64,000 nucleotides of DNA, taken from a bacterium (GTDB lineage: Bacteria; Planctomycetota; JAFGQW01). A program made the translations under genes and the position numbers. The notes under the pieces were generated by a model. It ran no database searches, was not told where the DNA came from, and saw only the letters and a list, made by a program, of their open reading frames with translations. The stretch lies in contig JAUHXU010000003.1 of the NCBI GenBank assembly GCA_030426805.1, forward strand, positions 665,488-729,487. The letters are read 5' to 3'. Positions 1 to 64,000 of the stretch are shown one piece after another (within the stretch, counting starts at the first letter, position 1; every line of letters starts with the position of its first letter).

Positions 1-16
1 CCGCACGGAGAGACCG

Positions 17-190
17 ATGGTCGAGACCGTCTTGCTCGCGCTGCTGACGGGGTTCCTCGTCGGCGTGATCTTCCGCGCCGTACACCTGCCGTTGCCGGCA
101 CCGCCGGTGCTCGCCGGCGTCATGGGCATCGTCGGGATCTTCCTCGGCGGCCGCGCCTACGAATGGGTCGTCGGGCGCTACTTCTCGTGA
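17..190 (+). CDS. Small hydrophobic membrane protein, XapX/DUF1427-like (57 aa)
   Basis: ATG at 17 and TGA at 188-190. Translation is MVETVLLALLTGFLVGVIFRAVHLPLPAPPVLAGVMGIVGIFLGGRAYEWVVGRYFS, a pattern of two hydrophobic helices. The stop overlaps the GTG of the next gene in a GTGA arrangement. It is absent from the ORF track because it is shorter than 60 aa. Confidence 0.45.
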   Translation: MVETVLLALLTGFLVGVIFRAVHLPLPAPPVLAGVMGIVGIFLGGRAYEWVVGRYFS

Positions 191-573
191 CCGAACGCGA
201 CCCGTTGATCGCGGCGGCGACGCGCGCGCGCGACAACGCGTACGCGCCCTACTCCCGCTTCCGGGTCGGCGCGGCGCTCCGCGGGGAGGACGGGTCGATC
301 CACGCCGGGTGCAACGTCGAGAACGCGTCGTTCGGCATGACGATCTGCGCGGAACGTGCGGCGATCGTGCGCGCGGTCGCGGACGGGTGTCGTCGCTTCT
401 CGGCGCTTGCACTCGTGCTCGACGGCGACGGGACGCCGTGCGGCGCGTGCCGACAGATGCTGCACGAGTTCGCGCCCACGTTGCCGATCACGATCGCCCG
501 TCCGGACGGAACCGTCGTTCGGGAGACGACGCTCGACCGGCTGCTGCCGGAGCCGTTCTCGACGTTCGAGTAG
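163..573 (+). CDS. cdd: Cytidine deaminase
   Basis: Zinc-ligand motifs CAERAAI and PCGACRQ are present and the length is typical (about 130 aa). An alternative GTG start at 187 overlaps the upstream small-ORF stop (GTGA). Confidence 0.8.
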   Translation: MGRRALLLVTERDPLIAAATRARDNAYAPYSRFRVGAALRGEDGSIHAGCNVENASFGMTICAERAAIVRAVADGCRRFSALALVLDGDGTPCGACRQMLHEFAPTLPITIARPDGTVVRETTLDRLLPEPFSTFE

Positions 574-649
574 GCCTCGGCCGAAGCGCTGCAGACACGA
601 AAACGGGGCGGTCGGCATGGCCGAGCCGCCCCGCGATTCGGAGAGCGAC

Positions 650-1648
650 CTACTGGAGAGTGATGTGGAGGTCGGGGGCGATCTCCGACACGGCGCTGCC
701 GTTGAGCGACACCGCGCTGGCGAAGATCCGGACGCCCTTGAGCGCCGCCGCGTTCGGAGCGTTGATCGTGAGCGAGAACGCACCGTTGGTCTGCGCCGTG
801 GTGCCGGTGAAGTTCGAGAAGACCTGCGGCACGTTCAGCGACGCGAACGTCAACGCGTCGAGCGAGAGCGGGATCGAGCGGCCGCCACCGATCGAGACGC
901 CGGCGTTGCCGAACGAGCACGCGGCGACGTAGGTCTCGCCGCGTCCGAGGCGACCGTCGATCTGGATCGCGGTGCCGACCACCGGCTGCGACACGAGGAA
1001 GAGCGCGCCGTTGAAGTAGTTCAGGTCATCGATCACGCCGTCGCCGAAGCCGGCGGCGCCGACCTTGCCGGTCGCGCCGAGGCCGAACGTCGTCGCGGCC
1101 GAGCGCGAGTAGTCCCACCGGCCGTCCATGTCCCAGTCGACGAACGCCTCGACGAGCACGCTCGAGGCCTGCTCGACGACTTGCATGCGGATGCGCGCTT
1201 GCTTGAACGCGGTCAGCGACGTCGCGGTGAACGGCACGAGCGTCTCGTAGCCGTGGATGTCGTGGAAGTAGAGGAAGATCGAGTCGAAGCCGTCGTACGG
1301 CCCGAAGCTGTCTTGCACCTTGAGCTGGAAGAAGCCGGCGGTGCCGCCGCTGCCGGAGTGACGCGCGATCACACCGCTGTAGCACAGCGTCGTGGCCGTG
1401 TGCGTCGCGACGACCTCGATGCAACAGTCGTTGTCGGTGATCGAGTCGTTCGTCACCTCCTGGAACGTCAGCGCCGAGTCCTGCACGAGGGTCGTGCCGG
1501 AGACGGTCCAGTCACCGCGCTCCTCGGTGTAGCCCGGCACGCTGGTGCCGGCGCCGTAGTTGAACGGATCCGTGAACTGCTGCGCGATCGAACCGCCGGC
1601 CGCACCGATCAGTGCGGCGAGGGTGAGCGCGACGCGTGACATACGCAT
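650..1648 (-). CDS. Secreted hypothetical protein; member of the window-wide paralog family with the shared C-terminal domain
   Basis: Start taken at the ATG for MRMSRVALTLAALIGAAGGSIAQ (signal peptide), which has a GGAAGG RBS. The C-terminus (...RGETYVAACSFGNAGVSIGGGRSIPLSLDALTFASL...) aligns with the conserved C-terminal module of the other paralogs. Confidence 0.6.
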   Translation of the reverse strand: MRMSRVALTLAALIGAAGGSIAQQFTDPFNYGAGTSVPGYTEERGDWTVSGTTLVQDSALTFQEVTNDSITDNDCCIEVVATHTATTLCYSGVIARHSGSGGTAGFFQLKVQDSFGPYDGFDSIFLYFHDIHGYETLVPFTATSLTAFKQARIRMQVVEQASSVLVEAFVDWDMDGRWDYSRSAATTFGLGATGKVGAAGFGDGVIDDLNYFNGALFLVSQPVVGTAIQIDGRLGRGETYVAACSFGNAGVSIGGGRSIPLSLDALTFASLNVPQVFSNFTGTTAQTNGAFSLTINAPNAAALKGVRIFASAVSLNGSAVSEIAPDLHITLQ

Positions 1649-1863
1649 CGTAGACCTTCCTTCGTCGTTGGACGGCACCTCGGGCCGTCACTCCTCTCTC
1701 CGGACGGTCGACTCGGCGGTTGGTTGTGCTTGGCATGCACGCCGGGACGACCACTATCTCTGAAGTCTGCTTCCAAGCTACTCCAGGTGTCCGAAGCCTG
1801 CAATCCCCAAAGGGTTGGAATGCACCGAGCAGAGAATTCCGACGCCAAGGGCGGGGTCGGGGG

Positions 1864-1906
1864 TTGACGGATCCGGGAAACATCCTAATATCCGAATATT
1901 CGGATA
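1864..1906 (+). promoter_or_regulatory. Sigma70-like promoter (TTGACG-N16-TAATAT) with an overlapping 18-nt perfect palindrome TATCCGAATATTCGGATA; putative autoregulatory operator of the downstream ArsR-type regulator
   Basis: -35 at 1864-1869 and -10 at 1886-1891. The perfect inverted repeat at 1889-1906 lies in an unusually AT-rich patch for this roughly 70% GC sequence. Confidence 0.5.
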
Positions 1907-1946
1907 CCCGGTTTCGCGAATCGAGACAGATCGGCAGACACGGACG

Positions 1947-2909
1947 ATGGACGACCAGGCGGTCTTCAAGGCGATGGCAGACGCGACGCGGCGCAACATC
2001 CTGCAGCTCGCATCGCGCCAGGAGCTCAGCGTGAGCGAACTGGTCGACTGCCTGCGTCAGCCCCAGTCCACCGTTTCGCGCCACCTGAAGGTCCTCCGCG
2101 ATGCAGGACTTCTCCACGACCGACGCGAAGGCACCGCCGTGCTCTACGCGGCGCCGGAGAACGCGACGAACGGCAACGGCGACGCGGACCTGCAGGGCCA
2201 CCTCGTCCATTGGCTGGCCGACCGGCCGCTGCCCCCGTCGCTCGCGCGGCGCCTGCGCGGCATCGTCCAGCGGCGGGCGGGGCGCAGTGACGCGTTCTTC
2301 TCGCAGGTCGGTCACCGCTGGGACCAGATGCGACTCGACGCCTTCGGCGACGCGTTCCACCTCGAGGCGCTCGCGATGCTGCTGCCGGGGGACTGGACCG
2401 TCGCCGACATCGGAACCGGGACCGGCTACCTCCTGCCGACGCTCGGGCGTGCGGTCGAGCGCGTGATCGCGGTCGACCCGGTCGCGGCGATGCTCGACAT
2501 CGCCCGCGACCGCGCGGCGGCCGCGGGCGTCGACAACGTCTCGTTCCGCGAGGGCGGACTGTCGCGGCTGCCGCTGGACGACGGTGCGGTCGATCTCGCG
2601 CTCGCCGTCCTCGTCTTGCATCACGTGCCGTCGCCGGCCGATGCGCTGGCCGAGATCTGCCGCGTCGTGCGGCCCGGCGGCCGCGTGCTGATCGTCGAGC
2701 AGTATGCGCACAGCCTCGAGGCGTTCCACGATCGGATGCAGGATCGCTGGTGGGGCTTCGAGCCGGAGGCGCTCGCCGAGTCGGTGACCAGCGCCGGCTT
2801 CGATGCCGTGCGCCACCGACGCCTGCCGGCGAACGGCGCGGCGGACGCGCCCGACCTCTTCGCACTCACAGCCACTCGACCGGACGGCGCGACGCCGAGC
2901 CGGAATTGA
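1947..2909 (+). CDS. sahR: ArsR/SmtB-type winged-helix regulator fused to a SAM-dependent methyltransferase-like domain (SahR-like SAH-responsive regulator)
   Basis: N-terminus [48 protein letters not shown] is an ArsR HTH. The C-terminus [14 protein letters not shown]...VIAVDP...LVLHHVPSP...[12 protein letters not shown] is a class I methyltransferase fold. It lies immediately upstream of ahcY, which is the SahR arrangement. Start chosen at the ATG for MDDQAV; the ORF-track start at 1815 lies within the promoter. Confidence 0.65.
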
Positions 2910-2961
2910 CTTCTTTCGACTGTTCCCAACGAACCCACGGCCCCGGGCCAAGGAGACTTCG

Positions 2962-4272
<1,311 letters not shown>

Positions 4273-4289
4273 TCCGGCCCGCCTCGATC

Positions 4290-4323
4290 GGCGCGAGCGC
4301 GGCCCGGCACCGACCGGGCCGCG
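4290..4323 (+). terminator. GC-rich hairpin with a 14-bp perfect stem (CGAGCGCGGCCCGG caccga CCGGGCCGCGCTCG) downstream of ahcY
   Basis: Perfect inverted repeat 18 nt after the ahcY stop. There is no U-tract, which is common in high-GC genomes. Confidence 0.45.
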
Positions 4324-4362
4324 CTCGTGTACGCCCCGGAACATGTTCGCAAAACGCGGTTT

Positions 4363-4407
4363 CGGCGACACGTTTGAGTTGACGTGTCGCCGCAGACGAC
4401 GTATCTT
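4363..4407 (+). promoter_or_regulatory. Promoter TTGACG-N17-TATCTT for fic, embedded in a 10-bp-arm inverted repeat (CGGCGACACG-N10-CGTGTCGCCG)
   Basis: -35 at 4379-4384 and -10 at 4402-4407. The ATG at 4414 lies about 7 nt after the -10, which suggests a leaderless transcript. Inverted-repeat arms are at 4363-4372 and 4383-4392. Confidence 0.4.
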
Positions 4408-4413
4408 CCAGAT

Positions 4414-5556
4414 ATGTCGTCAAAACGCCATTCTGCGAACATGACCTGGGCTCCCGATCGCCCTTACAACGACCTGCCGCCCCTCCCGCCGGCCGCAGAC
4501 GTCGAGACGAAGCCCGTCCTCCGGCGGTGCGCGACCGCGCGAGCCGCCCTCGGCGAGCTCAAACACGCCGTCGACCTGATCCCGAATCAGGGCATCCTCC
4601 TGAACACGCTCCCGCTCCTCGAGGCCCAGGCCAGTTCGGAGATCGAGAACGTCCTCACGACCGCCGATGCCCTTTTCCGCCACCTCGAAGCGGAGCGGGA
4701 CGTCGACCCGGCCACCCGCGAGGCACTCCGCTACCGGGAAGCCCTGATGGACGGCTACCGGGCACTCGCCGACCGTCCGCTCGGCACGCGCACGGCCGAG
4801 GCGATCTGCACGCGCATCAAAGGCGTCGACATGCGCGTCCGCGTCGTGCCCGGCACCACGATCGCGAATGCGGCGACCGCGGAGACGATCTACACGCCGC
4901 CCGACGGCGAGTCCCGGCTCCGCGACCTGCTCGCGAACTGGGAGCGCTTCCTGCACGAACCCTCCGAGCTCGACCCGCTGATTCGGATGGCGATCGCACA
5001 CTATCAGTTCGAGGCGATCCACCCGTTCACGGACGGCAACGGCCGCACCGGGCGGATCCTGAACAGTCTCTACCTCGTGCAGCAGGGGCTCATCGCACTG
5101 CCCGTGCTCTACATGAGCCGCTACATCATCGCAAACAAGCGCGACTACTACCGCATGCTCGCGGCGGTCACGCGCGACGACGACTGGGAACCGTGGATCG
5201 TCTACATGCTGTCGGTGATCACCGACACGGCGCAGTGGACCACGGCCAAGATCTCGGCGATCCGCTCGCTGGCCAACCAGACGAACGAACACGTGCGGCG
5301 CCACCTGCCGAAGATCCACAGTCGCGAGCTGATCGACGTGCTCTTCGAGCAGCCGTATTGCCGTATCGGCAACGTCACCGACGCGGGCATCGTCAGGCGG
5401 CAAGCGGCGTCACGCTACCTGCAGCAGCTCGCGTCGATCGGCGTGCTCGAGGCGCACCGCATCGGCCGCGAGTTGCTGTTCACGCACCCCCGCTTGCTCC
5501 ACCTCCTGACGACCGACGCGAACGACTTCGCGCCGTTCGAGCCTACTGCACCGTGA
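4414..5556 (+). CDS. Fic-family protein (class II Fic AMPylator/adenylyltransferase)
   Basis: Canonical Fic motif HPFTDGNGRTGR is present. An N-terminal inhibitory-helix-like motif SSEIEN matches (S/T)xxxE(G/N). Length about 380 aa. The ORF-track start at 4384 (GTG) lies inside the -35 box, so the ATG at 4414 is preferred. Confidence 0.8.
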   Translation: MSSKRHSANMTWAPDRPYNDLPPLPPAADVETKPVLRRCATARAALGELKHAVDLIPNQGILLNTLPLLEAQASSEIENVLTTADALFRHLEAERDVDPATREALRYREALMDGYRALADRPLGTRTAEAICTRIKGVDMRVRVVPGTTIANAATAETIYTPPDGESRLRDLLANWERFLHEPSELDPLIRMAIAHYQFEAIHPFTDGNGRTGRILNSLYLVQQGLIALPVLYMSRYIIANKRDYYRMLAAVTRDDDWEPWIVYMLSVITDTAQWTTAKISAIRSLANQTNEHVRRHLPKIHSRELIDVLFEQPYCRIGNVTDAGIVRRQAASRYLQQLASIGVLEAHRIGRELLFTHPRLLHLLTTDANDFAPFEPTAP

Positions 5557-6766
5557 AGCCGGCGGTGTTCGCGACCGCTTGCAGGCCGGCGCCGGTGAAC
5601 GTGACGAAGGACACGTAGAAGCGCAGCCCCTGGAGCGGGCCGTTCGGGATCACGACGCCGGCGGCGGCGGTGCCGTTGGCGCCGAGCGTGCCGACGAAGC
5701 CGGGGAAGAGTGCAGGCACGTTCTGGCTCAACAGGAACAGCGTGTCCGGCGTGAGATCGACCGTGCCGATCGGCAGCGCAAACCCCGGTGTGTGCGAGAA
5801 GGACGCAGCCGCGACGTAGTTCGCGCCGGCACTGCCAGGCTCGCTGAAGCGCAGGGCGAGCGTCGTACCCGGCGTCGGGTCGGCGGCCGCGACGACGTTG
5901 CGGCTTCCATAGACCTCGACGTCGAGCGGGAACGGAATCGCGGTCAGCGTCGTCGCGTTCCCGCTGCGATCCACACGAATCAGGTTCGCGTTCGCGGTCG
6001 CGCAACTACCGCCCATGACGAACGCATCCCGCGTGCGATCGTATGCGAGGCCCGGGAAGCAGCCGTTGAACCCGCCGACGATCGTCGTCATCGTGCCGAG
6101 CGTCAGGTTCACCGAGACCAGGCTGTTCTGCTGGCTCACGATCGCCTCGCCGGTGCGGGCATCGCTGATCATGTCGATCGAGTTGTTGATCGCGACCGAA
6201 CCCACCACGAGCGACGACGTGCCGTCGCGTCGCACCGAGAAGAGGTTCGGGATCTCACCCACGAGGTAGCTGCCGGTGCCGATGTCGACCGCCATTCCGC
6301 GCGGCTTGCCGTTGCCGATCGACGGCGCGGGCATGATCGTCGTGACCGCGCCGGTCGCGTCCATCTTGCCGATCATGATGCTGCTCAACCCGATCAGCGG
6401 CACGAGGTAGCTGCCGTCCTGGTCGACCGCGAGGTTCTCGCTGAAGCTGACCGGCAGCGTACCGACGGTCGCGACCGCACCGCCCGGCGACACCTCGGCG
6501 ATGAACGCCGCCGAGCCGGAGCTGCCGAGGACGGCGACATCGCGGTTGTTGGGCGCCATCGTCGCGGCGCTGATCCGGAAGCCGAACGTCGTCATCGTCG
6601 TGATCACGCCGTTGGGCGTCACGGTGAGCAATGCCGCCCCGCCGGTGACGCTCGCCGGGACGACGTAGTCACCCGGGGCCGGTTGGGCCGTCGCGCGAGG
6701 CGCGCCGATCGACGTCGCGAGCGCGAATCCGGCCACGAGCAGCCGCTGTCGGAAAGAGTGGATCAT
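5543..6766 (-). CDS. Secreted hypothetical protein, paralog family with the shared C-terminal domain
   Basis: Start at the ATG for MIHSFRQRLLVAGFALATSIGAPRATAQ (signal peptide) with an AGGAGA RBS. The C-terminus LALRFSEPGSAGANYVAAASFSHTPGFALPIGTVDLTPDTLFLLS...GLRFYVSFVTF is the family signature. The 3' end overlaps the fic stop convergently. Confidence 0.7.
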   Translation of the reverse strand: MIHSFRQRLLVAGFALATSIGAPRATAQPAPGDYVVPASVTGGAALLTVTPNGVITTMTTFGFRISAATMAPNNRDVAVLGSSGSAAFIAEVSPGGAVATVGTLPVSFSENLAVDQDGSYLVPLIGLSSIMIGKMDATGAVTTIMPAPSIGNGKPRGMAVDIGTGSYLVGEIPNLFSVRRDGTSSLVVGSVAINNSIDMISDARTGEAIVSQQNSLVSVNLTLGTMTTIVGGFNGCFPGLAYDRTRDAFVMGGSCATANANLIRVDRSGNATTLTAIPFPLDVEVYGSRNVVAAADPTPGTTLALRFSEPGSAGANYVAAASFSHTPGFALPIGTVDLTPDTLFLLSQNVPALFPGFVGTLGANGTAAAGVVIPNGPLQGLRFYVSFVTFTGAGLQAVANTAGFTVQ

Positions 6767-6905
6767 CGGGCGTTCTCCTGTTCTGTCATCTCGTCTGCCT
6801 GTCCCTCGACCCCGAGTGTCCCTCGCCCCGCCCCCCACCGCAACCGCAAACCCCACAGCCGTGCACGCGACACTACAATGGCGCCCGACGACATCCCGGA
6901 GGTTG

Positions 6906-7277
6906 ATGATGCGCACACTCCTCGGCGCCGCGGTGATCGCGAGCGCGCTCGCCGGTGCCCTTGCGGCCCAATCGGCCCGATTCGCACTCGACGTGGTCTA
7001 CGTCGGCACGCCCGACTCCGACCGCGGCCGCGCGTTCGAGTCGTTCCTGCGCGAGCGATTCGCGTCCGTGCGGGTCGCCGATCGCACCGCGTGGGATCCC
7101 TCGACGGTGGGCGAGGCCTCGGTCGTCGTCCTCGACTGGCCGCAGGACATCAAGGACATGCCGCCGAAGCATTGCCCGCTCGGCCGCTTCGATGCGTGGA
7201 GCACGCCGACGGTACTGATCGGCAGCGCCGGGCTGATGCTCGCGGTCGCCTGGGACGTGCGCGGCGGGATGGGCTGA
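6906..7277 (+). CDS. Signal-peptide protein, 5' portion of a gene interrupted by an in-frame TGA (see findings)
   Basis: GGAGG RBS followed by ATGATG. The signal peptide is MMRTLLGAAVIASALAGALAAQSA. It ends at TGA 7275-7277, and the following 111 nt in the same frame keep a coding-like GC3 of about 78% up to the next ORF. Confidence 0.5.
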   Translation: MMRTLLGAAVIASALAGALAAQSARFALDVVYVGTPDSDRGRAFESFLRERFASVRVADRTAWDPSTVGEASVVVLDWPQDIKDMPPKHCPLGRFDAWSTPTVLIGSAGLMLAVAWDVRGGMG

Positions 7278-7388
7278 ACCTGCCTCGACCCGCTCGCGTA
7301 CGGGCTACGCGACAACGACGCCACCTTCCGGCACCCTGTCTTCCGTGAACCGATTCCGATCGATACGACCAAGACCGTCGAAGCACGC

Positions 7389-8231
7389 GTGCCCAAGTCG
7401 TGGGGCGCCGGCGACGGGCCATACCGCTTCCTGCGCCTCACCCGTGACGACGCGCCTCGCTCGAGGCCAGGCTGGTGCGTCTACCCGTCCGGCTTCGACG
7501 CGACGCCCGAGGTCGAGGTGATCTGCGGCGGACGCAACTCGAAGAAGCCGAGCGCGGCCGCGATCTGGCGGCAGGGCAACTTGCTGCACTTCGGCTTCGA
7601 GCCGGACCCATCGGCTTACAACGAGGTCGGACGCGCGCTGCTGACGAACGCGATCGTCTACGCGTCGCGCTTCGGCGACGACCGGCCGCTGTTTCGCGAG
7701 AAGAGCCCGTTCAAGTCGAAGGGCCGCGGTCGGCGCCCGATCACGCCCGACTTCGTCGGGCAGTGGCGGGACAAGTTCAACGTCAAGATGATCGACTACT
7801 GGTTCGAGCCGGAGTTGCTCGCGGCGGTCCCGCGCGACGATGCCGAGATATTCTGGGCGTGGTTCGATGCGAACCGCCCGTTCCTGCGCACGACCGAGGC
7901 CGGCAAGCTCGCCTTCGACGAGGAGGCGCGGGCGCTCGGTGCGAAGCCACGCGCCGCGTCGTTCTTCGCCGACACGATCGCGATGCTCGATCGCGGCGAC
8001 CGCGCCCGGGCGCAGAAGCTGCTCGCACGGTACGCCCCCGAAGGCGCGCCGAAGAGCGAAGCGGGCGCCGAGATCTGGTCCACGTGGTGGCGCGACAACG
8101 GGCCGTATCTCTACTGGTCCGAGTCCGACGGCCATCGCTGGGCGCTCGACCGGCTCGCAAAGCGTCGCGGCATACCGACCGGCGAATGCCGCGGCCCGAA
8201 ACGCGCGGGCCCCTATCCGCTACCCCGGTAG
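7389..8231 (+). CDS. Hypothetical protein, 3' portion in the same frame as 6906-7277 (GTG start in the track; probably a continuation)
   Basis: Same reading frame as the upstream ORF, with a single intervening stop. No recognisable domain. The 3' end overlaps fxsA convergently. Confidence 0.5.
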   Translation: MPKSWGAGDGPYRFLRLTRDDAPRSRPGWCVYPSGFDATPEVEVICGGRNSKKPSAAAIWRQGNLLHFGFEPDPSAYNEVGRALLTNAIVYASRFGDDRPLFREKSPFKSKGRGRRPITPDFVGQWRDKFNVKMIDYWFEPELLAAVPRDDAEIFWAWFDANRPFLRTTEAGKLAFDEEARALGAKPRAASFFADTIAMLDRGDRARAQKLLARYAPEGAPKSEAGAEIWSTWWRDNGPYLYWSESDGHRWALDRLAKRRGIPTGECRGPKRAGPYPLPR

Positions 8232-8714
8232 CTTGTCGCGGTCGTCGTCGCGGACTTCGACTTCGACGTCGATCACGTCGGGGCCGGGGCCCCGCGGGGA
8301 CTCGCCGCCGGGGAAGCCACCCCCGGGGAAGCCACCGAACGTCCGGACCTCGACCTGCTTCGCGAAGTGGCGCTTGAGGCTCTCCGCGCCGCTGCGACGC
8401 GCGCCCGGTGCCAGCAGCAGGAAGCCGAGCGCGTCCGTGACGAAACCCGGTACGAGCAGCATCACGCCGGCGACGACGAGGATCACGCCCTCGAGAATCT
8501 CGGTCGCAGGAACACGCCCCGCCATCGCCTCGGCGTTCACCCGTTGGAGGGTGAGTCGCCCCTGACGTCGCGCGATCGTCCCGCCGATCACCGCGGTCAG
8601 CAGGCACAGTCCGACGGCCGTCAACGGGCCGAACGCGCCCGCGACCTTGACGAGCAACACGAGCTCGACGAACGAGAGCGCGAGCGCGATCAGAAAGAAG
8701 AGTCCGACGAAGGG
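8220..8714 (-). CDS. fxsA: FxsA family cytoplasmic membrane protein
   Basis: MPFVGLFFLIALALSFVELVLLVKVAGAFGPLTAVGLCLLTAVIGGTIARRQGRLTLQRV...LVVAGVMLLVPGFVTDALGFLLL matches the FxsA architecture. The C-terminus is low-complexity and Gly/Pro-rich, with a 12-bp direct repeat. Confidence 0.75.
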   Translation of the reverse strand, partial: PFVGLFFLIALALSFVELVLLVKVAGAFGPLTAVGLCLLTAVIGGTIARRQGRLTLQRVNAEAMAGRVPATEILEGVILVVAGVMLLVPGFVTDALGFLLLAPGARRSGAESLKRHFAKQVEVRTFGGFPGGGFPGGESPRGPGPDVIDVEVEVRDDDRDKLPG

Positions 8715-8757
8715 CATGGAGCAGTGTTCGCGCCGGTTCGTGCTCGGGTCAAGGAGC

Positions 8758-8793
8758 GACCAGCTTCTGGCCACCGGTCACCAGTTTCTGGTG
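8758..8793. promoter_or_regulatory. Two adjacent palindromes, GACCAGCTTCTGGCC and CACCAGTTTCTGGTG, in the fxsA/efflux divergent intergenic region; candidate operator
   Basis: CACCAGTTTCTGGTG (8779-8793) is a perfect 15-nt palindrome. The upstream copy (8758-8772) has a perfect 11-nt core. They lie about 70 nt upstream of the first efflux gene. Confidence 0.3.
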
Positions 8794-8863
8794 CCGCGCG
8801 CGCGATCGGGCCCGCGCCGACTCGACTTACGGCTCGATTCGCGAACGGCCCGACGTTTGCGCT

Positions 8864-10273
8864 GTGTCGGCCATGCTCGATCGATCCCACCGCGTGGCCA
8901 TCGCCGCCGCGCTCCTGACGCTCGCCGGCTGCGCGGCTTCGGGCCCGGGTTTCCGCGCCGACGAGACGCCGGCACTCGCGCCCGCGCGCACGACGCCGGC
9001 CGCGCCAGCCGCGGTCACACCGCGGAAGCGATCCGACGAGCCTGCGCGGCTGCACGACTCCGACGGTCGCCTCTCGCTCGCGGGCGCCCTGCGCACCGCA
9101 CTGGAGACGAGCCCGCGCATCCGCGCCGCGCGCGAAGCCGCCGGCGCAGCGGCAGCCCGCGAAGGACACGTCGCCGCATTGCCGGATCCGATGGTGCGCC
9201 TCGGCTGGTACGCCGAACCGATCGAGACCCGAACCGGCCCACAACGCTGGTCGCTCGCCGTGCAACAGGCGATCCCGTGGCCGGGCGCGCTCACGGCCAC
9301 CGCGCGGGTCGCCGAGGCGGGCCGCCGTGTCGCAGAGACGCGGGCAGCGATCACGACGCGCGACGTGCTCGTCGACGTCGCGCGCACCTACCACGAACTC
9401 GACTACCTGCACCGTGCCCGTCAGACGACGACGGCGATCACGCGCGCCCTCGAACGGCTGGTCGCATTCGCCGCGCGAGGTGACGACGACGGACAGGCAC
9501 GCATCCCCGAGACGGTCCGCGCCGAGACGTGGCTCGTGCGCACACGCAACGACGCGCTGATGCTCGAGGAACTCGAACGCACCGAACGCGCACGACTCCG
9601 CTCCCTGCTCGGCCTCTCCCCCGACGCGTCGATCGGCACGCCTCGCGGCATCATCGCGATACCGTTGAATGCATCGGTCGACGCTCTGGCTGCACGCGCG
9701 GAGCAGGGCAACCACGATCTCGCGCTCGCCGCGCTCGAGGCCGAACACGCCGAGCGCGACGCCGAGCGCCTCGCGACGCGCAGCTATCCCCAACTCGCGA
9801 TCGGCGGCCGCTACATCGCGACCGAACGGCGCGACGACGCGGACCCGCGCGGCAACGGGGACGACCCGCTGTTCCTCGAACTCGGGGTGTCGATCCCGAT
9901 CTGGCTCGGCGCGAACGGCGCGGCACACCGCGAGGGCGCGAGTCGTGCGCGCGCCGCCGCGCACGCGCACGACGCGATGCGTCACCGGCTGCGTGCCGAC
10001 ATCGCGCGGGCCTACTGGCGCGCCGCGAACGCCGAACGGTTGTGGCACCTGCATCGCGACGCGTTCGTCCCGCAGGCGCAGCGCGCGGCTGCATCCGCGG
10101 AAGCGCTGTTCGACGAGGGCCACGCGTCGTTCACGGCCGTCGTCGAGACACTCGCCGCGTGGCACCAACTCGAACTCGCGATGCACCGCGCCCGCGCCGA
10201 CTACTTGCAGACGATCGCCGCGATCGAACGCCTCGTCGGCGCGCCGCTCGCTCGCACCGGAGACGACCGATGA
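8864..10273 (+). CDS. TolC-like outer membrane efflux protein (OMF lipoprotein, CusC/CzcC-like), copy 1
   Basis: Signal peptide plus lipobox (LLTLAGCAAS). An alpha-helical, Ala/Arg-rich TolC-like repeat structure, about 470 aa. GTG start at 8864 (ATG at 8873 is an alternative). Confidence 0.75.
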   Translation: MSAMLDRSHRVAIAAALLTLAGCAASGPGFRADETPALAPARTTPAAPAAVTPRKRSDEPARLHDSDGRLSLAGALRTALETSPRIRAAREAAGAAAAREGHVAALPDPMVRLGWYAEPIETRTGPQRWSLAVQQAIPWPGALTATARVAEAGRRVAETRAAITTRDVLVDVARTYHELDYLHRARQTTTAITRALERLVAFAARGDDDGQARIPETVRAETWLVRTRNDALMLEELERTERARLRSLLGLSPDASIGTPRGIIAIPLNASVDALAARAEQGNHDLALAALEAEHAERDAERLATRSYPQLAIGGRYIATERRDDADPRGNGDDPLFLELGVSIPIWLGANGAAHREGASRARAAAHAHDAMRHRLRADIARAYWRAANAERLWHLHRDAFVPQAQRAAASAEALFDEGHASFTAVVETLAAWHQLELAMHRARADYLQTIAAIERLVGAPLARTGDDR

Positions 10274-11781
10274 TCCGCGCAGCACTCGCGCTCGTCGTCG
10301 TGGTCGTCGCCGGTTGCGCCCACCCCGCGCCGGCGCCGACGACGACGCCGTTCGCGCGCGACTTCATCGATGCGGCAGACGCGGCAGACGCGGCGGCCGC
10401 CGAAGAGCCGGCGAGCGCACCCGTCCCGTCGGCCGAGCCCGCCGAGCGACCGGCGGTCCGCGGCCGCGACGACGAACTCGCCGCGACCCTCGGCGGCTCC
10501 GCGCCGCCGATCGACCTGACCGACGACGACCGCTTCGCGTCGTGGCTCGCTGAACCGCGCACAGCCGACGCGCTGATGCGCGCCGCCTGGTTGCGCCATC
10601 CGGCCGTCGCCGCTGCACGCGCGAAGCACCGCGCCGTCGCCCATCGCTACGACCAAGCGCACTACCTCGCCGACACCGTCGGCCGCTACCGCACGTTCAC
10701 CCGCACCCAGATGCAGCGGATCGGTCCGTCCGGCGCCGCGGGCACGCGCGCCGCCGAGTCGATGCTCGTCCCGGCGCCCTCGATCGCGACGCTGCGTGAA
10801 CGCCTCGCGACGCTCGCGACCGACGACGCCTGGCAACGACTGCGCAAGACGATCGTCGACCGGGCGGCGGACGTTCTGGACGCGACCGCGGCACTGCGAC
10901 TCGCCGCGAACCTCGAGCGGATCGCGACCGCGCATGCGGCGCTCCTCGGCGACCTCGAACCGGTCGTGCAGCGACGCGTGTCCGCGGGGCACGGCAGCCG
11001 CGCCGACGTGCTGCGCATCCGCGCCGCAATCGCCGACCTCGAACGCGAGGCGACGGTCCGCGCCGCGGAGCGGACGCACGCGACGACGTGGCTGCGCACG
11101 GCACTCGCTTGCGACGGCACGCCCGAGGTCCGACTCGCGTCCGCGCCGCGCTGGGCGGCGCCGCCGGCAGCCGCCGACCTCGAGCGCGTCGCGCGCACCG
11201 ACGCACCGGCAAGTCGAATCGCGGCGATCGCCGAGGCGCGGGCCGATGCGGCGATCGCGCTCGCCGAACGCATGACGATCCCGCAGGTCGACCTCGGCTC
11301 GACACGCGTGGAGCGCGGGATGACCGGCGACGCCGGCGACGCGCGCACGCCGATGTTGACGCCGACACGGCCCCGCGTCGACGTCGGCCCGATCGGCTTC
11401 GCGCCGACGACCGCGATGCTCGACGAGTTGCGCGAGCGACGCGCGGCGGCGCGCGAACACGTGCGGAGCGTCGCGCGCGACACGACGACGGCGGCGTCCG
11501 CCGCGCGCACGCGCGTGATCGACGCCGATGCACGCTTCGCGGTCCACGAATCGCGGCTCGTCCCGCTGAGCCGCCAGGCATACGACACGCTGCTCGGCGC
11601 CTATGCGGGCCGTCGCGCCGCGTTCGTCGACGTGATTCGCGCCGCCGAGGAGCGGCTGCGCGTCGACCGCGGCCTCGCGCAAGCACAGCACGACGCGACC
11701 CGCGCGCGCGCGACGCTCCTCCGAGCGACCGGCGATGCGCGCACGATCCCCTTCGCACCCACCGCCGGAGACGACCGATGA
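10270..11781 (+). CDS. TolC-like outer membrane efflux protein (OMF lipoprotein), copy 2
   Basis: The ATG overlaps the upstream stop (ATGA). Lipobox VVAGCAHP. It ends in ...TGDDR, as copy 1 does, and has similar composition, which suggests a tandem paralog. Confidence 0.7.
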   Translation: MIRAALALVVVVVAGCAHPAPAPTTTPFARDFIDAADAADAAAAEEPASAPVPSAEPAERPAVRGRDDELAATLGGSAPPIDLTDDDRFASWLAEPRTADALMRAAWLRHPAVAAARAKHRAVAHRYDQAHYLADTVGRYRTFTRTQMQRIGPSGAAGTRAAESMLVPAPSIATLRERLATLATDDAWQRLRKTIVDRAADVLDATAALRLAANLERIATAHAALLGDLEPVVQRRVSAGHGSRADVLRIRAAIADLEREATVRAAERTHATTWLRTALACDGTPEVRLASAPRWAAPPAAADLERVARTDAPASRIAAIAEARADAAIALAERMTIPQVDLGSTRVERGMTGDAGDARTPMLTPTRPRVDVGPIGFAPTTAMLDELRERRAAAREHVRSVARDTTTAASAARTRVIDADARFAVHESRLVPLSRQAYDTLLGAYAGRRAAFVDVIRAAEERLRVDRGLAQAQHDATRARATLLRATGDARTIPFAPTAGDDR

Positions 11782-12467
11782 AGACACTCGTCGTGCCCGT
11801 AGTCGCCGCGATCGTCGCTGGCGTCGCGATCGCGATCCTGATTCGCGCGGGCGGATCCCCGCCGCGACCGACACCCGCCCCGGCGTCCCACGCGCATGCC
11901 GGCCACGCGATGCCGGACAAGCCGAAGAAAGCCGACGCGCACGCGGGACACGCGAAGCCCGCTACACCGACCGACCCGAAACCGGCGGACCCGGCACCGT
12001 CTCCGCCCGACACGCTGCTCGCCCGCCTCGTCGACGCCGGCTACCGGGACGCCGGCAACGAGACGTGCCCGATCATGGGCAACGCGTCCGACGGCGACGA
12101 CCCGACCGTGATCGCCTACAACGGCTGGCTCGTTCGCTTCTGCTGTCCCGGCTGCGACACCCGATTCCTCGCGTCGCCGCGCGACCACCTGCGGGCACTC
12201 CGCGACGGCGGCGACACGATTCCCGACGCACTCCTCGCGGCGGACGCGCACCCCGCGGTCGTCCGCGCGAACAACACCGCGTGCCCGATCACCGGCGCAC
12301 CGGTCGACGACAAGAGCCCGACGATCGTGCACCGCGGAGTCGTCGTGCGGGTGCGCGACACCGACGCGCTCGTCGCGTTCGCGAAGGCGCCCGACCGTGC
12401 GCTCGCCGAGGCCGCAAAGACCGGGACCGTCCCCGCGGACCGCCTCCCCGGCGGAGGTGAACGATGA
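11778..12467 (+). CDS. Membrane-anchored periplasmic His-rich / Cys-motif putative metal-binding protein
   Basis: ATGA overlap with the upstream gene. An N-terminal TM segment is followed by the His-rich stretch HAHAGHAMPDKPKKADAHAGHAKP. Two repeats follow with CPI(M/T)G ... and FCCPGC Cys motifs. It sits inside the heavy-metal efflux operon. Confidence 0.6.
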   Translation: MKTLVVPVVAAIVAGVAIAILIRAGGSPPRPTPAPASHAHAGHAMPDKPKKADAHAGHAKPATPTDPKPADPAPSPPDTLLARLVDAGYRDAGNETCPIMGNASDGDDPTVIAYNGWLVRFCCPGCDTRFLASPRDHLRALRDGGDTIPDALLAADAHPAVVRANNTACPITGAPVDDKSPTIVHRGVVVRVRDTDALVAFAKAPDRALAEAAKTGTVPADRLPGGGER

Positions 12468-13858
12468 CCGGACTGCGACTCGGCTTGGTGCTTGGCGGAA
12501 TCGTGCTCGGGCTCGCGGTCGGGTTCGTGCTGCCGGACCGGTGGCTGTTCGACGGCGTGACCGCGGAATCGGCGCCATCGGGCGCCGGCACTCAGTACGC
12601 GTGCCCGATGTTCTGCGTCGTCGAGAAGACGCTTCCCCCCGACGGCAAGTGCTCGGTGTGCGGCATGGAACTCGCGGCGATCTCGTCGGCGCCGACGATC
12701 GACCGGCACGAGCGCGCGATGATCGGCCTCGAGCCGGCGCGAATCCGGGCGCTGCCGCTCGTGCGTGAGGTACGCCTCTTCGGCGAGGTCGACTACGACG
12801 ACACGCGCATCGTCGCCGTGTCGGCGCGCGCCGACGGCTGGCTCGAGCGGGTCGACGCCCGCGCGACGTGGACCGACGTGAACGAAGGCGACCCGTTGTT
12901 CGCGCTCTACAGCCCGGCGCTCTTCGAGGCGCAGCAGGAGTTCTTGAGCCTGCGCAACGCCGACGCGACGCTTCGCGACAGCGCGGTCGAACGACTCCGA
13001 CTGCTCGGCCTCGACCGCCGCGAGATCGACGCGATCGCCGACGCCGGCGCACCCCAGCGCACGCTCACCTACCGAGCGCCGCGCGCGGGCACGATCGTTC
13101 GGCGTCGCGCGGTCGAAGGTGCCGCGGTCAAACAGGGCCAGGAGATCTACGCGATCGCCGACCTCGATCGGGTGTGGCTCCAGATGGAGGCGTTCGAGAG
13201 CGACCTGCCGTTGCTCCGGCCCGGCGTCGAGGTGCGCATCACCGCCGATGTGCACCGCGCCGACGAACCGGTCGAACGCACCGGCCGCATCGCGTTCGTC
13301 GACCCGGTCGTCGATCCGCGTGCACGCACCGTCCGCGTGCGCGTCGAGATGGACAACCCCCGCACGGACGGTCGCTACGCACTGCTGCCGGGCCAGCGCG
13401 TCGTCGGCGTCGCGCGGTTGCCGCTCGGTGCCGACGAGCCGGACGGCGAACCGGTCCCGACGCTCGCGATCCCGCGCGACGCGATCCTGCGCACCGGGGA
13501 GCGCACGATCGTCTACGTCCTGCACGGGATGACCGACGAGGGCGCACCGGACTACGCGATCGACGCCGATGCACTCCCCGACACGCTCGGCTACGAACTC
13601 GTCGAGGTGGCGCTCGGTCCGCTCGCGCGGCGCGCGGACGCCGAGACCCGTGAGGACTACTATCCGCTCGTCCGCGTCGTGCCGCCGCCACCCGGCGAGG
13701 GCAACGACCTGCGGCTGCGCCGCCTGCGCGCCGGTCACGTGATCGCGCGCCACGGCGCGCTGCTGCTCGACTCGCAGGCACAACTCGCGGGCCGCCCGTC
13801 GCTCCGCTTCCCCACCGGTCGCGACGGCGCGCCCGCCGACCCGCACGCGAACCACTGA
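12464..13858 (+). CDS. Efflux RND periplasmic adaptor (membrane-fusion protein, CusB/CzcB-like) with an N-terminal heavy-metal-binding domain
   Basis: ATGA overlap. YACPMFCVVEKTLPPDGKCSVCGMEL is the YxCPMHP...CPxCGM heavy-metal-binding motif. The rest is HlyD-like beta-barrel and lipoyl-type adaptor sequence. Confidence 0.85.
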   Translation: MTGLRLGLVLGGIVLGLAVGFVLPDRWLFDGVTAESAPSGAGTQYACPMFCVVEKTLPPDGKCSVCGMELAAISSAPTIDRHERAMIGLEPARIRALPLVREVRLFGEVDYDDTRIVAVSARADGWLERVDARATWTDVNEGDPLFALYSPALFEAQQEFLSLRNADATLRDSAVERLRLLGLDRREIDAIADAGAPQRTLTYRAPRAGTIVRRRAVEGAAVKQGQEIYAIADLDRVWLQMEAFESDLPLLRPGVEVRITADVHRADEPVERTGRIAFVDPVVDPRARTVRVRVEMDNPRTDGRYALLPGQRVVGVARLPLGADEPDGEPVPTLAIPRDAILRTGERTIVYVLHGMTDEGAPDYAIDADALPDTLGYELVEVALGPLARRADAETREDYYPLVRVVPPPPGEGNDLRLRRLRAGHVIARHGALLLDSQAQLAGRPSLRFPTGRDGAPADPHANH

Positions 13859-13871
13859 TCGGGAGTCGTCC

Positions 13872-16800
13872 GTGCTCAACGCGATGATCCGCTTCTCCGT
13901 TCGCAACCCGGTGCTCGTGCTGGTGTTCACCGCCGCCGCGTTCGCATGGGGGTGGTCGGCGTGGACGAACAAGACCGTCGACGCGATCCCGGACATCAGC
14001 GAGAACCAGGTGATCGTCGACGCCGCGTGGCCCGGACGCTCACCGAAGGACGTCGAAGACCAGGTGACGTTCCCGCTGTCGACGCGACTCGCGGGCGTCA
14101 AGGGCGTCAAGGAAGTCCGCGGCCTCTCCGGCTTCGGGTTCAGTCGGATCTACGTCGTGTTCGACGAGCCGATCCGGCTCTTCGAGCGCTCGGCGATCGA
14201 CGACTTCTACGAGTCGCGCACGCGCGTGCTCGAGCACCTCGCGACGGTCGCGTCCGATCTGCCGCCGGACGTGACGCCGGAACTCGGCCCCGACGCGACC
14301 GCGCTCGGGCAGATCTTCATGTACACGGTCGACGGGCCGTACGACCTCGCCACGCTGCGCAGCGTCCAGGACTTCGTCGTGAAGTACGAGCTGCAAGCGG
14401 TGCCCGGCGTCGCCGAGGTCGCGAGCGTCGGCGGGCAGGTGCGCGAATACCAGATCGACGTCGACCCCGACAAGATGCGCCACTACCACGTCGGCATCGC
14501 CGAGATCGCGCAGGCGATCCGCCGGGCGAACCTCGACGTGGGCGCGAAGACCCTCGAACAGGGCGGCGAAGAGGCGATCCTCCACGGCCTCGGCTTCATC
14601 GATTCGATCCGCGACATCGAAGAAGTGCCGATCCTCACGCACCAGGCGATGACGCCGGATCGCGACGCGCGTGCGGGGTTGCGCACGCTCGTCGTGCCGC
14701 GAACCGACGGCGGGATCGTCGCCGGCGACCGCGGCGCGCCGGCGCACCGACCGGTGCTCGTGCGCGACGTCGCGACCGTGAAGATCGGGCCGGCGTTCCG
14801 GCGCGGCGCACTCGCGGACGGCGCCGGCGAGCGCACCGGCGGCATCGTCACGATGCGGCTCGGGGCGAACCCCCGCGACGTGATCGAGGGCGTGCGCGCG
14901 GCGATCCTCCGGATGAACGAACCGGCGAACTCGATCCTGCCGCCGGGGGTCCGGATCGTGCCGTTCTACGACCGCACGCAGCTGATCGACGAAACCGTCG
15001 AGACGCTCGAGACCGCACTCGGTCAGGAACTGTGGATCACGATGTTCGTCGTGCTCGTGTTCCTGCTGCACTTGCGATCGGCGCTCGTGATCTCGGTGAC
15101 GCTGCCACTCGCGGTGATCTCGAGCTTCGTGCTGATGGACCTCACCGGCGTCGCGTCGAACATCATGAGCCTGACCGGCATCGCGATCGCGATCGGCACG
15201 ATGGTCGACATGGGCGTCGTGATGACGGAGAACATCTACCAACGGTTGCAGGCCGACGGTGGCGCTCGACCGCGACGCGAGGTGATCGAGGAGGCCGCGT
15301 GCGAGGTCGGACCGGCGCTGCTGACCGCCGTCGCGACGACCGTGATCAGCTTCATCCCGATCCTGTTCCTGACGGATCAGGAAGGCAAGCTCTTCCGACC
15401 GCTCGCGTGGACGAAGACGTTCGCGCTCGGGATGGCGGCGATCGCCGGCGTCTTCGTCGTGCCGGTGCTGTGCCGACTGTTCCTGCGCGAGGGCGCCGCG
15501 GTCCGCGCGCCGGGACAGGGTCGCGCGCGACGAATGCTGACGGTCGCGGCCGTCGCTTCCCTGCTCGGATTCGTCGCCGCGCGGCTGGGGCTGCTCGGCC
15601 TCGAGCCGCTCGTCGCATTCGCGGTCGTCGCCGTGCTCGTCGCGACCGCGGTCGCGTGGATGATGCGCGAACGGCTCGTGCCGATCGACGACAACCCGGT
15701 CACGCGCGCGATCCACGGCGCCTATCGTCCGACGATGCGGTGGATCCTCGACCACAAGCTCACGTTCCTCTCGATACCGCTGCTGATGATCGTCGTCGGG
15801 CTCGTGGTCGCCATCGGCCTGCCGACTGCGCTGCGCCCGGTGCGCGCGATCGTCGGCGACGGCGTCGACCGACTGAAGCCGGTCGCGTGGCTGTCGGAGA
15901 AGTTCGGCGGCATCGGCCAGGAGTTCATGCCGCCGCTCGACGAGGGCAGCCTCCTCTACATGCCGTCGCTGCTGCCGCGCGCGTCGCTCGACGAGGCGCT
16001 CGCGGTGATGCAGCGGCAGAACGCGCAGATGGAACGCGTGCCCGAGGTCGCCAAGGTGATGGGCAAGCTCGGTCGCGCGGAGACCGCGCTCGACCCGGCG
16101 CCGGTCGGGATGTTCGAGACGATCGTCGTGTTGAAGCCGCGCTCGGAATGGCGGCCGGGCAAGCTCAAACGCGACATCGTCAACGAACTGATGCGTGTCG
16201 CGCACACGCCCGGCGCGGCCGCCGGTCCGGGTGCGTGGCTGCAGCCGATCGAGACGCGCGTCGTGATGCTCAGCTCCGACGTGCGCGCGCCGCTCGCGAT
16301 CCGGCTGATCGGCAGCCCGCGCGACGCGAGCGGCCGCACGCTCGACGCGAAGGAGGGAATCGTCGAACTCGAGCGCGTCGCCGCGAAGATCCGCGACGTC
16401 GTCGCGGCCGTCCCCGGCGCGGCCGGCCCCAACGTCGAGAACCTCGGCGGCAAGCCCTACATCGAGTTCGAGATCGATCGCGAGCGCGCGGCGCACTACG
16501 GCGTGTCGGTCGGCGACGTGCAGGACGTGATCGCGACCGCGATCGGCGGCATGGTCGTCGGGCAGACGCTCGAAGGGCGCGAACGCTACGGCATCCGTGT
16601 CGCGTACGAGCGTGAGCGCCGCGACCGACTCGAGTCACTCGACCGCGTGCTCGTTCGGACCGGCACGCGCGGTCACGTGCCGCTCTCGTACGTCGCGACC
16701 GCGAAGCAGACGACCGGGCCGGCGATGATCAAGACCGTCGACGGACGGCTGCGACTCCACGTGATGTTCGCGGCGCGCGACCGCGACGAGCGCTCGGTCG

Positions 16801-17501
16801 TGCTGGACGCGATGAGCCACATCCGCGACTGGCGCCAGGGCGAGATCGCCGCCGGACGGGTCGATCCGATCCCGGCCGGCGTGTCCGTCGAGCCGGCCGG
16901 CCGCTACGAATCGCAGAAGCGCGCGCGCGACCGCTTCATGGTGCTGATCCCGATCTGCTTCGCGCTGATCCTGCTGTTGCTCTACCTCAAGTTCAACGAC
17001 TGGCTGATGACGGTCAACGTACTGCTGGCGGTGCCGGTCTGCGTCGCCGGCGGCGTCGTGCTGATGGCTCTCTTCCCCGACCTGAAAGACGCGATGTTCG
17101 CGATCGGCCTCTGGGACCAGCCCAGCACCGGACCGGTCTACTTCACGGTGGCGGTCGTCGTCGGGTTCATCGCGCTCGCGGGCATCGCGACCGACGACGG
17201 CGTCGTGATCGGTGCGTTCCTCGAGCAGTCGTTCCGCGAGCGCAAGACCGACACGATCCGCGGCATCCGCGATGCGACGATCGAAGCCGGCCTCCGCCGC
17301 ATCCGCCCGTGCCTGATGACGACCGCGACGACGATCCTCGCGCTCTACCCGATCCTCGCGAGCACCGGCCGTGGCTCCGACGTCGCCCAGCCGATGGCGA
17401 TCCCGGCGGTCGGCGGCATGATCGCCGGACTCGTCTCGCTGTTCATCGTCCCCTGCGTCTACTGCTGGGTGCAGGAGGTGCGCCTGAAGCGGAGCGGCTG
17501 A
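13872..17501 (+). CDS. Heavy-metal efflux RND transporter, CusA/CzcA family (HME-RND), with extra internal insertions
   Basis: MIRFSVRNPVLVLV...; twelve-TM RND architecture; the LDEGSLLYMP motif is typical of CusA/CzcA. It is 1209 aa against a typical length of about 1045, because of an extra hydrophobic hairpin before TM7 and an extended periplasmic loop. GTG start at 13872 with a GGGAG RBS. Confidence 0.9.
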   Translation: MLNAMIRFSVRNPVLVLVFTAAAFAWGWSAWTNKTVDAIPDISENQVIVDAAWPGRSPKDVEDQVTFPLSTRLAGVKGVKEVRGLSGFGFSRIYVVFDEPIRLFERSAIDDFYESRTRVLEHLATVASDLPPDVTPELGPDATALGQIFMYTVDGPYDLATLRSVQDFVVKYELQAVPGVAEVASVGGQVREYQIDVDPDKMRHYHVGIAEIAQAIRRANLDVGAKTLEQGGEEAILHGLGFIDSIRDIEEVPILTHQAMTPDRDARAGLRTLVVPRTDGGIVAGDRGAPAHRPVLVRDVATVKIGPAFRRGALADGAGERTGGIVTMRLGANPRDVIEGVRAAILRMNEPANSILPPGVRIVPFYDRTQLIDETVETLETALGQELWITMFVVLVFLLHLRSALVISVTLPLAVISSFVLMDLTGVASNIMSLTGIAIAIGTMVDMGVVMTENIYQRLQADGGARPRREVIEEAACEVGPALLTAVATTVISFIPILFLTDQEGKLFRPLAWTKTFALGMAAIAGVFVVPVLCRLFLREGAAVRAPGQGRARRMLTVAAVASLLGFVAARLGLLGLEPLVAFAVVAVLVATAVAWMMRERLVPIDDNPVTRAIHGAYRPTMRWILDHKLTFLSIPLLMIVVGLVVAIGLPTALRPVRAIVGDGVDRLKPVAWLSEKFGGIGQEFMPPLDEGSLLYMPSLLPRASLDEALAVMQRQNAQMERVPEVAKVMGKLGRAETALDPAPVGMFETIVVLKPRSEWRPGKLKRDIVNELMRVAHTPGAAAGPGAWLQPIETRVVMLSSDVRAPLAIRLIGSPRDASGRTLDAKEGIVELERVAAKIRDVVAAVPGAAGPNVENLGGKPYIEFEIDRERAAHYGVSVGDVQDVIATAIGGMVVGQTLEGRERYGIRVAYERERRDRLESLDRVLVRTGTRGHVPLSYVATAKQTTGPAMIKTVDGRLRLHVMFAARDRDERSVVLDAMSHIRDWRQGEIAAGRVDPIPAGVSVEPAGRYESQKRARDRFMVLIPICFALILLLLYLKFNDWLMTVNVLLAVPVCVAGGVVLMALFPDLKDAMFAIGLWDQPSTGPVYFTVAVVVGFIALAGIATDDGVVIGAFLEQSFRERKTDTIRGIRDATIEAGLRRIRPCLMTTATTILALYPILASTGRGSDVAQPMAIPAVGGMIAGLVSLFIVPCVYCWVQEVRLKRSG

Positions 17502-17515
17502 TCCGGCCGATCAGC
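17497..17515. terminator. Bidirectional hairpin GCTGATC-cggcc-GATCAGC spanning the convergent stops of the RND and sulfotransferase genes
   Basis: 7-bp perfect stem with a 5-nt loop between convergent genes. No U-tract. Confidence 0.35.
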
Positions 17516-18323
17516 GCGCCGCGGCCGACGTCGCGGTGCCGTTGGCCGCGGGTGCGACCCGCGGGAAGACGACGTGGTCGCGCTTGACCCAGCGGTGCAG
17601 CAGGTAGCGGGCGCGGGCGCCGGCGATCTGGAGGCCGGAGTAGCGCTTCTCGCGCAGGTTGCCCCGGTAGGTGCGCTCGAGCGCGGCGACGTCGAGGTCG
17701 GTGCCGACGAACGCGGCGAGCTTCTCGACGGTCGCCTCGGGCTCGCAGATCAGGTCCTCGAACGTGATGCGGACGAACTTCGCGCCGGTGCGCTCGAAGA
17801 ATCGGTGGCAGCTGTCCCAGTAGTTGTCGAGGATGCGGACGTTCTCGGCGTAGCTCATCGGCACGCGACGGCTGAGCAGTTGCCCGGCGTAGGACTGCCC
17901 CGCCTCGCGCCCCATGTAGATGAAGCGCACCTGCGACCAGTCGACGATCTCGTTCCAGAAGTGGATCGTGTAGCAGAGGCGCGGGTCCTTCCAGACCCAC
18001 GGCTGGTGCTTGTCGCACTGCTCGGCGAACGCGCGAAACGGCGCGACGTCGATCCGTTCGGCGACCGCGCGCACCGCGTCGGGGTCGGGCGCCGGCAGGT
18101 CGGTGCAGATCGTGTTCGCGTAGCCCGACTCCTTCAGGATGCGGATGTCGAGGTCGACGAGGCCGGCGTTCTCGAACGTGTCGAAGTCGAGCTTGGCGTC
18201 CTCGCCGGGCTTGAAGATCTTCTTCGTGTCCCCGCCCACCCAGTAGCCGTGCTCGGCGAGAAAGCCGCTGAGCACCGAGCTGCCGCTCGAGCCGGGCGTC
18301 AGGATCACCAGGTTCGCTGCCAT
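17511..18323 (-). CDS. Sulfotransferase-family protein (Stf0-like)
   Basis: Start at the ATG for MAANLVILTPGSSGSSVLSG (P-loop-like PAPS 5'-phosphosulfate-binding motif). About 270 aa. It borders the polysaccharide locus. Confidence 0.55.
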   Translation of the reverse strand: MAANLVILTPGSSGSSVLSGFLAEHGYWVGGDTKKIFKPGEDAKLDFDTFENAGLVDLDIRILKESGYANTICTDLPAPDPDAVRAVAERIDVAPFRAFAEQCDKHQPWVWKDPRLCYTIHFWNEIVDWSQVRFIYMGREAGQSYAGQLLSRRVPMSYAENVRILDNYWDSCHRFFERTGAKFVRITFEDLICEPEATVEKLAAFVGTDLDVAALERTYRGNLREKRYSGLQIAGARARYLLHRWVKRDHVVFPRVAPAANGTATSAAAR

Positions 18324-18551
18324 CGTCGTTTCTCGTTCCCCATCGTGTGAACCGCTGCCGCACCCACCGGCCGCGCGAACGGTCACGCCCCGACGTCAAT
18401 CATCACGATCACGCGGTCGTCGTTCAAGTGCAGGAGTCGTGAATGGTGTGCAAAACGACGCTCCCGGAATTCTTTTCAGGGGCCGCCGGGGTTTCGGCTA
18501 AGGGAATGTCCTGCGGGCTGGGGAGCCCGGACCTCGACGACGGACGCGCAC

Positions 18552-19295
18552 ATGCACCGAGAACCACATCTTCTCCCGAGCGACGCGATGGGTCGCAAGC
18601 TCTACCTGTGGCAGTACGGCCACTTCGGCCCGCCGCTGCTCGTCTTCCCGTCGGCGTCGGGCATGGCGCACGAGTGGGAGTCCCACGGGATGATCGAGGC
18701 GCTCGCGCCGCTGATCGACCGCGGACGGCTCAAGGTCTACTGCGTCGAATCCAACGTGTCGGAAGCGTGGACCCGGCGCGAAACCGATCCCGCGTGGCGC
18801 ATTCAACGCCACCTCACCTACGAGCGGTTCGTCATCGACGAACTCGTGCCGGCGATCCGTCGCGACTGCCGTACGCCCGACATCCCGATCGCGGTGACCG
18901 GCTGCAGCCTCGGTGCGCTCTACTCCGCCAACGTCGCACTGAAGCACCCGGAGATCTTCCGCTACGCACTCTGCCTGAGCGGCCGCTACGACATCACCGA
19001 GTTCACCGGCGGCCACGACGGCGTCGACTTCTACTACAACAACCCGATCGCGTTCGTCCCGCAGCTCGACGGCCCGGCCCTCGACCGCGTTCGCCACAAC
19101 ACGCACCTCACGCTCGTGTGTGGCCGCGGCAAGTGGGAGGACGGCAACTGGCAGGAAGCGCAGCGCTTCGCCGGCATCCTCGACGCCAAGGGCATTCCCC
19201 ACTACCTCGACCTGTGGGGCACCGAGGTCGCGCACGAGTGGGTCTGGTGGCGACGCCAAGCGGCGATGCACCTGACGCAACGCTTCGGCCGGTAG
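18552..19295 (+). CDS. Esterase-family alpha/beta hydrolase
   Basis: Nucleophile elbow GCSLG, with the putative-esterase family pattern LWQYGHFGPPLLVFPSASG. An alternative ATG lies at 18588. It is on the opposite strand to its flanking genes. Confidence 0.65.
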   Translation: MHREPHLLPSDAMGRKLYLWQYGHFGPPLLVFPSASGMAHEWESHGMIEALAPLIDRGRLKVYCVESNVSEAWTRRETDPAWRIQRHLTYERFVIDELVPAIRRDCRTPDIPIAVTGCSLGALYSANVALKHPEIFRYALCLSGRYDITEFTGGHDGVDFYYNNPIAFVPQLDGPALDRVRHNTHLTLVCGRGKWEDGNWQEAQRFAGILDAKGIPHYLDLWGTEVAHEWVWWRRQAAMHLTQRFGR

Positions 19296-19304
19296 CCTAC
19301 GCGC

Positions 19305-20762
19305 TCAGCGGATCCACGAGAGGCGCTTGAGCAGCGGGCTTCCGAAGAGCGACCGCCCGCCGCTCACCGCGAGCAGCACCTGCGCGGTCGCGACCGCAAT
19401 GCACGCCTTGATCACCGCGAGGCCGAGTGAGGGCTCCGGCGCCCACACCGTGACCGCGAGCGCGAGCACGAGCGTCCCGACGTAGATCGCGACGAATCGC
19501 CCGACGTCCCAGCGGACGAGGTTCACGCGGCAGGAGATCAGGCCCAACACCGTCGTCTGCGCGACCTGGCTGAGCAGCGCGACGAGCGCTGCGCCGACGA
19601 TGCCGTAGCGCGGAATCACCAGCACGTTGACGGCCGCGCCGACGAGCACGCTGGACACGCCGGTCACCGAGATCCAGCGCGCGGTGGTCGTCGAGTAGAG
19701 CAGCTCGCGGCTGAAGATCGACTGGATGCCGAGCGCGGCGAACGAGAACGCCAGCGGCAACACGACGATCGCCGCCTCAGCGTAGCCCGGGCCGGCGAGC
19801 AGCGCGACCGCTTCTCGCGCGAACAGCGACACGACGAGCGCGAGCGTACAGTGCACCGACACGAGCAGCCCGGCGACCGAGCGCATCTCCTCGATCCGCG
19901 CCGGCTCCGACGAACGGATCGCCTCGATGAAGACCGGAAACAGCGCGCGATTCACGCACGCCACCGCGACCTGCACGAGCGCCGCCAACTGGAACCCGAT
20001 GCTGTAGACACCCGCGGCGGTCAAGCCGACGAAGTGATTCAGGAAGACGCGATCGAGCACGCCCTTGACGCCCATCGCGATGCTCTGCGGCGCCATCACG
20101 CGCCCGAACGCGAACGCGCGAGCGAGCAGCGCGCGATCGATCGTCCACGCGATGTCGTGGCGCAGCGCGACGACGACCACCACCGACGTCGCCGCGAGCG
20201 CGAGCGCCTGAGCGAGCAGCGCGCCGGCCGCGCCGAGTTCGGCGCCGACGACGAGCGCGACCGCGAGCCCGACCTTCAGCACGAAACTCGTCAGGCTGAC
20301 GATGCTGTAGCGCACCGAGCGGTGCGTCGCTTGGAGGTAGCAGAGGAACGTGTCGTACGCCGGCGCGAGCGCGACCGTCACGAGACCGATCGCGACGAGC
20401 GGGTAGAACGGCACGTCGCCGAGGAACGGCCCGAGCACCCACGGGCCGACGAGTGCGAGCAACGCCGCTGACGAGACCGAGACGAGCGCGAGCACCGAGA
20501 TGACCGTGCCGAGCAGCCGCTTGCGCGCGACCTCGTCGTCCTTCACCTCGGGGTAGAGTCGGACGAGTGCGGTGTCGAGCCCCATCGAGCAGAGCACCGC
20601 GAGGATCACGCCGACCGCCGACACGACCGCCAGTGCGCCGTAGTCGTCCGGCACGAGACAGCGCGTGTAGAGCGGCAGCAGGATGACGCCGAGCCCCTTT
20701 TGCAGGAGCGTCGCCGCGGTGTAGACCGCGGAGTGGAGCCCGACGTGGCGGATCGGGGTCAC
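19305..20762 (-). CDS. Polysaccharide biosynthesis protein / oligosaccharide flippase (Wzx, MOP superfamily)
   Basis: About 485 aa polytopic membrane protein. The N-terminus IRHVGLHSAVYTAATLLQKGLGVILLPLYTRCLVPDDYG is typical of Wzx. GTG start at 20762 with a GAGG RBS. Confidence 0.8.
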   Translation of the reverse strand: MTPIRHVGLHSAVYTAATLLQKGLGVILLPLYTRCLVPDDYGALAVVSAVGVILAVLCSMGLDTALVRLYPEVKDDEVARKRLLGTVISVLALVSVSSAALLALVGPWVLGPFLGDVPFYPLVAIGLVTVALAPAYDTFLCYLQATHRSVRYSIVSLTSFVLKVGLAVALVVGAELGAAGALLAQALALAATSVVVVVALRHDIAWTIDRALLARAFAFGRVMAPQSIAMGVKGVLDRVFLNHFVGLTAAGVYSIGFQLAALVQVAVACVNRALFPVFIEAIRSSEPARIEEMRSVAGLLVSVHCTLALVVSLFAREAVALLAGPGYAEAAIVVLPLAFSFAALGIQSIFSRELLYSTTTARWISVTGVSSVLVGAAVNVLVIPRYGIVGAALVALLSQVAQTTVLGLISCRVNLVRWDVGRFVAIYVGTLVLALAVTVWAPEPSLGLAVIKACIAVATAQVLLAVSGGRSLFGSPLLKRLSWIR

Positions 20763-20769
20763 GATCGCC

Positions 20770-21978
20770 TCACGTCGCCGAGACCGCCTCGGGGGTCTCG
20801 ATCGGCACACGGCTGCGACGCCCGTTCCGGCGCGCGCGGATCAACAGGTCGCCGACCTCACGCACACATCCCTGCCCGCCCGCGTGTTCGCACACGTAGT
20901 GCGCCGCCCGGCGAACCTGCTCCACGGCGTCGTGCGGGCACGCGGCGAAGCCGACCGCGGTCATCACTGCCAGATCGTCGACGTCGTCGCCGATATAGCA
21001 GCACTGCGACAGCTCGATCCCCTCGGATTGGCAGATCGCCTCGACGATGCTCTTCTTGTCGCGCACACCCTGGTGCACGTGGTCGGCACCGACGACGTCC
21101 GCGTGCCGCGACACGAGTTCGGTGATCTCCCCGGTGACGATCCCGGTCCGAAATCCAGCGGCACGCAACCGGCTGAACGCGAGGCCGTCACGCGAGTGGA
21201 ATCGCCGCAACTCGTCGCCGTGCTCGCTGTGGTAGACGCCCCCGCCGGTCATCACGCCGTCGACGTCGGTCAGGACGATCCGGATGCTGCGCGACGCGAG
21301 ATCGGGGCCGATCACGTGGCGACGCATCAGGACCTCGATCACGTCCCAGTCGTCGGGCTCGCCGACCTCGATCGCGTTGTACGGCGCCATCTCGTGCACG
21401 ACGACGCGACCCGGCAACCGGTGTCCCGCTTCACGCAGCGCTCCGACGCGCGTGATGCAGAACGCACCGTTCTCCATCAGCTGCCCGTCCAGCTCCCGGC
21501 GCCGCGGCCGGGATGCGGGATCGTAGTTCTTCGCGGTGCCGTCGGCGTTCCAGAGGAAGCGCCGGATGCGAACCGCGGTCACGAGCGAATCCGCGTCGGA
21601 CGCCCAGAACCGCTCGAGCCCGGCGACGAAGTCGCGGCGCCGCGTGAGCGGAGCCGCCGCACGCACGAGCAGAAACGTCGTGTCGTCGTCCAGCGGCTCG
21701 CGCGCGAGCACGTCGTGGATCGCGTCCTCCGCGGTCGCACCGTCGGCCGCGGTCGCGGGATCCCGATCGAACAGCTCGACCTTGCGCAACCGGAAGCCCT
21801 GCACCTCGCGACGGATTCGCGGACATTCGGTCGAGACGACGATCCGTTCGACGAGCCCCACCCGCTCGAGCGCGCGCAGCGACCAGTAGATCAACGGCCG
21901 GCCGCAGATCGGCTCGAGCATGCTCCCGTGCATCGGGCTGCCACGCGCCGGCGTCGGAACGAACGCGACGACACTCAT
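20770..21978 (-). CDS. Bifunctional sugar-acid cytidylyltransferase (NeuA/KdsB-like) fused to a HAD-IIIA KdsC-like phosphatase
   Basis: N-terminus MSVVAFVPTPARGSPMHGSMLEPICGRPLIYWSLRALE...IVVSTE is a nucleotidyltransferase. The C-terminus IVLTDVDGVMTGGGVYHSEHGDELRRFHSRDGLAFSRLRAAGFRTGIVTGE...CYIGDDVDDLAVM is a YrbI/KdsC-type HAD domain. ATG at 21978 with a GGAGAC RBS. Confidence 0.75.
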   Translation of the reverse strand: MSVVAFVPTPARGSPMHGSMLEPICGRPLIYWSLRALERVGLVERIVVSTECPRIRREVQGFRLRKVELFDRDPATAADGATAEDAIHDVLAREPLDDDTTFLLVRAAAPLTRRRDFVAGLERFWASDADSLVTAVRIRRFLWNADGTAKNYDPASRPRRRELDGQLMENGAFCITRVGALREAGHRLPGRVVVHEMAPYNAIEVGEPDDWDVIEVLMRRHVIGPDLASRSIRIVLTDVDGVMTGGGVYHSEHGDELRRFHSRDGLAFSRLRAAGFRTGIVTGEITELVSRHADVVGADHVHQGVRDKKSIVEAICQSEGIELSQCCYIGDDVDDLAVMTAVGFAACPHDAVEQVRRAAHYVCEHAGGQGCVREVGDLLIRARRNGRRSRVPIETPEAVSAT

Positions 21979-22078
21979 CAGTAGGTCTCCACTCCGGGCT
22001 CGGCCGTGATCGGCCCGCGGTCGTCGTCTTGTTTCGACCGGATGTCCTACCGAACTGAACCCCAAGGCTGCCGGCGGG

Positions 22079-22999
22079 TTACTCGCGGCCGTGGGCGATC
22101 GCGACCGCGGGTTCCTCCGGGGCGACGGCGTCGTAGCCGAGCTGCCGCATCGCAGCCGATCCGCCCACCGATTCCGCGAATGCGACCAGCCGCGGATCCG
22201 ACCGCCACGCGAACGCGCGGGTCGCATCCACGCCGTCGCACAGGCGATCGACCACCGCAGGCGCCGGATCGACCCCGACGAAGGACGCGAGTGCCTCGAC
22301 ACCGCGGCGCGGCTCGGCGAGGAGCGCTTCGTAGCCGACGGTGAACAGTCGATCACCCGGGATCGCGTCGAGGTTGCGCACCGCGAACGCCGCGTATTCC
22401 TCCCACAGCGCGAACGCAGCGTCGAGCGACCGGAAGCGAACCGAGTCCGCGATCCGCGCGCCGACACGCGCGACCCGCTCCGGCAGGCGCCCGTGCTCGG
22501 CGAGCCGGCGGCGCGTCGCCTCCAGCTGGCGCTCCATCCGGGTGACGAGGCTGTGTGCGACGTCGACGCCGTGACGATGCACGAACACGACGCGCGCCTC
22601 GGGGAAGAGGTCGAGCCACAGCGGGAGCGTCAGCGTCGCGCGCGGGTCCTTGAACCCCCACGGCTCGGTCATCCGCGCGAGTCCGCGACAGCGCATGTAG
22701 CGCGCGAGGCCCAGGTAGCGAACCGCACGCGGTGACGTGACGAAACCGCGGAGCGCGTCGACCGCAATGCCGCGCACCGCCGGGACGTCGAGCAACTCGG
22801 CCGCGAGCGCCGGGCGATCCCAGCTCGCACCCACCTGCTCGAGCAACCACTCGTTGAGCCGCAGGAAGAAGAGGGCCTCGTGGTTGATCTCCTTGCGCGC
22901 ACCGAGGAACACGCCGAACGCATCGAGTGCGCGCGTGACCATGCTCGTGCCGCTGCGGTGCATGCCCACGACGATGATCGGAGGGTTCGCCGCGTTCAT
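22079..22999 (-). CDS. Sulfotransferase
   Basis: 5'-PSB motif IIVVGMHRSGTSMV. ATG at 22999 overlaps the stop of the upstream GT4 gene (ATGA). Confidence 0.75.
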   Translation of the reverse strand: MNAANPPIIVVGMHRSGTSMVTRALDAFGVFLGARKEINHEALFFLRLNEWLLEQVGASWDRPALAAELLDVPAVRGIAVDALRGFVTSPRAVRYLGLARYMRCRGLARMTEPWGFKDPRATLTLPLWLDLFPEARVVFVHRHGVDVAHSLVTRMERQLEATRRRLAEHGRLPERVARVGARIADSVRFRSLDAAFALWEEYAAFAVRNLDAIPGDRLFTVGYEALLAEPRRGVEALASFVGVDPAPAVVDRLCDGVDATRAFAWRSDPRLVAFAESVGGSAAMRQLGYDAVAPEEPAVAIAHGRE

Positions 23000-24240
23000 C
23001 GATCCCCCCCGCCGAGCAGTCGCTCGAGCGCTGCGCGGCGCTGCTCGCCGATCGCGTGCCACGAGCGCTCGCGCTCGACCAGCGCGCGCCCCGCGGCGCC
23101 GATCCGGCAGCGGTCCGCGTCATCGCGCAGCCCACGCAGCGTCTCCGGGAAGTCGGCCGCATCGCGCACGAACAGGTGCACGCCGTCCCGTGCGTCGATT
23201 CCACGCGCGCCGAACGGCGTCGTCACGACCGGATGGCCGGTCGCGAGATACTCGAGCAGCTTCACGTTCGCACCGGAACCGTCGGTGACCGGGTTCACGC
23301 ACACATCGGCGGCGGCGAACCACGGCGCGAGGTCGGCGACCGGTCCGGTGACGCGCAACCGCGGGCCTGCCTCCGGTCGCGCCTCGACCGAGCCGGCGAC
23401 GACGAACAGGAAACGATCGTCGAGGCGTGCTGCCCACTCGCGCATCCGCCGCGCCGCGGCGCGATTCGGCACGTGCCAGCCGCCGGTGAAGAGCACGACG
23501 AAGCGATCGTCGACACCGAGCGCGTCGCGCGCGGCGGAACGCGCCGCGGCGCTCGGCGGGCGGAATGTGTCGAGGTCGACGCCGAGGGGCACGACGGCCG
23601 CGTCACGCGCACCGTAGCGCGCCGCGAGTTCGTCGCGGTCGGCGTCGGTGAAGCAGAACACGAGATCCGACTCGCACCACGCGCGCCGTTCGAGGTCGGC
23701 GGCCCGCCGAACGCTCGACGCCGGCGCGTCGGGCAGTCGCTCGAGCAGTGCCGCTTCGCAGTTGTGCGCGACGAGCACGCGCGTGTGCCGCGCTTCACCG
23801 AGCGGAAAGAGCCACGGGCACTCGAACTGCACGATGTCGGCCTCGTCGCACCGGCGGCGAAGCAGTCCCGAACGGCGGCGCGCGAGATGCGCCGCAGCGT
23901 CCAGGCCCGGCAAGCCGCTTCGGCCCCGGCGGAGGTAGTCCAGCCAGTTGAAGAGCGAGACGTGGCGCTCCTCGACGAGGCGGGGCTCGATCTCGCGCAC
24001 GAACGACCGGACGTGCCGGAACGCCTCGAAGCGCCGGACCCCCATCCCGAACAGGTGCACCTGCGTGCCGAGCCGCGCGAGCGCACGAGCCGGCTCCAGC
24101 ACGGCGACGTGACCGCCCGATCGGGCCGGATAGACCCCGAACGGGGACAGGATCGCGATCCGGTCGAGCGTGCGCCCCCCGGCCACGGCCCCGGCGGGAC
24201 GCGGCTCACGGACCATCGGGCGTGCGCGCGTGTTCATCAC
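22996..24240 (-). CDS. Glycosyltransferase family 4 (GT-B)
   Basis: C-terminal GT4 pattern VLFTGGWHVPNRAAARRM...VNPVTDGSGANVKLLEYLATGHPVVTT. Confidence 0.8.
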   Translation of the reverse strand: MMNTRARPMVREPRPAGAVAGGRTLDRIAILSPFGVYPARSGGHVAVLEPARALARLGTQVHLFGMGVRRFEAFRHVRSFVREIEPRLVEERHVSLFNWLDYLRRGRSGLPGLDAAAHLARRRSGLLRRRCDEADIVQFECPWLFPLGEARHTRVLVAHNCEAALLERLPDAPASSVRRAADLERRAWCESDLVFCFTDADRDELAARYGARDAAVVPLGVDLDTFRPPSAAARSAARDALGVDDRFVVLFTGGWHVPNRAAARRMREWAARLDDRFLFVVAGSVEARPEAGPRLRVTGPVADLAPWFAAADVCVNPVTDGSGANVKLLEYLATGHPVVTTPFGARGIDARDGVHLFVRDAADFPETLRGLRDDADRCRIGAAGRALVERERSWHAIGEQRRAALERLLGGGDR

Positions 24241-24378
24241 GAGTTCCTCTTCGACGCCGGCCGGCGAGGCACTGCAGCCCGAGCCACAATCCCTTTTTCG
24301 TCATGGTGTTACGTCGCCCGGACCGCCACGGCCCCCGGCCACTGCAGACGCCCGCGCCGAACTGCCGATGATGCGGCC

Positions 24379-25437
24379 ATGAGCGATACGGCCACCCGCC
24401 CCGCGCCCCCGACGGACGCCGCCCCGGTCGATCCGGCCTCCTCGGTGCTGACGATCGCGGTCCACGAACCGCCCGGCCAGCCGCTCAGCATCACCGGCTA
24501 CGCGACCGCGATCCGGCGCGAACTCGCGGGCGACCGCGTCGTGTTCGCCCCGTTCACCGGCGCCACGCCGTTGCCGGCCGCGGACGTCTACTGGGACCCG
24601 ACCGTCTCGGGCGGCAACGCGCCGACCGACGCGCTTCGACACGCACCCGGCCCGGTCGTGCTGACGGTCCACGGCGCCGCGCCGATGGCCGTGCCCGCGC
24701 GCGACTACTTCCCCACGATGCTCGACGCGATGCGCGGCCTCGTCCACAACGCGACGAACCGTCAGCGGTGGCGTCGCATCGCCGGCCACTACGCCGCAGT
24801 CATCGCGGTCTCGAACTACGCCAAGGGCGAGCTGGTCCGTTGCCTCGGCATCGCGCCGGAGTTGATCACGCCGATCCACCACGCCGCCGACCCCGAGTCG
24901 TTCCGACCGGCACCGGCCGCCGACGGCGTCGCGCCCTACCTGCTGCACGTGTCGCAGTACCAGCCGAAGAAGAACCTCGACCGCGTGCTCGCCGCCTACG
25001 ATCGCCTCGCCACACCGCGACCGCGACTCGTCGTCGTCGCGCCGGGCTTCCCCGAGCGACGGGTCCCGAATGGTGTCGAGGTCGTTCGCAACGCACTCGA
25101 CCACGGCGCGCTCGCCGGTCTCTACGCCGGTGCGATCGCGTTCGTCTTCCCCTCGCTGCACGAGACGTTCGGCATGCCGATCGTCGAGGCGATGGCGAGC
25201 GGCTGCCCTGTGATCACCGCGCGCGACACCGCGTGCGGCGAGGTCGGCGGCGACGCAGCGATGCGGGTCGACCCGCGCTCAATCGACGAGATCGCGGCCG
25301 CGATGCGCCGCCTGGTCGACGACGACGCGTGCCGCGCCCGCCTCGCCGACGCGGGACTCGAACGCGCCCGGTCGTTCTCCTGGAGCGAGTCGGCAGCGCG
25401 CCACCTCGCCGTCTTCGAACGGGTCGTCGGGCGATGA
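24379..25437 (+). CDS. Glycosyltransferase family 4
   Basis: LLHVSQYQPKKNLDRVLAAY...FVFPSLHETFGMPIVEAMASGCPVITA. It is divergent from the minus-strand cluster. Confidence 0.8.
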   Translation: MSDTATRPAPPTDAAPVDPASSVLTIAVHEPPGQPLSITGYATAIRRELAGDRVVFAPFTGATPLPAADVYWDPTVSGGNAPTDALRHAPGPVVLTVHGAAPMAVPARDYFPTMLDAMRGLVHNATNRQRWRRIAGHYAAVIAVSNYAKGELVRCLGIAPELITPIHHAADPESFRPAPAADGVAPYLLHVSQYQPKKNLDRVLAAYDRLATPRPRLVVVAPGFPERRVPNGVEVVRNALDHGALAGLYAGAIAFVFPSLHETFGMPIVEAMASGCPVITARDTACGEVGGDAAMRVDPRSIDEIAAAMRRLVDDDACRARLADAGLERARSFSWSESAARHLAVFERVVGR

Positions 25438-26423
25438 GCGCCGGCCTCGTCGCACCGGTCACCGACGCGCCGACGCCTCCCGCGGCCGATGCGCCGACGG
25501 TCAGCGTCGTGATCCCGCTCTACCAGGGCGAGCGCTGGATCCGCACCGCGATCGAGAGCGTCCTCGCGCAGCGCGGGTTCGACGACTTCGAGATCGTCGT
25601 CGTCGACGACGGATCGACGGACGCCGGCGCCGATGCCGTACGCGCGATCGCCGACGATCGAATCCGCGTGATCCGCCAGCCCAACCGGGGCATCGCGGCG
25701 GCGCGCAACGAAGGCATCGCGAAGAGCCGTGGTCGGTTCATCGCGTTCCTCGATCAGGACGATCTGTGGCAACCCGACAAGCTCGCGACCCAGATCCCGA
25801 TGTTCGCCGACGCACCCGACGTCGGGCTCGTCCACTGCCAGGCGGCGCGGGTCGATTCGCAAGGCCGGCAGATCCACTCGGGCCCACGCGTGAACCCGGA
25901 CCGGATGCGCGGGGACGTGCGCTCCGACATGCTCGTGATGAACATCGTCCCCGGCACCGCCGGCGTCGTCGTGCGCCGCGAGTGCTTCGACGCGCTCGGC
26001 GGGTTCGACGAGGCGCTGTCCGGCGCGGACGACTGGGACATGTGGTCGCGCATCGCCGGGCGATGGGCGTTTCGCTACGCCGAAGCGCCGCTCTGCTGCC
26101 TGCGCCTGCACGAGCACAACACGTCGCTCGACGTCGAGCACATGCGCACCGTGTCGGCCGCCGTGCGCGATCGGCTCTTCGCGAACCCGGACATCCGACG
26201 CGGCTTTTCGACGCGAACCCTGCGCCGCCTTCGTCGACGCAGCGATGCGCGGATTCACCACTACTGCGCGACCTGGTTGCTTCGCGCGGGGCGACGCACC
26301 GATGCGCGGCGAGAGCTCTCGGCCGCGCTGCGACTGCACCCGACCCGCCTGCGCCACATCGTGCTCTGGACCTACGCCGTGATCGGCTGGCTGCCGGGGC
26401 CACTGCGTCGCCGCCTGATCTGA
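25434..26423 (+). CDS. Glycosyltransferase family 2
   Basis: VSVVIPLYQGERWIRTAIESVLAQRGFDDFEIVVVDDGSTD...FLDQDDLW (DxD). ATGA overlap with the upstream gene. Confidence 0.85.
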   Translation: MSAGLVAPVTDAPTPPAADAPTVSVVIPLYQGERWIRTAIESVLAQRGFDDFEIVVVDDGSTDAGADAVRAIADDRIRVIRQPNRGIAAARNEGIAKSRGRFIAFLDQDDLWQPDKLATQIPMFADAPDVGLVHCQAARVDSQGRQIHSGPRVNPDRMRGDVRSDMLVMNIVPGTAGVVVRRECFDALGGFDEALSGADDWDMWSRIAGRWAFRYAEAPLCCLRLHEHNTSLDVEHMRTVSAAVRDRLFANPDIRRGFSTRTLRRLRRRSDARIHHYCATWLLRAGRRTDARRELSAALRLHPTRLRHIVLWTYAVIGWLPGPLRRRLI

Positions 26424-26435
26424 CCCATACCCGCA

Positions 26436-27446
26436 ATGAACGCCACCATGACCCCGCACTTCATCATCATCGGCGCGCAGAAGGCCGGCTCGTCGAGTCT
26501 GCAGCACTACCTGAACGCTCACCCCGACATCAGCCTGATCCGGCAGGAGGCGAACGTCCTGCAGGATCCGTTCTACTCGGAGGCCGCGGTCGACGAGTTG
26601 CTCCGCCGCTTCCCCGCCGACGCTGCCGACAAAGTCCGCGGGATCAAGCGACCGAACTACCTGAACCTGCCCGAGGTCCCGGCGCGCATCGAGCGCCACT
26701 TCCCCGACGCGAAGCTGCTCGTGACGCTGCGCGACCCGGTCGAGCGCATCGTCTCCGCCTACTTTCACTACATGCAGTACGGCGTGATCCCGGTCGTGCC
26801 GATCGAACGGGGTTTGCGCGCGATCCTGCGCGGGGACTACGACGACACCCATCCGGCGGCGATCGAAGTGCGCGAGTACGGCTTCTACGGCGCCCACCTC
26901 GCACGCTACTACGACCGCTTCCCGGCCGAACGGATCGCCGTGATCCTGTTCGCCGACCTCGTCACGGACGGGGCCGCGACGGTGCAGCGTCTCTACGAGT
27001 TCCTCGGCGTCGACCCGACGCGCGGCCCGTCGGAGGCATCGCGGGTCGTCACGAAAGGCACCTACTCGCTGCCGCGCGCCCGATTGCTCGCGCAGCGTCG
27101 CCGGTTCACGCACGACTTCGATCGCGCCCGGGGCATCGTCTCCCCGAAGCGGGTGACGACGGTCGGTCGCTACGCGGTGTCGGCGATCGACGCGGCCGAC
27201 CGGATGCTCTCACGCGTGTTCCCGAGCGACAAGCCGCGACTCGACACGGAACTCGTCGCGATGATCCGCGGGTTCTACGCCGAAGACGGACGCACACTCG
27301 AGCGCGTGCTCGGCGCGGACGCCGCCGTGAAGCTCGGATACACGACCGCAGAGCGACCGACGTCAACGCCGGTATCCCCGAGTCCTTCGAGCGCTTCGCC
27401 GGCGTTCGCCGACGACGCCAAGACGCCCCGGGCCATCTGCCGATGA
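26436..27446 (+). CDS. Sulfotransferase (heparan-sulfate-type fold)
   Basis: 5'-PSB FIIIGAQKAGSSSL and 3'-PB TLRDPVERIVSAY motifs are present. Confidence 0.8.
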   Translation: MNATMTPHFIIIGAQKAGSSSLQHYLNAHPDISLIRQEANVLQDPFYSEAAVDELLRRFPADAADKVRGIKRPNYLNLPEVPARIERHFPDAKLLVTLRDPVERIVSAYFHYMQYGVIPVVPIERGLRAILRGDYDDTHPAAIEVREYGFYGAHLARYYDRFPAERIAVILFADLVTDGAATVQRLYEFLGVDPTRGPSEASRVVTKGTYSLPRARLLAQRRRFTHDFDRARGIVSPKRVTTVGRYAVSAIDAADRMLSRVFPSDKPRLDTELVAMIRGFYAEDGRTLERVLGADAAVKLGYTTAERPTSTPVSPSPSSASPAFADDAKTPRAICR

Positions 27447-28252
27447 GCACTTCCATGAGCGAATCGATCGTTTCCACTCTGCCGCGCGCGAGCGTCGACA
27501 CGACGATCGACGTTGGACCGACCGAACGCATCGATCGGCACGACCCGGTCGGCAAGCGCGACTACCTCTCGCAGCAGCACGTCGGTCGGTATCGCTTTGC
27601 GACCGAGCGGTTGCGCGCCGGCATGCGCGTCCTCGACGCCGCGTGCGGCACCGCGTACGGCACCGAACTGCTCCTCGGTCGCGGGTGCGTCGCGATCGGC
27701 GGCGACATCGACACGGCGCAACTCACGGCAGCCAAGCGAGCACGAAGCGGCGACGACTACGTCTCGTTCGACGTGCTCGACACGCCGTTCCCCGACGCCT
27801 CCTTCGACGCGATCGTCAGTTTCGAGACGATCGAACACGTCGTGGACGGTCAGCGGTTCCTCGACGAGATGCATCGCATCCTCCGGCCCGGCGGCACGCT
27901 GATCTGTTCGACGCCGAACATCGCCTACACGTCGCACCCCGCGTATCACCTGCACGAGTATCGCCCCGAGGAGTACTACCGGCTCGTCGAAGCGCGATTC
28001 GCGTCGACGGAGCGCCACGCGCAGTACTTCACCGCGATCGACCGTCTGCAGGATCGCCTCCAGTTCATGCCGCCGACGTCGCGCACGTGGGTCCGACTCG
28101 CGCGCTATCCGCTCGAACTGTTGGGCAAGGCGTTGCGTCGGGTTCGCGGAACAGGGAGCGGCGACGGGGCGGCACGCGCCTGCTACGGCGTGGCGCCGTG
28201 CCGCGGCGACCGGCTGCTGCGAATCATGGTCACGGTGTCGACCAAGTCGTAG
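27443..28252 (+). CDS. Class I SAM-dependent methyltransferase
   Basis: VLDAACGTAYGTELL (motif I) and LRPGGTLICSTPN. ATGA overlap with the upstream sulfotransferase. Confidence 0.8.
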   Translation: MSTSMSESIVSTLPRASVDTTIDVGPTERIDRHDPVGKRDYLSQQHVGRYRFATERLRAGMRVLDAACGTAYGTELLLGRGCVAIGGDIDTAQLTAAKRARSGDDYVSFDVLDTPFPDASFDAIVSFETIEHVVDGQRFLDEMHRILRPGGTLICSTPNIAYTSHPAYHLHEYRPEEYYRLVEARFASTERHAQYFTAIDRLQDRLQFMPPTSRTWVRLARYPLELLGKALRRVRGTGSGDGAARACYGVAPCRGDRLLRIMVTVSTKS

Positions 28253-28257
28253 CCGTC

Positions 28258-28290
28258 CCGATCCGGGACCCGGATTCCCCTTTTTCGCAG
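28258..28290 (+). terminator. Hairpin (ATCCGG-gac-CCGGAT) followed by a T5 run, downstream of the GT/sulfotransferase/MTase operon
   Basis: A stem-loop at 28265-28281 is followed a few nt later by TTTTT, which is a rare T-run in this sequence. Confidence 0.35.
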
Positions 28291-28359
28291 CTTGCAACAC
28301 AACTTTCCCCGGCGGATTCCGAAGATCCAGAGGGAGGGATCGAAGCGGAGGAGCAGGGG

Positions 28360-29052
28360 ATGAACGGGCAACGTGGCTTTACACTCATCGAGCTGATGAT
28401 CGTCGTCGGGATCATCGCGATCCTCGCGTCGATCGCGATTCCCAACCTCGTGAACGCGCGAGTGCTGTCGAACGAGACGGCCGCGGTCGCGACGCTGCGC
28501 ACGATCACCTCGGCGCAGGCACAGTTCCAGACGTCGCGGGTGATCGACGTCGACGAGAACGGCCAAGGCGAGTTCGGCTACTTCGGCGACATGTCGGGCG
28601 CCACCGCGGTGCGCACGAACGCCGGGGTCAACGCCGGCGAGGTCGTGATGACCCCCGTGCTGAGTTCCGCGTTCCGCTCCATCGAGTCCGGCGTCGTCAC
28701 GAAGGCCGGCTACATGTTCCGAATCGCGATCGCCGACGTCGACGGCGTCGGCGTGCTCGAAGCGGCCAACGGCGGGGCCACGCAGCTGCTCGTCGGCGGC
28801 AACGCCGAGATCTTCTGGTGCTGCTACGCCTGGCCGATCACCTACCGTACGTCCGGCACGCGCGCGTTCTTCGTCAACCAGGAGGGCGACGTGCTGATGA
28901 CGAACAACCGGGCGACCGAATACAGCGGCCAGTTCGCCTCGCCGGAGATGGACGCCGCGTTCGTCGCTCCCTCCACCGACGACGCGATCGTCGGCCTCGT
29001 CGCGGTGAACACGACGGGCACCGACGGCAACCTCTGGATCCCGGTCAACTAA
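28360..29052 (+). CDS. Prepilin-type N-terminal cleavage/methylation domain protein (type IV pilin or T2SS pseudopilin-like)
   Basis: N-terminus MNGQRGFTLIELMIVVGIIAILASIAIPNL is the classic class III signal with an N-methylation site. GGAGG RBS. Confidence 0.85.
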   Translation: MNGQRGFTLIELMIVVGIIAILASIAIPNLVNARVLSNETAAVATLRTITSAQAQFQTSRVIDVDENGQGEFGYFGDMSGATAVRTNAGVNAGEVVMTPVLSSAFRSIESGVVTKAGYMFRIAIADVDGVGVLEAANGGATQLLVGGNAEIFWCCYAWPITYRTSGTRAFFVNQEGDVLMTNNRATEYSGQFASPEMDAAFVAPSTDDAIVGLVAVNTTGTDGNLWIPVN

Positions 29053-29067
29053 GACCGGCGCTCGGAT

Positions 29068-29337
29068 CTACCGAATGGTCGGGTTGTCTCGGGTCTGTTC
29101 GCCGAACGATCGTCGATCGTGTCGGTCCAACGCGTCCGCGATCCGCCGGCGCGGCCGGTAGGTCGCGACCTCCCACACGGAACCGAGGCCGTCGAACAGG
29201 ACGAACGCGACCGCACCGATGATCAAGCCGAGCGTCCAGCCCAGGAGCAGGCAAGCCACACCGGTGCCGATCGCGAGCACGATGAGCGTCGCGACCGCGA
29301 TCTGGAGCCCGAAGTGTTGAACCATCCGTCGTAGCAT
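29068..29337 (-). CDS. Small two-TM membrane protein (hypothetical)
   Basis: MLRRMVQHFGLQIAVATLIVLAIGTGVACLLLGWTLGLIIGAVAFVLFDGLGSVWEV... has a GGAGAC RBS. It is embedded in a longer R/E-rich artefact ORF (29068-30189). Confidence 0.4.
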   Translation of the reverse strand: MLRRMVQHFGLQIAVATLIVLAIGTGVACLLLGWTLGLIIGAVAFVLFDGLGSVWEVATYRPRRRIADALDRHDRRSFGEQTRDNPTIR

Positions 29338-29376
29338 GGGGTCTCCGCAATGGGCCGCGCGTAGAATGAGTCTATC

Positions 29377-30525
29377 ATGCGCGCGAGCCGAGCGAACCCG
29401 CTGAGGATCACCTCCTACAACCGATTCGCAGCAGTGGGTGCGCTGGCACTGATCGTCGCGACGGTCACCCTCGCGATCTACGGGCACGGCAAGTCGGCCG
29501 GGGCAGTCGGCCGCGCGCAGATCGTCGGCGTCGCCCTCACGGTGCTCGCGGCCTATGCAGTCGGACTGCTCGTCGTCGAGGCGCTTCTCGCGCGTTATCG
29601 CCTGCTCGGCATCGTGGCCGGCACGCTCTTCTCGCTCGGATGCGCAGCCGGCGTGCTGCTCGCGCTCACCGAGGGCCCCCGCCTTCGCGGACCGTCGGAG
29701 GTCGCCTACCTCGAAGCGGCGTTCGGCCTCGGCTGCGGTTGGGCGGTCGCGACGACGTGGGTGACGCGAGCGCTTCCGCGAGCGATGTTCGACGGGCTGT
29801 TCGCGGTCGCGCTGACGATCGGGTTGCTCGTCATGGCCGCGACGACCCTCGCACCCCTCGTCCCGAGCCTTCGCTCCCTCGACGACGGGCGCGATCAGGT
29901 GAATCCGGCGTGGCGCGTCATACTCGGTATCTACACCGGCTGCGCGCTGTGTCTCGGCGGTGGCCTTCGCCGATGGCCGCGGACGGTGTTCGCGATCGTC
30001 GCGCTCTTCGCATTCCTCGGCGTCCTGCTCGCGTTCACCGTCGCGGCGTTCTCGGCGGAGACGAGCCGGCCGTTTGCGCTCGCGTGGGCCGCGGGGCTCG
30101 GCCTGACGAGCGCCGCACTCGGCGCCCGCCTGGTGCGATGGGCGCTCGACTTGCCGGCGCCGAAGAGCTTCGAGGACCCGGGCTACCAACGGTTGCTCGC
30201 GTCACGCGATGCGGCGGCCGCGACGAGCGACGACGACGCGCCTCGATTGCGAGTCGACGACGACGGGCTCCTCCACTGCGACGGGCGCACGTATGAGTTC
30301 ATCACTGGCTACGGTCCCGACTTCGTCACACTCGAACTCGTCGACGTGACCGACCGGCGCGCGTCGCGTGAACTCCTGTTCGCGATCAAGGGCGAGGGCC
30401 GGCCGATCGGGTTCCTGGGCGTCGCCAACCGCGGCAAGAGCACCCACGAGAACCACTACCTCCCGCTCGAAGTCGTCGACCATTTCATGTCGGTGGCCCG
30501 GGAGCTCCGTGACGAGGACGAGTAG
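29377..30525 (+). CDS. Polytopic membrane protein with a C-terminal cytoplasmic domain (hypothetical)
   Basis: Six to eight hydrophobic helices followed by a soluble C-terminal region. No recognisable family. Confidence 0.55.
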   Translation: MRASRANPLRITSYNRFAAVGALALIVATVTLAIYGHGKSAGAVGRAQIVGVALTVLAAYAVGLLVVEALLARYRLLGIVAGTLFSLGCAAGVLLALTEGPRLRGPSEVAYLEAAFGLGCGWAVATTWVTRALPRAMFDGLFAVALTIGLLVMAATTLAPLVPSLRSLDDGRDQVNPAWRVILGIYTGCALCLGGGLRRWPRTVFAIVALFAFLGVLLAFTVAAFSAETSRPFALAWAAGLGLTSAALGARLVRWALDLPAPKSFEDPGYQRLLASRDAAAATSDDDAPRLRVDDDGLLHCDGRTYEFITGYGPDFVTLELVDVTDRRASRELLFAIKGEGRPIGFLGVANRGKSTHENHYLPLEVVDHFMSVARELRDEDE

Positions 30526-30558
30526 CGCCGGCCGCGAGATCGTGCGAGAATCCGACGC

Positions 30559-32811
30559 ATGGGCGTCCGGAAGCACCTCTTCGTTTGCGCGATCACGGCC
30601 TGGCTCGCGCTGGTGGGCTCGGCGCAACCGGACGCGGCGGCGGATCTGCTGCCGAAGCCGCTCTTGCGGGACATCGAGAAGCTCGCGAGCGCCCTCGCGC
30701 GCAAGGGACAAACGGCGCACGCGGCGGAGACGGTGCAGTTGCTCGGACGGCTCGGCTACGAGTCGACGACGCTGAAGAAGCTCGACAACACGCTCCGCTC
30801 GAGCACCGCCCGCGAACGGCGGGCTCGGTCCGCGAAGTCGGAAGCGCGCAAGGCCGAGGCGATCGCACGGCGGATCGCGCGGCTCGTCGAGGAAGCGCAC
30901 GAGCCGAACCGCGAGAAACTGGCGCGGCTCGCTCTGTTCTTCGACGCCGACGTGGAGCAGGCGCGCAAGGCGCTCGGCCACACCCGGTCCGACGGCGTCT
31001 GGCGGTCCGCGGCCGAAGCGAAGCGCCTGCAACGCCGCGCGGACATCCAGGCCGCGTTGCAGCGTGCGCGCCGCTTGCCGGTCGACCTCGACGTCACCGA
31101 CAGCACGGACCCGGTGTTTCGGTTCTTCGGCCGGCCCGCGACCGCCGTGCGCTACGGCGGGCTCACGATCCACACCGACATCGGGCGCGGGCGTGCGGTG
31201 AGTCTCGTGCGTGCGGCGCTTCGCGCGAGCGCGCTCTCCGCGTTCATCCGGGGCAAACCGCTCCGGTTGCCCACGTGTGCGGCGAGGCGGCGCATCATCG
31301 TCGTGAAGACGCACGTGTCGTTCGTCGCGCTCCTCGACGAGCTGATCAAGCGCGGGAAGATCGCAAAGGACAAGCGGGCACCGTTCGAGACGCAGGCGTG
31401 GTTCTACGTCGACCGATTTTTCGAGCCCGGCTTTCGCATCTACGAAGTCCGCGAGTACGAGGCGTTCTTGCCGACGTTTGCATACCTCGCGTATGACCTC
31501 AGTGTCGACTGGACCGAAGTCAAGGGGCGCAAGGTACAGCCGTGCTTGCACTTCGGGCACCTGAGCTGGGTCTGCCTCGCGTATCTCGGCGCGGAAGCGC
31601 CCACGCTGTGCGGCGAGGAGATCGACGAGAAGCGCATCGCGGCCCGCTACCCCGACGCCGTCCAGTCGCCGGAGTGGCGACGCGTGAGACACCTGCGCGG
31701 CGCGGGACTCGCGGGCACACGCGCGTGGCTCCGCTACATGGCCGGGCATCGAGCCGATCCCGCCTGGTCGCACGCGATGGTCGACAACGCGGTGAAGCTG
31801 TCCGGCGTGGACGTCTTGAAGAGCACGTTCGTCGTCGAATACCTGCAGGAGGAAGGGCGTTTCGTCGATCTCCTCGAGAAGTCGGCCTTCACGCCGGGAA
31901 GCTCGGCGATGCGCGCGAAGATGGAGAGCGCGCTCGGCGAGCCGATCGCGGCGTTCGACGAACGCTGGCGCGGTTGGCTGATCGGTCGGACCGTCGGGCT
32001 CAAACAACGCCTGACTCCTGCCGATCGTGGGGCGCTGCCCGCACGAACGAGCAAGGCGCTCGCGTACTTGGAACGGATCCGCGCCGAAGCATTCGAACCC
32101 CAGTTCTCCGGGATCGAGCCGCTCGAGATCGAGCCGGAACTCAGCGCCGGCGCGCTCGCTCACGCGCAGTACCTCGCGAAGCACCGCGCGCAGCTCGCGA
32201 AGTGGCCGGACGCGCACGAGGAATACCCCGACCGCGAGGGCTTCTCGGCAGCGGGTGCGTGGGCAGGTCAGCATTCGGTGATCGCGCCGGGCAGCCGCAC
32301 GTCGAAAGACGCGATCGATGGCTGGATGGGCACGTTCTACCACCGCCTTCCGTTGCTCAACCCGTGCCTGCTTCGAATCGGGTGGGGCATGCACGACGAC
32401 ATCGCCGTGCTCGACGCGACGTCGGTGTCGAATCCGTCGCTCCAACGCGGTTGGGTCCCGTGGCCCCCGCCGAACATGCGGTCGGTCCCGGTCGCCTTCC
32501 AACCCGAACTGCCGAACCCGGTGCCCGGGGCGAACCAGGCCGGCTTCGGCTATCCGGTCACGCTGCAGCACTTCGGATGGAGCAGCGAGGCAACCGCGAC
32601 GATGACGCTGCACCACGGCGGTTCGCCGTCCGCGCCACAAGTCGATTGCTGGGCCATCACGCCCGCGACCCCGATCAACCCCGAACTCGTGCCCCCGGGC
32701 GCCTACTGCCTGATTCCGAAAGCGCCCCTGAAGCGCGCCTCCCGCTACACCGTCGTCGCACAGCTCAGCACCGGCGACGAGCCCTGGGTCTGGACGTTCT
32801 CGACCAGATGA
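30559..32811 (+). CDS. Secreted protein with a C-terminal CAP (SCP/PR-1-like) domain
   Basis: Signal peptide MGVRKHLFVCAITAWLALVGSAQP. The C-terminal LAHAQYLAKHRAQ...GQHSVIAPGSRTSKDAIDGWMGTFYHRLPLLNPCLLRIGWGM resembles the CAP domain. Confidence 0.55.
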   Translation: MGVRKHLFVCAITAWLALVGSAQPDAAADLLPKPLLRDIEKLASALARKGQTAHAAETVQLLGRLGYESTTLKKLDNTLRSSTARERRARSAKSEARKAEAIARRIARLVEEAHEPNREKLARLALFFDADVEQARKALGHTRSDGVWRSAAEAKRLQRRADIQAALQRARRLPVDLDVTDSTDPVFRFFGRPATAVRYGGLTIHTDIGRGRAVSLVRAALRASALSAFIRGKPLRLPTCAARRRIIVVKTHVSFVALLDELIKRGKIAKDKRAPFETQAWFYVDRFFEPGFRIYEVREYEAFLPTFAYLAYDLSVDWTEVKGRKVQPCLHFGHLSWVCLAYLGAEAPTLCGEEIDEKRIAARYPDAVQSPEWRRVRHLRGAGLAGTRAWLRYMAGHRADPAWSHAMVDNAVKLSGVDVLKSTFVVEYLQEEGRFVDLLEKSAFTPGSSAMRAKMESALGEPIAAFDERWRGWLIGRTVGLKQRLTPADRGALPARTSKALAYLERIRAEAFEPQFSGIEPLEIEPELSAGALAHAQYLAKHRAQLAKWPDAHEEYPDREGFSAAGAWAGQHSVIAPGSRTSKDAIDGWMGTFYHRLPLLNPCLLRIGWGMHDDIAVLDATSVSNPSLQRGWVPWPPPNMRSVPVAFQPELPNPVPGANQAGFGYPVTLQHFGWSSEATATMTLHHGGSPSAPQVDCWAITPATPINPELVPPGAYCLIPKAPLKRASRYTVVAQLSTGDEPWVWTFSTR

Positions 32812-32826
32812 CGGCGCTCGAGACGC

Positions 32827-35800
32827 TCACCTCGAATCCGACTCGCGCGAAGCCGCCTCGAGCCGGATCCGGACGTGTTGCTCCGACCCCGCGACGAGTG
32901 CGAGTGTGCTCCGATGCGGGGCGTGACCGGGCGCGTTGACGCCGATCGTGTAGTCGCCAGGAAGCACGACAAGCGGCACCAGGCGACCGTCCGCACCGGT
33001 CTTCGTCAGCCCTTCGAGCGCGCGCCGACGGGCTGCGAGCACTTCCGCGCGTGACGTCGACCCACTCGCCTTGCTTGCCTTGCGCGACCATGCGATCAGC
33101 GCAGCCGAACGGCTGAGGTCCAGGGCGAACGGAACCGCGTCGGAACGAACGATCGTGACGGTTGCGTCCGGGCACGGACGGCCGTCCGCCCCGAGCACGA
33201 GGACTCGCGCCGTTGCCGGCGGATCGACGTCGAGTGTCACGTCGGTGGCGGCGCCGTTGCGCAACACGACGCGCGTGGTCGCGACGAGCCGACGGTCGTC
33301 GCTGTCGACGGCGTTCGCGTAGAGCACGTGTTCTCCGGCATCGAGACCGCTCGCGGTGAATTCGCTGTCCAGTCCCAGCGTGACCTGCTTGACACGATGC
33401 AGCCCGGCGGGACGCCGCGCGTAGATCTCGATGCGTGCGTGACGAAGCTCGCCCTCGGGTGGGCGGAGCCGACCGCGCACCGTCGCACCGGTCGAGACGA
33501 GAAACTCGAGCGGCGGCGGATCCCCGGACGCGGGTACGTCGAGTCGAATCGCGTCGGAACGACGGCCGTCGCTCGCGGTCACGGCCAAGGAGTAAGACCC
33601 CGGCGATACGAGCAGCGTGAAGCGGCCGTCTGTCGTCGTGAAGTGACCGCCCATGCGAGCGCTTTGGGACCACTGCGGCTTGGTGCCTTCCGCATCCGCG
33701 AGCGGCCGCGTGCGAATCAGGAACGCGGTCACCGGATCGCCCGTTCGCGCGTCGACCACGCGGCCGGCGACCTCGCGAAGTGCGTCGAGCGTAATGGTCA
33801 GGGGCGCGCTCGACGGGAGGACACCGCTTTCGATGCGGTCGTGATAGCCGCGCTTGAACGCACGCACGTAGTACGGCTGCTCGACGTCCCAGAGCCCGTC
33901 GATCTTGAAGCGGCCGTCGCCGTCGGACTGCGCGATCCGTTGGCAAGGAACGGTCACGTCGCGTACCCGACCGGGCTGGGCGACGGTCGCGCGGATGATC
34001 GCGTCCGCGATCGGCCGTCCCGTTGCGTCGACGACGCGACCCGTGATCGCGGTCCCCCGCTCGAGTGTCACGTCGACGCGTGGCGCCGCGCCGTTGCGGA
34101 CGACGACCGGCGCGTAGATCGCACCGCGCCACGGGGAGGCGTCGCCGTCCACGACGCCGGGTGGGATCACCCGCACCTCGTATTCACCATCCGGCACGCC
34201 CGGAATCGAGTAGTGCCCCCCCGCGTGGGACTCGATCGTGATCCGCCGAACGAACAGGCCGCCTCGCCGAGCGTGCGGAGCCCAGAGACTCACCCGAGCA
34301 CCGACGACATCGGCGCCGCCGGCCGTTCGCACGCGCCCGACGATCGTCGCGCCGGGCAAGAACCGGACGTCGAGTCCATCGACGGTCTCGCCCGCCGTCA
34401 CGCGGACTTCCGCCGAACGAGTCCACCCCAAGCCCGGAGCCGTCGCATACACCCGCAGCGAACGGCCGTTCCCGGCCGGTGCCGGTATCGAGAACGCCCC
34501 GTCGGCGTCGGTTCGCCAGACGATCGGCGGGAGCGGACCGCCATACGCGTCGACCATCGCGGGGTTGGTCGACACGCGCGCGCCCGGCACCGGTCCGGCG
34601 GGGCCGACGACCCGACCGCGAATCGTCGCGGCCGGACGCAGCGCTGCATCGAGTACGCGCTCGACGTCGTAGTGGTTCCATCCCAGCATGAACTGACGCG
34701 GGTAGTAGCCCGGCGCCACGACGATCGGAACCATGTGGCGGTCGTAGGGATTGCGAGCGAATCGTACCAGCTCGAACGAGCCGTCGGCGGCGCTCGTCGT
34801 GCGGTGGTGACGGCCCGCGACGATCGACGCGCCTGCGATCGGCTCACCGGTGACGCGATCGGTCACACGTCCGGCGAGGCGGATCGTCGGCGCGAGCACG
34901 ACGTCCCGTTCGACCGTGGCGCCGGCAGCGACGACGATCGCATCGCTGTGCGTCTGGGGACCGTTGTCCGGCACGACCCGCAGCCGCACCGTGCCCTGCG
35001 CAACGCCGTCGAGTCGGAAGCGTCCGTCATCGCCCGTGCGCGTGCTGCCGAGCGGTGCCCGCGAGCCCGCGTAGTTCCGTCGGTAGTCGAACGCATCGTT
35101 CGCCCGCCAGTGGTAGAGTGCGACCCGCGCACCGGCGACCGGCGTCGATCCCTCCGCGAGCAGGACGCGGCCCCGCACCGTCGCGGCCCGGTCGAGCACG
35201 AAGTCGACGCGAGTGTGCGGGGTCGCGTGTCGACGAACGCGACCGTGCCCTTCGGCCGACGCCTCGACGACGCAGCGCGTGTCGAGCGACCCGAGGCGAT
35301 AGTGCCCCGCATCGTCGGCGCGGGTTTCGGCAATGACCTCGAGATCGACGGCGTATGGTTCATACGCGAGCGCTCGCACCAATGCTCTCGCGAGCGCGGC
35401 GCCGTCGACACCCCGCACGACGCCGCTGACCGCGCCCGGGCCGGGTTCGATCGACACCGGCGGCGTCGCGGCCGGCTCGCTCGTGCGAGGTCGAGCCGCC
35501 GGTGTCGATGTGACCGGCGGAGCGGCAGCAGTTGGAGCCTCGGGCGCCCCGTCGTCGCGCGCGACGCCGGGTGCCGCGCCGGTCGGACGTGTCGGGTCGG
35601 GAGATCCCGGCCAAAACAGCACGGTCGCCGCAACGGTCGCAACGGTCGCAACGGTCGCAACGGTCGCGACGGCGAACTTCGTCTTGATACCCATCAGCAC
35701 GACTCCAGTCGGGATTCGGGGGAGAAACGTCGACGCGACGGGGGCGATGATCACACCGAGCGCGCGGTCGCGATCGGAGTCGCCGCCGAACTCGCGCCCC

Positions 35801-36267
35801 AAACGCGCCCGCAACTGTGCCAAGCCTCGCGACAGTCGCTTTTCGATCGTCCCGACCGCCACGTCGTGACGGCGCGCGATCTCACGCGGCGGAAGGTCAT
35901 TGAAGTAGCGGCGCAGGATCGCGCTTCGATACGGCTCGTCAAGCGCGAAGACCGCGTGCACGACGCGCTGCCGAACCGCTTCTCGCTCGCTCATCTCCGC
36001 GACCGACGGCAACGTCTCCGCGCGGGCGACTCGGGGCTCGAGAGCACGACGCCGCTCGCGTTCCCTGTGGTGACGGCGAGCGAGATTGCGGACGACACCA
36101 CGAAGCCACGCGCGGGGATGGGACGGAGAGCCGGCGGAGCGCTCGAGCGCCGCGACCCAGGTCTCGTGGACCAGGTCCTCCGCTGCATGCTCGTCGGTGA
36201 CGAGGCGCATCGCGAGCGCACGCACCCATGCGTCGTGCGCGAGGAGTTCATCGAGGCTGATCCGCAT
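32827..36267 (-). CDS. ECF sigma-70 factor fused in-frame to a TM helix and a roughly 900-aa extracytoplasmic region of carboxypeptidase-regulatory-like (CarbopepD_reg_2) repeats
   Basis: N-terminus MRISLDELLAHDAWVRALAMRL...HETWVAALER (sigma region 2) ...LDEPYRSAILRRYFNDLPPREIARRHDVAVGTIEKRLSRGLAQLRARL (sigma region 4). This is followed by a TM segment (VLMGIKTKFAVATVATVATVATVAATVLFW) and at least seven repeats of the type T(I/V)xGRV(V/T)DxxGxP(I/V)AGAx(V/I). The ORF track shows a continuous frame from 36756. ATG at 36267 with a GGAG RBS. Confidence 0.7.
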   Translation of the reverse strand: MRISLDELLAHDAWVRALAMRLVTDEHAAEDLVHETWVAALERSAGSPSHPRAWLRGVVRNLARRHHRERERRRALEPRVARAETLPSVAEMSEREAVRQRVVHAVFALDEPYRSAILRRYFNDLPPREIARRHDVAVGTIEKRLSRGLAQLRARLGREFGGDSDRDRALGVIIAPVASTFLPRIPTGVVLMGIKTKFAVATVATVATVATVAATVLFWPGSPDPTRPTGAAPGVARDDGAPEAPTAAAPPVTSTPAARPRTSEPAATPPVSIEPGPGAVSGVVRGVDGAALARALVRALAYEPYAVDLEVIAETRADDAGHYRLGSLDTRCVVEASAEGHGRVRRHATPHTRVDFVLDRAATVRGRVLLAEGSTPVAGARVALYHWRANDAFDYRRNYAGSRAPLGSTRTGDDGRFRLDGVAQGTVRLRVVPDNGPQTHSDAIVVAAGATVERDVVLAPTIRLAGRVTDRVTGEPIAGASIVAGRHHRTTSAADGSFELVRFARNPYDRHMVPIVVAPGYYPRQFMLGWNHYDVERVLDAALRPAATIRGRVVGPAGPVPGARVSTNPAMVDAYGGPLPPIVWRTDADGAFSIPAPAGNGRSLRVYATAPGLGWTRSAEVRVTAGETVDGLDVRFLPGATIVGRVRTAGGADVVGARVSLWAPHARRGGLFVRRITIESHAGGHYSIPGVPDGEYEVRVIPPGVVDGDASPWRGAIYAPVVVRNGAAPRVDVTLERGTAITGRVVDATGRPIADAIIRATVAQPGRVRDVTVPCQRIAQSDGDGRFKIDGLWDVEQPYYVRAFKRGYHDRIESGVLPSSAPLTITLDALREVAGRVVDARTGDPVTAFLIRTRPLADAEGTKPQWSQSARMGGHFTTTDGRFTLLVSPGSYSLAVTASDGRRSDAIRLDVPASGDPPPLEFLVSTGATVRGRLRPPEGELRHARIEIYARRPAGLHRVKQVTLGLDSEFTASGLDAGEHVLYANAVDSDDRRLVATTRVVLRNGAATDVTLDVDPPATARVLVLGADGRPCPDATVTIVRSDAVPFALDLSRSAALIAWSRKASKASGSTSRAEVLAARRRALEGLTKTGADGRLVPLVVLPGDYTIGVNAPGHAPHRSTLALVAGSEQHVRIRLEAASRESDSR
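35621..35674. repeat. Tandem 9-bp repeat (GCAACGGTC, 4 perfect and 2 imperfect units) inside the TM-encoding segment of the ECF-fusion gene
   Basis: Perfect units at 35630-35665 encode (VAT)n on the minus strand. Confidence 0.8.
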
Positions 36268-36352
36268 CGCTGCTCCGGTCGTGTCCGTCCTCACAGTGCC
36301 TCGGCCGCCGGAATCCCGGACCGATCGGCGCCCGCAATTTTCGAAAACGTGC

Positions 36353-36380
36353 CGAACGCCCGGGGGTTCGACGGCGGTTC
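36353..36380 (-). promoter_or_regulatory. Candidate ECF-type promoter (GGAAC-N18-CGTTC) upstream of the ECF-fusion gene
   Basis: On the minus strand, GGAAC lies at 36380-36376 and CGTTC at 36357-36353. Speculative autoregulated ECF promoter. Confidence 0.25.
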
Positions 36381-36487
36381 CAACCGCTGCCGTGTACGGG
36401 TGGTGGCTACCTGACGCGCCGTTGACGATCGTGCGTGGGCCGGCTACCGTCTGGGCGGTGGTGGCGGGAAGTGACGGGAGCGCAACG

Positions 36488-39109
36488 ATGGGGTATCGAC
36501 TCGCCGGGATCGCGTGCATCGTGTGGGTCGCGTGTGCCGTTTCGGCGCGCGGCCAGGAGACGGTCAGCGACGGTGTGCGACAGGCGCAGGCGTGCTTCGA
36601 TCGGGGCGAGATCGACGACGCACACCGCCTCGTGACGGACGCGATCGACGCCAACGGTGACGACGTCGCGGCGCGCATGCTGCGCGCCGAGATCGGCATC
36701 TTCCGCTTCGATCTCGACGAGGCGTCCGCGGACGCGCGCGCGATTCTCGCGCGCAACGCCGAGCACGTCGGTGCACGCTACATCCTCGCGCGGGTGATCG
36801 GACGCCGCTTCCACGATACCGAGGCACTCGCCGCGCACGAGGCGCTCGCCGAGTCGGCACCCGAGAGCGCGCAGGCGGTGCGGGGTCTCGCCGTCGCGCT
36901 GGCGGCCGTCGAACGCGAGGAAGAGGCGCTCGCCGCCGCGCAACGGGCTATCGAACTCGACGACACCGATGGACGGGCGTGGGTCGTGCTCGCACGGATC
37001 CGCGCCGAGCTCGACGACACCGTCGGCGCGGTCGCCGCCTACGACAAGGCGATCGAGCGCCTGCCGAAAGCGCACCGGCCGTACCAAGGCCGGGCGCTGG
37101 CCCTCGCCGAACTCGGCCGCCTCGACGCGGCACGCGAGGACGCCGAGCGCGCGCTCGAGCAACCGATCGAGCGGCCGCGCGCGCTGCTCACGTTCGCCTA
37201 CGTCATCGGTCAGGCCGATTCCGTGCAGCCGAAGGCCGCGAAGGACGCGATCGACGAGGCGTTCGCCGCGGAGGTGACCGACCCCGACGACCGGTTGGAC
37301 CGCGCGAGCTGGGCGAGCTGGCTCGGAGAACCGTGGCGCGGGAAGGCCGATCTCGCCGCCATTCTCGAGACCCACCCGCACTCGGTGGATGCGCACCGCA
37401 TCCACGCGCGCTCGCTGCTCGCCCGCTACCGCACTCACGACGCGCTGCAAGCCGCTTCGGCGATGCTCGAGCGGCTGCCGGGGAGCTGGCGCGCGCACCG
37501 GATCCGCGGCCGGGCGCACCTGCGCCGGCGCGACTACGACGCGGCGATCGAGGCGCTGGACACGGCCCTCGAGAAACACCCGCGCAGCTACCCGCTGCTC
37601 CTGATGCGGGCGGCGGCGAAACACGAAGGCAAACGCGAAGGCTACGATGCCGACCTCGCGACCGCGATCGAACTCTTCCCCGACCGGCCGGATGCGTATG
37701 CCCAACGCGCGTACTACCGAGAGCGAGCGGACGACTGGAAGGCCGCGCTGGCCGACCGCGACCGCACGGTCGAACTGCGACCGGACAACACGCTGCTTCG
37801 CGCCTTTCGTGCGGTCACTCGAAAGCGCCTCGGCGATTCCGACGGGGCGGCCGCCGACCTCGAGCGCGTCGGCGCCCGCCGCACGTTCGAAGCCGGCGCG
37901 ATCGCGCGACACGCCGCAGAGCTCGCCGAAGACGCGCGCCACGCCGAGGCGGAGCGTCGAATGAAGGACGCGCTGTTCGTGTCGGCCGACTCGGACCTCG
38001 TCTACTACGCCAAGGCGCGAATGGCCGACGACGCCGAGGACCCGAAGGAGGCGTTGGTCGCCGCGAACCGGATGATCGAACTCCGCGACACCGCCGCAAA
38101 CCGTGCGCTGCGCAGTCGGATCTTCGGCTCGCTCGAACGACTCGACGATGCGGTCGCCGACCTCGACCGCGCCCTCGAGCTCGAGCCCGGCGATGCCCGC
38201 ACCCTCGTCTCGCGCGCCTACCTCCACCGCAGTCGCGAGGACACCGAAGCGGTCAGCCGCGACTTCAAGGCCGCGCTCGCGGCCGCACCCGGCAACGACA
38301 CGATCCGGTGCCAGCGCGCATACGCGTGCGGCCCGGAGCGCAGCGACGATGCCCTCGACGAACTGGACGCCGTGCTCGAGAAGGACCCGCGCAACGCGTT
38401 CGCGCTCTCGATCCGCGCGCTCGTCTACATGATGACCGACGAGAGCGCCAAGGCGATGAAAGACGTCGAGCGCGCCCTCGCACTACGCCCCTCCGTCCCG
38501 GACGTCCTGCTCCGCATCGCCCAGGTGCAGCGCGGCGCCGACGAACGGGATGCGTCGATCGAGACGCTCGACGACGTGCTCAACCGCTACCCATACTCGC
38601 TGCGGGCTCGCGAGTTTCGCGCCTACGAGCGCACGGTCGACGAGGACTTCGAGGGTGCGCTCGAGGACGTCGATGCAGCGCTTCGACGCGCCCCCAAGTG
38701 CGCGCGGTTCCGGATGCGACGCGCGGACATCCTGATGCGATTGGAGCGGCCCGACGACGCGCTCGAGGAACTCGACGCGGTGATCGCGGCGGACCCGAAG
38801 AACCGCGACGCGCGCAGCCAGCGCGGCTACCTTCTCGCGATGCGCAAGGCGTTCGACCGCGCGCTCGAGGACTACGACGTGCTGGTCAAGCTCGACCCGA
38901 AGGACGCGCAATCGCTCGCGACGCGCGCCTGGATCCACGTCCAGCTCGAGAACTGGGACGAGGTGATCGAGGACTGCGACGCGGCGATCGAGGCCGACCC
39001 GAAGCTCGCCGTGGCCTACCACTACCGCGGCCAGGCCCGCGCAGCGCTCGGCGACCAAGTCGGTGCCGGCGAGGACTTCGAGCGCTACGAGGAGCTGCGC
39101 CAGCGGTAG
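36488..39109 (+). CDS. Secreted TPR-repeat protein (about 870 aa)
   Basis: Signal peptide MGYRLAGIACIVWVACAVSARGQ. Many tetratricopeptide-like repeats (AxxxYxxAIELDPxxAxAxxxRA pattern). It is divergent from the ECF-fusion gene. Confidence 0.8.
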   Translation: MGYRLAGIACIVWVACAVSARGQETVSDGVRQAQACFDRGEIDDAHRLVTDAIDANGDDVAARMLRAEIGIFRFDLDEASADARAILARNAEHVGARYILARVIGRRFHDTEALAAHEALAESAPESAQAVRGLAVALAAVEREEEALAAAQRAIELDDTDGRAWVVLARIRAELDDTVGAVAAYDKAIERLPKAHRPYQGRALALAELGRLDAAREDAERALEQPIERPRALLTFAYVIGQADSVQPKAAKDAIDEAFAAEVTDPDDRLDRASWASWLGEPWRGKADLAAILETHPHSVDAHRIHARSLLARYRTHDALQAASAMLERLPGSWRAHRIRGRAHLRRRDYDAAIEALDTALEKHPRSYPLLLMRAAAKHEGKREGYDADLATAIELFPDRPDAYAQRAYYRERADDWKAALADRDRTVELRPDNTLLRAFRAVTRKRLGDSDGAAADLERVGARRTFEAGAIARHAAELAEDARHAEAERRMKDALFVSADSDLVYYAKARMADDAEDPKEALVAANRMIELRDTAANRALRSRIFGSLERLDDAVADLDRALELEPGDARTLVSRAYLHRSREDTEAVSRDFKAALAAAPGNDTIRCQRAYACGPERSDDALDELDAVLEKDPRNAFALSIRALVYMMTDESAKAMKDVERALALRPSVPDVLLRIAQVQRGADERDASIETLDDVLNRYPYSLRAREFRAYERTVDEDFEGALEDVDAALRRAPKCARFRMRRADILMRLERPDDALEELDAVIAADPKNRDARSQRGYLLAMRKAFDRALEDYDVLVKLDPKDAQSLATRAWIHVQLENWDEVIEDCDAAIEADPKLAVAYHYRGQARAALGDQVGAGEDFERYEELRQR

Positions 39110-39112
39110 CCG

Positions 39113-40318
39113 TCAGTGCTGCACGACCGTCTCGGTGTTTCCGACGAGGAACCCCCCGGGCTGCGCGGGATCGATCACGACGCCCGACACGTGGATGGGC
39201 GTGCCGACCGGAACGTGTGCCGGGATCGTGAAGTAGCCGTTGGCGCTGTTCGTCGGTCGCATCGTCCCGGTGAAGGCCTGTGTGAAGAACGGTTGGCCGC
39301 CGCACACGGTCGCGAAGAACAATCCGTCCGGCGCGAGGTTGATGCGGCCGGCGCCCGGGATCGTCAGGCCGGGCGCCACGCCGAGCGATAGCGCGAGGCA
39401 GTACGGCTTCCCCGCCGATCCGGCGAAGTAGAGGATCACGTTCACGGACGACGGTCCCGTCGCGACGACACGCACACTGATCCGCTGGTCACCGAAGACA
39501 TCGATGCCGGAGATCGAGCCCCTCGTCGTGGAGCGTCGTCGCACGAACGCCCCGGTGTTCGTCAGCTCGTAGAGAACACCCTCGGCGGTTCCGACGTAGA
39601 GTCGGCTCGTGCGCTGGTCGTAGGCGCAGCAGTTGCCGCGCACGTTCGTCGGCAGGACCACGCTCCGTTGCAACGTCCCGCTCGAGCTGTAGATCTGCAG
39701 CGGTGTCGTGGTCGACAAGAACGTCACCGCGTACTGATCGATGTCGGGCATGTAGCAGATGCCCGTCGCACCGCTCGGGATCAACGAAAGCCGCGTCATC
39801 GACTGCCCGTTGAACGGAACGACGGCGAGAACCTCCGGGGCCGGTGCGGTCGTGACGAACGCCCAGTCCCCGGTTCGCAGGTTGCGGCAGATCCCGTTGA
39901 CCGTCGCGCCGGACGCATTGTGGAAGACGGAACTCCCGCCGGAGATCCCCTTCGTCACGAGCCCGGCGGTGCTCGCCGAGCAGATGTAGCGGTGCTCGGT
40001 GTCGAGGTCGATGCCGGTCGCCCACCCGCTCGTGAGGCTGGTCAACGAAAACACGGTGCCGGCGACCGTCAGCTGGAACATCGCGCCCGTCGCGCTTCCG
40101 CCGACGACGCTCTGGTTGCCGCTGGCGGTCTTGATGCACTGCAACCGGATCGACCCGACGCCGGTGCCCGGCCACACGCTCTCGGCGCTCGAGAAGTCGG
40201 CCGGCAGGTGAAACACACCGGCCGTCGTCGAGAAGACGATCTCGCCTTCGGCGGGTTGTGCGTGGGCACCGGCCACACAACCGATCGCGACCGCGACCCC
40301 AGTCAAGAGCCGCTTCAT
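39113..40318 (-). CDS. Secreted hypothetical protein, paralog family (tandem copy B)
   Basis: MKRLLTGVAVAIGCVAGAHAQPAEG... with a GGAGAC RBS. It is about 80% identical to the upstream copy. The ORF-track entry 39113-41662 merges it with an out-of-frame artefact. Confidence 0.8.
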   Translation of the reverse strand: MKRLLTGVAVAIGCVAGAHAQPAEGEIVFSTTAGVFHLPADFSSAESVWPGTGVGSIRLQCIKTASGNQSVVGGSATGAMFQLTVAGTVFSLTSLTSGWATGIDLDTEHRYICSASTAGLVTKGISGGSSVFHNASGATVNGICRNLRTGDWAFVTTAPAPEVLAVVPFNGQSMTRLSLIPSGATGICYMPDIDQYAVTFLSTTTPLQIYSSSGTLQRSVVLPTNVRGNCCAYDQRTSRLYVGTAEGVLYELTNTGAFVRRRSTTRGSISGIDVFGDQRISVRVVATGPSSVNVILYFAGSAGKPYCLALSLGVAPGLTIPGAGRINLAPDGLFFATVCGGQPFFTQAFTGTMRPTNSANGYFTIPAHVPVGTPIHVSGVVIDPAQPGGFLVGNTETVVQH

Positions 40319-40329
40319 GTAGGTCTCCA

Positions 40330-41535
40330 TCAATGCTGCACGATCGTCTCTGTGTTGCCGAGCAGGAATCCGCCCGGCTGCGCGGGGTCGATCACGACGC
40401 CCGATACGTGGACCGGCGTGCCGAACGGCACGTGCGCGGGGATCGTGAAGAAGCCGTTCCCGCTGTTCGCCGCGCGCATCGTCCCGGTGAACCCTTGCGT
40501 GAAGAACGGCTGGCCGCCGCACACGGTCGCGAAGAACAGCCCGTCCGGCGCGAGGTTGATCCGGCCGGCGCCCGGGATCGTCAGGCCGGGCGCCATCCCG
40601 AGCGAGAGCGCGAGGCAGTAGGGTTTCCCCGCCGACCCGCGGAAGGACAGGATGACGTTCATGTCGACCGGTGAAGTCCCGAACACGCGGATGCTGATCC
40701 GCTGGTCGCCGAACACGTCGATCCCGTTGATCGCGCCGCGTGTCATCGCCCGTCGACGAACGAACACGCCGGTGTTCGTCAGTTCGTAGGCAACGCCCTC
40801 GATCGTGCCGACGTAGAGTCGGCTCGTGCGCTGGTCGTACGCGCAGCAGTTGCCGCGGACGTTCGTCGGCAGGAACACGCTCTGACGCAGCGCTCCGGTC
40901 GAGCTGTAGATCTGCAGCGGCGTCGTGGTGGACAGGAACGTCACCGCATACTGATCGACGTCCGGCATGTAGCAGACGCCGGTCGCCCCGCCTGGAATCG
41001 TCGCGAGCCGGGTCAGCGACGCACCGCTGTGGGAGACGACACCGAGGTAGGTCTGCGTCGGCGCCGTCGTGACGAATGCCCAGTCCCCGGTTCGCAGGTT
41101 GCGGCAGATCCCGTTGACGGTCGCGCCGGACGCATTGTGGAACACCGAACTTCCCGCGGAGATCCCCTTCGTCACGAGCCCGGCGGTGCTCGCGGAGCAG
41201 ATGTAGCGGTAGTCGGTGTCGAGGTCGATGCCGGTCGCCCAACCACTCGTGAGATTGCCGAGCGTCACGATCGAGCCGCCGGTCGTGATGCGATACATCG
41301 CGCCGGAGATGTCCCCGCCGACAACGCCTTGGTTGCCGTAGGCAGTCTTGATGCACTGCAGGCCGAGGGAGCCGATACCGGTGCCCGGCCAGATGCTCTC
41401 GGCGGTCGAAAAGTCGGCCGGCAGATGGAACACGCCGGAGGTGGTCGAGAAGACGATGTCGCCTTCGGCGGGTTGCGCGCTCGCGCCGGCCACACAGCCG
41501 ATCACGATCGTGAGGGCGATCAGAAGTCGCTTCAT
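40330..41535 (-). CDS. Secreted hypothetical protein, paralog family (tandem copy A)
   Basis: MKRLLIALTIVIGCVAGASAQPAEG... with a GGGAGAC RBS. It ends ...PAQPGGFLLGNTETIVQH, as copy B does. Confidence 0.8.
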   Translation of the reverse strand: MKRLLIALTIVIGCVAGASAQPAEGDIVFSTTSGVFHLPADFSTAESIWPGTGIGSLGLQCIKTAYGNQGVVGGDISGAMYRITTGGSIVTLGNLTSGWATGIDLDTDYRYICSASTAGLVTKGISAGSSVFHNASGATVNGICRNLRTGDWAFVTTAPTQTYLGVVSHSGASLTRLATIPGGATGVCYMPDVDQYAVTFLSTTTPLQIYSSTGALRQSVFLPTNVRGNCCAYDQRTSRLYVGTIEGVAYELTNTGVFVRRRAMTRGAINGIDVFGDQRISIRVFGTSPVDMNVILSFRGSAGKPYCLALSLGMAPGLTIPGAGRINLAPDGLFFATVCGGQPFFTQGFTGTMRAANSGNGFFTIPAHVPFGTPVHVSGVVIDPAQPGGFLLGNTETIVQH

Positions 41536-41712
41536 GTCGGTCTCCCAAGAACGGACGAGCCGTCAGACGGCCCGCGGGTCGGAAGCCCGATGTCACGAGT
41601 GCCCTCCGGATATCAGGAAAGTGCGTCGGGAAGTTGAACGATAGAGAATCGCTTGACACCACGCGCGCGACAGCGGTCCAATGCGAGCCCAGCCGACGAT
41701 CGCGAGGAACCG

Positions 41713-42882
41713 ATGATGCGTGCCGTGCTCTTCCTACTGATGCTGGCCGTCGGCGCGGTCGGGGCGCAATACCAGCCGGGCGACCTGCTGTTCGCGGTCG
41801 ATACGCAATCGCCGGGCACCTACCTGCTCATGCGGTACACGCCGACGTCCAACGTCCCTTCGACGGTGGTGGGCTTCCCCGGGGCGCCCCGCACGATCTT
41901 GTCGAGCCCGGACAACCGATCGATGCTGATCTCGACGTGGGGCAAGACCCTCGCCGTGCCCCCCAACGGCGTCGTGCAGACCGTCTCCGGAACGGTCCCC
42001 GGTGCACTGATGGAGCTGGACGGCGCTGGACGGCTGTGGGGAAGCGACTTCGGCGTGCGCACGGTCGATTTCTTCGACTTCACCCCGGCGGGCCCCGCCC
42101 GGCTACGAACCTACAACGTGTTGGCATGGGGCAATCCGGTGTTGGAGCCGCACTCGGGACACGCGATCGACACGTTTGCGAATCGGGCGTACACACTGCA
42201 CGGGCCGAGCGTGACGACCACGCTCAATCTGCCGAGTTTCGCCGGCGCCAACGCAGAGTGGTCGCCCGAGCTCGCAGCGATGGTCGGCAAGCACGGCGAC
42301 CACCTCGCGGCGTTCACACTCGCGTCACCGCCCCTCGTGACGACGTTGGTGACCAACGCCAAGCCGAACGTGATCGAACGCGGACCCCGGGGCACCCTCT
42401 TCTCCATGAGCCTATGGCACAACCGCATCGACGAGTTCGATCCGATCCAAAACGTCACGATCCGCAGCCTCCCTCTGCCGCCCCGGTCGCAACCGCTGAT
42501 GGCCGTCGCCCGCGGCCGCACGCTGGCCGGCCTGGGGCCTGCGACCCGCGGTTCAACGTGGCCGCTGCGCATCTCGTTTCCCGGCGAACCGGGCGCCCTC
42601 TACATGTCGGCGATCGCGTTCTCGATCCACCGCGGATCCCCGATCGGCAACGGGTTTCGCCTCTTCCTGGCGCACGATCCGCTCCTTCGGCTCTCCGTTA
42701 CCAACGCCGGCCTCTTCACCGGAATGCACGGCCAATTGGACGCGCGCGGCGAAGCCTCCGCACGGGTGACCATTCCGCAACTCGCCGGGCTCGCCGGCCT
42801 GCGCATCTTCGCCCAGGCGATCGCAATTCGTAGCGGCCGGGTCGTCGGCGCATCGGCGCCGGTCGGCGTGACGATCCCGTAG
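41713..42882 (+). CDS. Secreted hypothetical protein, paralog family
   Basis: MMRAVLFLLMLAVGAVGAQ (signal peptide) with a GAGGAA RBS. The C-terminus LRISFPGEPGALYMSAIAFS...GLRIFAQAIAI is the family signature. Confidence 0.7.
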   Translation: MMRAVLFLLMLAVGAVGAQYQPGDLLFAVDTQSPGTYLLMRYTPTSNVPSTVVGFPGAPRTILSSPDNRSMLISTWGKTLAVPPNGVVQTVSGTVPGALMELDGAGRLWGSDFGVRTVDFFDFTPAGPARLRTYNVLAWGNPVLEPHSGHAIDTFANRAYTLHGPSVTTTLNLPSFAGANAEWSPELAAMVGKHGDHLAAFTLASPPLVTTLVTNAKPNVIERGPRGTLFSMSLWHNRIDEFDPIQNVTIRSLPLPPRSQPLMAVARGRTLAGLGPATRGSTWPLRISFPGEPGALYMSAIAFSIHRGSPIGNGFRLFLAHDPLLRLSVTNAGLFTGMHGQLDARGEASARVTIPQLAGLAGLRIFAQAIAIRSGRVVGASAPVGVTIP

Positions 42883-42918
42883 GCCGCCTACCCTCGTCCG
42901 CCGGAAAGGCAGGGTTCG

Positions 42919-45516
42919 ATGCCGTACGCTCTCCGCGCATTGCTCGCGGTCTTCGCACTCCTCGTGTCCGGCTGTGGCGGCGGAGAAGCGCCCGAGCCCC
43001 CGATCGCGACGGCCGTCACGCAACTGCGGGTTCAGGACGTCGTCCGCGACGAGAAGCTGATGGGGCTCGACATCAGTTGGCGGGGCAAGCTGGATCCGGC
43101 GGCAGTGAAGGCGTTGCAGGCGCACTCGGCGATCGCCGGCGTCGACCGGCGCATGGACGAAGCGTCCGGGACGATGCGCGTCGACGTTCGTGCGAACCAC
43201 GGCGACCTCGCCCGGCTGATCCTCTACACCGACCCGAAGTCCGATGATGTGCTGGGCTACTACTGCGAGTTGCGGAGTCCGGCACGCAAGCCACGTCGCC
43301 CGGGCCCCGACGCGTGGGGTGAGCGATGCCGTCGTCAGTTCGAGATGAGGCCGCTCGGTTTCTTCGGCACGGTGGACTCGCAAGGACCCACGCTGGTCTT
43401 CGACACGGACCTGCCCCGTCGGTATGCCGCGGTGCGGGATCGGCGCCTGGTCGGTTTCCTCGTCGCGACGGCAGACTTCTTCCGTCCGGATTGCCACGGC
43501 TTCCAGTCGCGGGCCGAGATCCTCGCCGACGCGAAACGACGGATCGAGGAGAAGCGCCCGCGCGAGAACCCGCTGATCGACTACGAGATCGCGGGCGTCG
43601 AGTTGAAGGAGGTCGGCCGCCAGTTGGCGGCACTGCGCAAGACGATCGCCAAAGAGCGCCACCGGGAGCAGCAGCGAGAAGGCGCGAAGCGGTGGGAGGC
43701 GTTTCTCGCGGAAGTGCGCGACGAGCCGTTCGACGTGAAGATGCAGCGCTACGCGGATGCGTACGGGCGACTGCCGACGTCCGGACGGTTCGCCGTCGAC
43801 CGGGCGCTCCGCGCCGACGCGCGGCGCGAGCTGGAGGCGACGGACGTCGGGGTCGCGCGGCGTTCGATGCTATCCAGCCTCGCGAAGTCGGGCTACCTGT
43901 CCCGGGCGAAGACGCTCCTCGCGTATGCGAATACGATCGATGGTTCACCGAACCTCGAGGCACTCGGAGCGTGGTATGCAAATCGCGACCCGCGCGCGAA
44001 CAAGCGGTTCGCCCAACGCGTCAACCAAGCGGTTCGGTTGCGCGCGTTGCACTTGCTCGCGGCCGAACGCAAGGCGCTCGCGAACCGAACGGGCGGCGCA
44101 ACGTACACCGCGCTCGGCGCGGTGAGGCGCGCGCTGAACGCACGACGCACGACGGTGACGCTCGACCTCCGCGCGACGGAGCGCTGGCTGGAGACGTGTC
44201 GCGCGTTCGACACGCTCACCGATCCGTTCGAGCGGGTCGCCGCAGCACCGTGGCTGACCGCGCCGACGAAGGCTGTCGGGGAGCGGGTCGCGCGGGCCGT
44301 TTGCCCCGCGTTGAAGCGCCAGCTGGTCGAGCGGGCGGGCGCCGCTGCCGAAGCCGGCCGGAAAGCGACGGCGGCAGCGTGCTGGCTCGCGGCGGCCGTC
44401 GCGGGCCGCGACACGTGGCCGACCGCGACGACCGGGGAGCAGCTCATCGGCAAACGGGCCACCCCGGACGATCCGCTGGCGCAAGCACGACACGCGTTGC
44501 TGATCGAGAGCCTGCAGTTCGTACCGACGCCCGACGACGGCGCGCGCGACCTCGACCCGGTGCTGATCGACGGGGCGGCGCTGGAGTGGCCGATCGTGTC
44601 CAAGCTCGGCATCGCCTACTCGCCGAGCGCGAGGCGACGAAAGGCGATCAACGAGATCGGTGGCCGAACGGACAAGGTCACGCGCCTGCTCCGTCGCAAC
44701 GGCCGTGTCGCGTGGGTCGACATCCTGCGCTCGACGCCTGACGAGCGCCTGCCCGGGACACCGGTTCAGTTCCTCGCGCCGACGCGTGACGCACTGTCGG
44801 CGAAGTCGCGCAGAGAATCCGACGCGCTGAACCGCGAGAGCGAGGCATTGCGTGCGCGGGCGAAGGAACTCGAGGACTTGCCGCCGACCAAGGACTCCAA
44901 CGAGTTCGCGCGGCGATGGAAGATGCGCGAGGAGTTCGCGAAGCGACAACAGCGCTACAACGAGCGTACGGCCGAATGGGCCGACGCGGCGGCGAAGGAA
45001 CTCGCGCCTCGCTACGCCCGCGTGCGCTACGCGCGACGCACAGTGCTCGACGACTACGTCGACACGAGCTTGTTGGTCTACTCGCGACAGGTGGGCCGCA
45101 GCCTCGGCGGCGGCGAGGCGAACGAACGCGAGGTCGCGTGGATGCGCTGGTTCTTCGGGCGATCGACGCCGGGGTTCGAAGGGCTGCCGATCGAGCGGGG
45201 TGACAATCCGAACACACGCATGCGACGGTGCGATCGCCTCGAGCGGGAGGCACTGGAGCAGCCGGGCCGAGCCGAGATGGGGCGTGCAATCGCGCGCTTC
45301 TGGGACGCGGCCGAGGCGTGCGACCTCCCCCGGCGCGCCCCGCGCACGCGCAAGCTGCTCGATCAATACCGGACGACGTTCACGGCCGCACATGTGCTCG
45401 AGCACGTCGTCAAGGCGGCGAAACACGGCAAGACGCTCGAAGCCGAGGTTCTCTCGAAAGACGAGCGCCAGGAACTCGAGCGGAGCGAGCAGCGAAAGAA
45501 AACGCGACGCCGCTAA
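42919..45516 (+). CDS. Large hypothetical lipoprotein (865 aa)
   Basis: Lipobox LLVSGCGGG. Charged and helical; no recognisable domain. Confidence 0.65.
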   Translation: MPYALRALLAVFALLVSGCGGGEAPEPPIATAVTQLRVQDVVRDEKLMGLDISWRGKLDPAAVKALQAHSAIAGVDRRMDEASGTMRVDVRANHGDLARLILYTDPKSDDVLGYYCELRSPARKPRRPGPDAWGERCRRQFEMRPLGFFGTVDSQGPTLVFDTDLPRRYAAVRDRRLVGFLVATADFFRPDCHGFQSRAEILADAKRRIEEKRPRENPLIDYEIAGVELKEVGRQLAALRKTIAKERHREQQREGAKRWEAFLAEVRDEPFDVKMQRYADAYGRLPTSGRFAVDRALRADARRELEATDVGVARRSMLSSLAKSGYLSRAKTLLAYANTIDGSPNLEALGAWYANRDPRANKRFAQRVNQAVRLRALHLLAAERKALANRTGGATYTALGAVRRALNARRTTVTLDLRATERWLETCRAFDTLTDPFERVAAAPWLTAPTKAVGERVARAVCPALKRQLVERAGAAAEAGRKATAAACWLAAAVAGRDTWPTATTGEQLIGKRATPDDPLAQARHALLIESLQFVPTPDDGARDLDPVLIDGAALEWPIVSKLGIAYSPSARRRKAINEIGGRTDKVTRLLRRNGRVAWVDILRSTPDERLPGTPVQFLAPTRDALSAKSRRESDALNRESEALRARAKELEDLPPTKDSNEFARRWKMREEFAKRQQRYNERTAEWADAAAKELAPRYARVRYARRTVLDDYVDTSLLVYSRQVGRSLGGGEANEREVAWMRWFFGRSTPGFEGLPIERGDNPNTRMRRCDRLEREALEQPGRAEMGRAIARFWDAAEACDLPRRAPRTRKLLDQYRTTFTAAHVLEHVVKAAKHGKTLEAEVLSKDERQELERSEQRKKTRRR

Positions 45517-45580
45517 TGCTCGTCGTCACCTCCTCATGGAGATGATTCAAACCCGAATCTGTCCCCCAACGCTGCCATTT

Positions 45581-45610
45581 TTGCGCTTGAAGCGCTTCAA
45601 ACGTGAATAT
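45581..45610 (+). promoter_or_regulatory. AT-rich putative promoter (TTGCGC-N18-GAATAT) containing the perfect 14-nt palindrome TTGAAGCGCTTCAA
   Basis: Palindrome at 45587-45600, inside a locally low-GC island of about 120 bp (45517-45640) upstream of the paralog gene at 45822. Confidence 0.35.
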
Positions 45611-45821
45611 GTCAGCGTTGAGGGACACTTTTGGATGTGAAGCTGCCGAACCGTCCGGCGGACGTGCTCGCGCACGTCGTCCGACAAGCGAAACACCGCA
45701 AGACGCTCGGGAGCAGCGTCCTCGACGACGCGGTTGACGCGCCGAGCGCGTCGCGATTGGATGGGGTCGGGCCTCGTGTTACCGCGAGCGCCGGTCCACG
45801 ACTTCGGCGAGGAGCGACATC

Positions 45822-47115
45822 GATGAGAACCCGGGCAGCACTCCACGCGGCTGCACTCGTCGCGATCACCGCGATCGCCGCGCCGAGCCAGGACCGCTTC
45901 GTCGTCGCCGGCTGGACGACGTCGACGCCGCAACCGCTCCTCGAGATGGACGCGACCGGAACGTCGTTCACGACCGTCCTGACGTTTCCGTGGAACTTCG
46001 GTGTCCACGAGATTCGCATGGCCGACGACAACCGGTCGTATCGGATCTTCGGCCGCGACACGCAGCTCGGGCCACAGGCGATCCTCGACGCCACCGGCGG
46101 CGTGCTCACGACCGTCGCGAGTGGCGGGCCGTTGTTCCTCGCGTTCGGCGGCGTCAGAAACAGCGACGGCGACTGGTACGTGCTGAACCGCACCCCGCTC
46201 AGCGACCTGACGATCCTGCGGCTGCGAGGGAACACACTCACCCAGCTCTCGACGGCCGGCAAGATCACGCCGATCGCACTGACGCGCGACGAAGCGACCG
46301 GCCAGTTGATCGTGCGTGGCACGATCATCGGCGGGGCGTCCGGCTACTTCCGGATCGACCCGAACACCGGCACGGTCACGAGCCTCGCCGCGCGTGCGGC
46401 GAACACCACCGCGACCGGCAGCGTCGAGTTGCTGTACGACCCGGCGACCGGTGGCGTCATCGACGGACAGCGGATCAACCTCGCCGCGCAGGTCATGCTC
46501 GTCGATCCCACGTTCGGCGAGGTGCCGTTCGGAGCGGCGCTGCAAACCCATGTGCCGATCGGCATGGCGCGGTCCGGCCCGCGCCGGCACCCGGTGGCCT
46601 ACTACCTGCTCACGCACCAGACCGCGGGAAATCCGCACGTCTTCCAGTATCAGGGGGATGGGTCGATCACGGTCACGTCGTCGTTCCCGACCCCGATCTT
46701 CCCCGCTGCGTTCGCCCGCATCGGCGCGCGCCACCTCGCGTGGTTCGTCAACCGCGCGCCGAACGACCGGCGGCTACGCGTGTCGTTCCCCGGCGAAGGG
46801 GGCAAGGCGTACACGGTCGCGTTCAGCCTGACCGGAATGCGGCCGGGCATCGGACTCCCGGACGGCCGCACGATCCCGCTCGTCGTCGATGCGCTGACGG
46901 TGGCGTCGCTGGCCGGCGGGATTCCGAACGTGCTCCAGAACACGGTGGGATTCCTGAACGCGCAGGGGCAGGCGGTCGTCACCGTCGACACGAGTCGCTT
47001 CGGGAGCGCGCTGAAGGGGCGCAAGGCCTGGGCCGTCGCCGTGCTGCTCGACCCGGCCAGCCCGACGGGAGTGGCCTACATCACGAAGCCGACGCTCCTC
47101 GAAATCAACGAGTAA
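45822..47115 (+). CDS. Secreted hypothetical protein, paralog family
   Basis: MRTRAALHAAALVAITAIAAPSQ (signal peptide). The C-terminus LRVSFPGEGGKAYTVAFSLTGMRPGIGLPDGRTIPLVVDALTVASL is the family signature. Confidence 0.7.
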
Positions 47116-47133
47116 CGCTCGAGCCTGCGCGCG

Positions 47134-49614
47134 TCAGTTGATGCGGAAGCTCTCGGTGTTGGAGATCGAGTGGATGCCCTGGGGGGCGCCGGGCTTGAAC
47201 GTGACGAACGCGGAGTAGACGAACAGCCCGATCAGGGCTTGCTGGTTCGGGACGCGCACCGTCGCGAGACCGGCACCGTGGTTGTCCAGCACGCCGCCGT
47301 AGCCGGCGAACGTGCCTGGCGCGAGACCACTCGTCGACAAGAGCAGCAGCGCATCCGCGCTCAACCCGAGCGGACGCGTGCCGATCGGCGTCGGCCCCGT
47401 CCCGAGCGATGAGCCGACCTGATACGAAAGGCCCCCGTCGTCGGAGAGGTTCAGCGTGACGAGCCCGCCGATGCGCGATGAGCCGCCGACCTTCAGATCG
47501 GTGGTTTGGATCTTCGCGACGAACTGGTCGGCGCCGCTACTGCTCCGGTTGTACGTCAGGTCGGGACCGACACGCACCGGGAACTGCGTCTGGTTGGCCC
47601 AGGTCGAGCCGGCCACCCAGGCGTTGTTTCCGAGCGGGTCGGTCGCGCACGCCCGTCCATCATCGGAGAGCGCGCTGCCGAGGAGCGTGCAGTACTCGAG
47701 TGCGGCGCCTGCGGGGTCGACGCGCGCGATGAACGCGTCGCCGTTGCCGAGGTACGGAAACGACGGGCCGACGACCAGGAAGTCCGAGCTGCGCGTCACC
47801 CCGACGACCGTCGCGCGACCGCCGGCGTCGACGGCGACCGCATCCGCCGAGTCGTACGCCGATCCTCCGATGTAGCCGAGATACTCCCAGCCGCTCCCGT
47901 CGGGTCGGAGCCGCCCGACGAATCCGTCGTGGGTCGCACCGGAGCTGCGATGAACGAGGCCCGGTCCGACCGCGACGGGAAAGGTCGACTCGGTACTCAG
48001 CGTCCTGCCGCACACCGAGGCCCGGCCGGTGGGGTCGACGGCGATGCCCGAGAAGTCGGCCCCGCGGATGCCACCGATGAACCCGCAGAAGTCGAGCGAC
48101 GCACCGCTGGCGTTCACCTTCGCGACGAAACCCTCCGGGGGCTGCGTCGGCGACTGGCGCACGAGTAGCGGACCGACGCGAACGGGCAGGCTCTGCTCAT
48201 CGCTCGTCGTTGCGCCGACCACATACGCGGCGCCCCACGGGTCGACCGCGATCGCCCGACCGGTCTCCTGCCCGGCGCCGCTGATGAAACCGCAATAATC
48301 CAGACCGCTTCCGTCGGGCTTCACCCGCGCGACGAGGACCGACTGGGAGCCGTTCGCCTTCAACGACGGTCCCACCCTGATCGGGAGGGAGGCCTGCGGA
48401 CTGGTCGTCGCGCCGACGACGTAGGCGCTACCCAGCGCGTCGACGGCGATCCCGGTAAGCTGATCGAGCCCCGTACCCCCGATGTAGCCGCAGTAGTCGA
48501 GCAGCCTTCCGTCGGGGCGAACCTTGGCGACGAACCCGTCATACCCGCCGGCGATCGTCAACGACGGTCCGCCGACGACCGGGAAGGTCGCCTCGGTACT
48601 GTCGGTCGTTCCGGTGACGTACGCCGCGCCGGTCGCGTCCACCGCGATCCCGATGCCCGAATCCCTGGAAGCGCCCCCGATGAAGCCGCAGTAGACGAGC
48701 CCCGTGCCGTCGATCCGCACCTTGGCGACGAATGCATCGCTGAAGGAGCGACTGTTGTGTGTCAGATCCGGTCCGACCTTGACGGGGAATGTCGTCTCGT
48801 CGGAGAACGTGCTTCCCGTGACGTAGAGCGCACCCTTCGGGTCGACCGCGACATCCGTGATGGAGCCGGACTGTGCGCCGCCGAGGTAGCCGCAGTAGAT
48901 CAGCATCGGCGGGTCGATCACGAGCGGGCGCGTTCGGTCGTAGGCGGCCACGTCGAACGCGACGTCGCATCCATCCGGCGCCGGGTTCACGACGAGCGTC
49001 GCTGCGACGGACTCTCGCGTATCACCCGCGAGCTGATGCACGACCGGTGGCTCTTCCTCGATCTCGCCGGCCGGCGTGATCACGCGGAGCCCGCCGGCGT
49101 CGGTGCGCGCGATGCGCTCGGCTCCCTTGTAACGGAACCGCGCACGCGTCGGGTCGGCGCCCGGGTGAACGACGGCATCGTATTTGAGTCGACTGCCGAC
49201 GATCTTGTAGACGACGTCGATCCCCGGCCAGACGTCGCGGTAGACGATGCGCTCGTATGTCGGGAGCCCGGCCTGCGATCGGCCGCCGCCTCGGAAATAG
49301 CTCACGACCGTGTCGGCCTTCGCTTCGCCCACCGGCACGACCTCGGCGCCGTCGACGAACGAGAGCTTCACCGTCCACGCCGGTTCGCCCGCGAGCCGAA
49401 ACGTCACGCCGCTCGACGTGAAGAACACGGTCCGTCCGCTCGCTTCGACGAAGTAGCGAACCGCGGTCGGATAACGACCGCGGTTCTCCACGAGCGGCGT
49501 GGACAGGCCGCTCATGATCGCCTCGGCCTTTGCCCGCGAAACCGTCTGGGCAGCCGCGGAGCACCCAATGGCTGCGAGCAGAAGCGCAACCGAGCAATCT
49601 CGAACTCGACCCAT
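47134..49614 (-). CDS. Secreted beta-propeller (SBBP) repeat protein carrying the paralog-family C-terminal domain
   Basis: Signal peptide plus possible lipobox (LLLAAIGCSAAAQ). At least seven repeats DGFVAKVxxDGSGLxYCG(Y/F)IGGxxxDxGxGIAVDxxGxAYVTGxTxSxxxFPV match the SBBP pattern. The C-terminus PIGTRPLGLSADALLLLS...GLFVYSAFVTF is shared with the paralogs. GGAGGTG RBS. Confidence 0.8.
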   Translation of the reverse strand: MGRVRDCSVALLLAAIGCSAAAQTVSRAKAEAIMSGLSTPLVENRGRYPTAVRYFVEASGRTVFFTSSGVTFRLAGEPAWTVKLSFVDGAEVVPVGEAKADTVVSYFRGGGRSQAGLPTYERIVYRDVWPGIDVVYKIVGSRLKYDAVVHPGADPTRARFRYKGAERIARTDAGGLRVITPAGEIEEEPPVVHQLAGDTRESVAATLVVNPAPDGCDVAFDVAAYDRTRPLVIDPPMLIYCGYLGGAQSGSITDVAVDPKGALYVTGSTFSDETTFPVKVGPDLTHNSRSFSDAFVAKVRIDGTGLVYCGFIGGASRDSGIGIAVDATGAAYVTGTTDSTEATFPVVGGPSLTIAGGYDGFVAKVRPDGRLLDYCGYIGGTGLDQLTGIAVDALGSAYVVGATTSPQASLPIRVGPSLKANGSQSVLVARVKPDGSGLDYCGFISGAGQETGRAIAVDPWGAAYVVGATTSDEQSLPVRVGPLLVRQSPTQPPEGFVAKVNASGASLDFCGFIGGIRGADFSGIAVDPTGRASVCGRTLSTESTFPVAVGPGLVHRSSGATHDGFVGRLRPDGSGWEYLGYIGGSAYDSADAVAVDAGGRATVVGVTRSSDFLVVGPSFPYLGNGDAFIARVDPAGAALEYCTLLGSALSDDGRACATDPLGNNAWVAGSTWANQTQFPVRVGPDLTYNRSSSGADQFVAKIQTTDLKVGGSSRIGGLVTLNLSDDGGLSYQVGSSLGTGPTPIGTRPLGLSADALLLLSTSGLAPGTFAGYGGVLDNHGAGLATVRVPNQQALIGLFVYSAFVTFKPGAPQGIHSISNTESFRIN

Positions 49615-49788
49615 AGTGCACCTCCGTGCCTGCACTCTACCCGCGTTCCGCGAAGCGCGAAAGGCATGTAGGCGAGCGGCCGAGGGTCTCGCCCGGGGGG
49701 CGAATCTGGGCTACCCTTGCGAAACCGACCCCCGTCGCAAATGCGGGGCCGTCGGGGGATCCGGGAGTACTATTGGCATCGGAGGAAT

Positions 49789-50191
49789 CATGAAGAAGAT
49801 CGCTCTCAGTCTGCTCGTCGGTATCGCGGCGTTCGTCACGTCGTGTGGTGGCGAGGGTGGCACCGGCGGCGCGGCAGCCAACTTCGCGAAACAGACGAAG
49901 ATCGTGTCCGACCTGATGGCCGAGGTCGGCAAGGTCGACACGCAGGAGAAGGCGACGTCGCTCGCGAAGACGTTCGAGCAAAAGGGCGGCGAGCTGAAGG
50001 TTCTCGCCGACAAGGCGAAAGAGCTGACGAAGTCGCTCGGAAAGCCGGCGCTCGACAAGCTCACCGCCAGCCTCCACGGCGCGACGGGCAAGCTGAGCGG
50101 CGCGGTCGCGAAGCTCGTCGGCTCGAACCCGGCGGTCGGCAAGATCGTCCAGGACGGGTTCGACAAGTTCAAGAGCCTCGCCGGCCTCTAG
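49789..50191 (+). CDS. Small Lys-rich lipoprotein (hypothetical)
   Basis: MKKIALSLLVGIAAFVTSCGG (lipobox) with a GGAGGA RBS. 134 aa. Confidence 0.65.
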
Positions 50192-50236
50192 GCCGATCCC
50201 TCCTCGTCCGCGAGCGGCGACCCCGCTCGCGGACGG

Positions 50237-50686
50237 TCACGCGCTTCGCTCTGCGTGCGCGTTCAAGTCGTCGAGGTCGCGCTCGAAGAGCTTGATCATC
50301 GGCCCCTTCATCAAGGCACCGAGCGGCGACATCAGCTTCGCCGCGAACGTCACCGGCTTCGACGTGAACTCGACGTCGACCCGCGTGCCGTCGCCGTCCG
50401 GCGAGAACCGGAAATCCGTCCGGTAGTGCGCCCCGCACGAATCGGCCTCGACCGAGTAGCCGCGCCCGGGATCGAACCGCGTGATCTCCATCTCCTCGGT
50501 CGCCTCGCGCTTGAAGACGATCCGCGTCTCGCGGAATCGTGTCCCCTCGCGAACCGGTCCGTCCGTCAGCATCTCGAGCCGCGTGACGCCGCTCAACCGC
50601 TCCTCGGCGTTGGCGAGGTCCGTGTAGATCGCGAACACGCGCTCCGGCGGCGCGCCGACGCGCTTGGTGAGCTTGAATCCGGCCAT
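50237..50686 (-). CDS. SRPBCC-superfamily protein (polyketide cyclase / Bet v1-like)
   Basis: About 150 aa. MAGFKLTKRVGAPPERVFAIYTDL...GTRFRETRIVFKRE has the START/Bet v1-like fold pattern. Confidence 0.65.
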   Translation of the reverse strand: MAGFKLTKRVGAPPERVFAIYTDLANAEERLSGVTRLEMLTDGPVREGTRFRETRIVFKREATEEMEITRFDPGRGYSVEADSCGAHYRTDFRFSPDGDGTRVDVEFTSKPVTFAAKLMSPLGALMKGPMIKLFERDLDDLNAHAERSA

Positions 50687-51061
50687 CTCGGGCGCTCCTC
50701 TCGATTCGATTCCAGGGGCGGATTGTAGCAGGCCGTCAGGGCCACGGTCCTGTTGCGCAACCGCCCTCCGGCGGCGGCGTGTTTCGCGCCGAGACGAAAT
50801 CCGCCCGAATCTTCGTAGCCGCGGCGGCCGAATTTGCGGAAGGGTAAGGCTGGCCGCCCCCGGCGGCCGAAGAGACCGATGCCGCTCGTCGGCTCGCTGA
50901 AGACAGGTGCGGGCCGTGAAACCACACGATATAGTCAGGATGGAGCGAACAGACGGCGCGATGATCGACTCGCCCTACGACGCGAGCCCCGGCATGCCAC
51001 CGGATCCGACCGCCACACGCTCCGTGCGACCCGGCTGCGCGACGGCGCACCCGGCGAGGTG

Positions 51062-52144
51062 ATGGAGAAGACGACGATGCGAGTGCGGGCCTGGCCGGCG
51101 TTTGCCAGCCGAACGCGAAATCCCTACAACTGGCTGCTCTACACGACGCTGCGCGACATGGGCGTGGAGGTCGACGAGTGGTCTCCGGCCGAGTCGATCA
51201 CACCGGGCGACTCCGAGGAGCCGACGGTCTACCACCTGCACTGGCCGGAGCACCTGTTGCTGCTGCCGAGCGCGGCGCAAGCCAACGAGATGCTCGTCCG
51301 TCTCGGCGATTGGTTCGACCACGCACGCGCGAACGGGCACAAGGTCTTCTGGACCGTCCACAGCCTCAAGCAGCAGCGCACCCACCACCCCGAGCTCGAA
51401 CGGCCGCTGTTCGACCTCGTCACCCGCCGCGTCGACGCGGTGATCCACATGAGCGACGGCGCCCGCGGTGCGGCCGAACACGCGTTCCCCGCGATCCGAA
51501 ACAAGCCGAGCTTCGTGATCCCGCACGGTCACTACCGCGACGTCTACCCGAACGCGATCAGCCGCGAGGACGCGCGGCGCGCGCTCGACCTGCCGAGTGA
51601 CGCGACCGTGATGGCGTTCGTCGGGTGCATGCGATACAACAAGAACCTCCCGAGCCTCGTGCGCGCGATGCGCGGGCTCGCCGATCCCAACACGTTCCTG
51701 TTGCTCCACGGCGAGGTGCCCGATCGCACGCTCGCTGCCGAGATCGCGTTCATGGCCGGCGGCGATCAGCGCGTGCGCTTCACGCCGATCCGCGTCGAAG
51801 AGAACGCGCTTCAACGCAACCTGAAGGCGGCCGACCTCGTCGTGCTGCCCTACACCAACTTGTTGAACTCCGGCGCCGCGATGCTCGGGCTGTCGTTCGA
51901 CCGCCCGGTGCTCGTCCCGGCGAGCGGCGCGATGCCGGACCTGCAGGAAGCCGTCGGTCGCGACTGGGTCTTCACCTACCAGGGCGAACTGAGCGGCGTC
52001 GACCTCGCGGTCGCGCTCGAGGCGTGCACCGCGGTGCGCGACCGACACGCCGACCTCTCGTTCGCTTCCTGGGATCGCATCGCGGCGAAGACGCTCGACG
52101 CCTACCGCGAGATCACCCCGCAGGTCGAAGTCACGAGCGTCTGA
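51062..52144 (+). CDS. Glycosyltransferase (GT-B, GT1/GT4-like)
   Basis: C-terminus LVVLPYTNLLNSGAAMLGLSFDRPVLVPASG. It is preceded by an intergenic region of about 375 bp. Confidence 0.65.
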   Translation: MEKTTMRVRAWPAFASRTRNPYNWLLYTTLRDMGVEVDEWSPAESITPGDSEEPTVYHLHWPEHLLLLPSAAQANEMLVRLGDWFDHARANGHKVFWTVHSLKQQRTHHPELERPLFDLVTRRVDAVIHMSDGARGAAEHAFPAIRNKPSFVIPHGHYRDVYPNAISREDARRALDLPSDATVMAFVGCMRYNKNLPSLVRAMRGLADPNTFLLLHGEVPDRTLAAEIAFMAGGDQRVRFTPIRVEENALQRNLKAADLVVLPYTNLLNSGAAMLGLSFDRPVLVPASGAMPDLQEAVGRDWVFTYQGELSGVDLAVALEACTAVRDRHADLSFASWDRIAAKTLDAYREITPQVEVTSV

Positions 52145-52162
52145 ATCGCCGGAGTCCGGCGC

Positions 52163-53395
52163 TCAACGCACCGAGAACGCGGCCGACGGGGCGACGTCGA
52201 TTCCCCCCGGAAACGCCGGGTTCTCCGCGACCGCAGCGACGAACAGCCGAAGCCCGACGGGCGCCGACGCCGGCAGCTTCACGGCGATCGTCGCCGAGCC
52301 GTTCGCATCCAGCCGCCCGCGCAACCCCTGCGTCACGCCCGGGATGTCGCCGTTGCCGATCGTCACCCGCGCGAGCGCGTCGATCGCGAGGTTGATCGTC
52401 CGGCGACCCGGCAGCGGAATCGCCGGCCGCAGTCCGGACAGCGACATTGCGGCGCGATACGGTCGGCCGGCGCTGCCCGGCATCGACAGGCGAAGCGAGT
52501 ACGTCGTGCCCGGGCGCGCGCTCCCGCTCCCGACGAGCTTGTGGCTGCCGTAGATCGCGATCGACCGGAACACCTGACTGTGCTCGCGTTTCACCGGCCA
52601 CGTGCGCAACACCGCGCCCTTCAGGGTCACCTCGAGGATATCGTCGAGCCGCACGAGGAAGAGGTTACCGGTCTCCGGGTCCGTCGTCACCGAGTAGAAC
52701 CCACCCGGCCCTTGCCATTGCAATACGGTTCCGCCGTTCTGATCGAGCACGAGGTAGTCGCTGACGGTCGAGGAGGCGTTCCCCACGACGGCGTAGTTCC
52801 CGCTCGCGTCGTCGAACGACACGACACCGGGAAACGGCAACGTCGTCAGCGTCGTGATCGCGGATCCCGTCATGCGGAGCAGATGCGCCCCACTCGGAGA
52901 GGTGGTGCCGCTGCGAGCCACGACGATGTCCCCGGAGTCGCGATCGATCGTCGGAAAGCCCGCACCACTCGAGAACAGCGCCACGGTGCTGAAGAGCCCG
53001 GAGGCGGACAGGCGGACCACCGCCGCCGATCGCGACGTCACGAACCCGGCGATGAAGCGCCCGTCCTGGTCGAGCGTCATGCCGGCCATGCCCGAATACA
53101 TCGACGTCGCGTACGACTGCGCGGACACGAGCACGCCGCTCGGGGACATGCGTCCGAAGATCAGCGGCCTGGCCTGGTCGACGATCCGAATGTCGGTGTT
53201 GTTCGCCGCCATCCACACACTTCGTCGCGAGTTCGACGGCAGCGGACCGACCAGCGCTTCCGCGCCGGTCACGCGATCGATCGATCGCACGCCGGTGTCG
53301 GACGACACGAGGAGGTCGCCCGGCTTGGGCTGGGCCCCGACGCCGGCCGTGACGGCGGCGAGCACGAGCGGGGCGAGGACGATACGGGCGATCAT
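52163..53395 (-). CDS. Secreted hypothetical protein, paralog family
   Basis: MIARIVLAPLVLAAVTAGVGAQP (signal peptide). The C-terminus YSLRLSMPGSAGRPYRAAMSLSGLRPAIPLPGRRTINLAIDALARV...GLRLFVAAVAE is the family signature. Confidence 0.75.
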   Translation of the reverse strand: MIARIVLAPLVLAAVTAGVGAQPKPGDLLVSSDTGVRSIDRVTGAEALVGPLPSNSRRSVWMAANNTDIRIVDQARPLIFGRMSPSGVLVSAQSYATSMYSGMAGMTLDQDGRFIAGFVTSRSAAVVRLSASGLFSTVALFSSGAGFPTIDRDSGDIVVARSGTTSPSGAHLLRMTGSAITTLTTLPFPGVVSFDDASGNYAVVGNASSTVSDYLVLDQNGGTVLQWQGPGGFYSVTTDPETGNLFLVRLDDILEVTLKGAVLRTWPVKREHSQVFRSIAIYGSHKLVGSGSARPGTTYSLRLSMPGSAGRPYRAAMSLSGLRPAIPLPGRRTINLAIDALARVTIGNGDIPGVTQGLRGRLDANGSATIAVKLPASAPVGLRLFVAAVAENPAFPGGIDVAPSAAFSVR

Positions 53396-53475
53396 CAGGG
53401 ACTCCCGGATTGCTGTCGTGGCCTCGACGCACCGAGTATAGCCACGATCGGCGCCGGTCGGGGTATCATCCCGGG

Positions 53476-56394
53476 GTGATTGTGCTGCTGATCGCCTTCC
53501 TCGCGCTCGTCGGCGTCGCTGCCGAACCCGGTGCCCAGACCGTCGTATTCGACGAACCGGGCTTCCCGTCCATCGGAATCGCCGGTCCGGTGATCACGGC
53601 CGAGACGATCGGCGGCCGCGTCTGCAAATCGAGCGACGCGTTCATCCGCGAACTCGAGACGACGTCGGTCGTGATCTGGCGGCACGGATCGGCGTTTCCG
53701 GCCGAGGCGTGGCCCGCGTTCGTGCGGTTCCTCGAACGCGGCGGGTCGTGGGTCCATCTCGGCGGCGCACCGCTCGTGCATCCGGTCGTCGGCGAGGCGG
53801 GCGCGCGCATCGTGCAGCCGCGCACGCTCGCGCTGCTCGAAGCGCTCGGAATCAACCAGTGTCGAACGGTCAAGGTCGCCGGGGACGCGCAGTCGGTGTC
53901 GATCCTCGAACCGCGCCTGACCGACGCGCGCGACTACGACGACGAGGACGGATCCGCCGGCCCGCGCGACGGCGTGATCCGCACGCTGATGCCCCTCGTG
54001 TCGACGAAGGCCGATCGCAAGGAGGCGATCGCGGCGGCCGCGGTCACGATCGATCGGCTGCGCGGCCGTTTCGCCGGCGGCAACTGGACGCTGTTCCTGC
54101 TCGGACGCTCACCGACGAACGAAGAGACCGTGCGCCTGCTGCGCGCCACCGCATTCGACGCGCTCGACGGCGTGCGCATCGATCCGACGTTCGCGTGCTT
54201 TCACGCCGGCGAACAACCGTCACTCCTCGTGCGGCGGTCACGACCGGCAATCGGCGACACGTCCCTGCGCCTGACGCTCCACGTCGGCGAGCGCGTCTAC
54301 CGAGTCGTGCTCGCCCCGCCGCTCGGCCAGACGCGCGTCCCGCTCACCGGGACGTTCGCCCCCGGCTACCACGCGGTCGTCGTCGAAGCCGGCGGCAAGA
54401 AGCTCGACACGCCGTCGACCGGATTCTGGGTGTTCGACGAGGCCCTCTTTCGCTCCGGCCACCCGATCACGACGGACGGCGAAACGCTTCGACGCGACGG
54501 CAAGCCGATGCCGCTCGTCGGGACGACCGTGATGTCGCGCACGGTGCACCGCAAATTCCTGTTCGAACCGAACGCCGCGGTGTGGGACGCGACGTTTCGC
54601 GACCTCGCGGCACGCGGGATCGACTTCGTGCGCACCGGGCTGTGGACCGGTTTTCGCAAGGCATCCCTGGACGCGGGCCACGTCGACGAGTCGTTCCTCC
54701 GGGCCCTCGAAGCCTACTACCTGACCGCCCGCCGCCACGGCGTCGCGGTGCTGTTCACGTTCTTCGCGTTCGTCCCACCGGCCTTCGGCGCCGACAACCC
54801 CTACCTCGACCCGCGCGCCGTCGAGGGGCAACGCGCGCTGGTCGCCGCGATCGTCGGTCGCTTCGGCGGCGCGCGCGAGATCCTGTGGGACCTGATCAAC
54901 GAGCCGTCGTTCGCGAACCCCGAGAAGCTGTGGGTGTGCCGCCCGGTCGGCGACCGCCACGGCCGCGCGGCGTTTCGCGCCTGGCTCGCCGAACGCTTCG
55001 CCGACGCCCCCGGCGGCTGGGAGGCGCACGTTCGCGCGCGCTGGCGCCTCACGCCCGACGCCGCGATCGACGTCCCGACCGACGCCGACTTCGCCGAGCC
55101 GCATCTCTTCGGTGACGCGAAGCCCTACCGTGCGCGCGACTGGCTGCGGTTCGCGCAGCATGCGTTCACCGGGTGGGCGGACCGGCTCCGGCGCGTGATC
55201 GACCTCCACAGCGGCAGCGGGCAGCTGGTCACCGTCGGACAGGACGAGGGTGGCCTGATCGAACGGCCCCACCCCCAACTGCACGCCGGCGCGGTGGACT
55301 TCACGTCGATCCACACCTGGTGGCTCAACGACGCGCTGCTGTGGGACGCCGTTTGCGCGAAGGCGCCGGGCAAGCCGCTGCTCGTCAGCGAGACCGGCGT
55401 CATGGGACGCGAGCGCCTCGACGGGTCGGCGCACCGCTCCGAGGCCGACGCGGCGGCGCTCCTGTCGCGCAAGATCGGCTACGCGTTCGCCGGCGGTGCG
55501 TGCGGCGTCGTGCAGTGGTGCCTCGACGTGAACCCGTACATGCCGAGCGACAACGAGGTCGCGATCGGTGCCCGCCGCGCCGACGGCAGCGTGAAACCCG
55601 AACTCGCGGAGCTGACCGCGTTCGCGAGCTTCATCCAGCGCAATCGCGAACGACTCGACGGCCGCGTCGAGCCCGACACGGTCGTGCTGATCCCGCACGC
55701 CGACGGCTTCCCGCCCCGCGGCGTGTCGATCGCGGCGAGCCAGCGCGTCGTCGACCTCGTCGGCCGCCAGTTCGCCGAGCCGCTGCGAGCCGTCTCGTCG
55801 GAACGCACCGCGACCGACCTCGGCGCCGCGGCGGTGATCCTGCTCCCGACGTGCCGCGGACTGCACGACGACACGTGGCGCGACCTGCGCGCGGCGGTCG
55901 AGCGTGGCGCGACGCTCGTGTGCGGCGGCTACTTCGAGGCCGACGACGCCGGGCTGCCGGCCCACCGCATCGGCACGAAGGACGCGCCGCTGCGGTCGCG
56001 GCCGCTCGCGCGCGAGGAGACGGCGCCCGAGGGCATCGTCCGCTTTCCGCGCAGCGCGACGGAGTCCGTGCGCGCGGCCGATCGCGACAAACCGGCGACG
56101 ATCACGCTCGGCAAGGGGCGCATCGTCCACCATCCGCTACCGCTCGATCTCGCCGAGCCGGGACCGATCGTGCGCTTCTGGTTCGCGACCGCGGTCGGCA
56201 CCGACCCGAGCGATGCGTTCCATCCGTTCGTCGTCCGCTATCGCAACGCGACGCTCGTGATCGCGGTGAACGAGGCGAGCGTTCCCCGGCGATGCTCGCA
56301 CGCGGAGACGACGCTCACGGTCCCGGGCGGCCACGCCCGAATGCTCTTGTTCGACGCGCACGGCCGGCTCGTCGATCGTTCGCACCCGGAGTGA
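53476..56394 (+). CDS. Secreted glycoside hydrolase, GH5-like TIM barrel with flanking domains
   Basis: Signal peptide VIVLLIAFLALVGVAAEPGAQ. WDLINEP (acid/base NEP motif) and LLVSETGV (nucleophile) are spaced as in GH5. GTG start at 53476; the true start is uncertain. Confidence 0.6.
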   Translation: MIVLLIAFLALVGVAAEPGAQTVVFDEPGFPSIGIAGPVITAETIGGRVCKSSDAFIRELETTSVVIWRHGSAFPAEAWPAFVRFLERGGSWVHLGGAPLVHPVVGEAGARIVQPRTLALLEALGINQCRTVKVAGDAQSVSILEPRLTDARDYDDEDGSAGPRDGVIRTLMPLVSTKADRKEAIAAAAVTIDRLRGRFAGGNWTLFLLGRSPTNEETVRLLRATAFDALDGVRIDPTFACFHAGEQPSLLVRRSRPAIGDTSLRLTLHVGERVYRVVLAPPLGQTRVPLTGTFAPGYHAVVVEAGGKKLDTPSTGFWVFDEALFRSGHPITTDGETLRRDGKPMPLVGTTVMSRTVHRKFLFEPNAAVWDATFRDLAARGIDFVRTGLWTGFRKASLDAGHVDESFLRALEAYYLTARRHGVAVLFTFFAFVPPAFGADNPYLDPRAVEGQRALVAAIVGRFGGAREILWDLINEPSFANPEKLWVCRPVGDRHGRAAFRAWLAERFADAPGGWEAHVRARWRLTPDAAIDVPTDADFAEPHLFGDAKPYRARDWLRFAQHAFTGWADRLRRVIDLHSGSGQLVTVGQDEGGLIERPHPQLHAGAVDFTSIHTWWLNDALLWDAVCAKAPGKPLLVSETGVMGRERLDGSAHRSEADAAALLSRKIGYAFAGGACGVVQWCLDVNPYMPSDNEVAIGARRADGSVKPELAELTAFASFIQRNRERLDGRVEPDTVVLIPHADGFPPRGVSIAASQRVVDLVGRQFAEPLRAVSSERTATDLGAAAVILLPTCRGLHDDTWRDLRAAVERGATLVCGGYFEADDAGLPAHRIGTKDAPLRSRPLAREETAPEGIVRFPRSATESVRAADRDKPATITLGKGRIVHHPLPLDLAEPGPIVRFWFATAVGTDPSDAFHPFVVRYRNATLVIAVNEASVPRRCSHAETTLTVPGGHARMLLFDAHGRLVDRSHPE

Positions 56395-56398
56395 TCCG

Positions 56399-59329
56399 AT
56401 GAAGCTCGCATCCGCGCTCGCCGTCCTGCTCGGCATCGCCGCGTCGCTCGACGCGCAGCCGAAGTCGCCCGACGACGACGTGTTGACGTGGGTGAACCCG
56501 TTCATCGGCACGGGCGGCCACGGCCACACGTTCCCCGGCGCGACCACACCGTTCGGCATGGTTCAGCTCAGCCCCGACACGCGACTGGACGGCTGGGACG
56601 GCTGTTCGGGTTACCACTACAGCGACACGACGATCTACGGCTTCAGCCACACGCACTTGAGCGGCACCGGCGTCGCCGACTACTGCGACATCCTGTTCAT
56701 GCCGATGGCGGATGCGTACGAACTGCACAACGGCGCCGACGGTCGACCGGGATACAAGTCGACGTTCGCGAAGGAGAGCGAGGTCGCGTCGCCCGGCTAC
56801 TACGCGGTCACGCTCGACCGCGGGCCGATCCGCGTCGAGCTGACGGCGACGCCGCGCGTCGGCGTGCACCGCTATCGGTTCCCGAAGACCGAGAACGCGT
56901 TCGTCGTGATCGACCTGACCCACCGCGACCGGGTGCTCAGCTCGGGGCTCGCCGTGCACGGCACCCACGAGATCCGCGGCTTCCGGCAGTCGTCGTCGTG
57001 GGCCAAGGACCAGCGGGTGTGGTTCGTCGCGCGGTTCTCGAAGCCGTTCACGATGCGGCGGATCGTCACGCCGGATGACCCCGACGGCGATGACAATAGC
57101 GCCCGTGGCACCGACGTGCGCGCCGCCCTGCGATTCGACGCGCGCGACGGCGAACCGCTCGTCGTGCGCGTCGGGCTGTCGTTCACCGGGATCGAGGGGG
57201 CGCTCGCGAACCTCGATACGGAGGCTGGCGACGCCTGGTTCCACAACGTCCGCGAATGGGCACGCCAGCGATGGCGCCGCGCGCTCGAAACGATCGCGAT
57301 CGACACCGACGATGATACCGTGCGGACGAACTTCTACACCGCGCTCTACCACTGCTGCCTCGCGCCGACCCTCGCGGGTGACGTGAACGGCGCGTTTCGC
57401 AGCAACTTCGGCCCGCACACCGGCTACCGGGACTATCACCACTACTCGGTCTTCTCGCTGTGGGACACGTTCCGAGCGTTGCATCCGTTGCTGACGCTGA
57501 TCGAACCCGAGCGCTCCGTCGACTTCGTCAACGCGATGCACTTGCACGCGAACACGCACGGGCGGCTGCCGGTCTGGGAGTTGGCCGGCAACGAGACCGA
57601 CTGCATGGTCGGCTACCACGCGGTGAGCGTGATCAACGACGTGGATGAGGCAGGTTTGCTCCGCCGCACGTTTGCCCACCCGCTGTTGCTGCCCCAACTG
57701 GTGCACAGCGCCGACCGCAAGCAGGCCGGATTGAACGCGTATCGACGGCTGGGTTACATCCCGACGACCGTCGAGGCGGAGTCGGTGTCGAAGACGCTGG
57801 AGTACGCCTACGACGACTGGTGCATCGCTCGGTTCGCCGAGCGGGCCGGCAAACCCGAGCTCGTGAAGCGCTTCGACCGGCGGGCGCAGCACTACAAGAA
57901 CCTCTTCGATCCGAAGACCGGCTTCTTCCGTGCGCGCCGCGACGGCGGCTTCGTCGAGCCGTTCGACCCGACGGAGATCAACTTCCATTACACCGAAGCG
58001 AACGCGTGGCAGTATCGCTTCTTCGTGCCCCACGACATGACCGGCCTGATTCGGCTGCACGGCGGCCCAGCGCGCTTCGAGAAAGCGCTCGACTCGCTGT
58101 TCACGACGTCGTCGGCGATGACCGGCCGCAAGCAAGTCGACGTCACCGGGCTCATCGGTCAATACGCACACGGCAACGAGCCGAGCCATAGTTTCGCGTG
58201 GCTCTACCACTACGTCGGCCGGCCGGACAAGACGCGCGACCGCGTGCACGAGATCCGCACGAGCCTCTACAAGCCGACCCCCGACGGGCTGTGCGGCAAC
58301 GAAGACTGCGGACAGATGTCCGCGTGGTACGTGCTCGCCGCGCTCGGCTTCTATCCGCCGTGCCCCGGCGACGACATGTGGCTGATCACGACGCCGCTCG
58401 TACGCCGGGCGACGATCGACCTCGGCAGCAACGAGTCGCTCCGAATCGAGCGCAAGGGCGACGGGCGGTACGTTTCGCGTGTGCGGCAGGACGGCGCCGA
58501 CTACCGGTGGTCCTACCTCACGCGCGACGCGATGCGCGCACACATCGTCATCGAAACGGCCGACGAGCCCGGGACATGGGGCACCGAGCCGTCGGCCCGA
58601 CCGAAGTCCGCCGTGGCCGCGACGCTCGTGCCGGTGCCGTTCGTCGCCGAGGGCTCGACGGTGTTCCGCGATCGCACCGCGGTGCGCTTCGACGTCGCCG
58701 AGCCGGGCGCGATCGTGCTCGTCGCACGCGACGACGGACCGTTCGAGGCCCGCGCGAAGCCGATCGTGCTCGACCGCGACGCGACGCTCCGCGCCTACGC
58801 CGAGTGCGGCGACCGGCGGAGCGAGACGGTCACGGTGCGCTTCCGTCGGCTGTCGCACGACTGGACCGTGCGCCTCGCGTCACGCTACGCGAACCAGTAT
58901 TCGGCCGGCGGGGATCGTGCACTCGTCGACCTGCGCTTCGGGGGCAGCGACTACCGCACCGGCGGCTGGCAGGGCTACCACGGTGTCGATCTCGACGCGG
59001 TGATCGACCTCGGCGCACCGACCGACCTCGACGGTGCATCGCTCGGCTGCCTGCAGGACCAGCGCTCCTGGATCTGGATGCCGACCGCGATCGCGTTCGA
59101 GACGTCGCTCGACGGCGACACGTTCACGCCGTGGGGGCGCGCCACGCCGAAGACCGACGCGCGTGCCGAGGGGACGATCGTCAAGCGCTATCGGGTCGAC
59201 GGCCCGCGCCGCGCGCGATTCGTCCGCGTCGTCGCGAGCACGCGCGGCACCTGCCCGGAGTGGCACCCGGGCGCCGGCCACCGTGCGTGGCTGTTCGTCG
59301 ACGAGATCGGGCTCGATCCCGCGCGGTAA
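56399..59329 (+). CDS. Glycoside hydrolase family 92 (alpha-1,2-mannosidase-like) with a C-terminal discoidin/F5/8-type domain
   Basis: VNPFIGTGGHGHTFPGATTPFGMVQLSPDT...GYHYSDTTIYGFSHTHLSGTG is the GH92 N-terminal signature. Signal peptide present. The C-terminal roughly 150 aa is a beta-sandwich-like module. Confidence 0.85.
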   Translation: MKLASALAVLLGIAASLDAQPKSPDDDVLTWVNPFIGTGGHGHTFPGATTPFGMVQLSPDTRLDGWDGCSGYHYSDTTIYGFSHTHLSGTGVADYCDILFMPMADAYELHNGADGRPGYKSTFAKESEVASPGYYAVTLDRGPIRVELTATPRVGVHRYRFPKTENAFVVIDLTHRDRVLSSGLAVHGTHEIRGFRQSSSWAKDQRVWFVARFSKPFTMRRIVTPDDPDGDDNSARGTDVRAALRFDARDGEPLVVRVGLSFTGIEGALANLDTEAGDAWFHNVREWARQRWRRALETIAIDTDDDTVRTNFYTALYHCCLAPTLAGDVNGAFRSNFGPHTGYRDYHHYSVFSLWDTFRALHPLLTLIEPERSVDFVNAMHLHANTHGRLPVWELAGNETDCMVGYHAVSVINDVDEAGLLRRTFAHPLLLPQLVHSADRKQAGLNAYRRLGYIPTTVEAESVSKTLEYAYDDWCIARFAERAGKPELVKRFDRRAQHYKNLFDPKTGFFRARRDGGFVEPFDPTEINFHYTEANAWQYRFFVPHDMTGLIRLHGGPARFEKALDSLFTTSSAMTGRKQVDVTGLIGQYAHGNEPSHSFAWLYHYVGRPDKTRDRVHEIRTSLYKPTPDGLCGNEDCGQMSAWYVLAALGFYPPCPGDDMWLITTPLVRRATIDLGSNESLRIERKGDGRYVSRVRQDGADYRWSYLTRDAMRAHIVIETADEPGTWGTEPSARPKSAVAATLVPVPFVAEGSTVFRDRTAVRFDVAEPGAIVLVARDDGPFEARAKPIVLDRDATLRAYAECGDRRSETVTVRFRRLSHDWTVRLASRYANQYSAGGDRALVDLRFGGSDYRTGGWQGYHGVDLDAVIDLGAPTDLDGASLGCLQDQRSWIWMPTAIAFETSLDGDTFTPWGRATPKTDARAEGTIVKRYRVDGPRRARFVRVVASTRGTCPEWHPGAGHRAWLFVDEIGLDPAR

Positions 59330-59337
59330 CCCGCGGC

Positions 59338-60099
59338 TCAGACGCGACGCCACTCGAGCGACGCGACGACCGGCCGATGGTCCGACAGGCGGACGTCCGG
59401 CGCCCCGTAGTCGACGAAGCGAAACTCGGCGCTCGCCCACACGTGATCGATCGCGCGGCGCGGACGGCGTGACGGAAACGTCGCGGCCTTCTCGAACAGG
59501 AACGGATGCCCCCGCAGTCCCATCGGCTCCAGCGCGCGGAACAGGTCGCGCTCGGCGATCGTGCACGCGTTGAAGTCGCCGGCGAGGATCAGCGGGGCGC
59601 CGTGCTCGTCGCCGAGCAGCTCGACGAGCGTCGCGACCTGGTCGGTGCGCGTCCGGGCGCGCGCGAAGTCGAGGTGGAGGCTCACGACGTCCACGAGGCG
59701 CTCACCGATCTCGACCGTGCCGGCGCAGAACCCCTTGCGGCCGGTCAGCCGCCGCGGAAACCGCGCCGCGTGCTTCTGCTGGATCGGAAAGCGCGACAAG
59801 ATCGCCGAGCCGTAGCGAAACGGACCGACGGGGCCGCGTCGAATCTGCACGTAGTCGCTCCACGTGACGTGGCGCAGGTGCGTCGTCCGCTCGGCGAGGA
59901 ACTCGAGGTGGTTCAGCCGACCGCTCCACGCGCAATCGATGTCGACTTCCTGCAGGCACGCGACGTCGGCGTCGACCTCGTCGAGGAACGACGCGACTGC
60001 GGTGAGGTTCTGCTCGAGCCGCGATCGGCTGACCAGCGCCTGATGCGCGGCGACACCGCGACCGTGCGCGAGGTTCAGGCTGACGACGCGCAGCGTCAT
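59338..60099 (-). CDS. Endonuclease/exonuclease/phosphatase (EEP) family protein
   Basis: LRVVSLNLAHGRG...VACLQEVD...ILAGDFNA...LSDHRPV are the catalytic EEP motifs. ATG at 60099 overlaps the upstream stop (ATGA). Confidence 0.8.
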   Translation of the reverse strand: MTLRVVSLNLAHGRGVAAHQALVSRSRLEQNLTAVASFLDEVDADVACLQEVDIDCAWSGRLNHLEFLAERTTHLRHVTWSDYVQIRRGPVGPFRYGSAILSRFPIQQKHAARFPRRLTGRKGFCAGTVEIGERLVDVVSLHLDFARARTRTDQVATLVELLGDEHGAPLILAGDFNACTIAERDLFRALEPMGLRGHPFLFEKAATFPSRRPRRAIDHVWASAEFRFVDYGAPDVRLSDHRPVVASLEWRRV

Positions 60100-60590
60100 C
60101 GTTCGTCTCCGTCGTCCGGCAGCTCGAGGGGCGGCTGACCGTAGCGCGCGCGCATCCAGTCGATGCCGCGATGCACCGCGGGGATCCGCACGATCGCGAG
60201 TTCGAGGCGACGCTTGCCGGGGAAGTTCATCAGTGAGATCCCGATCAGAATCGTCAACACGCCTTGGCCGGGGAGCACGAGCATCGCGATCCCGGCGATC
60301 ACGAGTATGACGCCGAGCACGTTCTTCAACACGACGGCGAGTTGCGCCTGGACCGGGTGGCGCCCGACCCACGAGTCGCCGGGACCGCGGTCGGGCATGA
60401 AGTGATCGGCGCGCATGCGAACGACGAGGATCGGCAGGATCACGAGGCTCGCGACGAACGTCGCGACCGACAGGCCGACGAGCGACCAGAACAACCACGG
60501 GTGCGCGCCGAGCCAGTCGGTCAGGGTGCCGAACCACGCGGCCAGCGTGTCGGTGACGGTTGCTGCGACGGGAATCGGCACGGCACTCAC
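60096..60590 (-). CDS. PGPGW-like small transmembrane protein
   Basis: Hydrophobic helices including LVLPGQGVLTILIGISL. GTG start at 60590 overlaps the cls stop (GTGA). Seen only as the C-terminal part of a longer artefact ORF in the track. Confidence 0.5.
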   Translation of the reverse strand: MSAVPIPVAATVTDTLAAWFGTLTDWLGAHPWLFWSLVGLSVATFVASLVILPILVVRMRADHFMPDRGPGDSWVGRHPVQAQLAVVLKNVLGVILVIAGIAMLVLPGQGVLTILIGISLMNFPGKRRLELAIVRIPAVHRGIDWMRARYGQPPLELPDDGDER

Positions 60591-62014
60591 AACAACGGGG
60601 ACAGGAGACGCGCGGTATTCTGCGCGAGCCGCGCGACGAGGCCGGCGCGTTCCGGCCGCATCACCGGCCGGCTCGCCGCGAAATCGGCATCGAGCGCGCG
60701 GTCGATCGCCGCGGTGACCGCCGGGTCGAACACGAACGCACTCACCTCGTAGTTCAACCGGAGGCTGCGGATGTCCAAATTCGGCGTGCCGACCGCGGCG
60801 AAGCGGCCGTCGACCGAGAGGACCTTCGCGTGCATCATCCGCGGCCCGAACTCGAACACTTCGATGCCGGCCTGAATCAGCTCGGGGTAGTAGGAGCGCG
60901 CGGCCCATTGCACGATCCGCGAGTCGCCCTCCGCGGGCACGAGCATCCGGACGCGCACCCCGCGTAGCGCGCAGACGACGATCGCCTGGAGCATCGCATC
61001 CGACGGGATGAAGTAGGGCGTCGCGATCGACACCGACTCGCGCGCCGAGTGCAGCGCGGTGAGATAGGTCTTCTCGATGTGGTTGACCCACGCGTCGTCC
61101 GGGCCGCCGGCGATCAGTTGCGCACACGACCCTCCGTCCGCCGACGGCTCCGGAAACTGGTCCGGCGTCGCGAGCATCCTGCTCGTCGACAGGTGCCAAA
61201 TGTCCATCAGGCAGCGTTCGAGGTCGTGGACGAGCGGCCCCTCGACGCGCAGGTGCGTGTCGCGCCACGGCGTGTCGTCGCGATCGGTCTCCAGGTAGTC
61301 GTCGCAGATGTTGATCCCACCGACGAACCCGACCCGCCCGTCGATGACCTTGATCTTGCGGTGGTTGCGAAAGTCCGGCCGACGCCGCCACCGATGCAGC
61401 CGGACCGGACTGAAGAACTCGACCTCGGCGCCGCTGTCGAGCAGCGGTTTCACCCACGCCCACGACGTGCGGATCGAGCCGAACGCATCGGCCATCATCC
61501 GGACTTCGACGCCGCGCTCGGCCGCGTCGCACAGCGCGTCGCGAAACCGATCGGCCACGAGACCGGGCTCGAAGATGAAGTACTCGAAGTGCACGTAGCG
61601 CTCGGCGGCTTCGATCGCCTCGATCATCGAGTCGAACGTGTCGGGGCCGTCCTGCAGCACGTCGATGCGGTTGGCCGGACGCAGTTCGAAACCGTCGAGG
61701 CCGTTGATCAGATCGGCCACCGGTGCGTCGCGGGGATCGAGTGCACTCGAATCGCACGCGACCGCGGTCGGATAGCCGCCCTCGCGGGTCGAGTCGACGA
61801 ACTGCCGCGTCGCGGCCGCGCTCTTCTTGATGTTGCGCCGGACGATCGTCCGGCCGAAGAGCAGATAGAACGGCAGTCCGACGATCGGCACGAACACGAG
61901 GATCATCAGCCATGCGAGCGTCGCGGTGGGGTTTCGGCGCTCCATGACGATGCCGATCGCCGCCTGCACCGCGAGCACGATCACGACGAGCAGCGCGATG
62001 TTCCACCAGTTCAT
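60587..62014 (-). CDS. cls: Cardiolipin synthase (PLD family)
   Basis: Two HKD motifs (HRKIKVIDG and HAKVLSVDG) and two N-terminal TM helices. 475 aa. Confidence 0.9.
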   Translation of the reverse strand: MNWWNIALLVVIVLAVQAAIGIVMERRNPTATLAWLMILVFVPIVGLPFYLLFGRTIVRRNIKKSAAATRQFVDSTREGGYPTAVACDSSALDPRDAPVADLINGLDGFELRPANRIDVLQDGPDTFDSMIEAIEAAERYVHFEYFIFEPGLVADRFRDALCDAAERGVEVRMMADAFGSIRTSWAWVKPLLDSGAEVEFFSPVRLHRWRRRPDFRNHRKIKVIDGRVGFVGGINICDDYLETDRDDTPWRDTHLRVEGPLVHDLERCLMDIWHLSTSRMLATPDQFPEPSADGGSCAQLIAGGPDDAWVNHIEKTYLTALHSARESVSIATPYFIPSDAMLQAIVVCALRGVRVRMLVPAEGDSRIVQWAARSYYPELIQAGIEVFEFGPRMMHAKVLSVDGRFAAVGTPNLDIRSLRLNYEVSAFVFDPAVTAAIDRALDADFAASRPVMRPERAGLVARLAQNTARLLSPLL

Positions 62015-62065
62015 GGGCGGATCGTACGTCGGTCCGAGGCGCCGGTCAACCGGAGCGGTGGCGCG

Positions 62066-62698
62066 CTACAGTCGCCCGAGCACCCAGGCAGCCGCGTCGT
62101 CGGCCCCCGCGAACGCCTCGACCGGCGACGCCGAGCGAGCGATCGCCGCGCGCGTCTCGTCGTCGAGTTCGTCCACGCACCATCCGACGAGTGCCAACGG
62201 CCGGTCGTGCTCGACCGCGAGCCGGATCTCGGACGCGGTGCCCGCGCGCCCCCGAAACGCGACGACGACATCCGACGCGAGCACGTTCACGAGATTGCGG
62301 CCCGGCGCACCGGTCTCCGGGTCGAGCGCACCGAGCCCGGTGAACACGGCCCGGTCGACGAACGCGTTCGGATACCCGCCGCCCGGCACCGCCCCGGGCA
62401 ACACGCCGACCGCGAACGCCGCCCCCCGACACCCCGCCTCCATGATCCCGGGCCCACCCCCGGTCAACACCGCGACATCGTCCCGCGACACCGCCCGCGC
62501 AAACGCCTCCGCGAGCGCCGCATCCCCCGCCGCGACGTCACGCCCACCCCCCATCACCCCCACGACCCGCCGCCCCTCCGCCACCTCCCACACAAGCTCG
62601 ACCCACCGGCGTGCTTCTCCTTCTCTCGCCCGGCACACGGTCAGCGATTCCCCGCGCAAGAGATGGGCAGCACGAACGAGCGGTGGTGAGGGGGCCAC
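62066..62698 (-). CDS. TIGR00725/LOG-like Rossmann-fold protein
   Basis: VVGVMGGGRD...VLTGGGPGIMEAG is the LOG-family pattern. The start is uncertain. Confidence 0.5.
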   Translation of the reverse strand: MAPSPPLVRAAHLLRGESLTVCRAREGEARRWVELVWEVAEGRRVVGVMGGGRDVAAGDAALAEAFARAVSRDDVAVLTGGGPGIMEAGCRGAAFAVGVLPGAVPGGGYPNAFVDRAVFTGLGALDPETGAPGRNLVNVLASDVVVAFRGRAGTASEIRLAVEHDRPLALVGWCVDELDDETRAAIARSASPVEAFAGADDAAAWVLGRL

Positions 62699-63004
62699 GG
62701 TTCGCGTCCGTTGAGGCTCGCGCCCATGCCCGCTCGGCAGACCGGCACGACTCCCCCGCGAGCCGATAGAGAGCGAACCGAGGTCCCCTCACCACTGCTC
62801 GCTGCCGCGCGCCCCGACTCGTCTGGGCGGCAATCGCCGCTGACCGTCGCGCCAAAGAAAGAAACCGGGGCCGGACGAAGGTGTGGGGTGATCGGTCTCG
62901 TCATGGGTCGTCTCGGTCCCCCGAGGGACCGGGAAGCCGTCCGGCCGCCGGTTGCAACTGATCCGGGAGCCGAACCGCTTTCGCGGCAGGAACTCGAAAA
63001 AGTC

Positions 63005-63955
63005 TCAACGCGCGGCGAGGCGGAGGCGGTAGATGCGGGTCTTCGCGGTGATGAAGAGCGCGCGGCCGTCGCGGCCACCGATCGTCACGTCGGTCGGGAT
63101 GCCGGGGACCGCGACGCGACCGACGAGACGGTCGTCCGCACCGTAGATCCACAGGCCACCGGGGCCGACCGCGAACACGGTGCCGTCCGCGTCGACCGCG
63201 ACGCCGTCGGCGTCTCCGGTCTCGCCGAGCGCACGATCGAACGTCGCGACCTTGCGCGCGGCGCCGAGCGTGCCGTCGGCGTTGACCGGGTAGCGGTAGA
63301 GCGAATCGTCCGCGTCGTCGGTCACGTAGAGGCGCGAACCGTCGGGCGAGAACGCGAGTCCGTTCGGCTGCTTGCGATCGCGCGCGAGGCGTTCGGCCGC
63401 GCCGTCGGTGCCGACCCGGTAGATGCCGCACGCGGGCAACTCGGGCTCTGCCGAGTCCGGCCCGTTGCCGGTGATCGCATACGTCGCGTCCACGAAGTAG
63501 ATGCGCCCCTCGGGGCCGATCGCCACGTCGTTCGGTCCATTGAGGAGATGGCCCGCGTGTCGATCGGCGATCACGATCGGCATGCCGCGTTCGTCGGTGC
63601 GCGTCACCGTGCGATCGTGCTGCGCGGTGACGAGTCGGCCTTCGGCGTCGAACACGTTGCCCGCCGGGTGACCGGACGGGCTTCGGAAGACGACCGGCGG
63701 ACCCGGCTCGTCCCACAGGTAGAGTCGATCGGCGAGCGTGTCGCTGAACAGGAGCCGGCCACCGCGCGTCCACACCGGGCCGTCGGCGTGCGCGAAGCCG
63801 GTCAGCACGAGCTCGACACCCGCGCCCGACGCGAGCACGTCGCGAAGCGGCCCCTCGACCGCTCGCGGCGCCTCCGGCTTCGATCCGCAGCCGACGATGC
63901 ACACGAGTGCGCATGCGAGCGCCGCCATCGTCCCGATTCGCCTGTGGTCGTTCAT
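63005..63955 (-). CDS. SMP-30/gluconolactonase/LRE-like beta-propeller lipoprotein
   Basis: Lipobox CIVGCGS. Repeated SGL motifs (PNDVAIGPEGRIYFVD, PNGLAFSPDGSRLYVTD). Confidence 0.7.
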   Translation of the reverse strand: MNDHRRIGTMAALACALVCIVGCGSKPEAPRAVEGPLRDVLASGAGVELVLTGFAHADGPVWTRGGRLLFSDTLADRLYLWDEPGPPVVFRSPSGHPAGNVFDAEGRLVTAQHDRTVTRTDERGMPIVIADRHAGHLLNGPNDVAIGPEGRIYFVDATYAITGNGPDSAEPELPACGIYRVGTDGAAERLARDRKQPNGLAFSPDGSRLYVTDDADDSLYRYPVNADGTLGAARKVATFDRALGETGDADGVAVDADGTVFAVGPGGLWIYGADDRLVGRVAVPGIPTDVTIGGRDGRALFITAKTRIYRLRLAAR

Positions 63956-64000
63956 CGCGTCGACGCTACTTCGCCGACGCGGGCGCGTCAACGATCCGAG

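Follow-up and report, generated by a model that had tools for sequence, protein, structure and literature searches.

The T9SS C-terminal domains (CTDs), with models for type A (TIGR04183/PF18962) and type B (TIGR04131/PF13585), are Ig-like beta-sandwiches of about 80-120 aa. They are found at the extreme C-terminus, once per protein, on many unrelated Sec-exported passengers, and there are many paralogs per genome. Soli_cterm (TIGR03437; Solibacter, Acidobacteria) is an uncharacterised, phylum-associated C-terminal domain of about 225 aa, which is also attached to many exported paralogs. PEP-CTERM, LPXTG, MYXO-CTERM and GlyGly-CTERM are C-terminal tags of exported proteins with varied passengers; in these, a short motif precedes a TM helix, and a basic tail closes the protein.

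The window, as the whole analysed stretch of 64,000 nucleotides is called here, codes for eight proteins (genes A to H), all of which are closed by one homologous domain of about 115-120 aa (referred to as CTD in the following). Like the T9SS CTD, it is predicted to be an Ig-like beta-sandwich and closes the chain of Sec-exported proteins; the two also have in common one copy per protein, many unrelated passengers and numerous paralogs in a genome. The T9SS CTD models of both types did not match the eight proteins (E<=1), the isolated CTDs or the family consensus (E<=10), nor any of 93 homologues. This agrees with an earlier sequence-only reading of the window, according to which the domain does not fit the T9SS consensus. 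In some DUF7948-SBBP homologues of gene G (P0168, P0192, P0205), the place of the CTD is taken by Soli_cterm. Identity with Soli_cterm was rejected, as hhalign gave a probability of 0.5% (four Soli_cterm tails) and the window proteins lack a TIGR03437 match. In contrast to the PEP-CTERM, LPXTG, MYXO-CTERM and GlyGly-CTERM tags, the window CTD is a folded domain of about 115 aa. The window proteins end in ...AAFSVR, ...HITLQ, ...GFTVQ, ...ETVVQH, ...GVTIP, ...LEINE and ...SFRIN. As had been read from the sequence, these C-termini have no TM segment with a basic tail, and no NCBIfam sorting-signal model was matched, so that an anchor of the PEP-CTERM, LPXTG or MYXO-CTERM type is rejected.

Homology, conservation and predicted structure of the CTD

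Each of the eight CTDs scored 52-97 bits against an HMM of the others, with C and D being kept out of each other's scoring, while composition-preserving shuffles (n=500) reached at most 17 bits against the CTD HMM. The likeness is therefore positional and not compositional, the latter being an explanation that the sequence-only reading had itself raised. Its central claim, a mutually alignable C-terminal module in eight ORFs, is borne out by alignment, pairwise BLAST and the leave-one-out test alike. A six-frame translation of the window, searched with the HMM of the eight, yielded no ninth copy.

The family consensus from 150 sequences (L.LS.PGDAG..Y..A.SLG..PGIPLPDGR.IPL.PD.L...G.LDA.G.A...IP...L.GLR.F..AV.LDP.AP.GI..ISNT..FTI[RQK]-COOH) agrees with the conserved pattern described from the eight. 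Column conservation is 100% for D, 97-99% for G, 95% for Y, 91% for R, 87% for S and 75% for F. The near-invariant polar residues (Y, S, R and D) are not obviously hydrophobic-core positions. The CTD is single-copy in all 159 sequences examined, and it ends within three residues of the protein C-terminus in 156 of these. Mean pairwise identity is 38% for the CTD versus 20% for the propeller (see below), the CTD being more conserved in 99.8% of the 630 pairs.

The domain had been described as unrecognised, and this is still the case. No Pfam-A or NCBIfam model was placed on the tail when full-length proteins, isolated CTDs and the family consensus were scanned (E<=10 for the latter two), and a Pfam scan of the homologues did not place any family on the CTD. 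PDB sequence searches with CTD profiles (from the window alignment and from a second alignment) returned chance-level matches only, and nothing on the CTD was found in the literature.

Structure prediction, which the sequence-only reading had proposed as a check, gave confident models. The AF2 model of the CTD (pLDDT 91.9) is an Ig-like beta-sandwich, and its structural neighbours are generic Ig folds only. It is predicted to be a folded soluble domain without a hydrophobic helix, in which the last beta-strand is followed by a single polar residue (R, Q or K). In the model of full-length H (pTM 0.88), the CTD has a pLDDT of 94-98. This model suggests that the CTD is packed fixedly against the propeller rather than being a flexibly tethered, cleavable tag.

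The eight genes and their passengers

All eight window proteins have signal-peptide-like N-termini, as read from the translations. Six of them (B, C, D, E, F and H) have homologous six-bladed NHL/YWTD-type beta-propellers, each followed by the CTD; because their propellers are homologous, these are whole-protein paralogs that share more than a tail. The propeller parts match solved six-bladed propellers and were compared with known NHL/YWTD propellers (PknD sensor domain, LRP/nidogen YWTD, SGL lactonases). Among the 60 best matches to solved structures, the alignment never extends past the propeller (at most 277 residues aligned). On the window proteins, the Pfam NHL and SGL models are below threshold, and propeller identities between window paralogs are 11-19%. 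It had been stated that the N-terminal regions of the eight differ. This holds for A and for G with its SBBP repeats, but not for the other six, where the "Gly/Ser/Thr-rich" regions are homologous propellers.

Gene A (650..1648, minus strand, 332 aa) codes for a signal peptide, an unclassified N-terminal domain of about 200 aa and the CTD (653-997). A Pfam scan gave only a weak GEVED match, and a PDB sequence search with the N-terminus gave none. The nearest outside relative is P0004 (67% identity over the CTD). Gene B (5543..6766, minus strand, 407 aa; CTD at 5546-5890) and gene H (52163..53395, minus strand, 410 aa; CTD at 52166-52510), the protein with the modelled structure, both consist of a signal peptide, a six-bladed propeller and the CTD. 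They are homologous over their full length (28% identity, E 4e-20). An orthologue of B outside the window, P0029, has 85% identity.

Gene C (39113..40318, minus strand, 401 aa; CTD at 39116-39460) is the tandem twin of gene D (40330..41535, minus strand, 401 aa; CTD at 40333-40677). Both have a signal peptide with a possible lipobox, a propeller and the CTD. The genes are separated by an 11-nt spacer, their proteins share 80% identity and the corresponding DNA repeat (D1) is 87% identical. By sequence comparison, this pair is the sole recent duplication among the window members. The lipobox Cys of the C/D subfamily is kept in the homologues P0015 and P0022, which is seen in no other subfamily, and it is absent from the G homologue P0068. 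C and D may already be lipid-anchored at their N-terminus. Of the earlier statements on export signals, that on signal peptides stands for all eight; that on lipoboxes in several members is backed by conservation in homologues only for C and D.

Gene E (41713..42882, plus strand, 389 aa), divergent from D, codes for a signal peptide, a propeller and the CTD (42535-42879); it is 99% identical to P0013 from another sample. Gene F (45823..47115, plus strand, 430 aa) has the same organisation, with the CTD at 46768-47112. It is in frame from 45823 and not, as had been given, from 45822. The CTDs of F and H share 43% identity, and a full-length relative of F, P0095, has 41% identity.

Gene G (47134..49614, minus strand, 826 aa) combines a signal peptide, DUF7948 (PF25778; E 3e-41, 142.4 bits at a gathering cut-off of 27), SBBP beta-propeller repeats (PF06739; E 4e-15, 55.9 bits at a gathering cut-off of 20.5) and the CTD (47137-47481). 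The repeats are also visible in the DNA (repeat family D2). In P0068, conservation extends upstream of the start called by NCBI, which supports the longer start of G. An outside relative, P0162, has 65% identity. Among 119 DUF7948-SBBP homologues of G, 28 carry the CTD. Others end in RTX repeats, a dockerin, a PEP-CTERM-like TM tail or Soli_cterm, which indicates that this passenger swaps C-terminal export or anchor modules. Many, however, end in accessory Ig-like domains (CarboxypepD_reg, FG-GAP, Flg_new_2), so that a C-terminal add-on is not necessarily a sorting signal.

Outside the window, the CTD is found behind propellers of the Kelch, PD40, NHL or SGL type, behind ConA-like lectin domains, and also behind an M14 peptidase and a beta-helix. 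In P0004, P0052 and P0148, a signal peptide and the CTD occur alone. Most full-length members have signal-peptide-like N-termini.

Distribution, age and neighbourhood

An exhaustive search of 1.84 billion representatives of 50%-identity clusters returned 4,354 representatives with a CTD match at E<=1e-3 and 1,656 at E<=1e-10, whereas two word-indexed searches for homologues of the tail found only 6 matches and 1 match. Wherever the organism is readable, the member is from Planctomycetota. The labels come from two Planctomycetota MAGs and from NCBI names for P0231 and P0270, and because the single genome scan relied on a narrow pattern of the G type, its confinement to Planctomycetota is to be read as a lower bound. 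Judged from these matches, the CTD represents a large, so far unnamed Planctomycetota family of Sec-exported proteins that extends beyond the source genome.

This is at odds with the lineage-specific expansion that had been proposed. For B, E, F, G and H, which have full-length outside matches, an outside protein is nearer than any window member in each case. Except for C and D, the paralogy is thus old and shared across Planctomycetota. Other loci have three to four CTD copies in 8-12 kb, and tandem arrays occur in other Planctomycetota loci. Clustering is therefore typical of the family. Eight copies in 64 kb are still dense, as had been remarked.

We found neither dedicated machinery nor a conserved neighbour gene in the window, in 22 related loci and in two further loci (L024 and L025). 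In the 22 loci, the neighbour search gave nothing but shadow ORFs on the antisense strand and three genes that were shared in single cases (FxsA, SGL and an ECF-sigma fusion). FGE-sulfatase genes are located downstream in L024 and L025 and are absent from the window. Among the window ORFs scanned, there is no secretion-system or sortase-like gene next to the eight, nor any gene for the T9SS machinery (SprA, PorK/L/M/N, PorU/V). Scans for tRNAs and Rfam families gave no matches.

Possible roles of the CTD

The CTD is terminal, single-copy, attached to swappable passengers, about twice as conserved as these, and it has near-invariant polar residues. Taken together, this points most likely to one common partner in the envelope. 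With a probability of roughly 40%, we consider the CTD to be a shared sorting or retention module which holds varied exported proteins at the cell surface. It would bind its common partner in the cell envelope and would deliver varied exported binding proteins to the surface or hold them there, resembling a T9SS CTD or an SLH-type anchor in function and not in ancestry. The propellers would be ligand-binding cargo that diversifies. The local cluster would have arisen by old duplications and the one recent tandem duplication. A more far-reaching version is that the CTD is the T9SS CTD counterpart in an undescribed Planctomycetota-specific pathway, being the recognition signal by which folded Sec-exported proteins are moved across or onto the outer membrane. 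This is unlikely. Several findings speak against a sorting role in either version: neither machinery nor a conserved neighbour gene was found in the loci searched, the CTD of H is fixedly packed in its model, many homologues of G end in accessory Ig-like domains, C and D may already have a lipid anchor at their N-terminus, and the proteins which consist only of a signal peptide and the CTD fit better with a binding domain that has its own function than with a pure export tag.

These stand-alone proteins would also suit a CBM-like module which binds carbohydrates or other ligands, recognises an external substrate, e.g. a sulfated or mannose-rich polysaccharide, and has no role in sorting. The CTD is a beta-sandwich of CBM size with conserved Y, F, R and D residues (95%, 75%, 91% and 100%), and many glycan genes are located in the window, among them three for sulfotransferases as well as those for glycosyltransferases, GH92 and a polysaccharide exporter. 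CBMs, however, are commonly N-terminal, internal or in tandem, whereas the CTD is single-copy in all 159 sequences examined and strictly terminal in 156. Its passengers, as judged from the Pfam scan of homologues, are mostly non-enzymatic propellers and not glycoside hydrolases, and CBM family models did not match the window proteins or the CTDs. We thus regard this as possible, though doubtful.

The confident packing of the CTD on the propeller of H could also mean that it is a passive Ig-like cap, spacer or stabiliser with no common partner. A propeller with a C-terminal beta-sandwich is a common architecture, propellers are the prevailing passengers, and only generic Ig folds were retrieved as structural neighbours. 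Such a role is improbable, because conservation of the CTD is double that of the domain which it is supposed to support, because it is also found behind a lectin, a peptidase or a beta-helix or stands alone, and because it has near-invariant polar residues, which are unusual in spacer Ig domains.

PapD-like and Ig folds often pair via edge strands, the CTD is strictly terminal and conserved, and tandem arrays could be co-expressed. This might indicate an oligomerisation module that builds a surface lattice or multimers; as no repeat or lattice-type features were seen, we consider it quite improbable. A contingency family of phase- or antigen-variable surface proteins from a recent lineage-specific expansion, also suggested by the sequence-only reading and prompted by the dense cluster with its one recent tandem pair, is already refuted in large part and highly improbable, since tandem-repeat and direct-repeat scans revealed no simple-sequence repeats, invertible elements or silent cassettes at the eight genes, five of these are nearer to outside proteins, and the window propellers have diverged as far as noted above.

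Protein sorting to the unusual envelope of Planctomycetota is poorly understood, and a conserved C-terminal tail on thousands of exported proteins provides a handle on it. More than 4,000 protein clusters have no annotation for the CTD, which deserves a curated family model at least. With the CTD, a candidate surface proteome can be defined directly from sequences, and its putative partner could be sought by using it as bait or by phylogenetic profiling.

A shared C-terminal tail in eight exported proteins

All eight ORFs named by the sequence-only reading are present in the window (G+C ~69%), and their coordinates hold except for the start of one (F), which is in frame at 45823 and not at 45822. 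They are referred to as A (650-1648(-)), B (5543-6766(-)), C (39113-40318(-)), D (40330-41535(-)), E (41713-42882(+)), F (45823-47115(+)), G (47134-49614(-)) and H (52163-53395(-)). Their last ~115 residues, the tail or CTD, form an alignment (A1) with few gaps and seven invariant columns. The conserved pattern first described for the tail agrees with this alignment and with the consensus from 150 sequences. The shared residues are positional, not compositional: each tail, scored against an HMM of the others, obtained 52-97 bits, compared to at most 17 bits for the best of 500 shuffles. An HMM of all eight detected no further copy in a six-frame translation of the window.

Signal peptides had been attributed to all members, and a basic n-region, a hydrophobic h-region and an A-x-A-like site are indeed found at 8/8 N-termini. 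The motif AQPxxGD is conserved at the mature N-terminus across the propeller subfamily. As for the possible lipoboxes, only the C/D subfamily shows conservation of a lipobox-like Cys. In pairwise BLAST, B, C, D, E and H show whole-length homology (26-28% identity, E 1e-13 to 1e-20). C and D, which are 80% identical, lie in tandem with an 11-nt spacer; the two genes have the same length and form a DNA repeat (87% identity). The CTDs of F and H are 43% identical, with weak N-terminal similarity. The ~400-aa family profile matches PknD-derived "Pizza" NHL propellers at profile positions ~25-280 (E 6e-23); no PDB match extends across the tail. G consists of DUF7948, SBBP repeats and the tail, while the N-terminal domain of A has no match in Pfam or PDB. 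In public annotation, G is 793 aa long (P0160): its start is placed 33 codons further downstream, and the signal peptide is hence lost. The longer ORF is supported by the sequence VSRAKAEA upstream of the annotated start, which is conserved in the homolog P0068.

The model of the isolated tail is confident (pLDDT 91.9, pTM 0.81) and shows a beta-sandwich plus a single short helix. A Foldseek search with this model returned nothing at E<=1e-3, the nearest neighbours being PapD-like chaperones. Pfam-A and NCBIfam 20.0 match the tail neither in A-H nor in 93 full-length homologs, nor, at E<=10, when isolated tails and the family consensus are used; PDB searches with its sequence profile gave chance-level matches only. 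Because none of these searches yielded anything significant, the tail is unrecognised in these libraries, as had been proposed. Also in line with the earlier reading, it has neither a TM segment nor a basic tail and is thus not a PEP-CTERM/LPXTG-type signal. We found no literature on the domain. In function, the tail would be most like the T9SS CTD, but it does not belong to that family: there is no HMM match and the phylum differs. Closest in concept is Soli_cterm (TIGR03437), likewise an uncharacterised, phylum-associated C-terminal paralog domain, but the two are not homologous (hhalign probability 0.5%).

Distribution, passengers and age

When 1.84 billion 50%-identity representatives were searched exhaustively with HMMER, 4,354 proteins matched at E<=1e-3 (1,656 at E<=1e-10), and the superfamily may be broader than this. 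The tail is single-copy in 159/159 sequences retrieved and ends 0-3 residues from the C-terminus in 156 of them. N-terminal to it are propellers (SBBP/DUF7948, Kelch, PD40, NHL, SGL, Vgb-lyase), ConA-like domains (Laminin_G_3, DUF1349, GH43_C2), CBM96, M14 peptidase or a beta-helix. Most full-length tail proteins have signal-peptide-like N-termini, and a few (P0004, P0052, P0148) consist of a signal peptide and the tail, with nothing else.

Among the 119 best homologs of the DUF7948-SBBP passenger of G, 28 have the tail. Other homologs have RTX repeats, dockerins, a TM-plus-Arg tail (P0256), Soli_cterm (confirmed) or ordinary Ig-like add-ons at this position. This passenger can therefore be joined to many different export or anchor modules at its C-terminus, and to plain accessory domains too. 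In four homologs (P0211, P0214, P0220, P0262), the last SBBP repeat is directly followed by ...[FVLI]Y[LM]P[LFI]..[RKE]-COOH (YLPFVVE, YLPLVMK, YMPIARR, YLPLILR), which could be another unmodelled C-terminal signal from a different lineage. The C-termini of three SBBP homologs that are sub-threshold by HMM (P0254, P0259, P0189) resemble diverged versions of the last two CTD strands (...Q.hh.D......G.S.TN.h.h.h).

A single genome scan with a narrow G-type pattern yielded 19 loci, all in two Planctomycetota MAGs. Tail genes are clustered there too, in runs of up to four, and homologs of three window genes adjoin tail-family members. Two tail-bearing SBBP proteins carry the NCBI name "[Planctomycetes bacterium]". 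Judging from these relatives, from the neighbouring homologs of the three window genes and from a G+C content that agrees with that of MAG JAFGQW01, the window is itself probably planctomycetal. Beyond the window, at least three further tail copies occur in the source genome; P0018 and P0187 are on the same 1,117,957-bp contig, and P0187 has a tandem neighbour.

The paralogs had been taken for a lineage-specific expansion. However, C/D excepted, the window paralogs with full-length outside relatives are each nearer to such a relative than to any other window member: B to P0029 (85% identity), E to P0013 (99%), G to P0162 (65%), F to P0095 (41%) and H to P0118 (38%). The outside match of A (P0004, 67%) covers the tail only. 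Between window paralogs, propellers are 11-19% identical. Judged from these identities, the eight-gene cluster is not a recent lineage-specific burst. A contingency family of surface proteins is also unsupported, since neither simple repeats nor invertible elements flank A-H.

Neighbouring genes

Recognisable machinery of a co-occurring secretion or sortase-like system, a possibility raised earlier, was found neither in the window ORFs nor in the related loci examined. The only secretion/pilus-related gene seen near the tail family (28342-29052(+)) codes for a type IV pilin/pseudopilin-like protein, with an N-terminal methylation motif followed by a DUF2950-like domain.

One long ORF (32827-36756(-), true start uncertain) combines an ECF sigma factor (regions 2 and 4), a TM segment and at least six CarboxypepD_reg repeats; within it, a 9-nt tandem repeat (35629-35672, 4.9 copies) encodes a (VAT)n run. 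A 32%-identical homolog directly adjoins a CTD gene in a Planctomycetota MAG locus (L017, 2786-5515). A polysaccharide cluster (17511-27446), with three sulfotransferase-family genes, a Wzx-like flippase, a CTP-transferase/HAD fusion and a GT4 glycosyltransferase, suggests sulfated glycan synthesis near the CTD genes. Interleaved with these are an 865-aa protein (42919-45516(+)), highly charged, probably helical and with a clear lipoprotein signal (LLVSGCGG), and a 994-aa protein (53410-56394(+)), neither with a match in Pfam or NCBIfam. Two independent loci encode an FGE-sulfatase-domain protein of ~315 aa (L024, 13857-14798; L025, 20309-21262), 0.2-1.3 kb downstream of the closest CTD gene; the window has no counterpart. 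An RND-type heavy-metal or multidrug efflux operon (OEP, CusB/HlyD, AcrB family) is found at 9529-17501, a region with 72-75% G+C. A Fic/SoFic-like adenylyltransferase gene (4384-5556(+)) lies between adenosylhomocysteinase and B.

Possible role of the tail

Mean pairwise identity is 38% for the tail vs 20% for the propeller, the tail being higher in 99.8% of 630 pairs. Near-invariant tail residues are D (100%), Y (95%), R (91%) and S (87%), in addition to several G and P. This conservation, the single-copy and strictly terminal position and the interchangeable passengers all favour a common binding partner. In the best reading (probability about 0.4), the tail would be a module that these proteins share for sorting to, or retention at, the envelope; the sorting role is plausible but unproven. 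A substrate-binding, CBM-like module ranks second and is doubtful; a passive structural domain is an unlikely third, and an oligomerisation module seems improbable. A cleavable tag of the T9SS kind is disfavoured on four counts: in the model of H, the tail sits on the propeller in a confidently fixed orientation, tail-only proteins occur, neither a conserved neighbour gene nor recognisable machinery was found, and the literature has nothing on the tail. The tail defines a genuine domain family that is widespread, has no model so far and is not limited to the source genome; it deserves a curated model.

What the first reader, a model, noticed from the sequence alone, without database searches (positions are those of the whole stretch)
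6906..8231. Single in-frame TGA interrupts an otherwise continuous secreted-protein gene: pseudogene, readthrough or selenocysteine candidate
ORFs 6906-7277 and 7389-8231 are in the same frame, separated only by TGA at 7275-7277. The 111 nt between them keep strong coding-frame codon bias (GC3 about 78%) and there are no other stops. The most economical reading is one gene of about 440 aa with a nonsense codon. The local context is G-M-G-[TGA]-T-C (a U-x-C-like arrangement), and a 6-bp stem hairpin CGCGTA-cgggc-TACGCG lies 17-35 nt downstream. That loosely resembles the position of a bacterial SECIS, but the protein has no redox-family features, so selenocysteine is a long shot against pseudogenisation or sequencing error.
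Basis: seen in the sequence. Interest (0 to 1): 0.55.

Follow-up and report, generated by a model that had tools for sequence, protein, structure and literature searches.

The report
Overlooked exported selenoprotein gene with SECIS
The "interrupted" gene is almost certainly intact: its TGA most likely encodes selenocysteine, directed by a conserved RNA hairpin just downstream, and it belongs to a widespread secreted protein family that does not appear in current selenoprotein catalogues.

Summary
Window 6906-8231 (+) is one frame with a single TGA at 7275-7277.

- More than 350 full-length homologues of about 435 aa span the site. The TGA column is the first Cys of a nearly invariant G-x-G-C-T-C-L-x-P motif.
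- The same codon is TGA in 82 fetched loci (73 distinct sequences) and TGC/TGT in 65. The TGA loci come from Planctomycetota, Verrucomicrobiota and other MAGs and from metagenome contigs.
- Only the TGA forms keep a 7-bp hairpin, UCGCGUA-CG[G/U]GN-UACGCGA, at window 7294-7312. About 99% of its pairs form, against 64% in Cys forms, and four pairs show compensatory changes. It forces the rare Leu codons CTA/TTA.
- The hairpin meets all four published criteria for a bacterial SECIS (Sec insertion sequence).
- dN/dS is below 1 on both sides of the TGA.

Not tested: selA/B/C/D in the same genome (absent from the window) and biochemical function.

The parts
6898..6902 (+). GGAGG ribosome-binding-site-like sequence, 3 nt before ATG 6906 and 6 nt before ATG 6909
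   Evidence: Read directly from the sequence. Function is inferred.
6906..8231 (+). Complete selenoprotein coding sequence: 441 residues including Sec124, stop TAG at 8229-8231
   Evidence: One frame with a single TGA. Homologues of about 435 aa cover 92-100% of it. Alignment A1. dN/dS is below 1 in all three segments against L001 and L002.
6906..6977 (+). N-terminal signal peptide (MMRTLLGAAVIASALAGALAAQSA; exact cleavage site not determined)
   Evidence: Basic residue plus hydrophobic stretch plus A-x-A-like end, read from the translation. Homologues have equivalent hydrophobic N-termini. The AlphaFold2 model shows an N-terminal helix of low confidence. Inference only; no signal-peptide predictor was run.
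6981..7670 (+). Class-I glutamine-amidotransferase-like / ThuA-like alpha/beta domain (about residues 26-255)
7275..7277 (+). UGA codon 124, read as selenocysteine
   Evidence: Aligns with a nearly invariant Cys. TGA at the same column in 82 loci against TGC/TGT in 65.
7281..7283 (+). TGC, Cys126, partner of Sec124 in the U-T-C (CxC) motif
   Evidence: C126 is conserved in at least 90% of alignment A1. It is present in all Sec and Cys forms listed.
7294..7312 (+). Bacterial SECIS hairpin: stem 7294-7300 / 7306-7312, apical loop CGGGC at 7301-7305
   Evidence: RNAalifold predicts it independently. 98.9% of pair cells form, three pairs show compensatory changes, and 0 of 500 shuffles reach the covariation score. 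Replicated in 43 independent metagenome sequences at 99.7% paired. Cys forms reach 62-66%. MFE is -8.1 to -9.5 kcal/mol in the window. It meets the published bSECIS criteria.
7389..8231 (+). Truncated ORF (280 aa, GTG start) as called in public annotation (P0001); an artefact of treating the Sec codon as a stop
   Evidence: P0001 is 100% identical and covers only 63% of the full protein. Many representative clusters start just after the Sec position.
7746..8204 (+). C-terminal helical domain (about residues 281-433) with no structural or sequence relative identified

Best explanation
Window 6906-8231 (+) is one intact gene for an exported selenoprotein of 441 residues.

How the recoding most likely works:
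- UGA at 7275-7277 is decoded as selenocysteine.
- The mRNA folds, inside the coding sequence, into a 7-bp hairpin with a CGGGC apical loop (7294-7312). There are 23 nt between the UGA and the loop.
- By analogy with characterised bacterial systems, this hairpin is a SECIS element. It would be bound by SelB carrying Sec-tRNA(Sec) and would deliver it to the ribosome paused at the UGA.

What is shown here:
- a Sec/Cys pairing at an invariant active-site-like position;
- recurrence of the TGA in many lineages under purifying selection;
- a hairpin conserved at synonymous sites, with compensatory changes, only in the TGA forms.

What is inferred: SelB-dependent decoding itself, and the presence of selA/B/C/D in this genome.

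The protein:
- It has a signal peptide, a glutamine-amidotransferase-like/ThuA-like alpha/beta domain and a helical C-terminal domain.
- Sec124 and Cys126 form a U-x-C pair in a Gly-rich loop (G-G-x-G-U-T-C-L-x-P) that follows the helix after strand 4.
- The most likely role (inferred, moderate confidence) is a periplasmic redox-active selenol/thiol centre that cycles through a selenenylsulfide.
- It is possibly kept reduced through a DsbD-type relay, because two homologues carry a fused DsbD N-terminal domain.
For: 1. One gene. More than 350 homologues were found, most about 430-450 aa and covering 92-100% of the read-through protein.

2. Sec/Cys pair. In alignment A1 the TGA column is Cys in every full-length homologue, inside GGxG-C-T-C-(L/M)-x-P.

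3. Recurrence.
- The closest relatives, L001 (82% identity) and L002 (55%), have TGA at the same codon.
- In GTDB species genomes and JGI metagenome contigs, 82 loci (73 distinct sequences) have TGA and 65 have TGC/TGT.
- The TGA forms come from Pirellulales, Gemmataceae, Isosphaeraceae, Verrucomicrobiota, Hydrogenedentota and Brocadiaceae MAGs, among others.

4. Purifying selection against L001: dN/dS is 0.27 upstream of the TGA, 0.42 in the 'gap' segment and 0.28 downstream.

5. SECIS.
- RNAalifold and pair counting give the same 7-bp helix: 98.9% paired, compensatory changes at three pairs, 0 of 500 shuffles reaching the covariation score, and slid controls at 7-48% paired.
- It replicates in an independent metagenome set at 99.7% paired.
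- In the combined set, all 73 Sec sequences have MFE at or below -7.5 kcal/mol, against 9 of 61 Cys forms.
- The compensatory changes are G-C to U-A and to C-G at pair 24/34, U-A to C-G at pair 25/33, U-A to A-U at pair 20/38, and one C-G to G-C at pair 21/37.
- Sec forms fix the synonymous sites as GCG-TAC-G[G/T]G-YTA-CGC, while Cys forms with the same A-Y-G-L-R peptide use mixed codons.
- CTA is 0.95% and TTA is 0% of Leu codons in the window's coding-like ORFs, yet YTA is used in 23 of 26 Sec forms.

6. The hairpin meets the published bSECIS constraints (PMC13188914): loop of 3-9 nt (here 5), stem of 4-16 bp (here 7), G in the first two loop positions followed by G or U (here C-G-[G/U]), 16-37 nt from UGA to loop (here 23), and MFE at or below -7.5 kcal/mol.

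7. TGA is an ordinary stop in this window: 31 of 64 long coding-like ORF segments end in TGA. This argues against genome-wide reassignment.

8. Structure. The model has pLDDT 86.5 and a GATase1/ThuA-like fold.

9. DsbD_N fusions in P0014 and P0118 are confirmed above the Pfam cut-off.
Against: - No selA, selB or selD homologue and no tRNA gene lies in the 64-kb window or in any fetched locus. Sec machinery in this genome is therefore unverified. The organism could not be identified.
- The hairpin's folding energy in a 66-nt context is not better than shuffled sequence.
- No Rfam family matches.
- All Sec forms found are from MAGs or metagenomes. Every cultured isolate in the sample (Singulisphaera, Novipirellula, Roseiconus) has the Cys form. 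No organism is at hand in which incorporation has been seen.
- The redox role is inferred from a CxC motif and two fusions. No gene neighbourhood is conserved, and the fold is not a classical redox fold.
Confidence: 0.9

Rival explanations
1. Pseudogene. A nonsense mutation has inactivated a gene that once had Cys at this position.
For: A single in-frame stop in an otherwise intact frame is what a young pseudogene looks like. Public annotation calls only the 280-aa downstream ORF.
Against: The same TGA is present in 73 distinct sequences from several phyla. dN/dS is 0.27-0.56 on both sides against relatives at dS 0.4-1.0. A hairpin under selection at synonymous sites accompanies the TGA and is absent from Cys forms.
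Confidence: 0.03
2. Sequencing or assembly error. The real codon is TGC or TGT.
For: A one-base change separates TGA from TGC/TGT. Reads were not available to me.
Against: Independent assemblies of two other sequencing runs (L004 and L005, Logan ERR3420974 and ERR3428546) carry the identical TGA. So do the relatives L001-L003 and dozens of other assemblies.
Confidence: 0.01
3. Two separate genes. Translation stops at TGA, giving a 123-residue exported fragment, and a second protein starts at GTG 7389.
For: Gene callers produce exactly this split.
Against: The 37 codons between the TGA and 7389 are conserved in frame (dN/dS 0.42) and align with the homologues. In the model the split would cut through the middle of one alpha/beta domain. 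Start positions of the 'downstream ORFs' differ between relatives (profile positions 128-174), as expected if they are simply the first chance start codon.
Confidence: 0.03
4. The UGA is read through without Sec. This could be near-cognate read-through as Trp, Cys or Arg, or a lineage-specific UGA reassignment.
For: Sec machinery is not demonstrated for this genome. UGA-to-Trp reassignment does exist in some bacteria (abstract of PMC13462651).
Against: TGA ends 31 of 64 long coding-like ORF segments in the window. The recoded site is a single, specific Cys-aligned column in many phyla. The accompanying hairpin has the position, size and G[G/U] loop of a SelB-binding SECIS.
Confidence: 0.03

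Closest known systems
Bacterial Sec-UGA/SECIS recoding as characterised for E. coli formate dehydrogenases (fdhF) and summarised in the bSECISearch consensus model
   Same: An in-frame UGA is followed inside the coding sequence by a stem-loop. There are 23 nt between the UGA and the apical loop (allowed range 16-37). The loop is small, with G followed by G or U. The stem is 7 bp and MFE is at or below -7.5 kcal/mol. Cys-containing homologues exist.
   Different: The protein family is different and the hairpin sequence is its own (UCGCGUA-CGKGN-UACGCGA). SelB binding and Sec insertion are not tested. Sec machinery is not seen in the window.
[quoted passage not shown]
   Same: It is the only listed selenoprotein with a class-I glutamine-amidotransferase-type domain. 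The protein here has that fold.
   Different: The protein here does not match NF004836 or any other NCBIfam or Pfam model. Its motif is G-U-T-C, 17 residues after the position of the nucleophile elbow, which here reads G-S-A-G. It also has a signal peptide and an extra helical domain.
ThuA-like / GATase1-like proteins of known structure (PDB 4jqs, 3rht, 1t0b, 4e5v)
   Different: Sequence identity is 9-13%, with no Pfam ThuA or GATase hit and no profile hit to any PDB sequence. I have no evidence that those proteins carry the CxC loop. The C-terminal helical domain is unmatched.
[quoted passage not shown]
   Same: They share the U-x-C spacing of Sec and its partner Cys.
   Different: The folds and families are unrelated, and there is no HMM match.
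DsbD-dependent periplasmic thiol-disulfide oxidoreductases (DsbC, DsbG, CcmG) and their Sec-containing relatives (DsbG-like and DsbA-like selenoproteins)
   Same: The protein is exported and has a conserved Cys/Sec pair. Two homologues are fused to a DsbD N-terminal domain.
   Different: The fold is not thioredoxin-like and the motif is CxC rather than CxxC. No dsbD or other redox gene is conserved next to it.

Membership tests
Bacterial selenoprotein gene (Sec-UGA with bSECIS) | The in-frame UGA aligns with Cys in homologues (a Sec/Cys pair) | tested here: met
   The TGA column is a nearly invariant Cys in alignment A1. 65 loci have TGC/TGT at that codon.
Bacterial selenoprotein gene (Sec-UGA with bSECIS) | Sequence is conserved on both sides of the UGA, under purifying selection | tested here: met
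   Homologues cover 92-100% of the protein. dN/dS is 0.27, 0.42 and 0.28 against L001, and 0.35, 0.56 and 0.51 against L002.
Bacterial selenoprotein gene (Sec-UGA with bSECIS) | TGA-containing homologues occur in other organisms | tested here: met
   82 loci, 73 distinct sequences, from several phyla and many metagenomes.
Bacterial selenoprotein gene (Sec-UGA with bSECIS) | A stem-loop downstream of the UGA meets the bSECIS consensus: loop 3-9 nt, stem 4-16 bp, G in the first two loop positions, 16-37 nt spacing, MFE at or below -7.5 kcal/mol | tested here: met
   Criteria are taken from PMC13188914. Here the loop is CGGGC (5 nt), the stem is 7 bp, the spacing is 23 nt and MFE is -8.1 to -9.5 kcal/mol. 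All 73 Sec sequences have MFE at or below -7.5. Covariation is shown. bSECISearch itself was not run.
Bacterial selenoprotein gene (Sec-UGA with bSECIS) | selA, selB, selC (tRNA-Sec) and selD are present in the same genome | not testable with these tools
   The window has no tRNA gene. tblastn with E. coli SelA, SelB and SelD found nothing in the window or in any locus. The rest of the genome could not be reached.
Bacterial selenoprotein gene (Sec-UGA with bSECIS) | Selenium is demonstrably incorporated at the UGA position | not testable with these tools
   This needs 75Se labelling or mass spectrometry.
Any of the 119 catalogued prokaryotic selenoprotein families/subfamilies (PMC13188914, Table 1) | A match to the family's domain model. 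The table gives an InterPro-based domain ID (mostly Pfam or NCBIfam/TIGRFAM, a few cd or PTHR) for every family | tested here: not met
   No Pfam-A hit at E up to 1. No NCBIfam release 20.0 hit at E up to 1 for the window protein or for two Cys homologues. The precomputed Pfam column is empty for the listed homologues apart from the two DsbD_N fusions. The table was read. The few families defined by cd or PTHR models were not scanned; by name they have unrelated folds.
Class-I glutamine amidotransferase-like fold (GATase1 / ThuA-like) | Three-dimensional similarity of the alpha/beta domain | tested here: met
Class-I glutamine amidotransferase (catalytic triad enzymes) | A Cys nucleophile at the elbow after strand 4, plus a His/Glu pair; a match to the GATase sequence models | tested here: not met
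   The elbow after strand 102-105 reads G-S-A-G, with no Cys. The Sec/Cys lies 17 residues further on. There is no Pfam GATase hit.
Thioredoxin-fold thiol/selenol oxidoreductases (UxxC / CxxU) | A thioredoxin-like fold with a two-residue spacer motif | tested here: not met
   The fold is GATase1-like. The motif is U-T-C, with a one-residue spacer.

The most novel reading that the evidence does not exclude
The gene is a founding example of an uncatalogued selenoprotein family.

- The family is large: 1241 clusters at 50% identity. It occurs in Planctomycetota, Verrucomicrobiota and neighbouring phyla, largely from what appear to be soil, peat and sediment metagenomes.
- In the sample fetched here, Sec forms are at least as common as Cys forms, and they occupy the deep branches of a rough tree. 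All Sec forms share one homologous SECIS. This suggests that Sec is the ancestral state, with repeated Sec-to-Cys replacement.
- If so, a selenol sits in an exported glutamine-amidotransferase-like scaffold and performs a periplasmic chemistry that has not been described. It could act as a redox centre or as a nucleophile working with the invariant His228.
Probability: 0.5. Interest if true: 0.7.

Novelty: new member of a known kind. Interest (0 to 1): 0.6.

Why it matters
The mechanism, UGA recoding by a bacterial SECIS, is textbook. What appears to be new is the protein family.

- It matches no Pfam or NCBIfam model, and it is absent from a 2026 inventory of 119 prokaryotic selenoprotein families.
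- Public annotation, including the NCBI record of this very genome, systematically truncates its Sec-containing members to the part after the UGA.
- The family is common in PVC-group bacteria (Planctomycetota, Verrucomicrobiota and relatives). Recognising it would correct hundreds of gene models.
- It would add an exported, non-thioredoxin-fold selenoprotein to the known set.
- It offers an unusually clean natural experiment on how a SECIS inside a coding sequence constrains codon and amino-acid choice: A-Y-[G/V]-L-R with rare Leu codons in Sec forms, against A-Y-D-L-R with free codons in Cys forms.
- It suggests that selenium use in these bacteria is under-counted.

Tried and rejected
- **Single-sequence folding energy.** The z-scores of the region after the TGA are not significant in the window, L001 or L002. 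I dropped this as evidence in favour of comparative analysis.
- **Rfam.** The scan of 7200-7400 gave only chance-level hits at E above 2.
- **Sequence family searches.** Pfam and NCBIfam found no family. A profile search against PDB sequences found nothing at E up to 10.
- **Sec machinery.** ARAGORN found no tRNA in the window. tblastn with E. coli SelA, SelB and SelD against the window and all loci found nothing.
- **Organism identity.** Cluster look-ups gave no names or accessions. Look-ups of the NCBI contig through two window proteins were not on record. Adenosylhomocysteinase homologues suggest only weakly that the organism is Planctomycetota.
- **The window's genome in genome contigs.** It was not among the hits.
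- **Conserved gene neighbourhood.** There is none. The two large 'neighbour' clusters turned out to be antisense ORFs overlapping the family gene itself.
- **Other TGA-interrupted coding-like frames in the window.** The GC3 filter gave eight candidates, none convincing. They were not pursued.
- **Position of Sec124 relative to His228, Ser107 and Cys191.** Model coordinates are not exposed, so this was not measurable.
- **Literature search for 'selenoprotein' plus 'ThuA'.** It returned nothing relevant.
Full report
**1.

Window 6906-8231 (+) translates as 442 codons with one internal stop, TGA at 7275-7277 (codon 124), and a terminal TAG. The 111 nt between them have GC3 of 78.4%, against 0.90 in the flanking parts. 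A GGAGG sits 3-6 nt before the paired ATG codons at 6906 and 6909. The N-terminus (MMRTLLGAAVIASALAGALAAQSA) looks like a secretion signal; that is read from the sequence and no predictor was run.

**2. It is one gene**

A search of about 5.8 billion proteins found 357 homologues. Most are 430-450 aa and cover 92-100% of the read-through protein. The three closest hits are exceptions, at 266-299 aa, and cover only the part after the TGA.

In the alignment (A1) the TGA column is Cys in every full-length homologue. It is the first Cys of a nearly invariant G-G-x-G-C-T-C-(L/M)-x-P motif.

**3. The TGA recurs**

- The contigs of the two truncated relatives show the same picture as the window. L001 (82% identity) and L002/L003 (55%) have TGA at exactly this codon, with continuous conserved frames on both sides.
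- Two independent assemblies of other sequencing runs carry sequence identical to the window, TGA included (L004, L005). This removes sequencing error as an explanation.
- A scan of one genome per GTDB species gave 71 loci. A scan of JGI metagenomes gave 80 more.
- Counting the codon at the motif column, first with a strict pattern and then with a relaxed one plus tblastn, gives 82 loci with TGA (73 distinct 60-mers) and 65 with TGC/TGT (61 distinct).
- TGA forms come from MAGs labelled Pirellulales, Gemmataceae, Isosphaeraceae, Planctomycetaceae, Mariniblastus (two paralogues), Verrucomicrobiota, Hydrogenedentota, Brocadiaceae and Methylomirabilota.
- All cultured isolates in the sample (Singulisphaera, Novipirellula rosea, Roseiconus) have Cys.
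- Between the window and L001 (dS about 0.4), dN/dS is 0.27 upstream of the TGA, 0.42 in the stretch that annotation leaves non-coding, and 0.28 downstream. Against L002 the values are 0.35, 0.56 and 0.51.

A pseudogene cannot explain this.

**4. The hairpin is a conserved RNA element tied to the TGA**

In the 26 distinct Sec-form sequences of the first set, the nucleotides from +20 to +38 are almost invariant, including synonymous sites: tC GCG TAC G[G/T]G YTA CGC Ga.

Structure and covariation:
- RNAalifold predicts a single 7-bp helix, columns 20-26 with 32-38, and a 5-nt loop.
- Pair counting gives 98.9% of cells paired, three pairs with changes on both sides, and 0 of 500 column shuffles reaching the covariation score. 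Sliding the 3' arm drops pairing to 7-48%.
- The 43 Sec forms picked up by the strict motif in the independent metagenome set give 99.7% paired. The Cys forms give 66%.
- In the combined set, all 73 Sec sequences fold at -7.5 kcal/mol or better over nt 16-43 (mean -9.45). Only 9 of 61 Cys forms do (mean -4.99).

Compensatory changes:
- G-C to U-A (7 sequences) and to C-G (2) at pair 24/34. These even change Arg to Ser or Gly.
- U-A to C-G (3) at pair 25/33, which is Tyr to His together with YTA to YTG.
- U-A to A-U (2) at pair 20/38.
- One C-G to G-C at pair 21/37.

Other points:
- Loop positions 1, 2 and 4 are almost fixed as C, G and G (72 of 73 sequences). Position 3 is G or U, and position 5 is free.
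- Cys forms that encode the same A-Y-G-L-R peptide (L016, L022, L030, L039) use other codons and do not pair. The hairpin is therefore not a by-product of the protein sequence.
- The Leu codon inside the 3' arm is CTA or TTA in 23 of 26 Sec forms. In the window's own coding-like ORFs, CTA is 0.95% and TTA 0% of Leu codons.
- The element also constrains the protein. Codon 10 after the UGA is Gly or Val (GGG/GTG) in Sec forms but mostly Asp in Cys forms.

In window coordinates the stem is 7294-7300 / 7306-7312 and the loop is 7301-7305. MFE is -8.1 kcal/mol for the bare hairpin.

The 2026 review of prokaryotic selenoproteomes gives the bacterial SECIS model as follows:
- an apical loop of 3-9 nt;
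- an upper stem of 4-16 bp;
- G in one of the first two loop positions, usually followed by G or U;
- 16-37 nt between the UGA and the loop;
- MFE at or below -7.5 kcal/mol.

All five points are met, with 5 nt, 7 bp, C-G-[G/U], 23 nt and -8.1 to -9.5 kcal/mol.

Two results do not help. Single-sequence folding z-scores are unremarkable, and Rfam has no matching family.

**5. Other readings**

- TGA terminates 31 of 64 long coding-like ORF segments in the window. UGA is therefore a normal stop here, which argues against reassignment.
- The two-gene reading would cut one alpha/beta domain in half. It also requires ignoring conserved in-frame codons.
- The 'starts' of the downstream ORFs in relatives scatter over profile positions 128-174. 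That is the pattern expected if each is just the first chance start codon.

**6. What could not be tested**

The window has no tRNA gene. E. coli SelA, SelB and SelD find nothing in the window or in any fetched locus.

I could not reach the rest of the genome or name the organism. Adenosylhomocysteinase at 2803-4272 is closest (78%) to Planctomycetes and Phycisphaerales MAG proteins among named hits, which is weak evidence for Planctomycetota. A published genome analysis reports complete Sec-insertion gene sets in Gemmata obscuriglobus and Isosphaera pallida (PMC4807772). Those are the families of several TGA-carrying MAGs here, which is consistent with Sec use but indirect.

**7. The protein**

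- AlphaFold2 on alignment A1 gives a confident model, with pLDDT 86.5 and pTM 0.87.
- The C-terminal 160 residues are helical and have no match.
- The canonical nucleophile elbow after strand 102-105 reads G-S-A-G. The U-T-C lies 17 residues later, in a Gly-rich loop after helix 108-116.
- Other invariant residues, including W190, E204, N211, W221, R222, N225 and H228, lie on later strands of the same domain.
- Two homologues are fused to a DsbD N-terminal domain, one at each end, above the Pfam cut-off.
- No neighbouring gene is conserved across loci.

My working model is an inference: a periplasmic selenol/thiol redox centre that cycles through a selenenylsulfide, possibly fed by a DsbD-type relay. 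A nucleophilic catalytic role with His228 is the main alternative.

**8. Comparison with what is known**

The recoding mechanism is the standard bacterial one. The family seems not to be catalogued:
- No Pfam-A hit.
- No NCBIfam release 20.0 hit for the window protein or for two Cys homologues.
- The 2026 review's Table 1 lists 119 families and subfamilies, each with an InterPro-based domain ID (mostly Pfam or NCBIfam/TIGRFAM, a few cd or PTHR).
- The only amidotransferase-type entry there is the CTP-synthase-related GxUxG family (NF004836) from the deep-Sep study. The protein here does not match it.
- The criteria those authors use for a new family are a Sec/Cys pair with conserved flanks, TGA homologues in other organisms, and a SECIS-like structure. 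All are met here.

I cannot exclude a description in a paper outside the searchable library.

**9. Size and evolution of the family**

An exhaustive profile search of 1.84 billion representatives finds 1241 clusters at E up to 0.001 and 782 at E up to 1e-10. By my reading of the list (an eye count), about 30 of the best 150 are proteins of about 280-320 aa that begin right after the Sec position. These are mis-called Sec forms.

A rough midpoint-rooted neighbour-joining tree places Sec forms on the deep branches, with several Cys clades nested among them. Together with the single shared SECIS, this suggests Sec-to-Cys replacements rather than repeated gains. The tree is too crude to settle the matter.

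**10. Verdict**

This is very probably a genuine Sec-encoding gene. The recoding mechanism is ordinary, but the family is apparently new and is widespread.

Noticed in passing
window 8220-8774 (-): An FxsA-family membrane protein gene converges on the selenoprotein gene and overlaps its last 12 nt. The same arrangement is seen in L001 and L004.
   Followed up: partly
window 8864-17501 (+): A Cus/Czc-like RND efflux cluster: OEP 8864-10273, a second OEP-like ORF at about 10282-11781, a CusB-like membrane-fusion protein at 12464-13858 and an AcrB-family pump at 13872-17501. It lies next to the selenoprotein gene only in the window and L001, so it is probably unrelated.
   Followed up: partly
window 4384-5556 (+): A Fic/DOC-family protein with SoFic-like N- and C-terminal domains.
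   Followed up: no
window 5543-6916 (-): A divergently oriented 457-aa ORF with a hydrophobic N-terminus and no Pfam match. A homologous ORF sits in the same place in L001. Its annotated GTG start would overlap the selenoprotein start codon.
   Followed up: no
window 2803-4272 (+): Adenosylhomocysteinase. The public gene call is 436 aa, so the real start lies downstream of 2803. The closest named relatives are Planctomycetes and Phycisphaerales MAG proteins at 78% identity, the only hint to the organism.
   Followed up: partly
family-wide (one search list; P0001, P0002, P0003): Gene callers systematically truncate the Sec forms. By an eye count, about 30 of the best 150 representative clusters are proteins of about 280-320 aa that start at profile positions 128-156, just after Sec (position 124). 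The N-terminal 120-130 aa are called as separate small ORFs.
   Followed up: partly
L020 and L061 (Mariniblastus MAG CBDDAC01); L045 and L050 (Planctomycetota MAG DASUFY01): Single MAGs carry two Sec-form paralogues of the family. The Mariniblastus copies have a variant motif, G-F-G-U-S-C-L-H-Q.
   Followed up: no
L012 397-3387 (+): A 997-aa ORF runs in frame from far upstream into the Sec codon of the family gene. It could be a fusion to a large N-terminal extension or a chance open frame.
   Followed up: no
loci L006-L076, minus strand over positions about 3000-4300: Long antisense ORFs overlapping the family gene cluster with each other across loci and mimic 'conserved neighbours'. This is an artefact of G+C-rich coding DNA.
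   Followed up: yes
window 56399-59329 (+), 60587-62014 (-), 36086-39109 (+), 47134-49635 (-): A GH92 alpha-mannosidase-like protein with an F5/8 type C domain; a PLD-type (cardiolipin-synthase-like) protein; a large TPR protein; and a DUF7948/beta-propeller protein. This is ordinary gene content with no link to the finding.
   Followed up: no

What the first reader, a model, noticed from the sequence alone, without database searches (positions are those of the whole stretch)
8864..17501. Fully translationally coupled heavy-metal RND efflux operon with two tandem outer-membrane factor genes
The gene order is OMF1, OMF2, metal-binding protein, MFP (with N-terminal heavy-metal-binding domain), HME-RND. 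Every junction is an ATGA overlap or a near-overlap. Tandem duplicated TolC-like OMFs, both with lipoboxes and both ending in (T/A)GDDR, are atypical for CusCBA/CzcCBA systems. They might form hetero-oligomeric channels or provide redundancy. No regulator (CusRS/CzcRS/MerR type) is encoded adjacent. The only candidate control element is the paired palindrome at 8758-8793.
Basis: partly seen in the sequence, partly recalled or inferred. Interest (0 to 1): 0.55.

Follow-up and report, generated by a model that had tools for sequence, protein, structure and literature searches.

The report
Copper efflux pump with paired outer-membrane subunits
This is a copper/silver-type efflux operon whose outer-membrane exit component is encoded by two very different TolC-like genes; in other bacteria these two genes are almost always adjacent and sometimes fused, a paired design I could not find described in the literature.

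Summary
Five + strand genes (8864-17501) are joined by three ATGA overlaps and one 13-nt gap. They encode OMF1, OMF2, a YHS/TRASH-like metal-binding protein, a CusB-type adaptor with an N-terminal heavy-metal-binding motif, and a CusA-like RND. The RND is 40% identical to E. coli CusA, and the Met573/Met623/Met672 copper site is conserved.

The two OMFs are not recent duplicates. BLASTP sees nothing (E=0.17), but profile comparison shows full-length homology (E=8e-45, 18% identity).

OMF1 is a canonical barrel-forming OMF. OMF2 keeps the TolC helices and tip motifs. Its two beta-hairpin regions are polar, vary in length across the family (13-54 residues), and are not predicted as strands.

The OMF1-OMF2 pair recurs in 50 of 80 related genome loci. 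40 of 46 junctions examined are ATGA overlaps. At least six loci and three database proteins carry the two fused in one polypeptide. OMF2 found by its own motif had OMF1 upstream in 11 of 11 informative contigs.

The best reading is a Cus-type Cu(I)/Ag(I) pump with an equimolar two-subunit OMF module. The geometry of that module is unknown. I found no published description. It is a new variant of a known kind.

The parts
8759..8791 (.). Two 12-nt imperfect palindromes, ACCAG[C/T]TTCTGG, 21 nt apart, in the divergent FxsA/OMF1 intergenic region. Candidate operator; function untested.
   Evidence: with up to one mismatch, 4 matches in the window against 0.27 expected; the two exact copies are here. 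No sigma-70-like promoter was found. The motif is absent from related loci except the identical contig L001 and one copy in L081.
8864..10273 (+). OMF1: canonical TolC/CusC-type outer-membrane factor lipoprotein, 469 aa. The ATG at 8873 gives 466 aa.
   Evidence: Pfam OEP 110 bits in 2 stretches. Lipobox LAGC. AF2 with only 4 sequences predicts four beta strands, E109-117, E127-137, E310-320 and E336-343. Both hairpins show alternating hydrophobic positions.
10270..11781 (+). OMF2: divergent TolC-like lipoprotein, 503 aa, with conserved helices and tip motifs but degenerate beta-hairpin regions and an N-terminal extension of about 100 aa.
   Evidence: Pfam OEP only 32 bits, in the C-terminal half. 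No sequence match in the PDB. hhalign against the OMF1 family gives E=8e-45 over 397 columns. The AF2 model (pLDDT 83) has long TolC helices and no strands; hairpin regions 155-164 and 342-366 have pLDDT below 50. All 44 significant Foldseek PDB hits are TolC-family OMFs.
11778..12467 (+). Metal-binding protein, 229 aa. It has an N-terminal hydrophobic anchor or signal, a His-rich stretch, one CPIMGN...FCCPGC YHS/TRASH-like unit and one degenerate CPITG unit. It sits where cusF sits in E. coli.
   Evidence: Sequence read. Pfam gives only sub-threshold TRASH (17 bits) and YHS (14 bits) matches. Homologue P0219 (50% identity) carries precomputed YHS and TRASH hits (marked faint). Small proteins at the same operon position in other loci pass the YHS model (49.7 bits, cutoff 30.3) and match this protein weakly by phmmer.
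12464..13858 (+). CusB-type membrane-fusion (periplasmic adaptor) protein, 464 aa, with the N-terminal motif YACPMFC...CSVCGM.
   Evidence: HlyD_D23 195 bits; CusB alpha-domain HlyD_D4 30.5 bits; HMBD 20.2 bits, below the 23.6 cutoff. Orthologous MFPs in related loci pass the HMBD model at 29-90 bits.
13872..17501 (+). CusA-like HME-RND transporter, 1209 aa, with insertions relative to E. coli CusA.
   Evidence: TIGR00914 784 bits against a cutoff of 701. Best PDB match is CusA at 650 bits; ZneA scores 351. It is 40% identical to E. coli CusA. M573, M623, M672, E567, E625, D617, R669, R83, D405 and E412 are conserved.
10257..10273 (+). First copy of the 17-nt junction CCGGAGACGACCGATGA, holding the Shine-Dalgarno GGAG and the overlapping stop and start.
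   Evidence: exactly two copies in the window, at 10257 and 11765.
11765..11781 (+). Second copy of the 17-nt junction, at the OMF2/metal-binding-protein boundary.

Best explanation
The locus is a single, translationally coupled operon for a Cus-type tripartite efflux pump, most probably exporting Cu(I)/Ag(I). It differs from the textbook system in having a two-subunit outer-membrane module.

Inferred working, by analogy with CusCFBA:
- The membrane-anchored or periplasmic YHS/TRASH-like protein and the Cys/Met motif at the N-terminus of the MFP capture the metal.
- They pass it to the three-methionine site in the periplasmic cleft of the CusA-like RND.
- The RND uses the proton gradient to push the ion up through the adaptor ring and out through the outer-membrane duct.

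OMF1 is the canonical lipoprotein that forms the beta-barrel pore.

OMF2 is an ancient, very divergent paralogue. It keeps the TolC alpha-helical tunnel elements and periplasmic tip motifs. It has lost a competent membrane barrel and gained an N-terminal extension of about 100 residues. It is made in equal amounts with OMF1, through the ATGA coupling here and through gene fusion in other genomes. It acts as OMF1's obligate partner in building, extending or gating the exit duct.

Status of each step:
- Shown here: the gene content, the coupling, the CusA signature, the homology and divergence of the two OMFs, the conserved pairing and the fusions.
- Inferred: physical association of OMF1 and OMF2, the metal specificity, and the role of the YHS-like protein.
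- Unknown: the stoichiometry and geometry of the OMF1-OMF2 assembly.
For: Pump type:
- TIGR00914 scores 784 bits against a cutoff of 701.
- CusA scores 650 bits against 351 for ZneA.
- The Met triad and relay residues are conserved in an alignment with E. coli CusA.
- The MFP has CusB-type domains.

OMF1 is canonical.

OMF2 is TolC-like but barrel-degenerate:
- hhalign gives E=8e-45 and Foldseek hits only OMFs.
- AF2 with 37 sequences predicts no strands, whereas OMF1 gets four strands with only 4 sequences.
- The hairpin columns are polar and Pro-rich.
- Hairpin 2 ranges from 13 to 54 residues across the family. It is 13 residues in L085, which otherwise has the same operon.

Obligate pairing:
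- 50 of 80 genome loci found with an OMF1 motif have OMF2 immediately downstream, then MFP and RND.
- 40 of 46 junctions examined are ATGA overlaps preceded by GGAG-like sites.
- 11 of 11 informative metagenome contigs found through an OMF2 motif have OMF1 immediately upstream.

Fusions, always in the order OMF1-OMF2:
- Proteins P0102, P0150 and P0152, with 3-4 OEP repeats.
- Loci L021, L043, L062, L060, L064 and L050, from at least three lineages. L060 and L064 have a different gene order, MFP-RND-fused OMF.
Against: - No direct evidence of a physical OMF1-OMF2 complex. I could not run a multimer or fused-chain prediction.
- A 1:1 ratio does not fit the canonical three-protomer OMF, so the geometry is unexplained.
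- In the Desulfobacterales members the OMF2 hairpin regions keep OMF1-like lengths and a weak amphipathic pattern. Some membrane insertion therefore cannot be excluded.
- AF2 hairpin confidence was only moderate even for OMF1 (pLDDT 52-65).
- Related RND/MFP sets work with a single OMF1-like gene in 22 of 80 loci, so OMF2 is not universally needed.
- Several CusA transmembrane relay residues differ here: M486L, M501C, M1009A, E939D and K984C. Transport details may therefore differ from E. coli.
- Metal specificity is inferred from sequence only.
Confidence: 0.65

Rival explanations
1. OMF1 and OMF2 assemble in one mixed ring, a true heteromeric TolC-like channel. Both contribute helices and (short) strands to a single barrel, for example a 3+3 assembly larger than the canonical 12-strand duct.
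For: - The two families are collinear, and the hairpin segments have equal length in most members.
- There is a weak amphipathic pattern in OMF2 strands of Desulfobacterales members.
- The 1:1 coupling and the fusions fit a defined hetero-oligomer.
Against: - OMF2 hairpins are polar and Pro-rich, vary in length and are nearly deleted in L085.
- AF2 predicts no strands for OMF2.
- A 1:1 mixed ring cannot be a three-protomer barrel. A six-protomer ring would mismatch a hexameric adaptor, by established OMF-MFP tip-to-tip geometry.
Confidence: 0.2
2. The two OMFs are independent homotrimeric channels that provide redundancy or serve alternative substrates or conditions.
For: - Each has its own signal peptide and lipobox.
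- Bacteria often carry several OMFs (general knowledge).
Against: - OMF2 was never found without OMF1 (11 of 11).
- Fusion into one polypeptide has arisen or been kept in at least three lineages.
- The OMF2 barrel region is degenerate.
- 40 of 46 junctions are translationally coupled overlaps.
Confidence: 0.08
3. OMF2 is a decaying, non-functional duplicate carried along in the operon.
For: Weak Pfam score, loss of barrel-like sequence, and low-complexity Ala/Arg-rich composition in this high-GC genome.
Against: - Intact ORFs with conserved motifs (for example RY..G.TSF.DV tips, GVGPMKG, FPFPG) across Desulfobacterota, a Planctomycetaceae MAG and other lineages.
- 370 representative clusters in the library match at E<=0.001.
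- The helices are modelled at very high confidence, pLDDT 95-98.
Confidence: 0.03
4. The pump is a Czc/Zne-type divalent-cation (Zn/Co/Cd) exporter rather than a Cu(I)/Ag(I) exporter.
For: - The NCBIfam family model covers both CusA and CzcA.
- OMF1's best NCBIfam match is the divalent-metal exporter subunit IhpA, far below cutoff (44 bits against 650).
- Several CusA transmembrane Met-pair residues are replaced.
Against: - CusA scores 650 bits against 351 for ZneA.
- The Met triad is intact.
- The TM4 motif AIGTMVDMGVVMTEN resembles the CusA motif AVGAMVDAAIVMIEN. From memory, it does not resemble the CzcA-type DFG..DGA..VEN motif.
- The HMBD and YHS/TRASH partners are Cys-rich, as expected for soft-metal binding.
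Confidence: 0.05

Closest known systems
E. coli CusCFBA copper/silver efflux system
   Same: - HME-RND that is 40% identical to CusA, with the M573/M623/M672 site, E567, E625, D405 and E412 conserved.
- CusB-type adaptor domains.
- A lipoprotein OMF of the OEP family.
- A small metal-binding protein encoded between the OMF and MFP genes, where cusF sits.
   Different: - Two OMF genes instead of one.
- The CusF position is taken by an unrelated YHS/TRASH-like protein; no CusF family hit appeared among the Pfam matches listed up to E=10.
- The MFP carries an N-terminal Cys/Met heavy-metal-binding motif.
- The RND is 162 residues longer, with two extra hydrophobic segments after TM6.
- K984, M501, M486, M1009 and E939 are substituted.
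- No CusRS genes are adjacent.
- All junctions are overlapped or nearly so.
Uncharacterised OMF1-OMF2-MFP-CusA-like operons of Desulfobacterales and relatives (e.g. Desulfosarcina widdelii L037, D. alkanivorans L040, NaphS2 L017) and the fused version in a Planctomycetaceae MAG (L050)
   Same: - Same OMF1 and OMF2 families in the same order, mostly with ATGA overlaps, followed by an HMBD-MFP and a CusA-like RND.
- The L050 RND is the closest found, at 54% identity. It shares the insertions and the M501C and K984C substitutions.
   Different: - Sequences are only 25-38% identical to the window's OMFs.
- Most Desulfobacterales operons lack the YHS-like gene and have a normal-length RND of about 1044 aa with all CusA Met pairs.
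- In L050 the two OMFs are one polypeptide.
MdtBC heterotrimeric RND (E. coli)
   Same: Precedent within tripartite pumps for two adjacent paralogous genes encoding one hetero-oligomeric component. Cited in PMC8277102.
   Different: That case concerns the inner-membrane RND, not the OMF. The searched portion of the same review (the first 300,000 characters held) contains no mention of hetero-oligomeric OMFs.
TolC-YbjP (lipoprotein partner of an OMF; PDB 9tg4 and 9v52; bioRxiv 10.1101/2025.03.19.644130)
   Same: Shows that an OMF can have a dedicated lipoprotein partner. These entries appeared among the fold-search hits and in a literature search.
   Different: From the entry and paper titles alone, YbjP appears as a separate lipoprotein partner rather than a TolC homologue. 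OMF2 is itself a full-length TolC paralogue.

Membership tests
HME-RND, CusA subtype | Passes the curated CusA/CzcA family model | tested here: met
   TIGR00914 scores 783.7 bits against a cutoff of 701.45.
HME-RND, CusA subtype | Three-methionine Cu(I)/Ag(I) site (M573, M623, M672) and the nearby residues E567, E625, D617 and R669 | tested here: met
   All are conserved in a MAFFT alignment with E. coli CusA, at window residues M697, M747 and M799. K678 is Arg.
HME-RND, CusA subtype | Transmembrane methionine pairs and proton-relay residues (M410-M501, M403-M486, M391-M1009, D405, E939, K984) | tested here: inconclusive
   M391, M403, M410 and D405 are kept. M486L, M501C, M1009A, E939D and K984C are substituted.
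HME-RND, CusA subtype | Closer to CusA than to divalent-cation HME-RNDs | tested here: met
   CusA scores 650 bits and ZneA 351 bits.
CusB-type membrane-fusion protein | CusB barrel-sandwich and short alpha-helical domains | tested here: met
   HlyD_D23 195 bits and HlyD_D4 30.5 bits. The NCBIfam CusB model scores only 69 bits against a cutoff of 390, so it is not an E. coli CusB equivalog.
HMBD (PF19335) heavy-metal-binding domain | Pfam model above its gathering score | tested here: not met
   20.2 bits against a cutoff of 23.6. The CPM...CxxCGM motif is present by eye, and orthologous MFPs pass the model.
Outer-membrane factor (OEP/TolC family): OMF1 | Two OEP repeats, a lipobox, and four beta strands with long helices | tested here: met
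   OEP 110 bits in 2 stretches. The AF2 model has 4 strands and TolC helices.
Outer-membrane factor (OEP/TolC family): OMF2 | Homology to OEP-family proteins and a TolC helical fold | tested here: met
   OEP 32.3 bits against a cutoff of 22, one stretch. hhalign against the OMF1 family gives E=8e-45. All significant Foldseek hits are OMFs.
Outer-membrane factor (OEP/TolC family): OMF2 | Membrane-spanning beta-barrel contribution (two amphipathic beta hairpins) | tested here: not met
   No strands, and pLDDT below 50 in both hairpin regions. Composition is polar and Pro-rich. Hairpin 2 is 13-54 residues across the family. This rests on prediction and sequence only, not experiment.
Outer-membrane factor (OEP/TolC family) | Homotrimeric assembly | not testable with these tools
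CusF metallochaperone | CusF-family domain | tested here: not met
   No CusF family hit for the 229-aa protein among the Pfam matches listed up to E=10.
YHS/TRASH metal-binding domain | Pfam YHS or TRASH model above its gathering score | tested here: not met
   TRASH 17.2 bits and YHS 13.6 bits, against cutoffs of 27 and 30.3. The motif C-x20-CC-x2-C is present. The relative P0219 and small proteins at the same position in other operons carry YHS hits.
CusCFBA operon | Adjacent CusRS two-component regulator | tested here: not met
   The flanking genes are FxsA, Fic, sulfotransferase-like and esterase.

The most novel reading that the evidence does not exclude
OMF1 and OMF2 form an obligate, equimolar hetero-oligomeric exit duct. 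A canonical barrel-forming TolC-like subunit is joined by a barrel-less TolC paralogue that contributes only alpha-tunnel elements, for example as a periplasmic extension, collar or gate. This would be the first heteromeric outer-membrane factor. It would break the rule that OMFs are homotrimers, and it is widespread in Desulfobacterota and present in Planctomycetota-like genomes.
Probability: 0.55. Interest if true: 0.8.

Novelty: new variant of a known kind. Interest (0 to 1): 0.62.

Why it matters
Outer-membrane factors of tripartite efflux and type I secretion systems are described as homotrimers. The comprehensive 2021 review lists a heterotrimer only for the RND MdtBC.

Here there is a conserved, translationally coupled and sometimes fused pair of very different TolC paralogues, one apparently without a membrane barrel. 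That points to an unrecognised way of building or regulating the exit duct.

The question is directly testable, because natural single-chain fusions exist that could be expressed for cryo-EM. The finding also defines two sequence families (OMF1 with the EPIETRxGPQ loop; OMF2 with YRAFT..GP and FPFPG) that current annotation lumps together as 'TolC family protein' or leaves without a domain hit.

For metal biology, it adds a Cus-type system in which a YHS/TRASH protein replaces CusF.

Tried and rejected
- The search for related loci with OMF2-family alignments (A2, A3) and with A4 failed for lack of a conserved 7-10-column stretch. I used the OMF1 loop motif instead, and an OMF2 DNA motif in metagenomes.
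- The word-indexed homologue search found only 3 OMF2 relatives. The profile version drifted to generic OMFs. The exhaustive representative search was the one that revealed the family and the fusions.
The last structure job went to OMF1 as a positive control.
- I could not identify the organism. Cluster look-ups and contig look-ups returned only unnamed Logan contigs, and the window's genome was not among the GTDB representatives retrieved.
- I wondered whether the long MFPs in single-OMF loci compensate for a missing OMF2. I rejected this, because the extra length is a C-terminal DUF3347 domain.
- The 12-nt palindrome is not conserved in any comparator locus, so its role stays untested.
- Six literature searches and three papers checked gave no description of tandem, fused or heteromeric OMFs. 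The library lacks most subscription-journal papers.

Full report
**Observation.** The window has about 70% G+C. On the + strand between 8864 and 17501 there are five consecutive genes:
- OMF1, 8864-10273, 469 aa. The GTG start gives this length; the ATG at 8873 is the start called on an identical public contig.
- OMF2, 10270-11781, 503 aa.
- A 229-aa protein, 11778-12467.
- An MFP, 12464-13858, 464 aa.
- An RND protein, 13872-17501, 1209 aa.

Three junctions are ATGA start/stop overlaps. The fourth is a 13-nt gap containing GGGAG. Both OMFs have lipoboxes, LAGC and VAGC, and both end in GDDR.

The shared ending has a simple cause. The OMF1/OMF2 and OMF2/next-gene junctions share an identical 17-mer, CCGGAGACGACCGATGA (10257 and 11765). 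It encodes G-D-D-R-stop and also supplies the GGAG ribosome-binding site and the ATG of the downstream gene.

The neighbours are FxsA (divergent), a Fic protein, a sulfotransferase-like protein (convergent), an esterase and polysaccharide-synthesis genes. None is a regulator, and none turned up among ten other large genes elsewhere in the window that I scanned.

The intergenic region holds two copies of ACCAG[C/T]TTCTGG, 21 nt apart. No sigma-70-like promoter was found.

**The inner-membrane and periplasmic parts.**
- The RND passes the curated CusA/CzcA model (784 bits against a cutoff of 701). It is much closer to CusA (650 bits) than to the Zn exporter ZneA (351 bits) among solved structures.
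- I fetched E. coli cusCFBA and aligned CusA with the window protein. They are 40% identical over 1022 positions.
- The Cu(I)/Ag(I) triad M573/M623/M672 is conserved, as are E567, E625, D617, R669, R83, D405 and E412. K678 is Arg.
- The transmembrane relay is only partly kept: M486L, M501C, M1009A, E939D and K984C.
- The protein has insertions. These include two extra hydrophobic segments (residues 554-578 and 579-600) between TM6 and TM7. The closest relative found, in a Planctomycetaceae MAG (L050, 54% identity), shares them.
- The MFP has CusB-type domains. Its N-terminal YACPMFC...CSVCGM motif scores just below the HMBD cutoff, while orthologues pass.
- The 229-aa protein has an N-terminal hydrophobic segment, a His-rich stretch and a CPIMGN...FCCPGC unit. 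It scores only sub-threshold against TRASH and YHS.
- Its relatives, and the small proteins found at the same operon position elsewhere, are YHS proteins. It therefore occupies the place of CusF without being a CusF.

**The two OMFs are homologous but very different.**
- OMF1 is an ordinary OEP-family protein (110 bits, two repeats).
- OMF2 scores 32 bits on one repeat, has no sequence match in the PDB, and is not detectably similar to OMF1 by BLASTP (E=0.17).
- An exhaustive HMMER search found 370 representative clusters related to OMF2.
- A profile of 37 of them aligns end to end with an OMF1 profile (hhalign probability 100%, E=8e-45, 397 columns, 18% identity). The condition 'not homologous' is therefore not met.
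- An AF2 model of OMF2 (37 sequences, mean pLDDT 83) has the long TolC helices at pLDDT 95-98. It has no beta strands, and pLDDT is below 50 where the two hairpins should be.
- All 44 significant Foldseek hits in the PDB are TolC-family OMFs.
- As a control, OMF1 modelled with only four sequences still gave the four expected strands.
- Column statistics over 45 orthologous pairs show the classic alternating hydrophobic pattern in OMF1 hairpins. The OMF2 equivalents are polar and Pro-rich.
- Across the OMF2 family the second hairpin varies from 13 to 54 residues. In L085, which has the same coupled YHS-OMF1-OMF2-MBP-MFP-RND operon, it is reduced to 13 residues.
- OMF2 keeps the canonical periplasmic tip motifs (RY..G.TSF.DV and Y..G...F.DV in the consensus). 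It also has an N-terminal extension of about 100 residues.

**The pair is a conserved unit.**
- I scanned one genome per species using the nearly invariant OMF1 loop motif [EL]PI[EQ]TR[TVL]G[PK]Q. This gave 80 loci.
- HMMs for the two families classify 50 loci as OMF1 followed directly by OMF2, 5 as single fused ORFs, 22 as single OMF and 2 as truncated. One further locus has OMF2 but its OMF1 was missed.
- L050, scored as 'single', is in fact a 932-aa fusion that contains the whole of P0102.
- Downstream there is almost always an HMBD-MFP and a CusA-like RND.
- In 40 of the 46 pairs examined the junction is an ATGA overlap preceded by a GGAG-like site.
- For the converse test I scanned metagenomes with an OMF2-specific DNA motif. 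This returned 14 OMF2 genes. All 11 with upstream sequence have OMF1 immediately upstream.
- Fused OMF1-OMF2 proteins, always in that order and with 3-4 OEP repeats, occur in at least three lineages. Two of these loci have a different operon order, MFP-RND-fusion (L060, L064).
- Tight coupling, co-inheritance in both directions and repeated fusion are the standard genomic signature of subunits of one complex.

**Mechanism.**
- I infer a Cus-type Cu(I)/Ag(I) pump. Metal is captured by the YHS-like protein and the MFP N-terminal motif, handed to the RND methionine site, and expelled through the adaptor and the outer-membrane duct. All of this is by analogy with CusCFBA.
- OMF1 supplies the barrel.
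- OMF2 is most likely an equimolar partner that contributes TolC-type helices but no competent barrel. It is tethered to the outer membrane by its lipid anchor, or to OMF1 by fusion.
- I cannot say how it docks. The options include beneath OMF1 as an extension, beside it as a collar or gate, or within a larger mixed ring.
- A 1:1 ratio does not fit the three-protomer OMF. That mismatch is what makes the case interesting.
- Redundancy and pseudogene explanations fit the data poorly. A Czc-type specificity is unlikely given the CusA signature.

**Comparison and novelty.**
- The system works like CusCFBA. As a member it fails several CusCFBA features: no CusF, no CusRS, an extra OMF, and altered transmembrane relay residues.
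- Its true relatives are uncharacterised operons in Desulfosarcina, NaphS2, Desulfatiglandales and other Desulfobacterota, and in a Planctomycetaceae MAG.
- Six literature searches and three papers checked gave no description of tandem, fused or heteromeric OMFs. The papers were a 2021 comprehensive review, a 2022 survey of 170,554 TolC-like proteins, and a 2022 review of bacterial uranium resistance. The library is incomplete, so prior description cannot be excluded.
- I classify it as a new variant of a known kind.

**Limits.**
- There is no experimental or multimer-model evidence for the complex.
- Barrel loss in OMF2 rests on sequence and monomer prediction.
- The source organism is unidentified.
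- The palindromic motif has no comparator.
- Metal specificity is inferred.

Noticed in passing
window 15531-15671 (RND residues 554-600): Two extra hydrophobic segments of about 20 residues lie between TM6 and TM7 of the CusA-like RND. This suggests a 14-TM topology. L050 shares them and L056/L066 share them in part; E. coli CusA and the Desulfosarcina orthologue lack them.
   Followed up: partly
window 15471-15473 and 17310-17312 (RND residues C534 and C1147): CusA M501 and the proton-relay residue K984 are both replaced by Cys, here and in L050. Other long relatives have Ala at both positions. This may be an altered transmembrane metal or proton relay.
   Followed up: no
window 9215-9244 (OMF1 residues 118-127, EPIETRTGPQ): The loop between the first two predicted beta strands of OMF1 would be extracellular. 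It is nearly invariant across phyla, and it was specific enough to fish 96 homologues out of 98 pattern hits. That degree of conservation is unusual for a surface loop of an OMF.
   Followed up: partly
window 10257-10273 and 11765-11781: An identical 17-nt junction, CCGGAGACGACCGATGA, sits at two successive gene boundaries. It explains the shared GDDR C-termini and may reflect gene conversion or selection on the coupling signal.
   Followed up: yes
window 8759-8791: Two ACCAG[C/T]TTCTGG imperfect palindromes lie 21 nt apart between fxsA and OMF1. They are not conserved in other loci. No cognate regulator was identified.
   Followed up: partly
L056 11749-13659; L058 2129-4312; L075 1247-3484; L077 11131-13026: In single-OMF relatives (Zixibacteria, Desulfobulbaceae/cable bacteria, Kiritimatiellota) the MFP is 630-745 aa. 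It carries a C-terminal DUF3347 domain in addition to HMBD.
   Followed up: partly
L078 9836-16203: One Desulfobacterales locus has an OMF1 of the pair-type clade (348 bits) followed directly by the MFP, with no OMF2. It may be a natural loss and would be a useful comparison.
   Followed up: no
L085 6711-7328 and 10001-11026: A related operon carries two multi-repeat YHS/TRASH-like proteins. One has three CP..GK...CC..C units and lies upstream of OMF1. The other is a duplicated version of the window's metal-binding protein.
   Followed up: no
window 42883-45516, 52163-53593 (- strand), 53353-56394: Large ORFs with coding-like GC3 have no Pfam domain at E<=1e-5. The surrounding genes are TPR, GH92, a DUF7948/beta-propeller protein and a PLD-like protein.
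   Followed up: no
window 4378-5556: A Fic/DOC-family adenylyltransferase-like gene (Fic_N, Fic and SoFic-like_C domains) lies a few genes upstream of the efflux operon.
   Followed up: no
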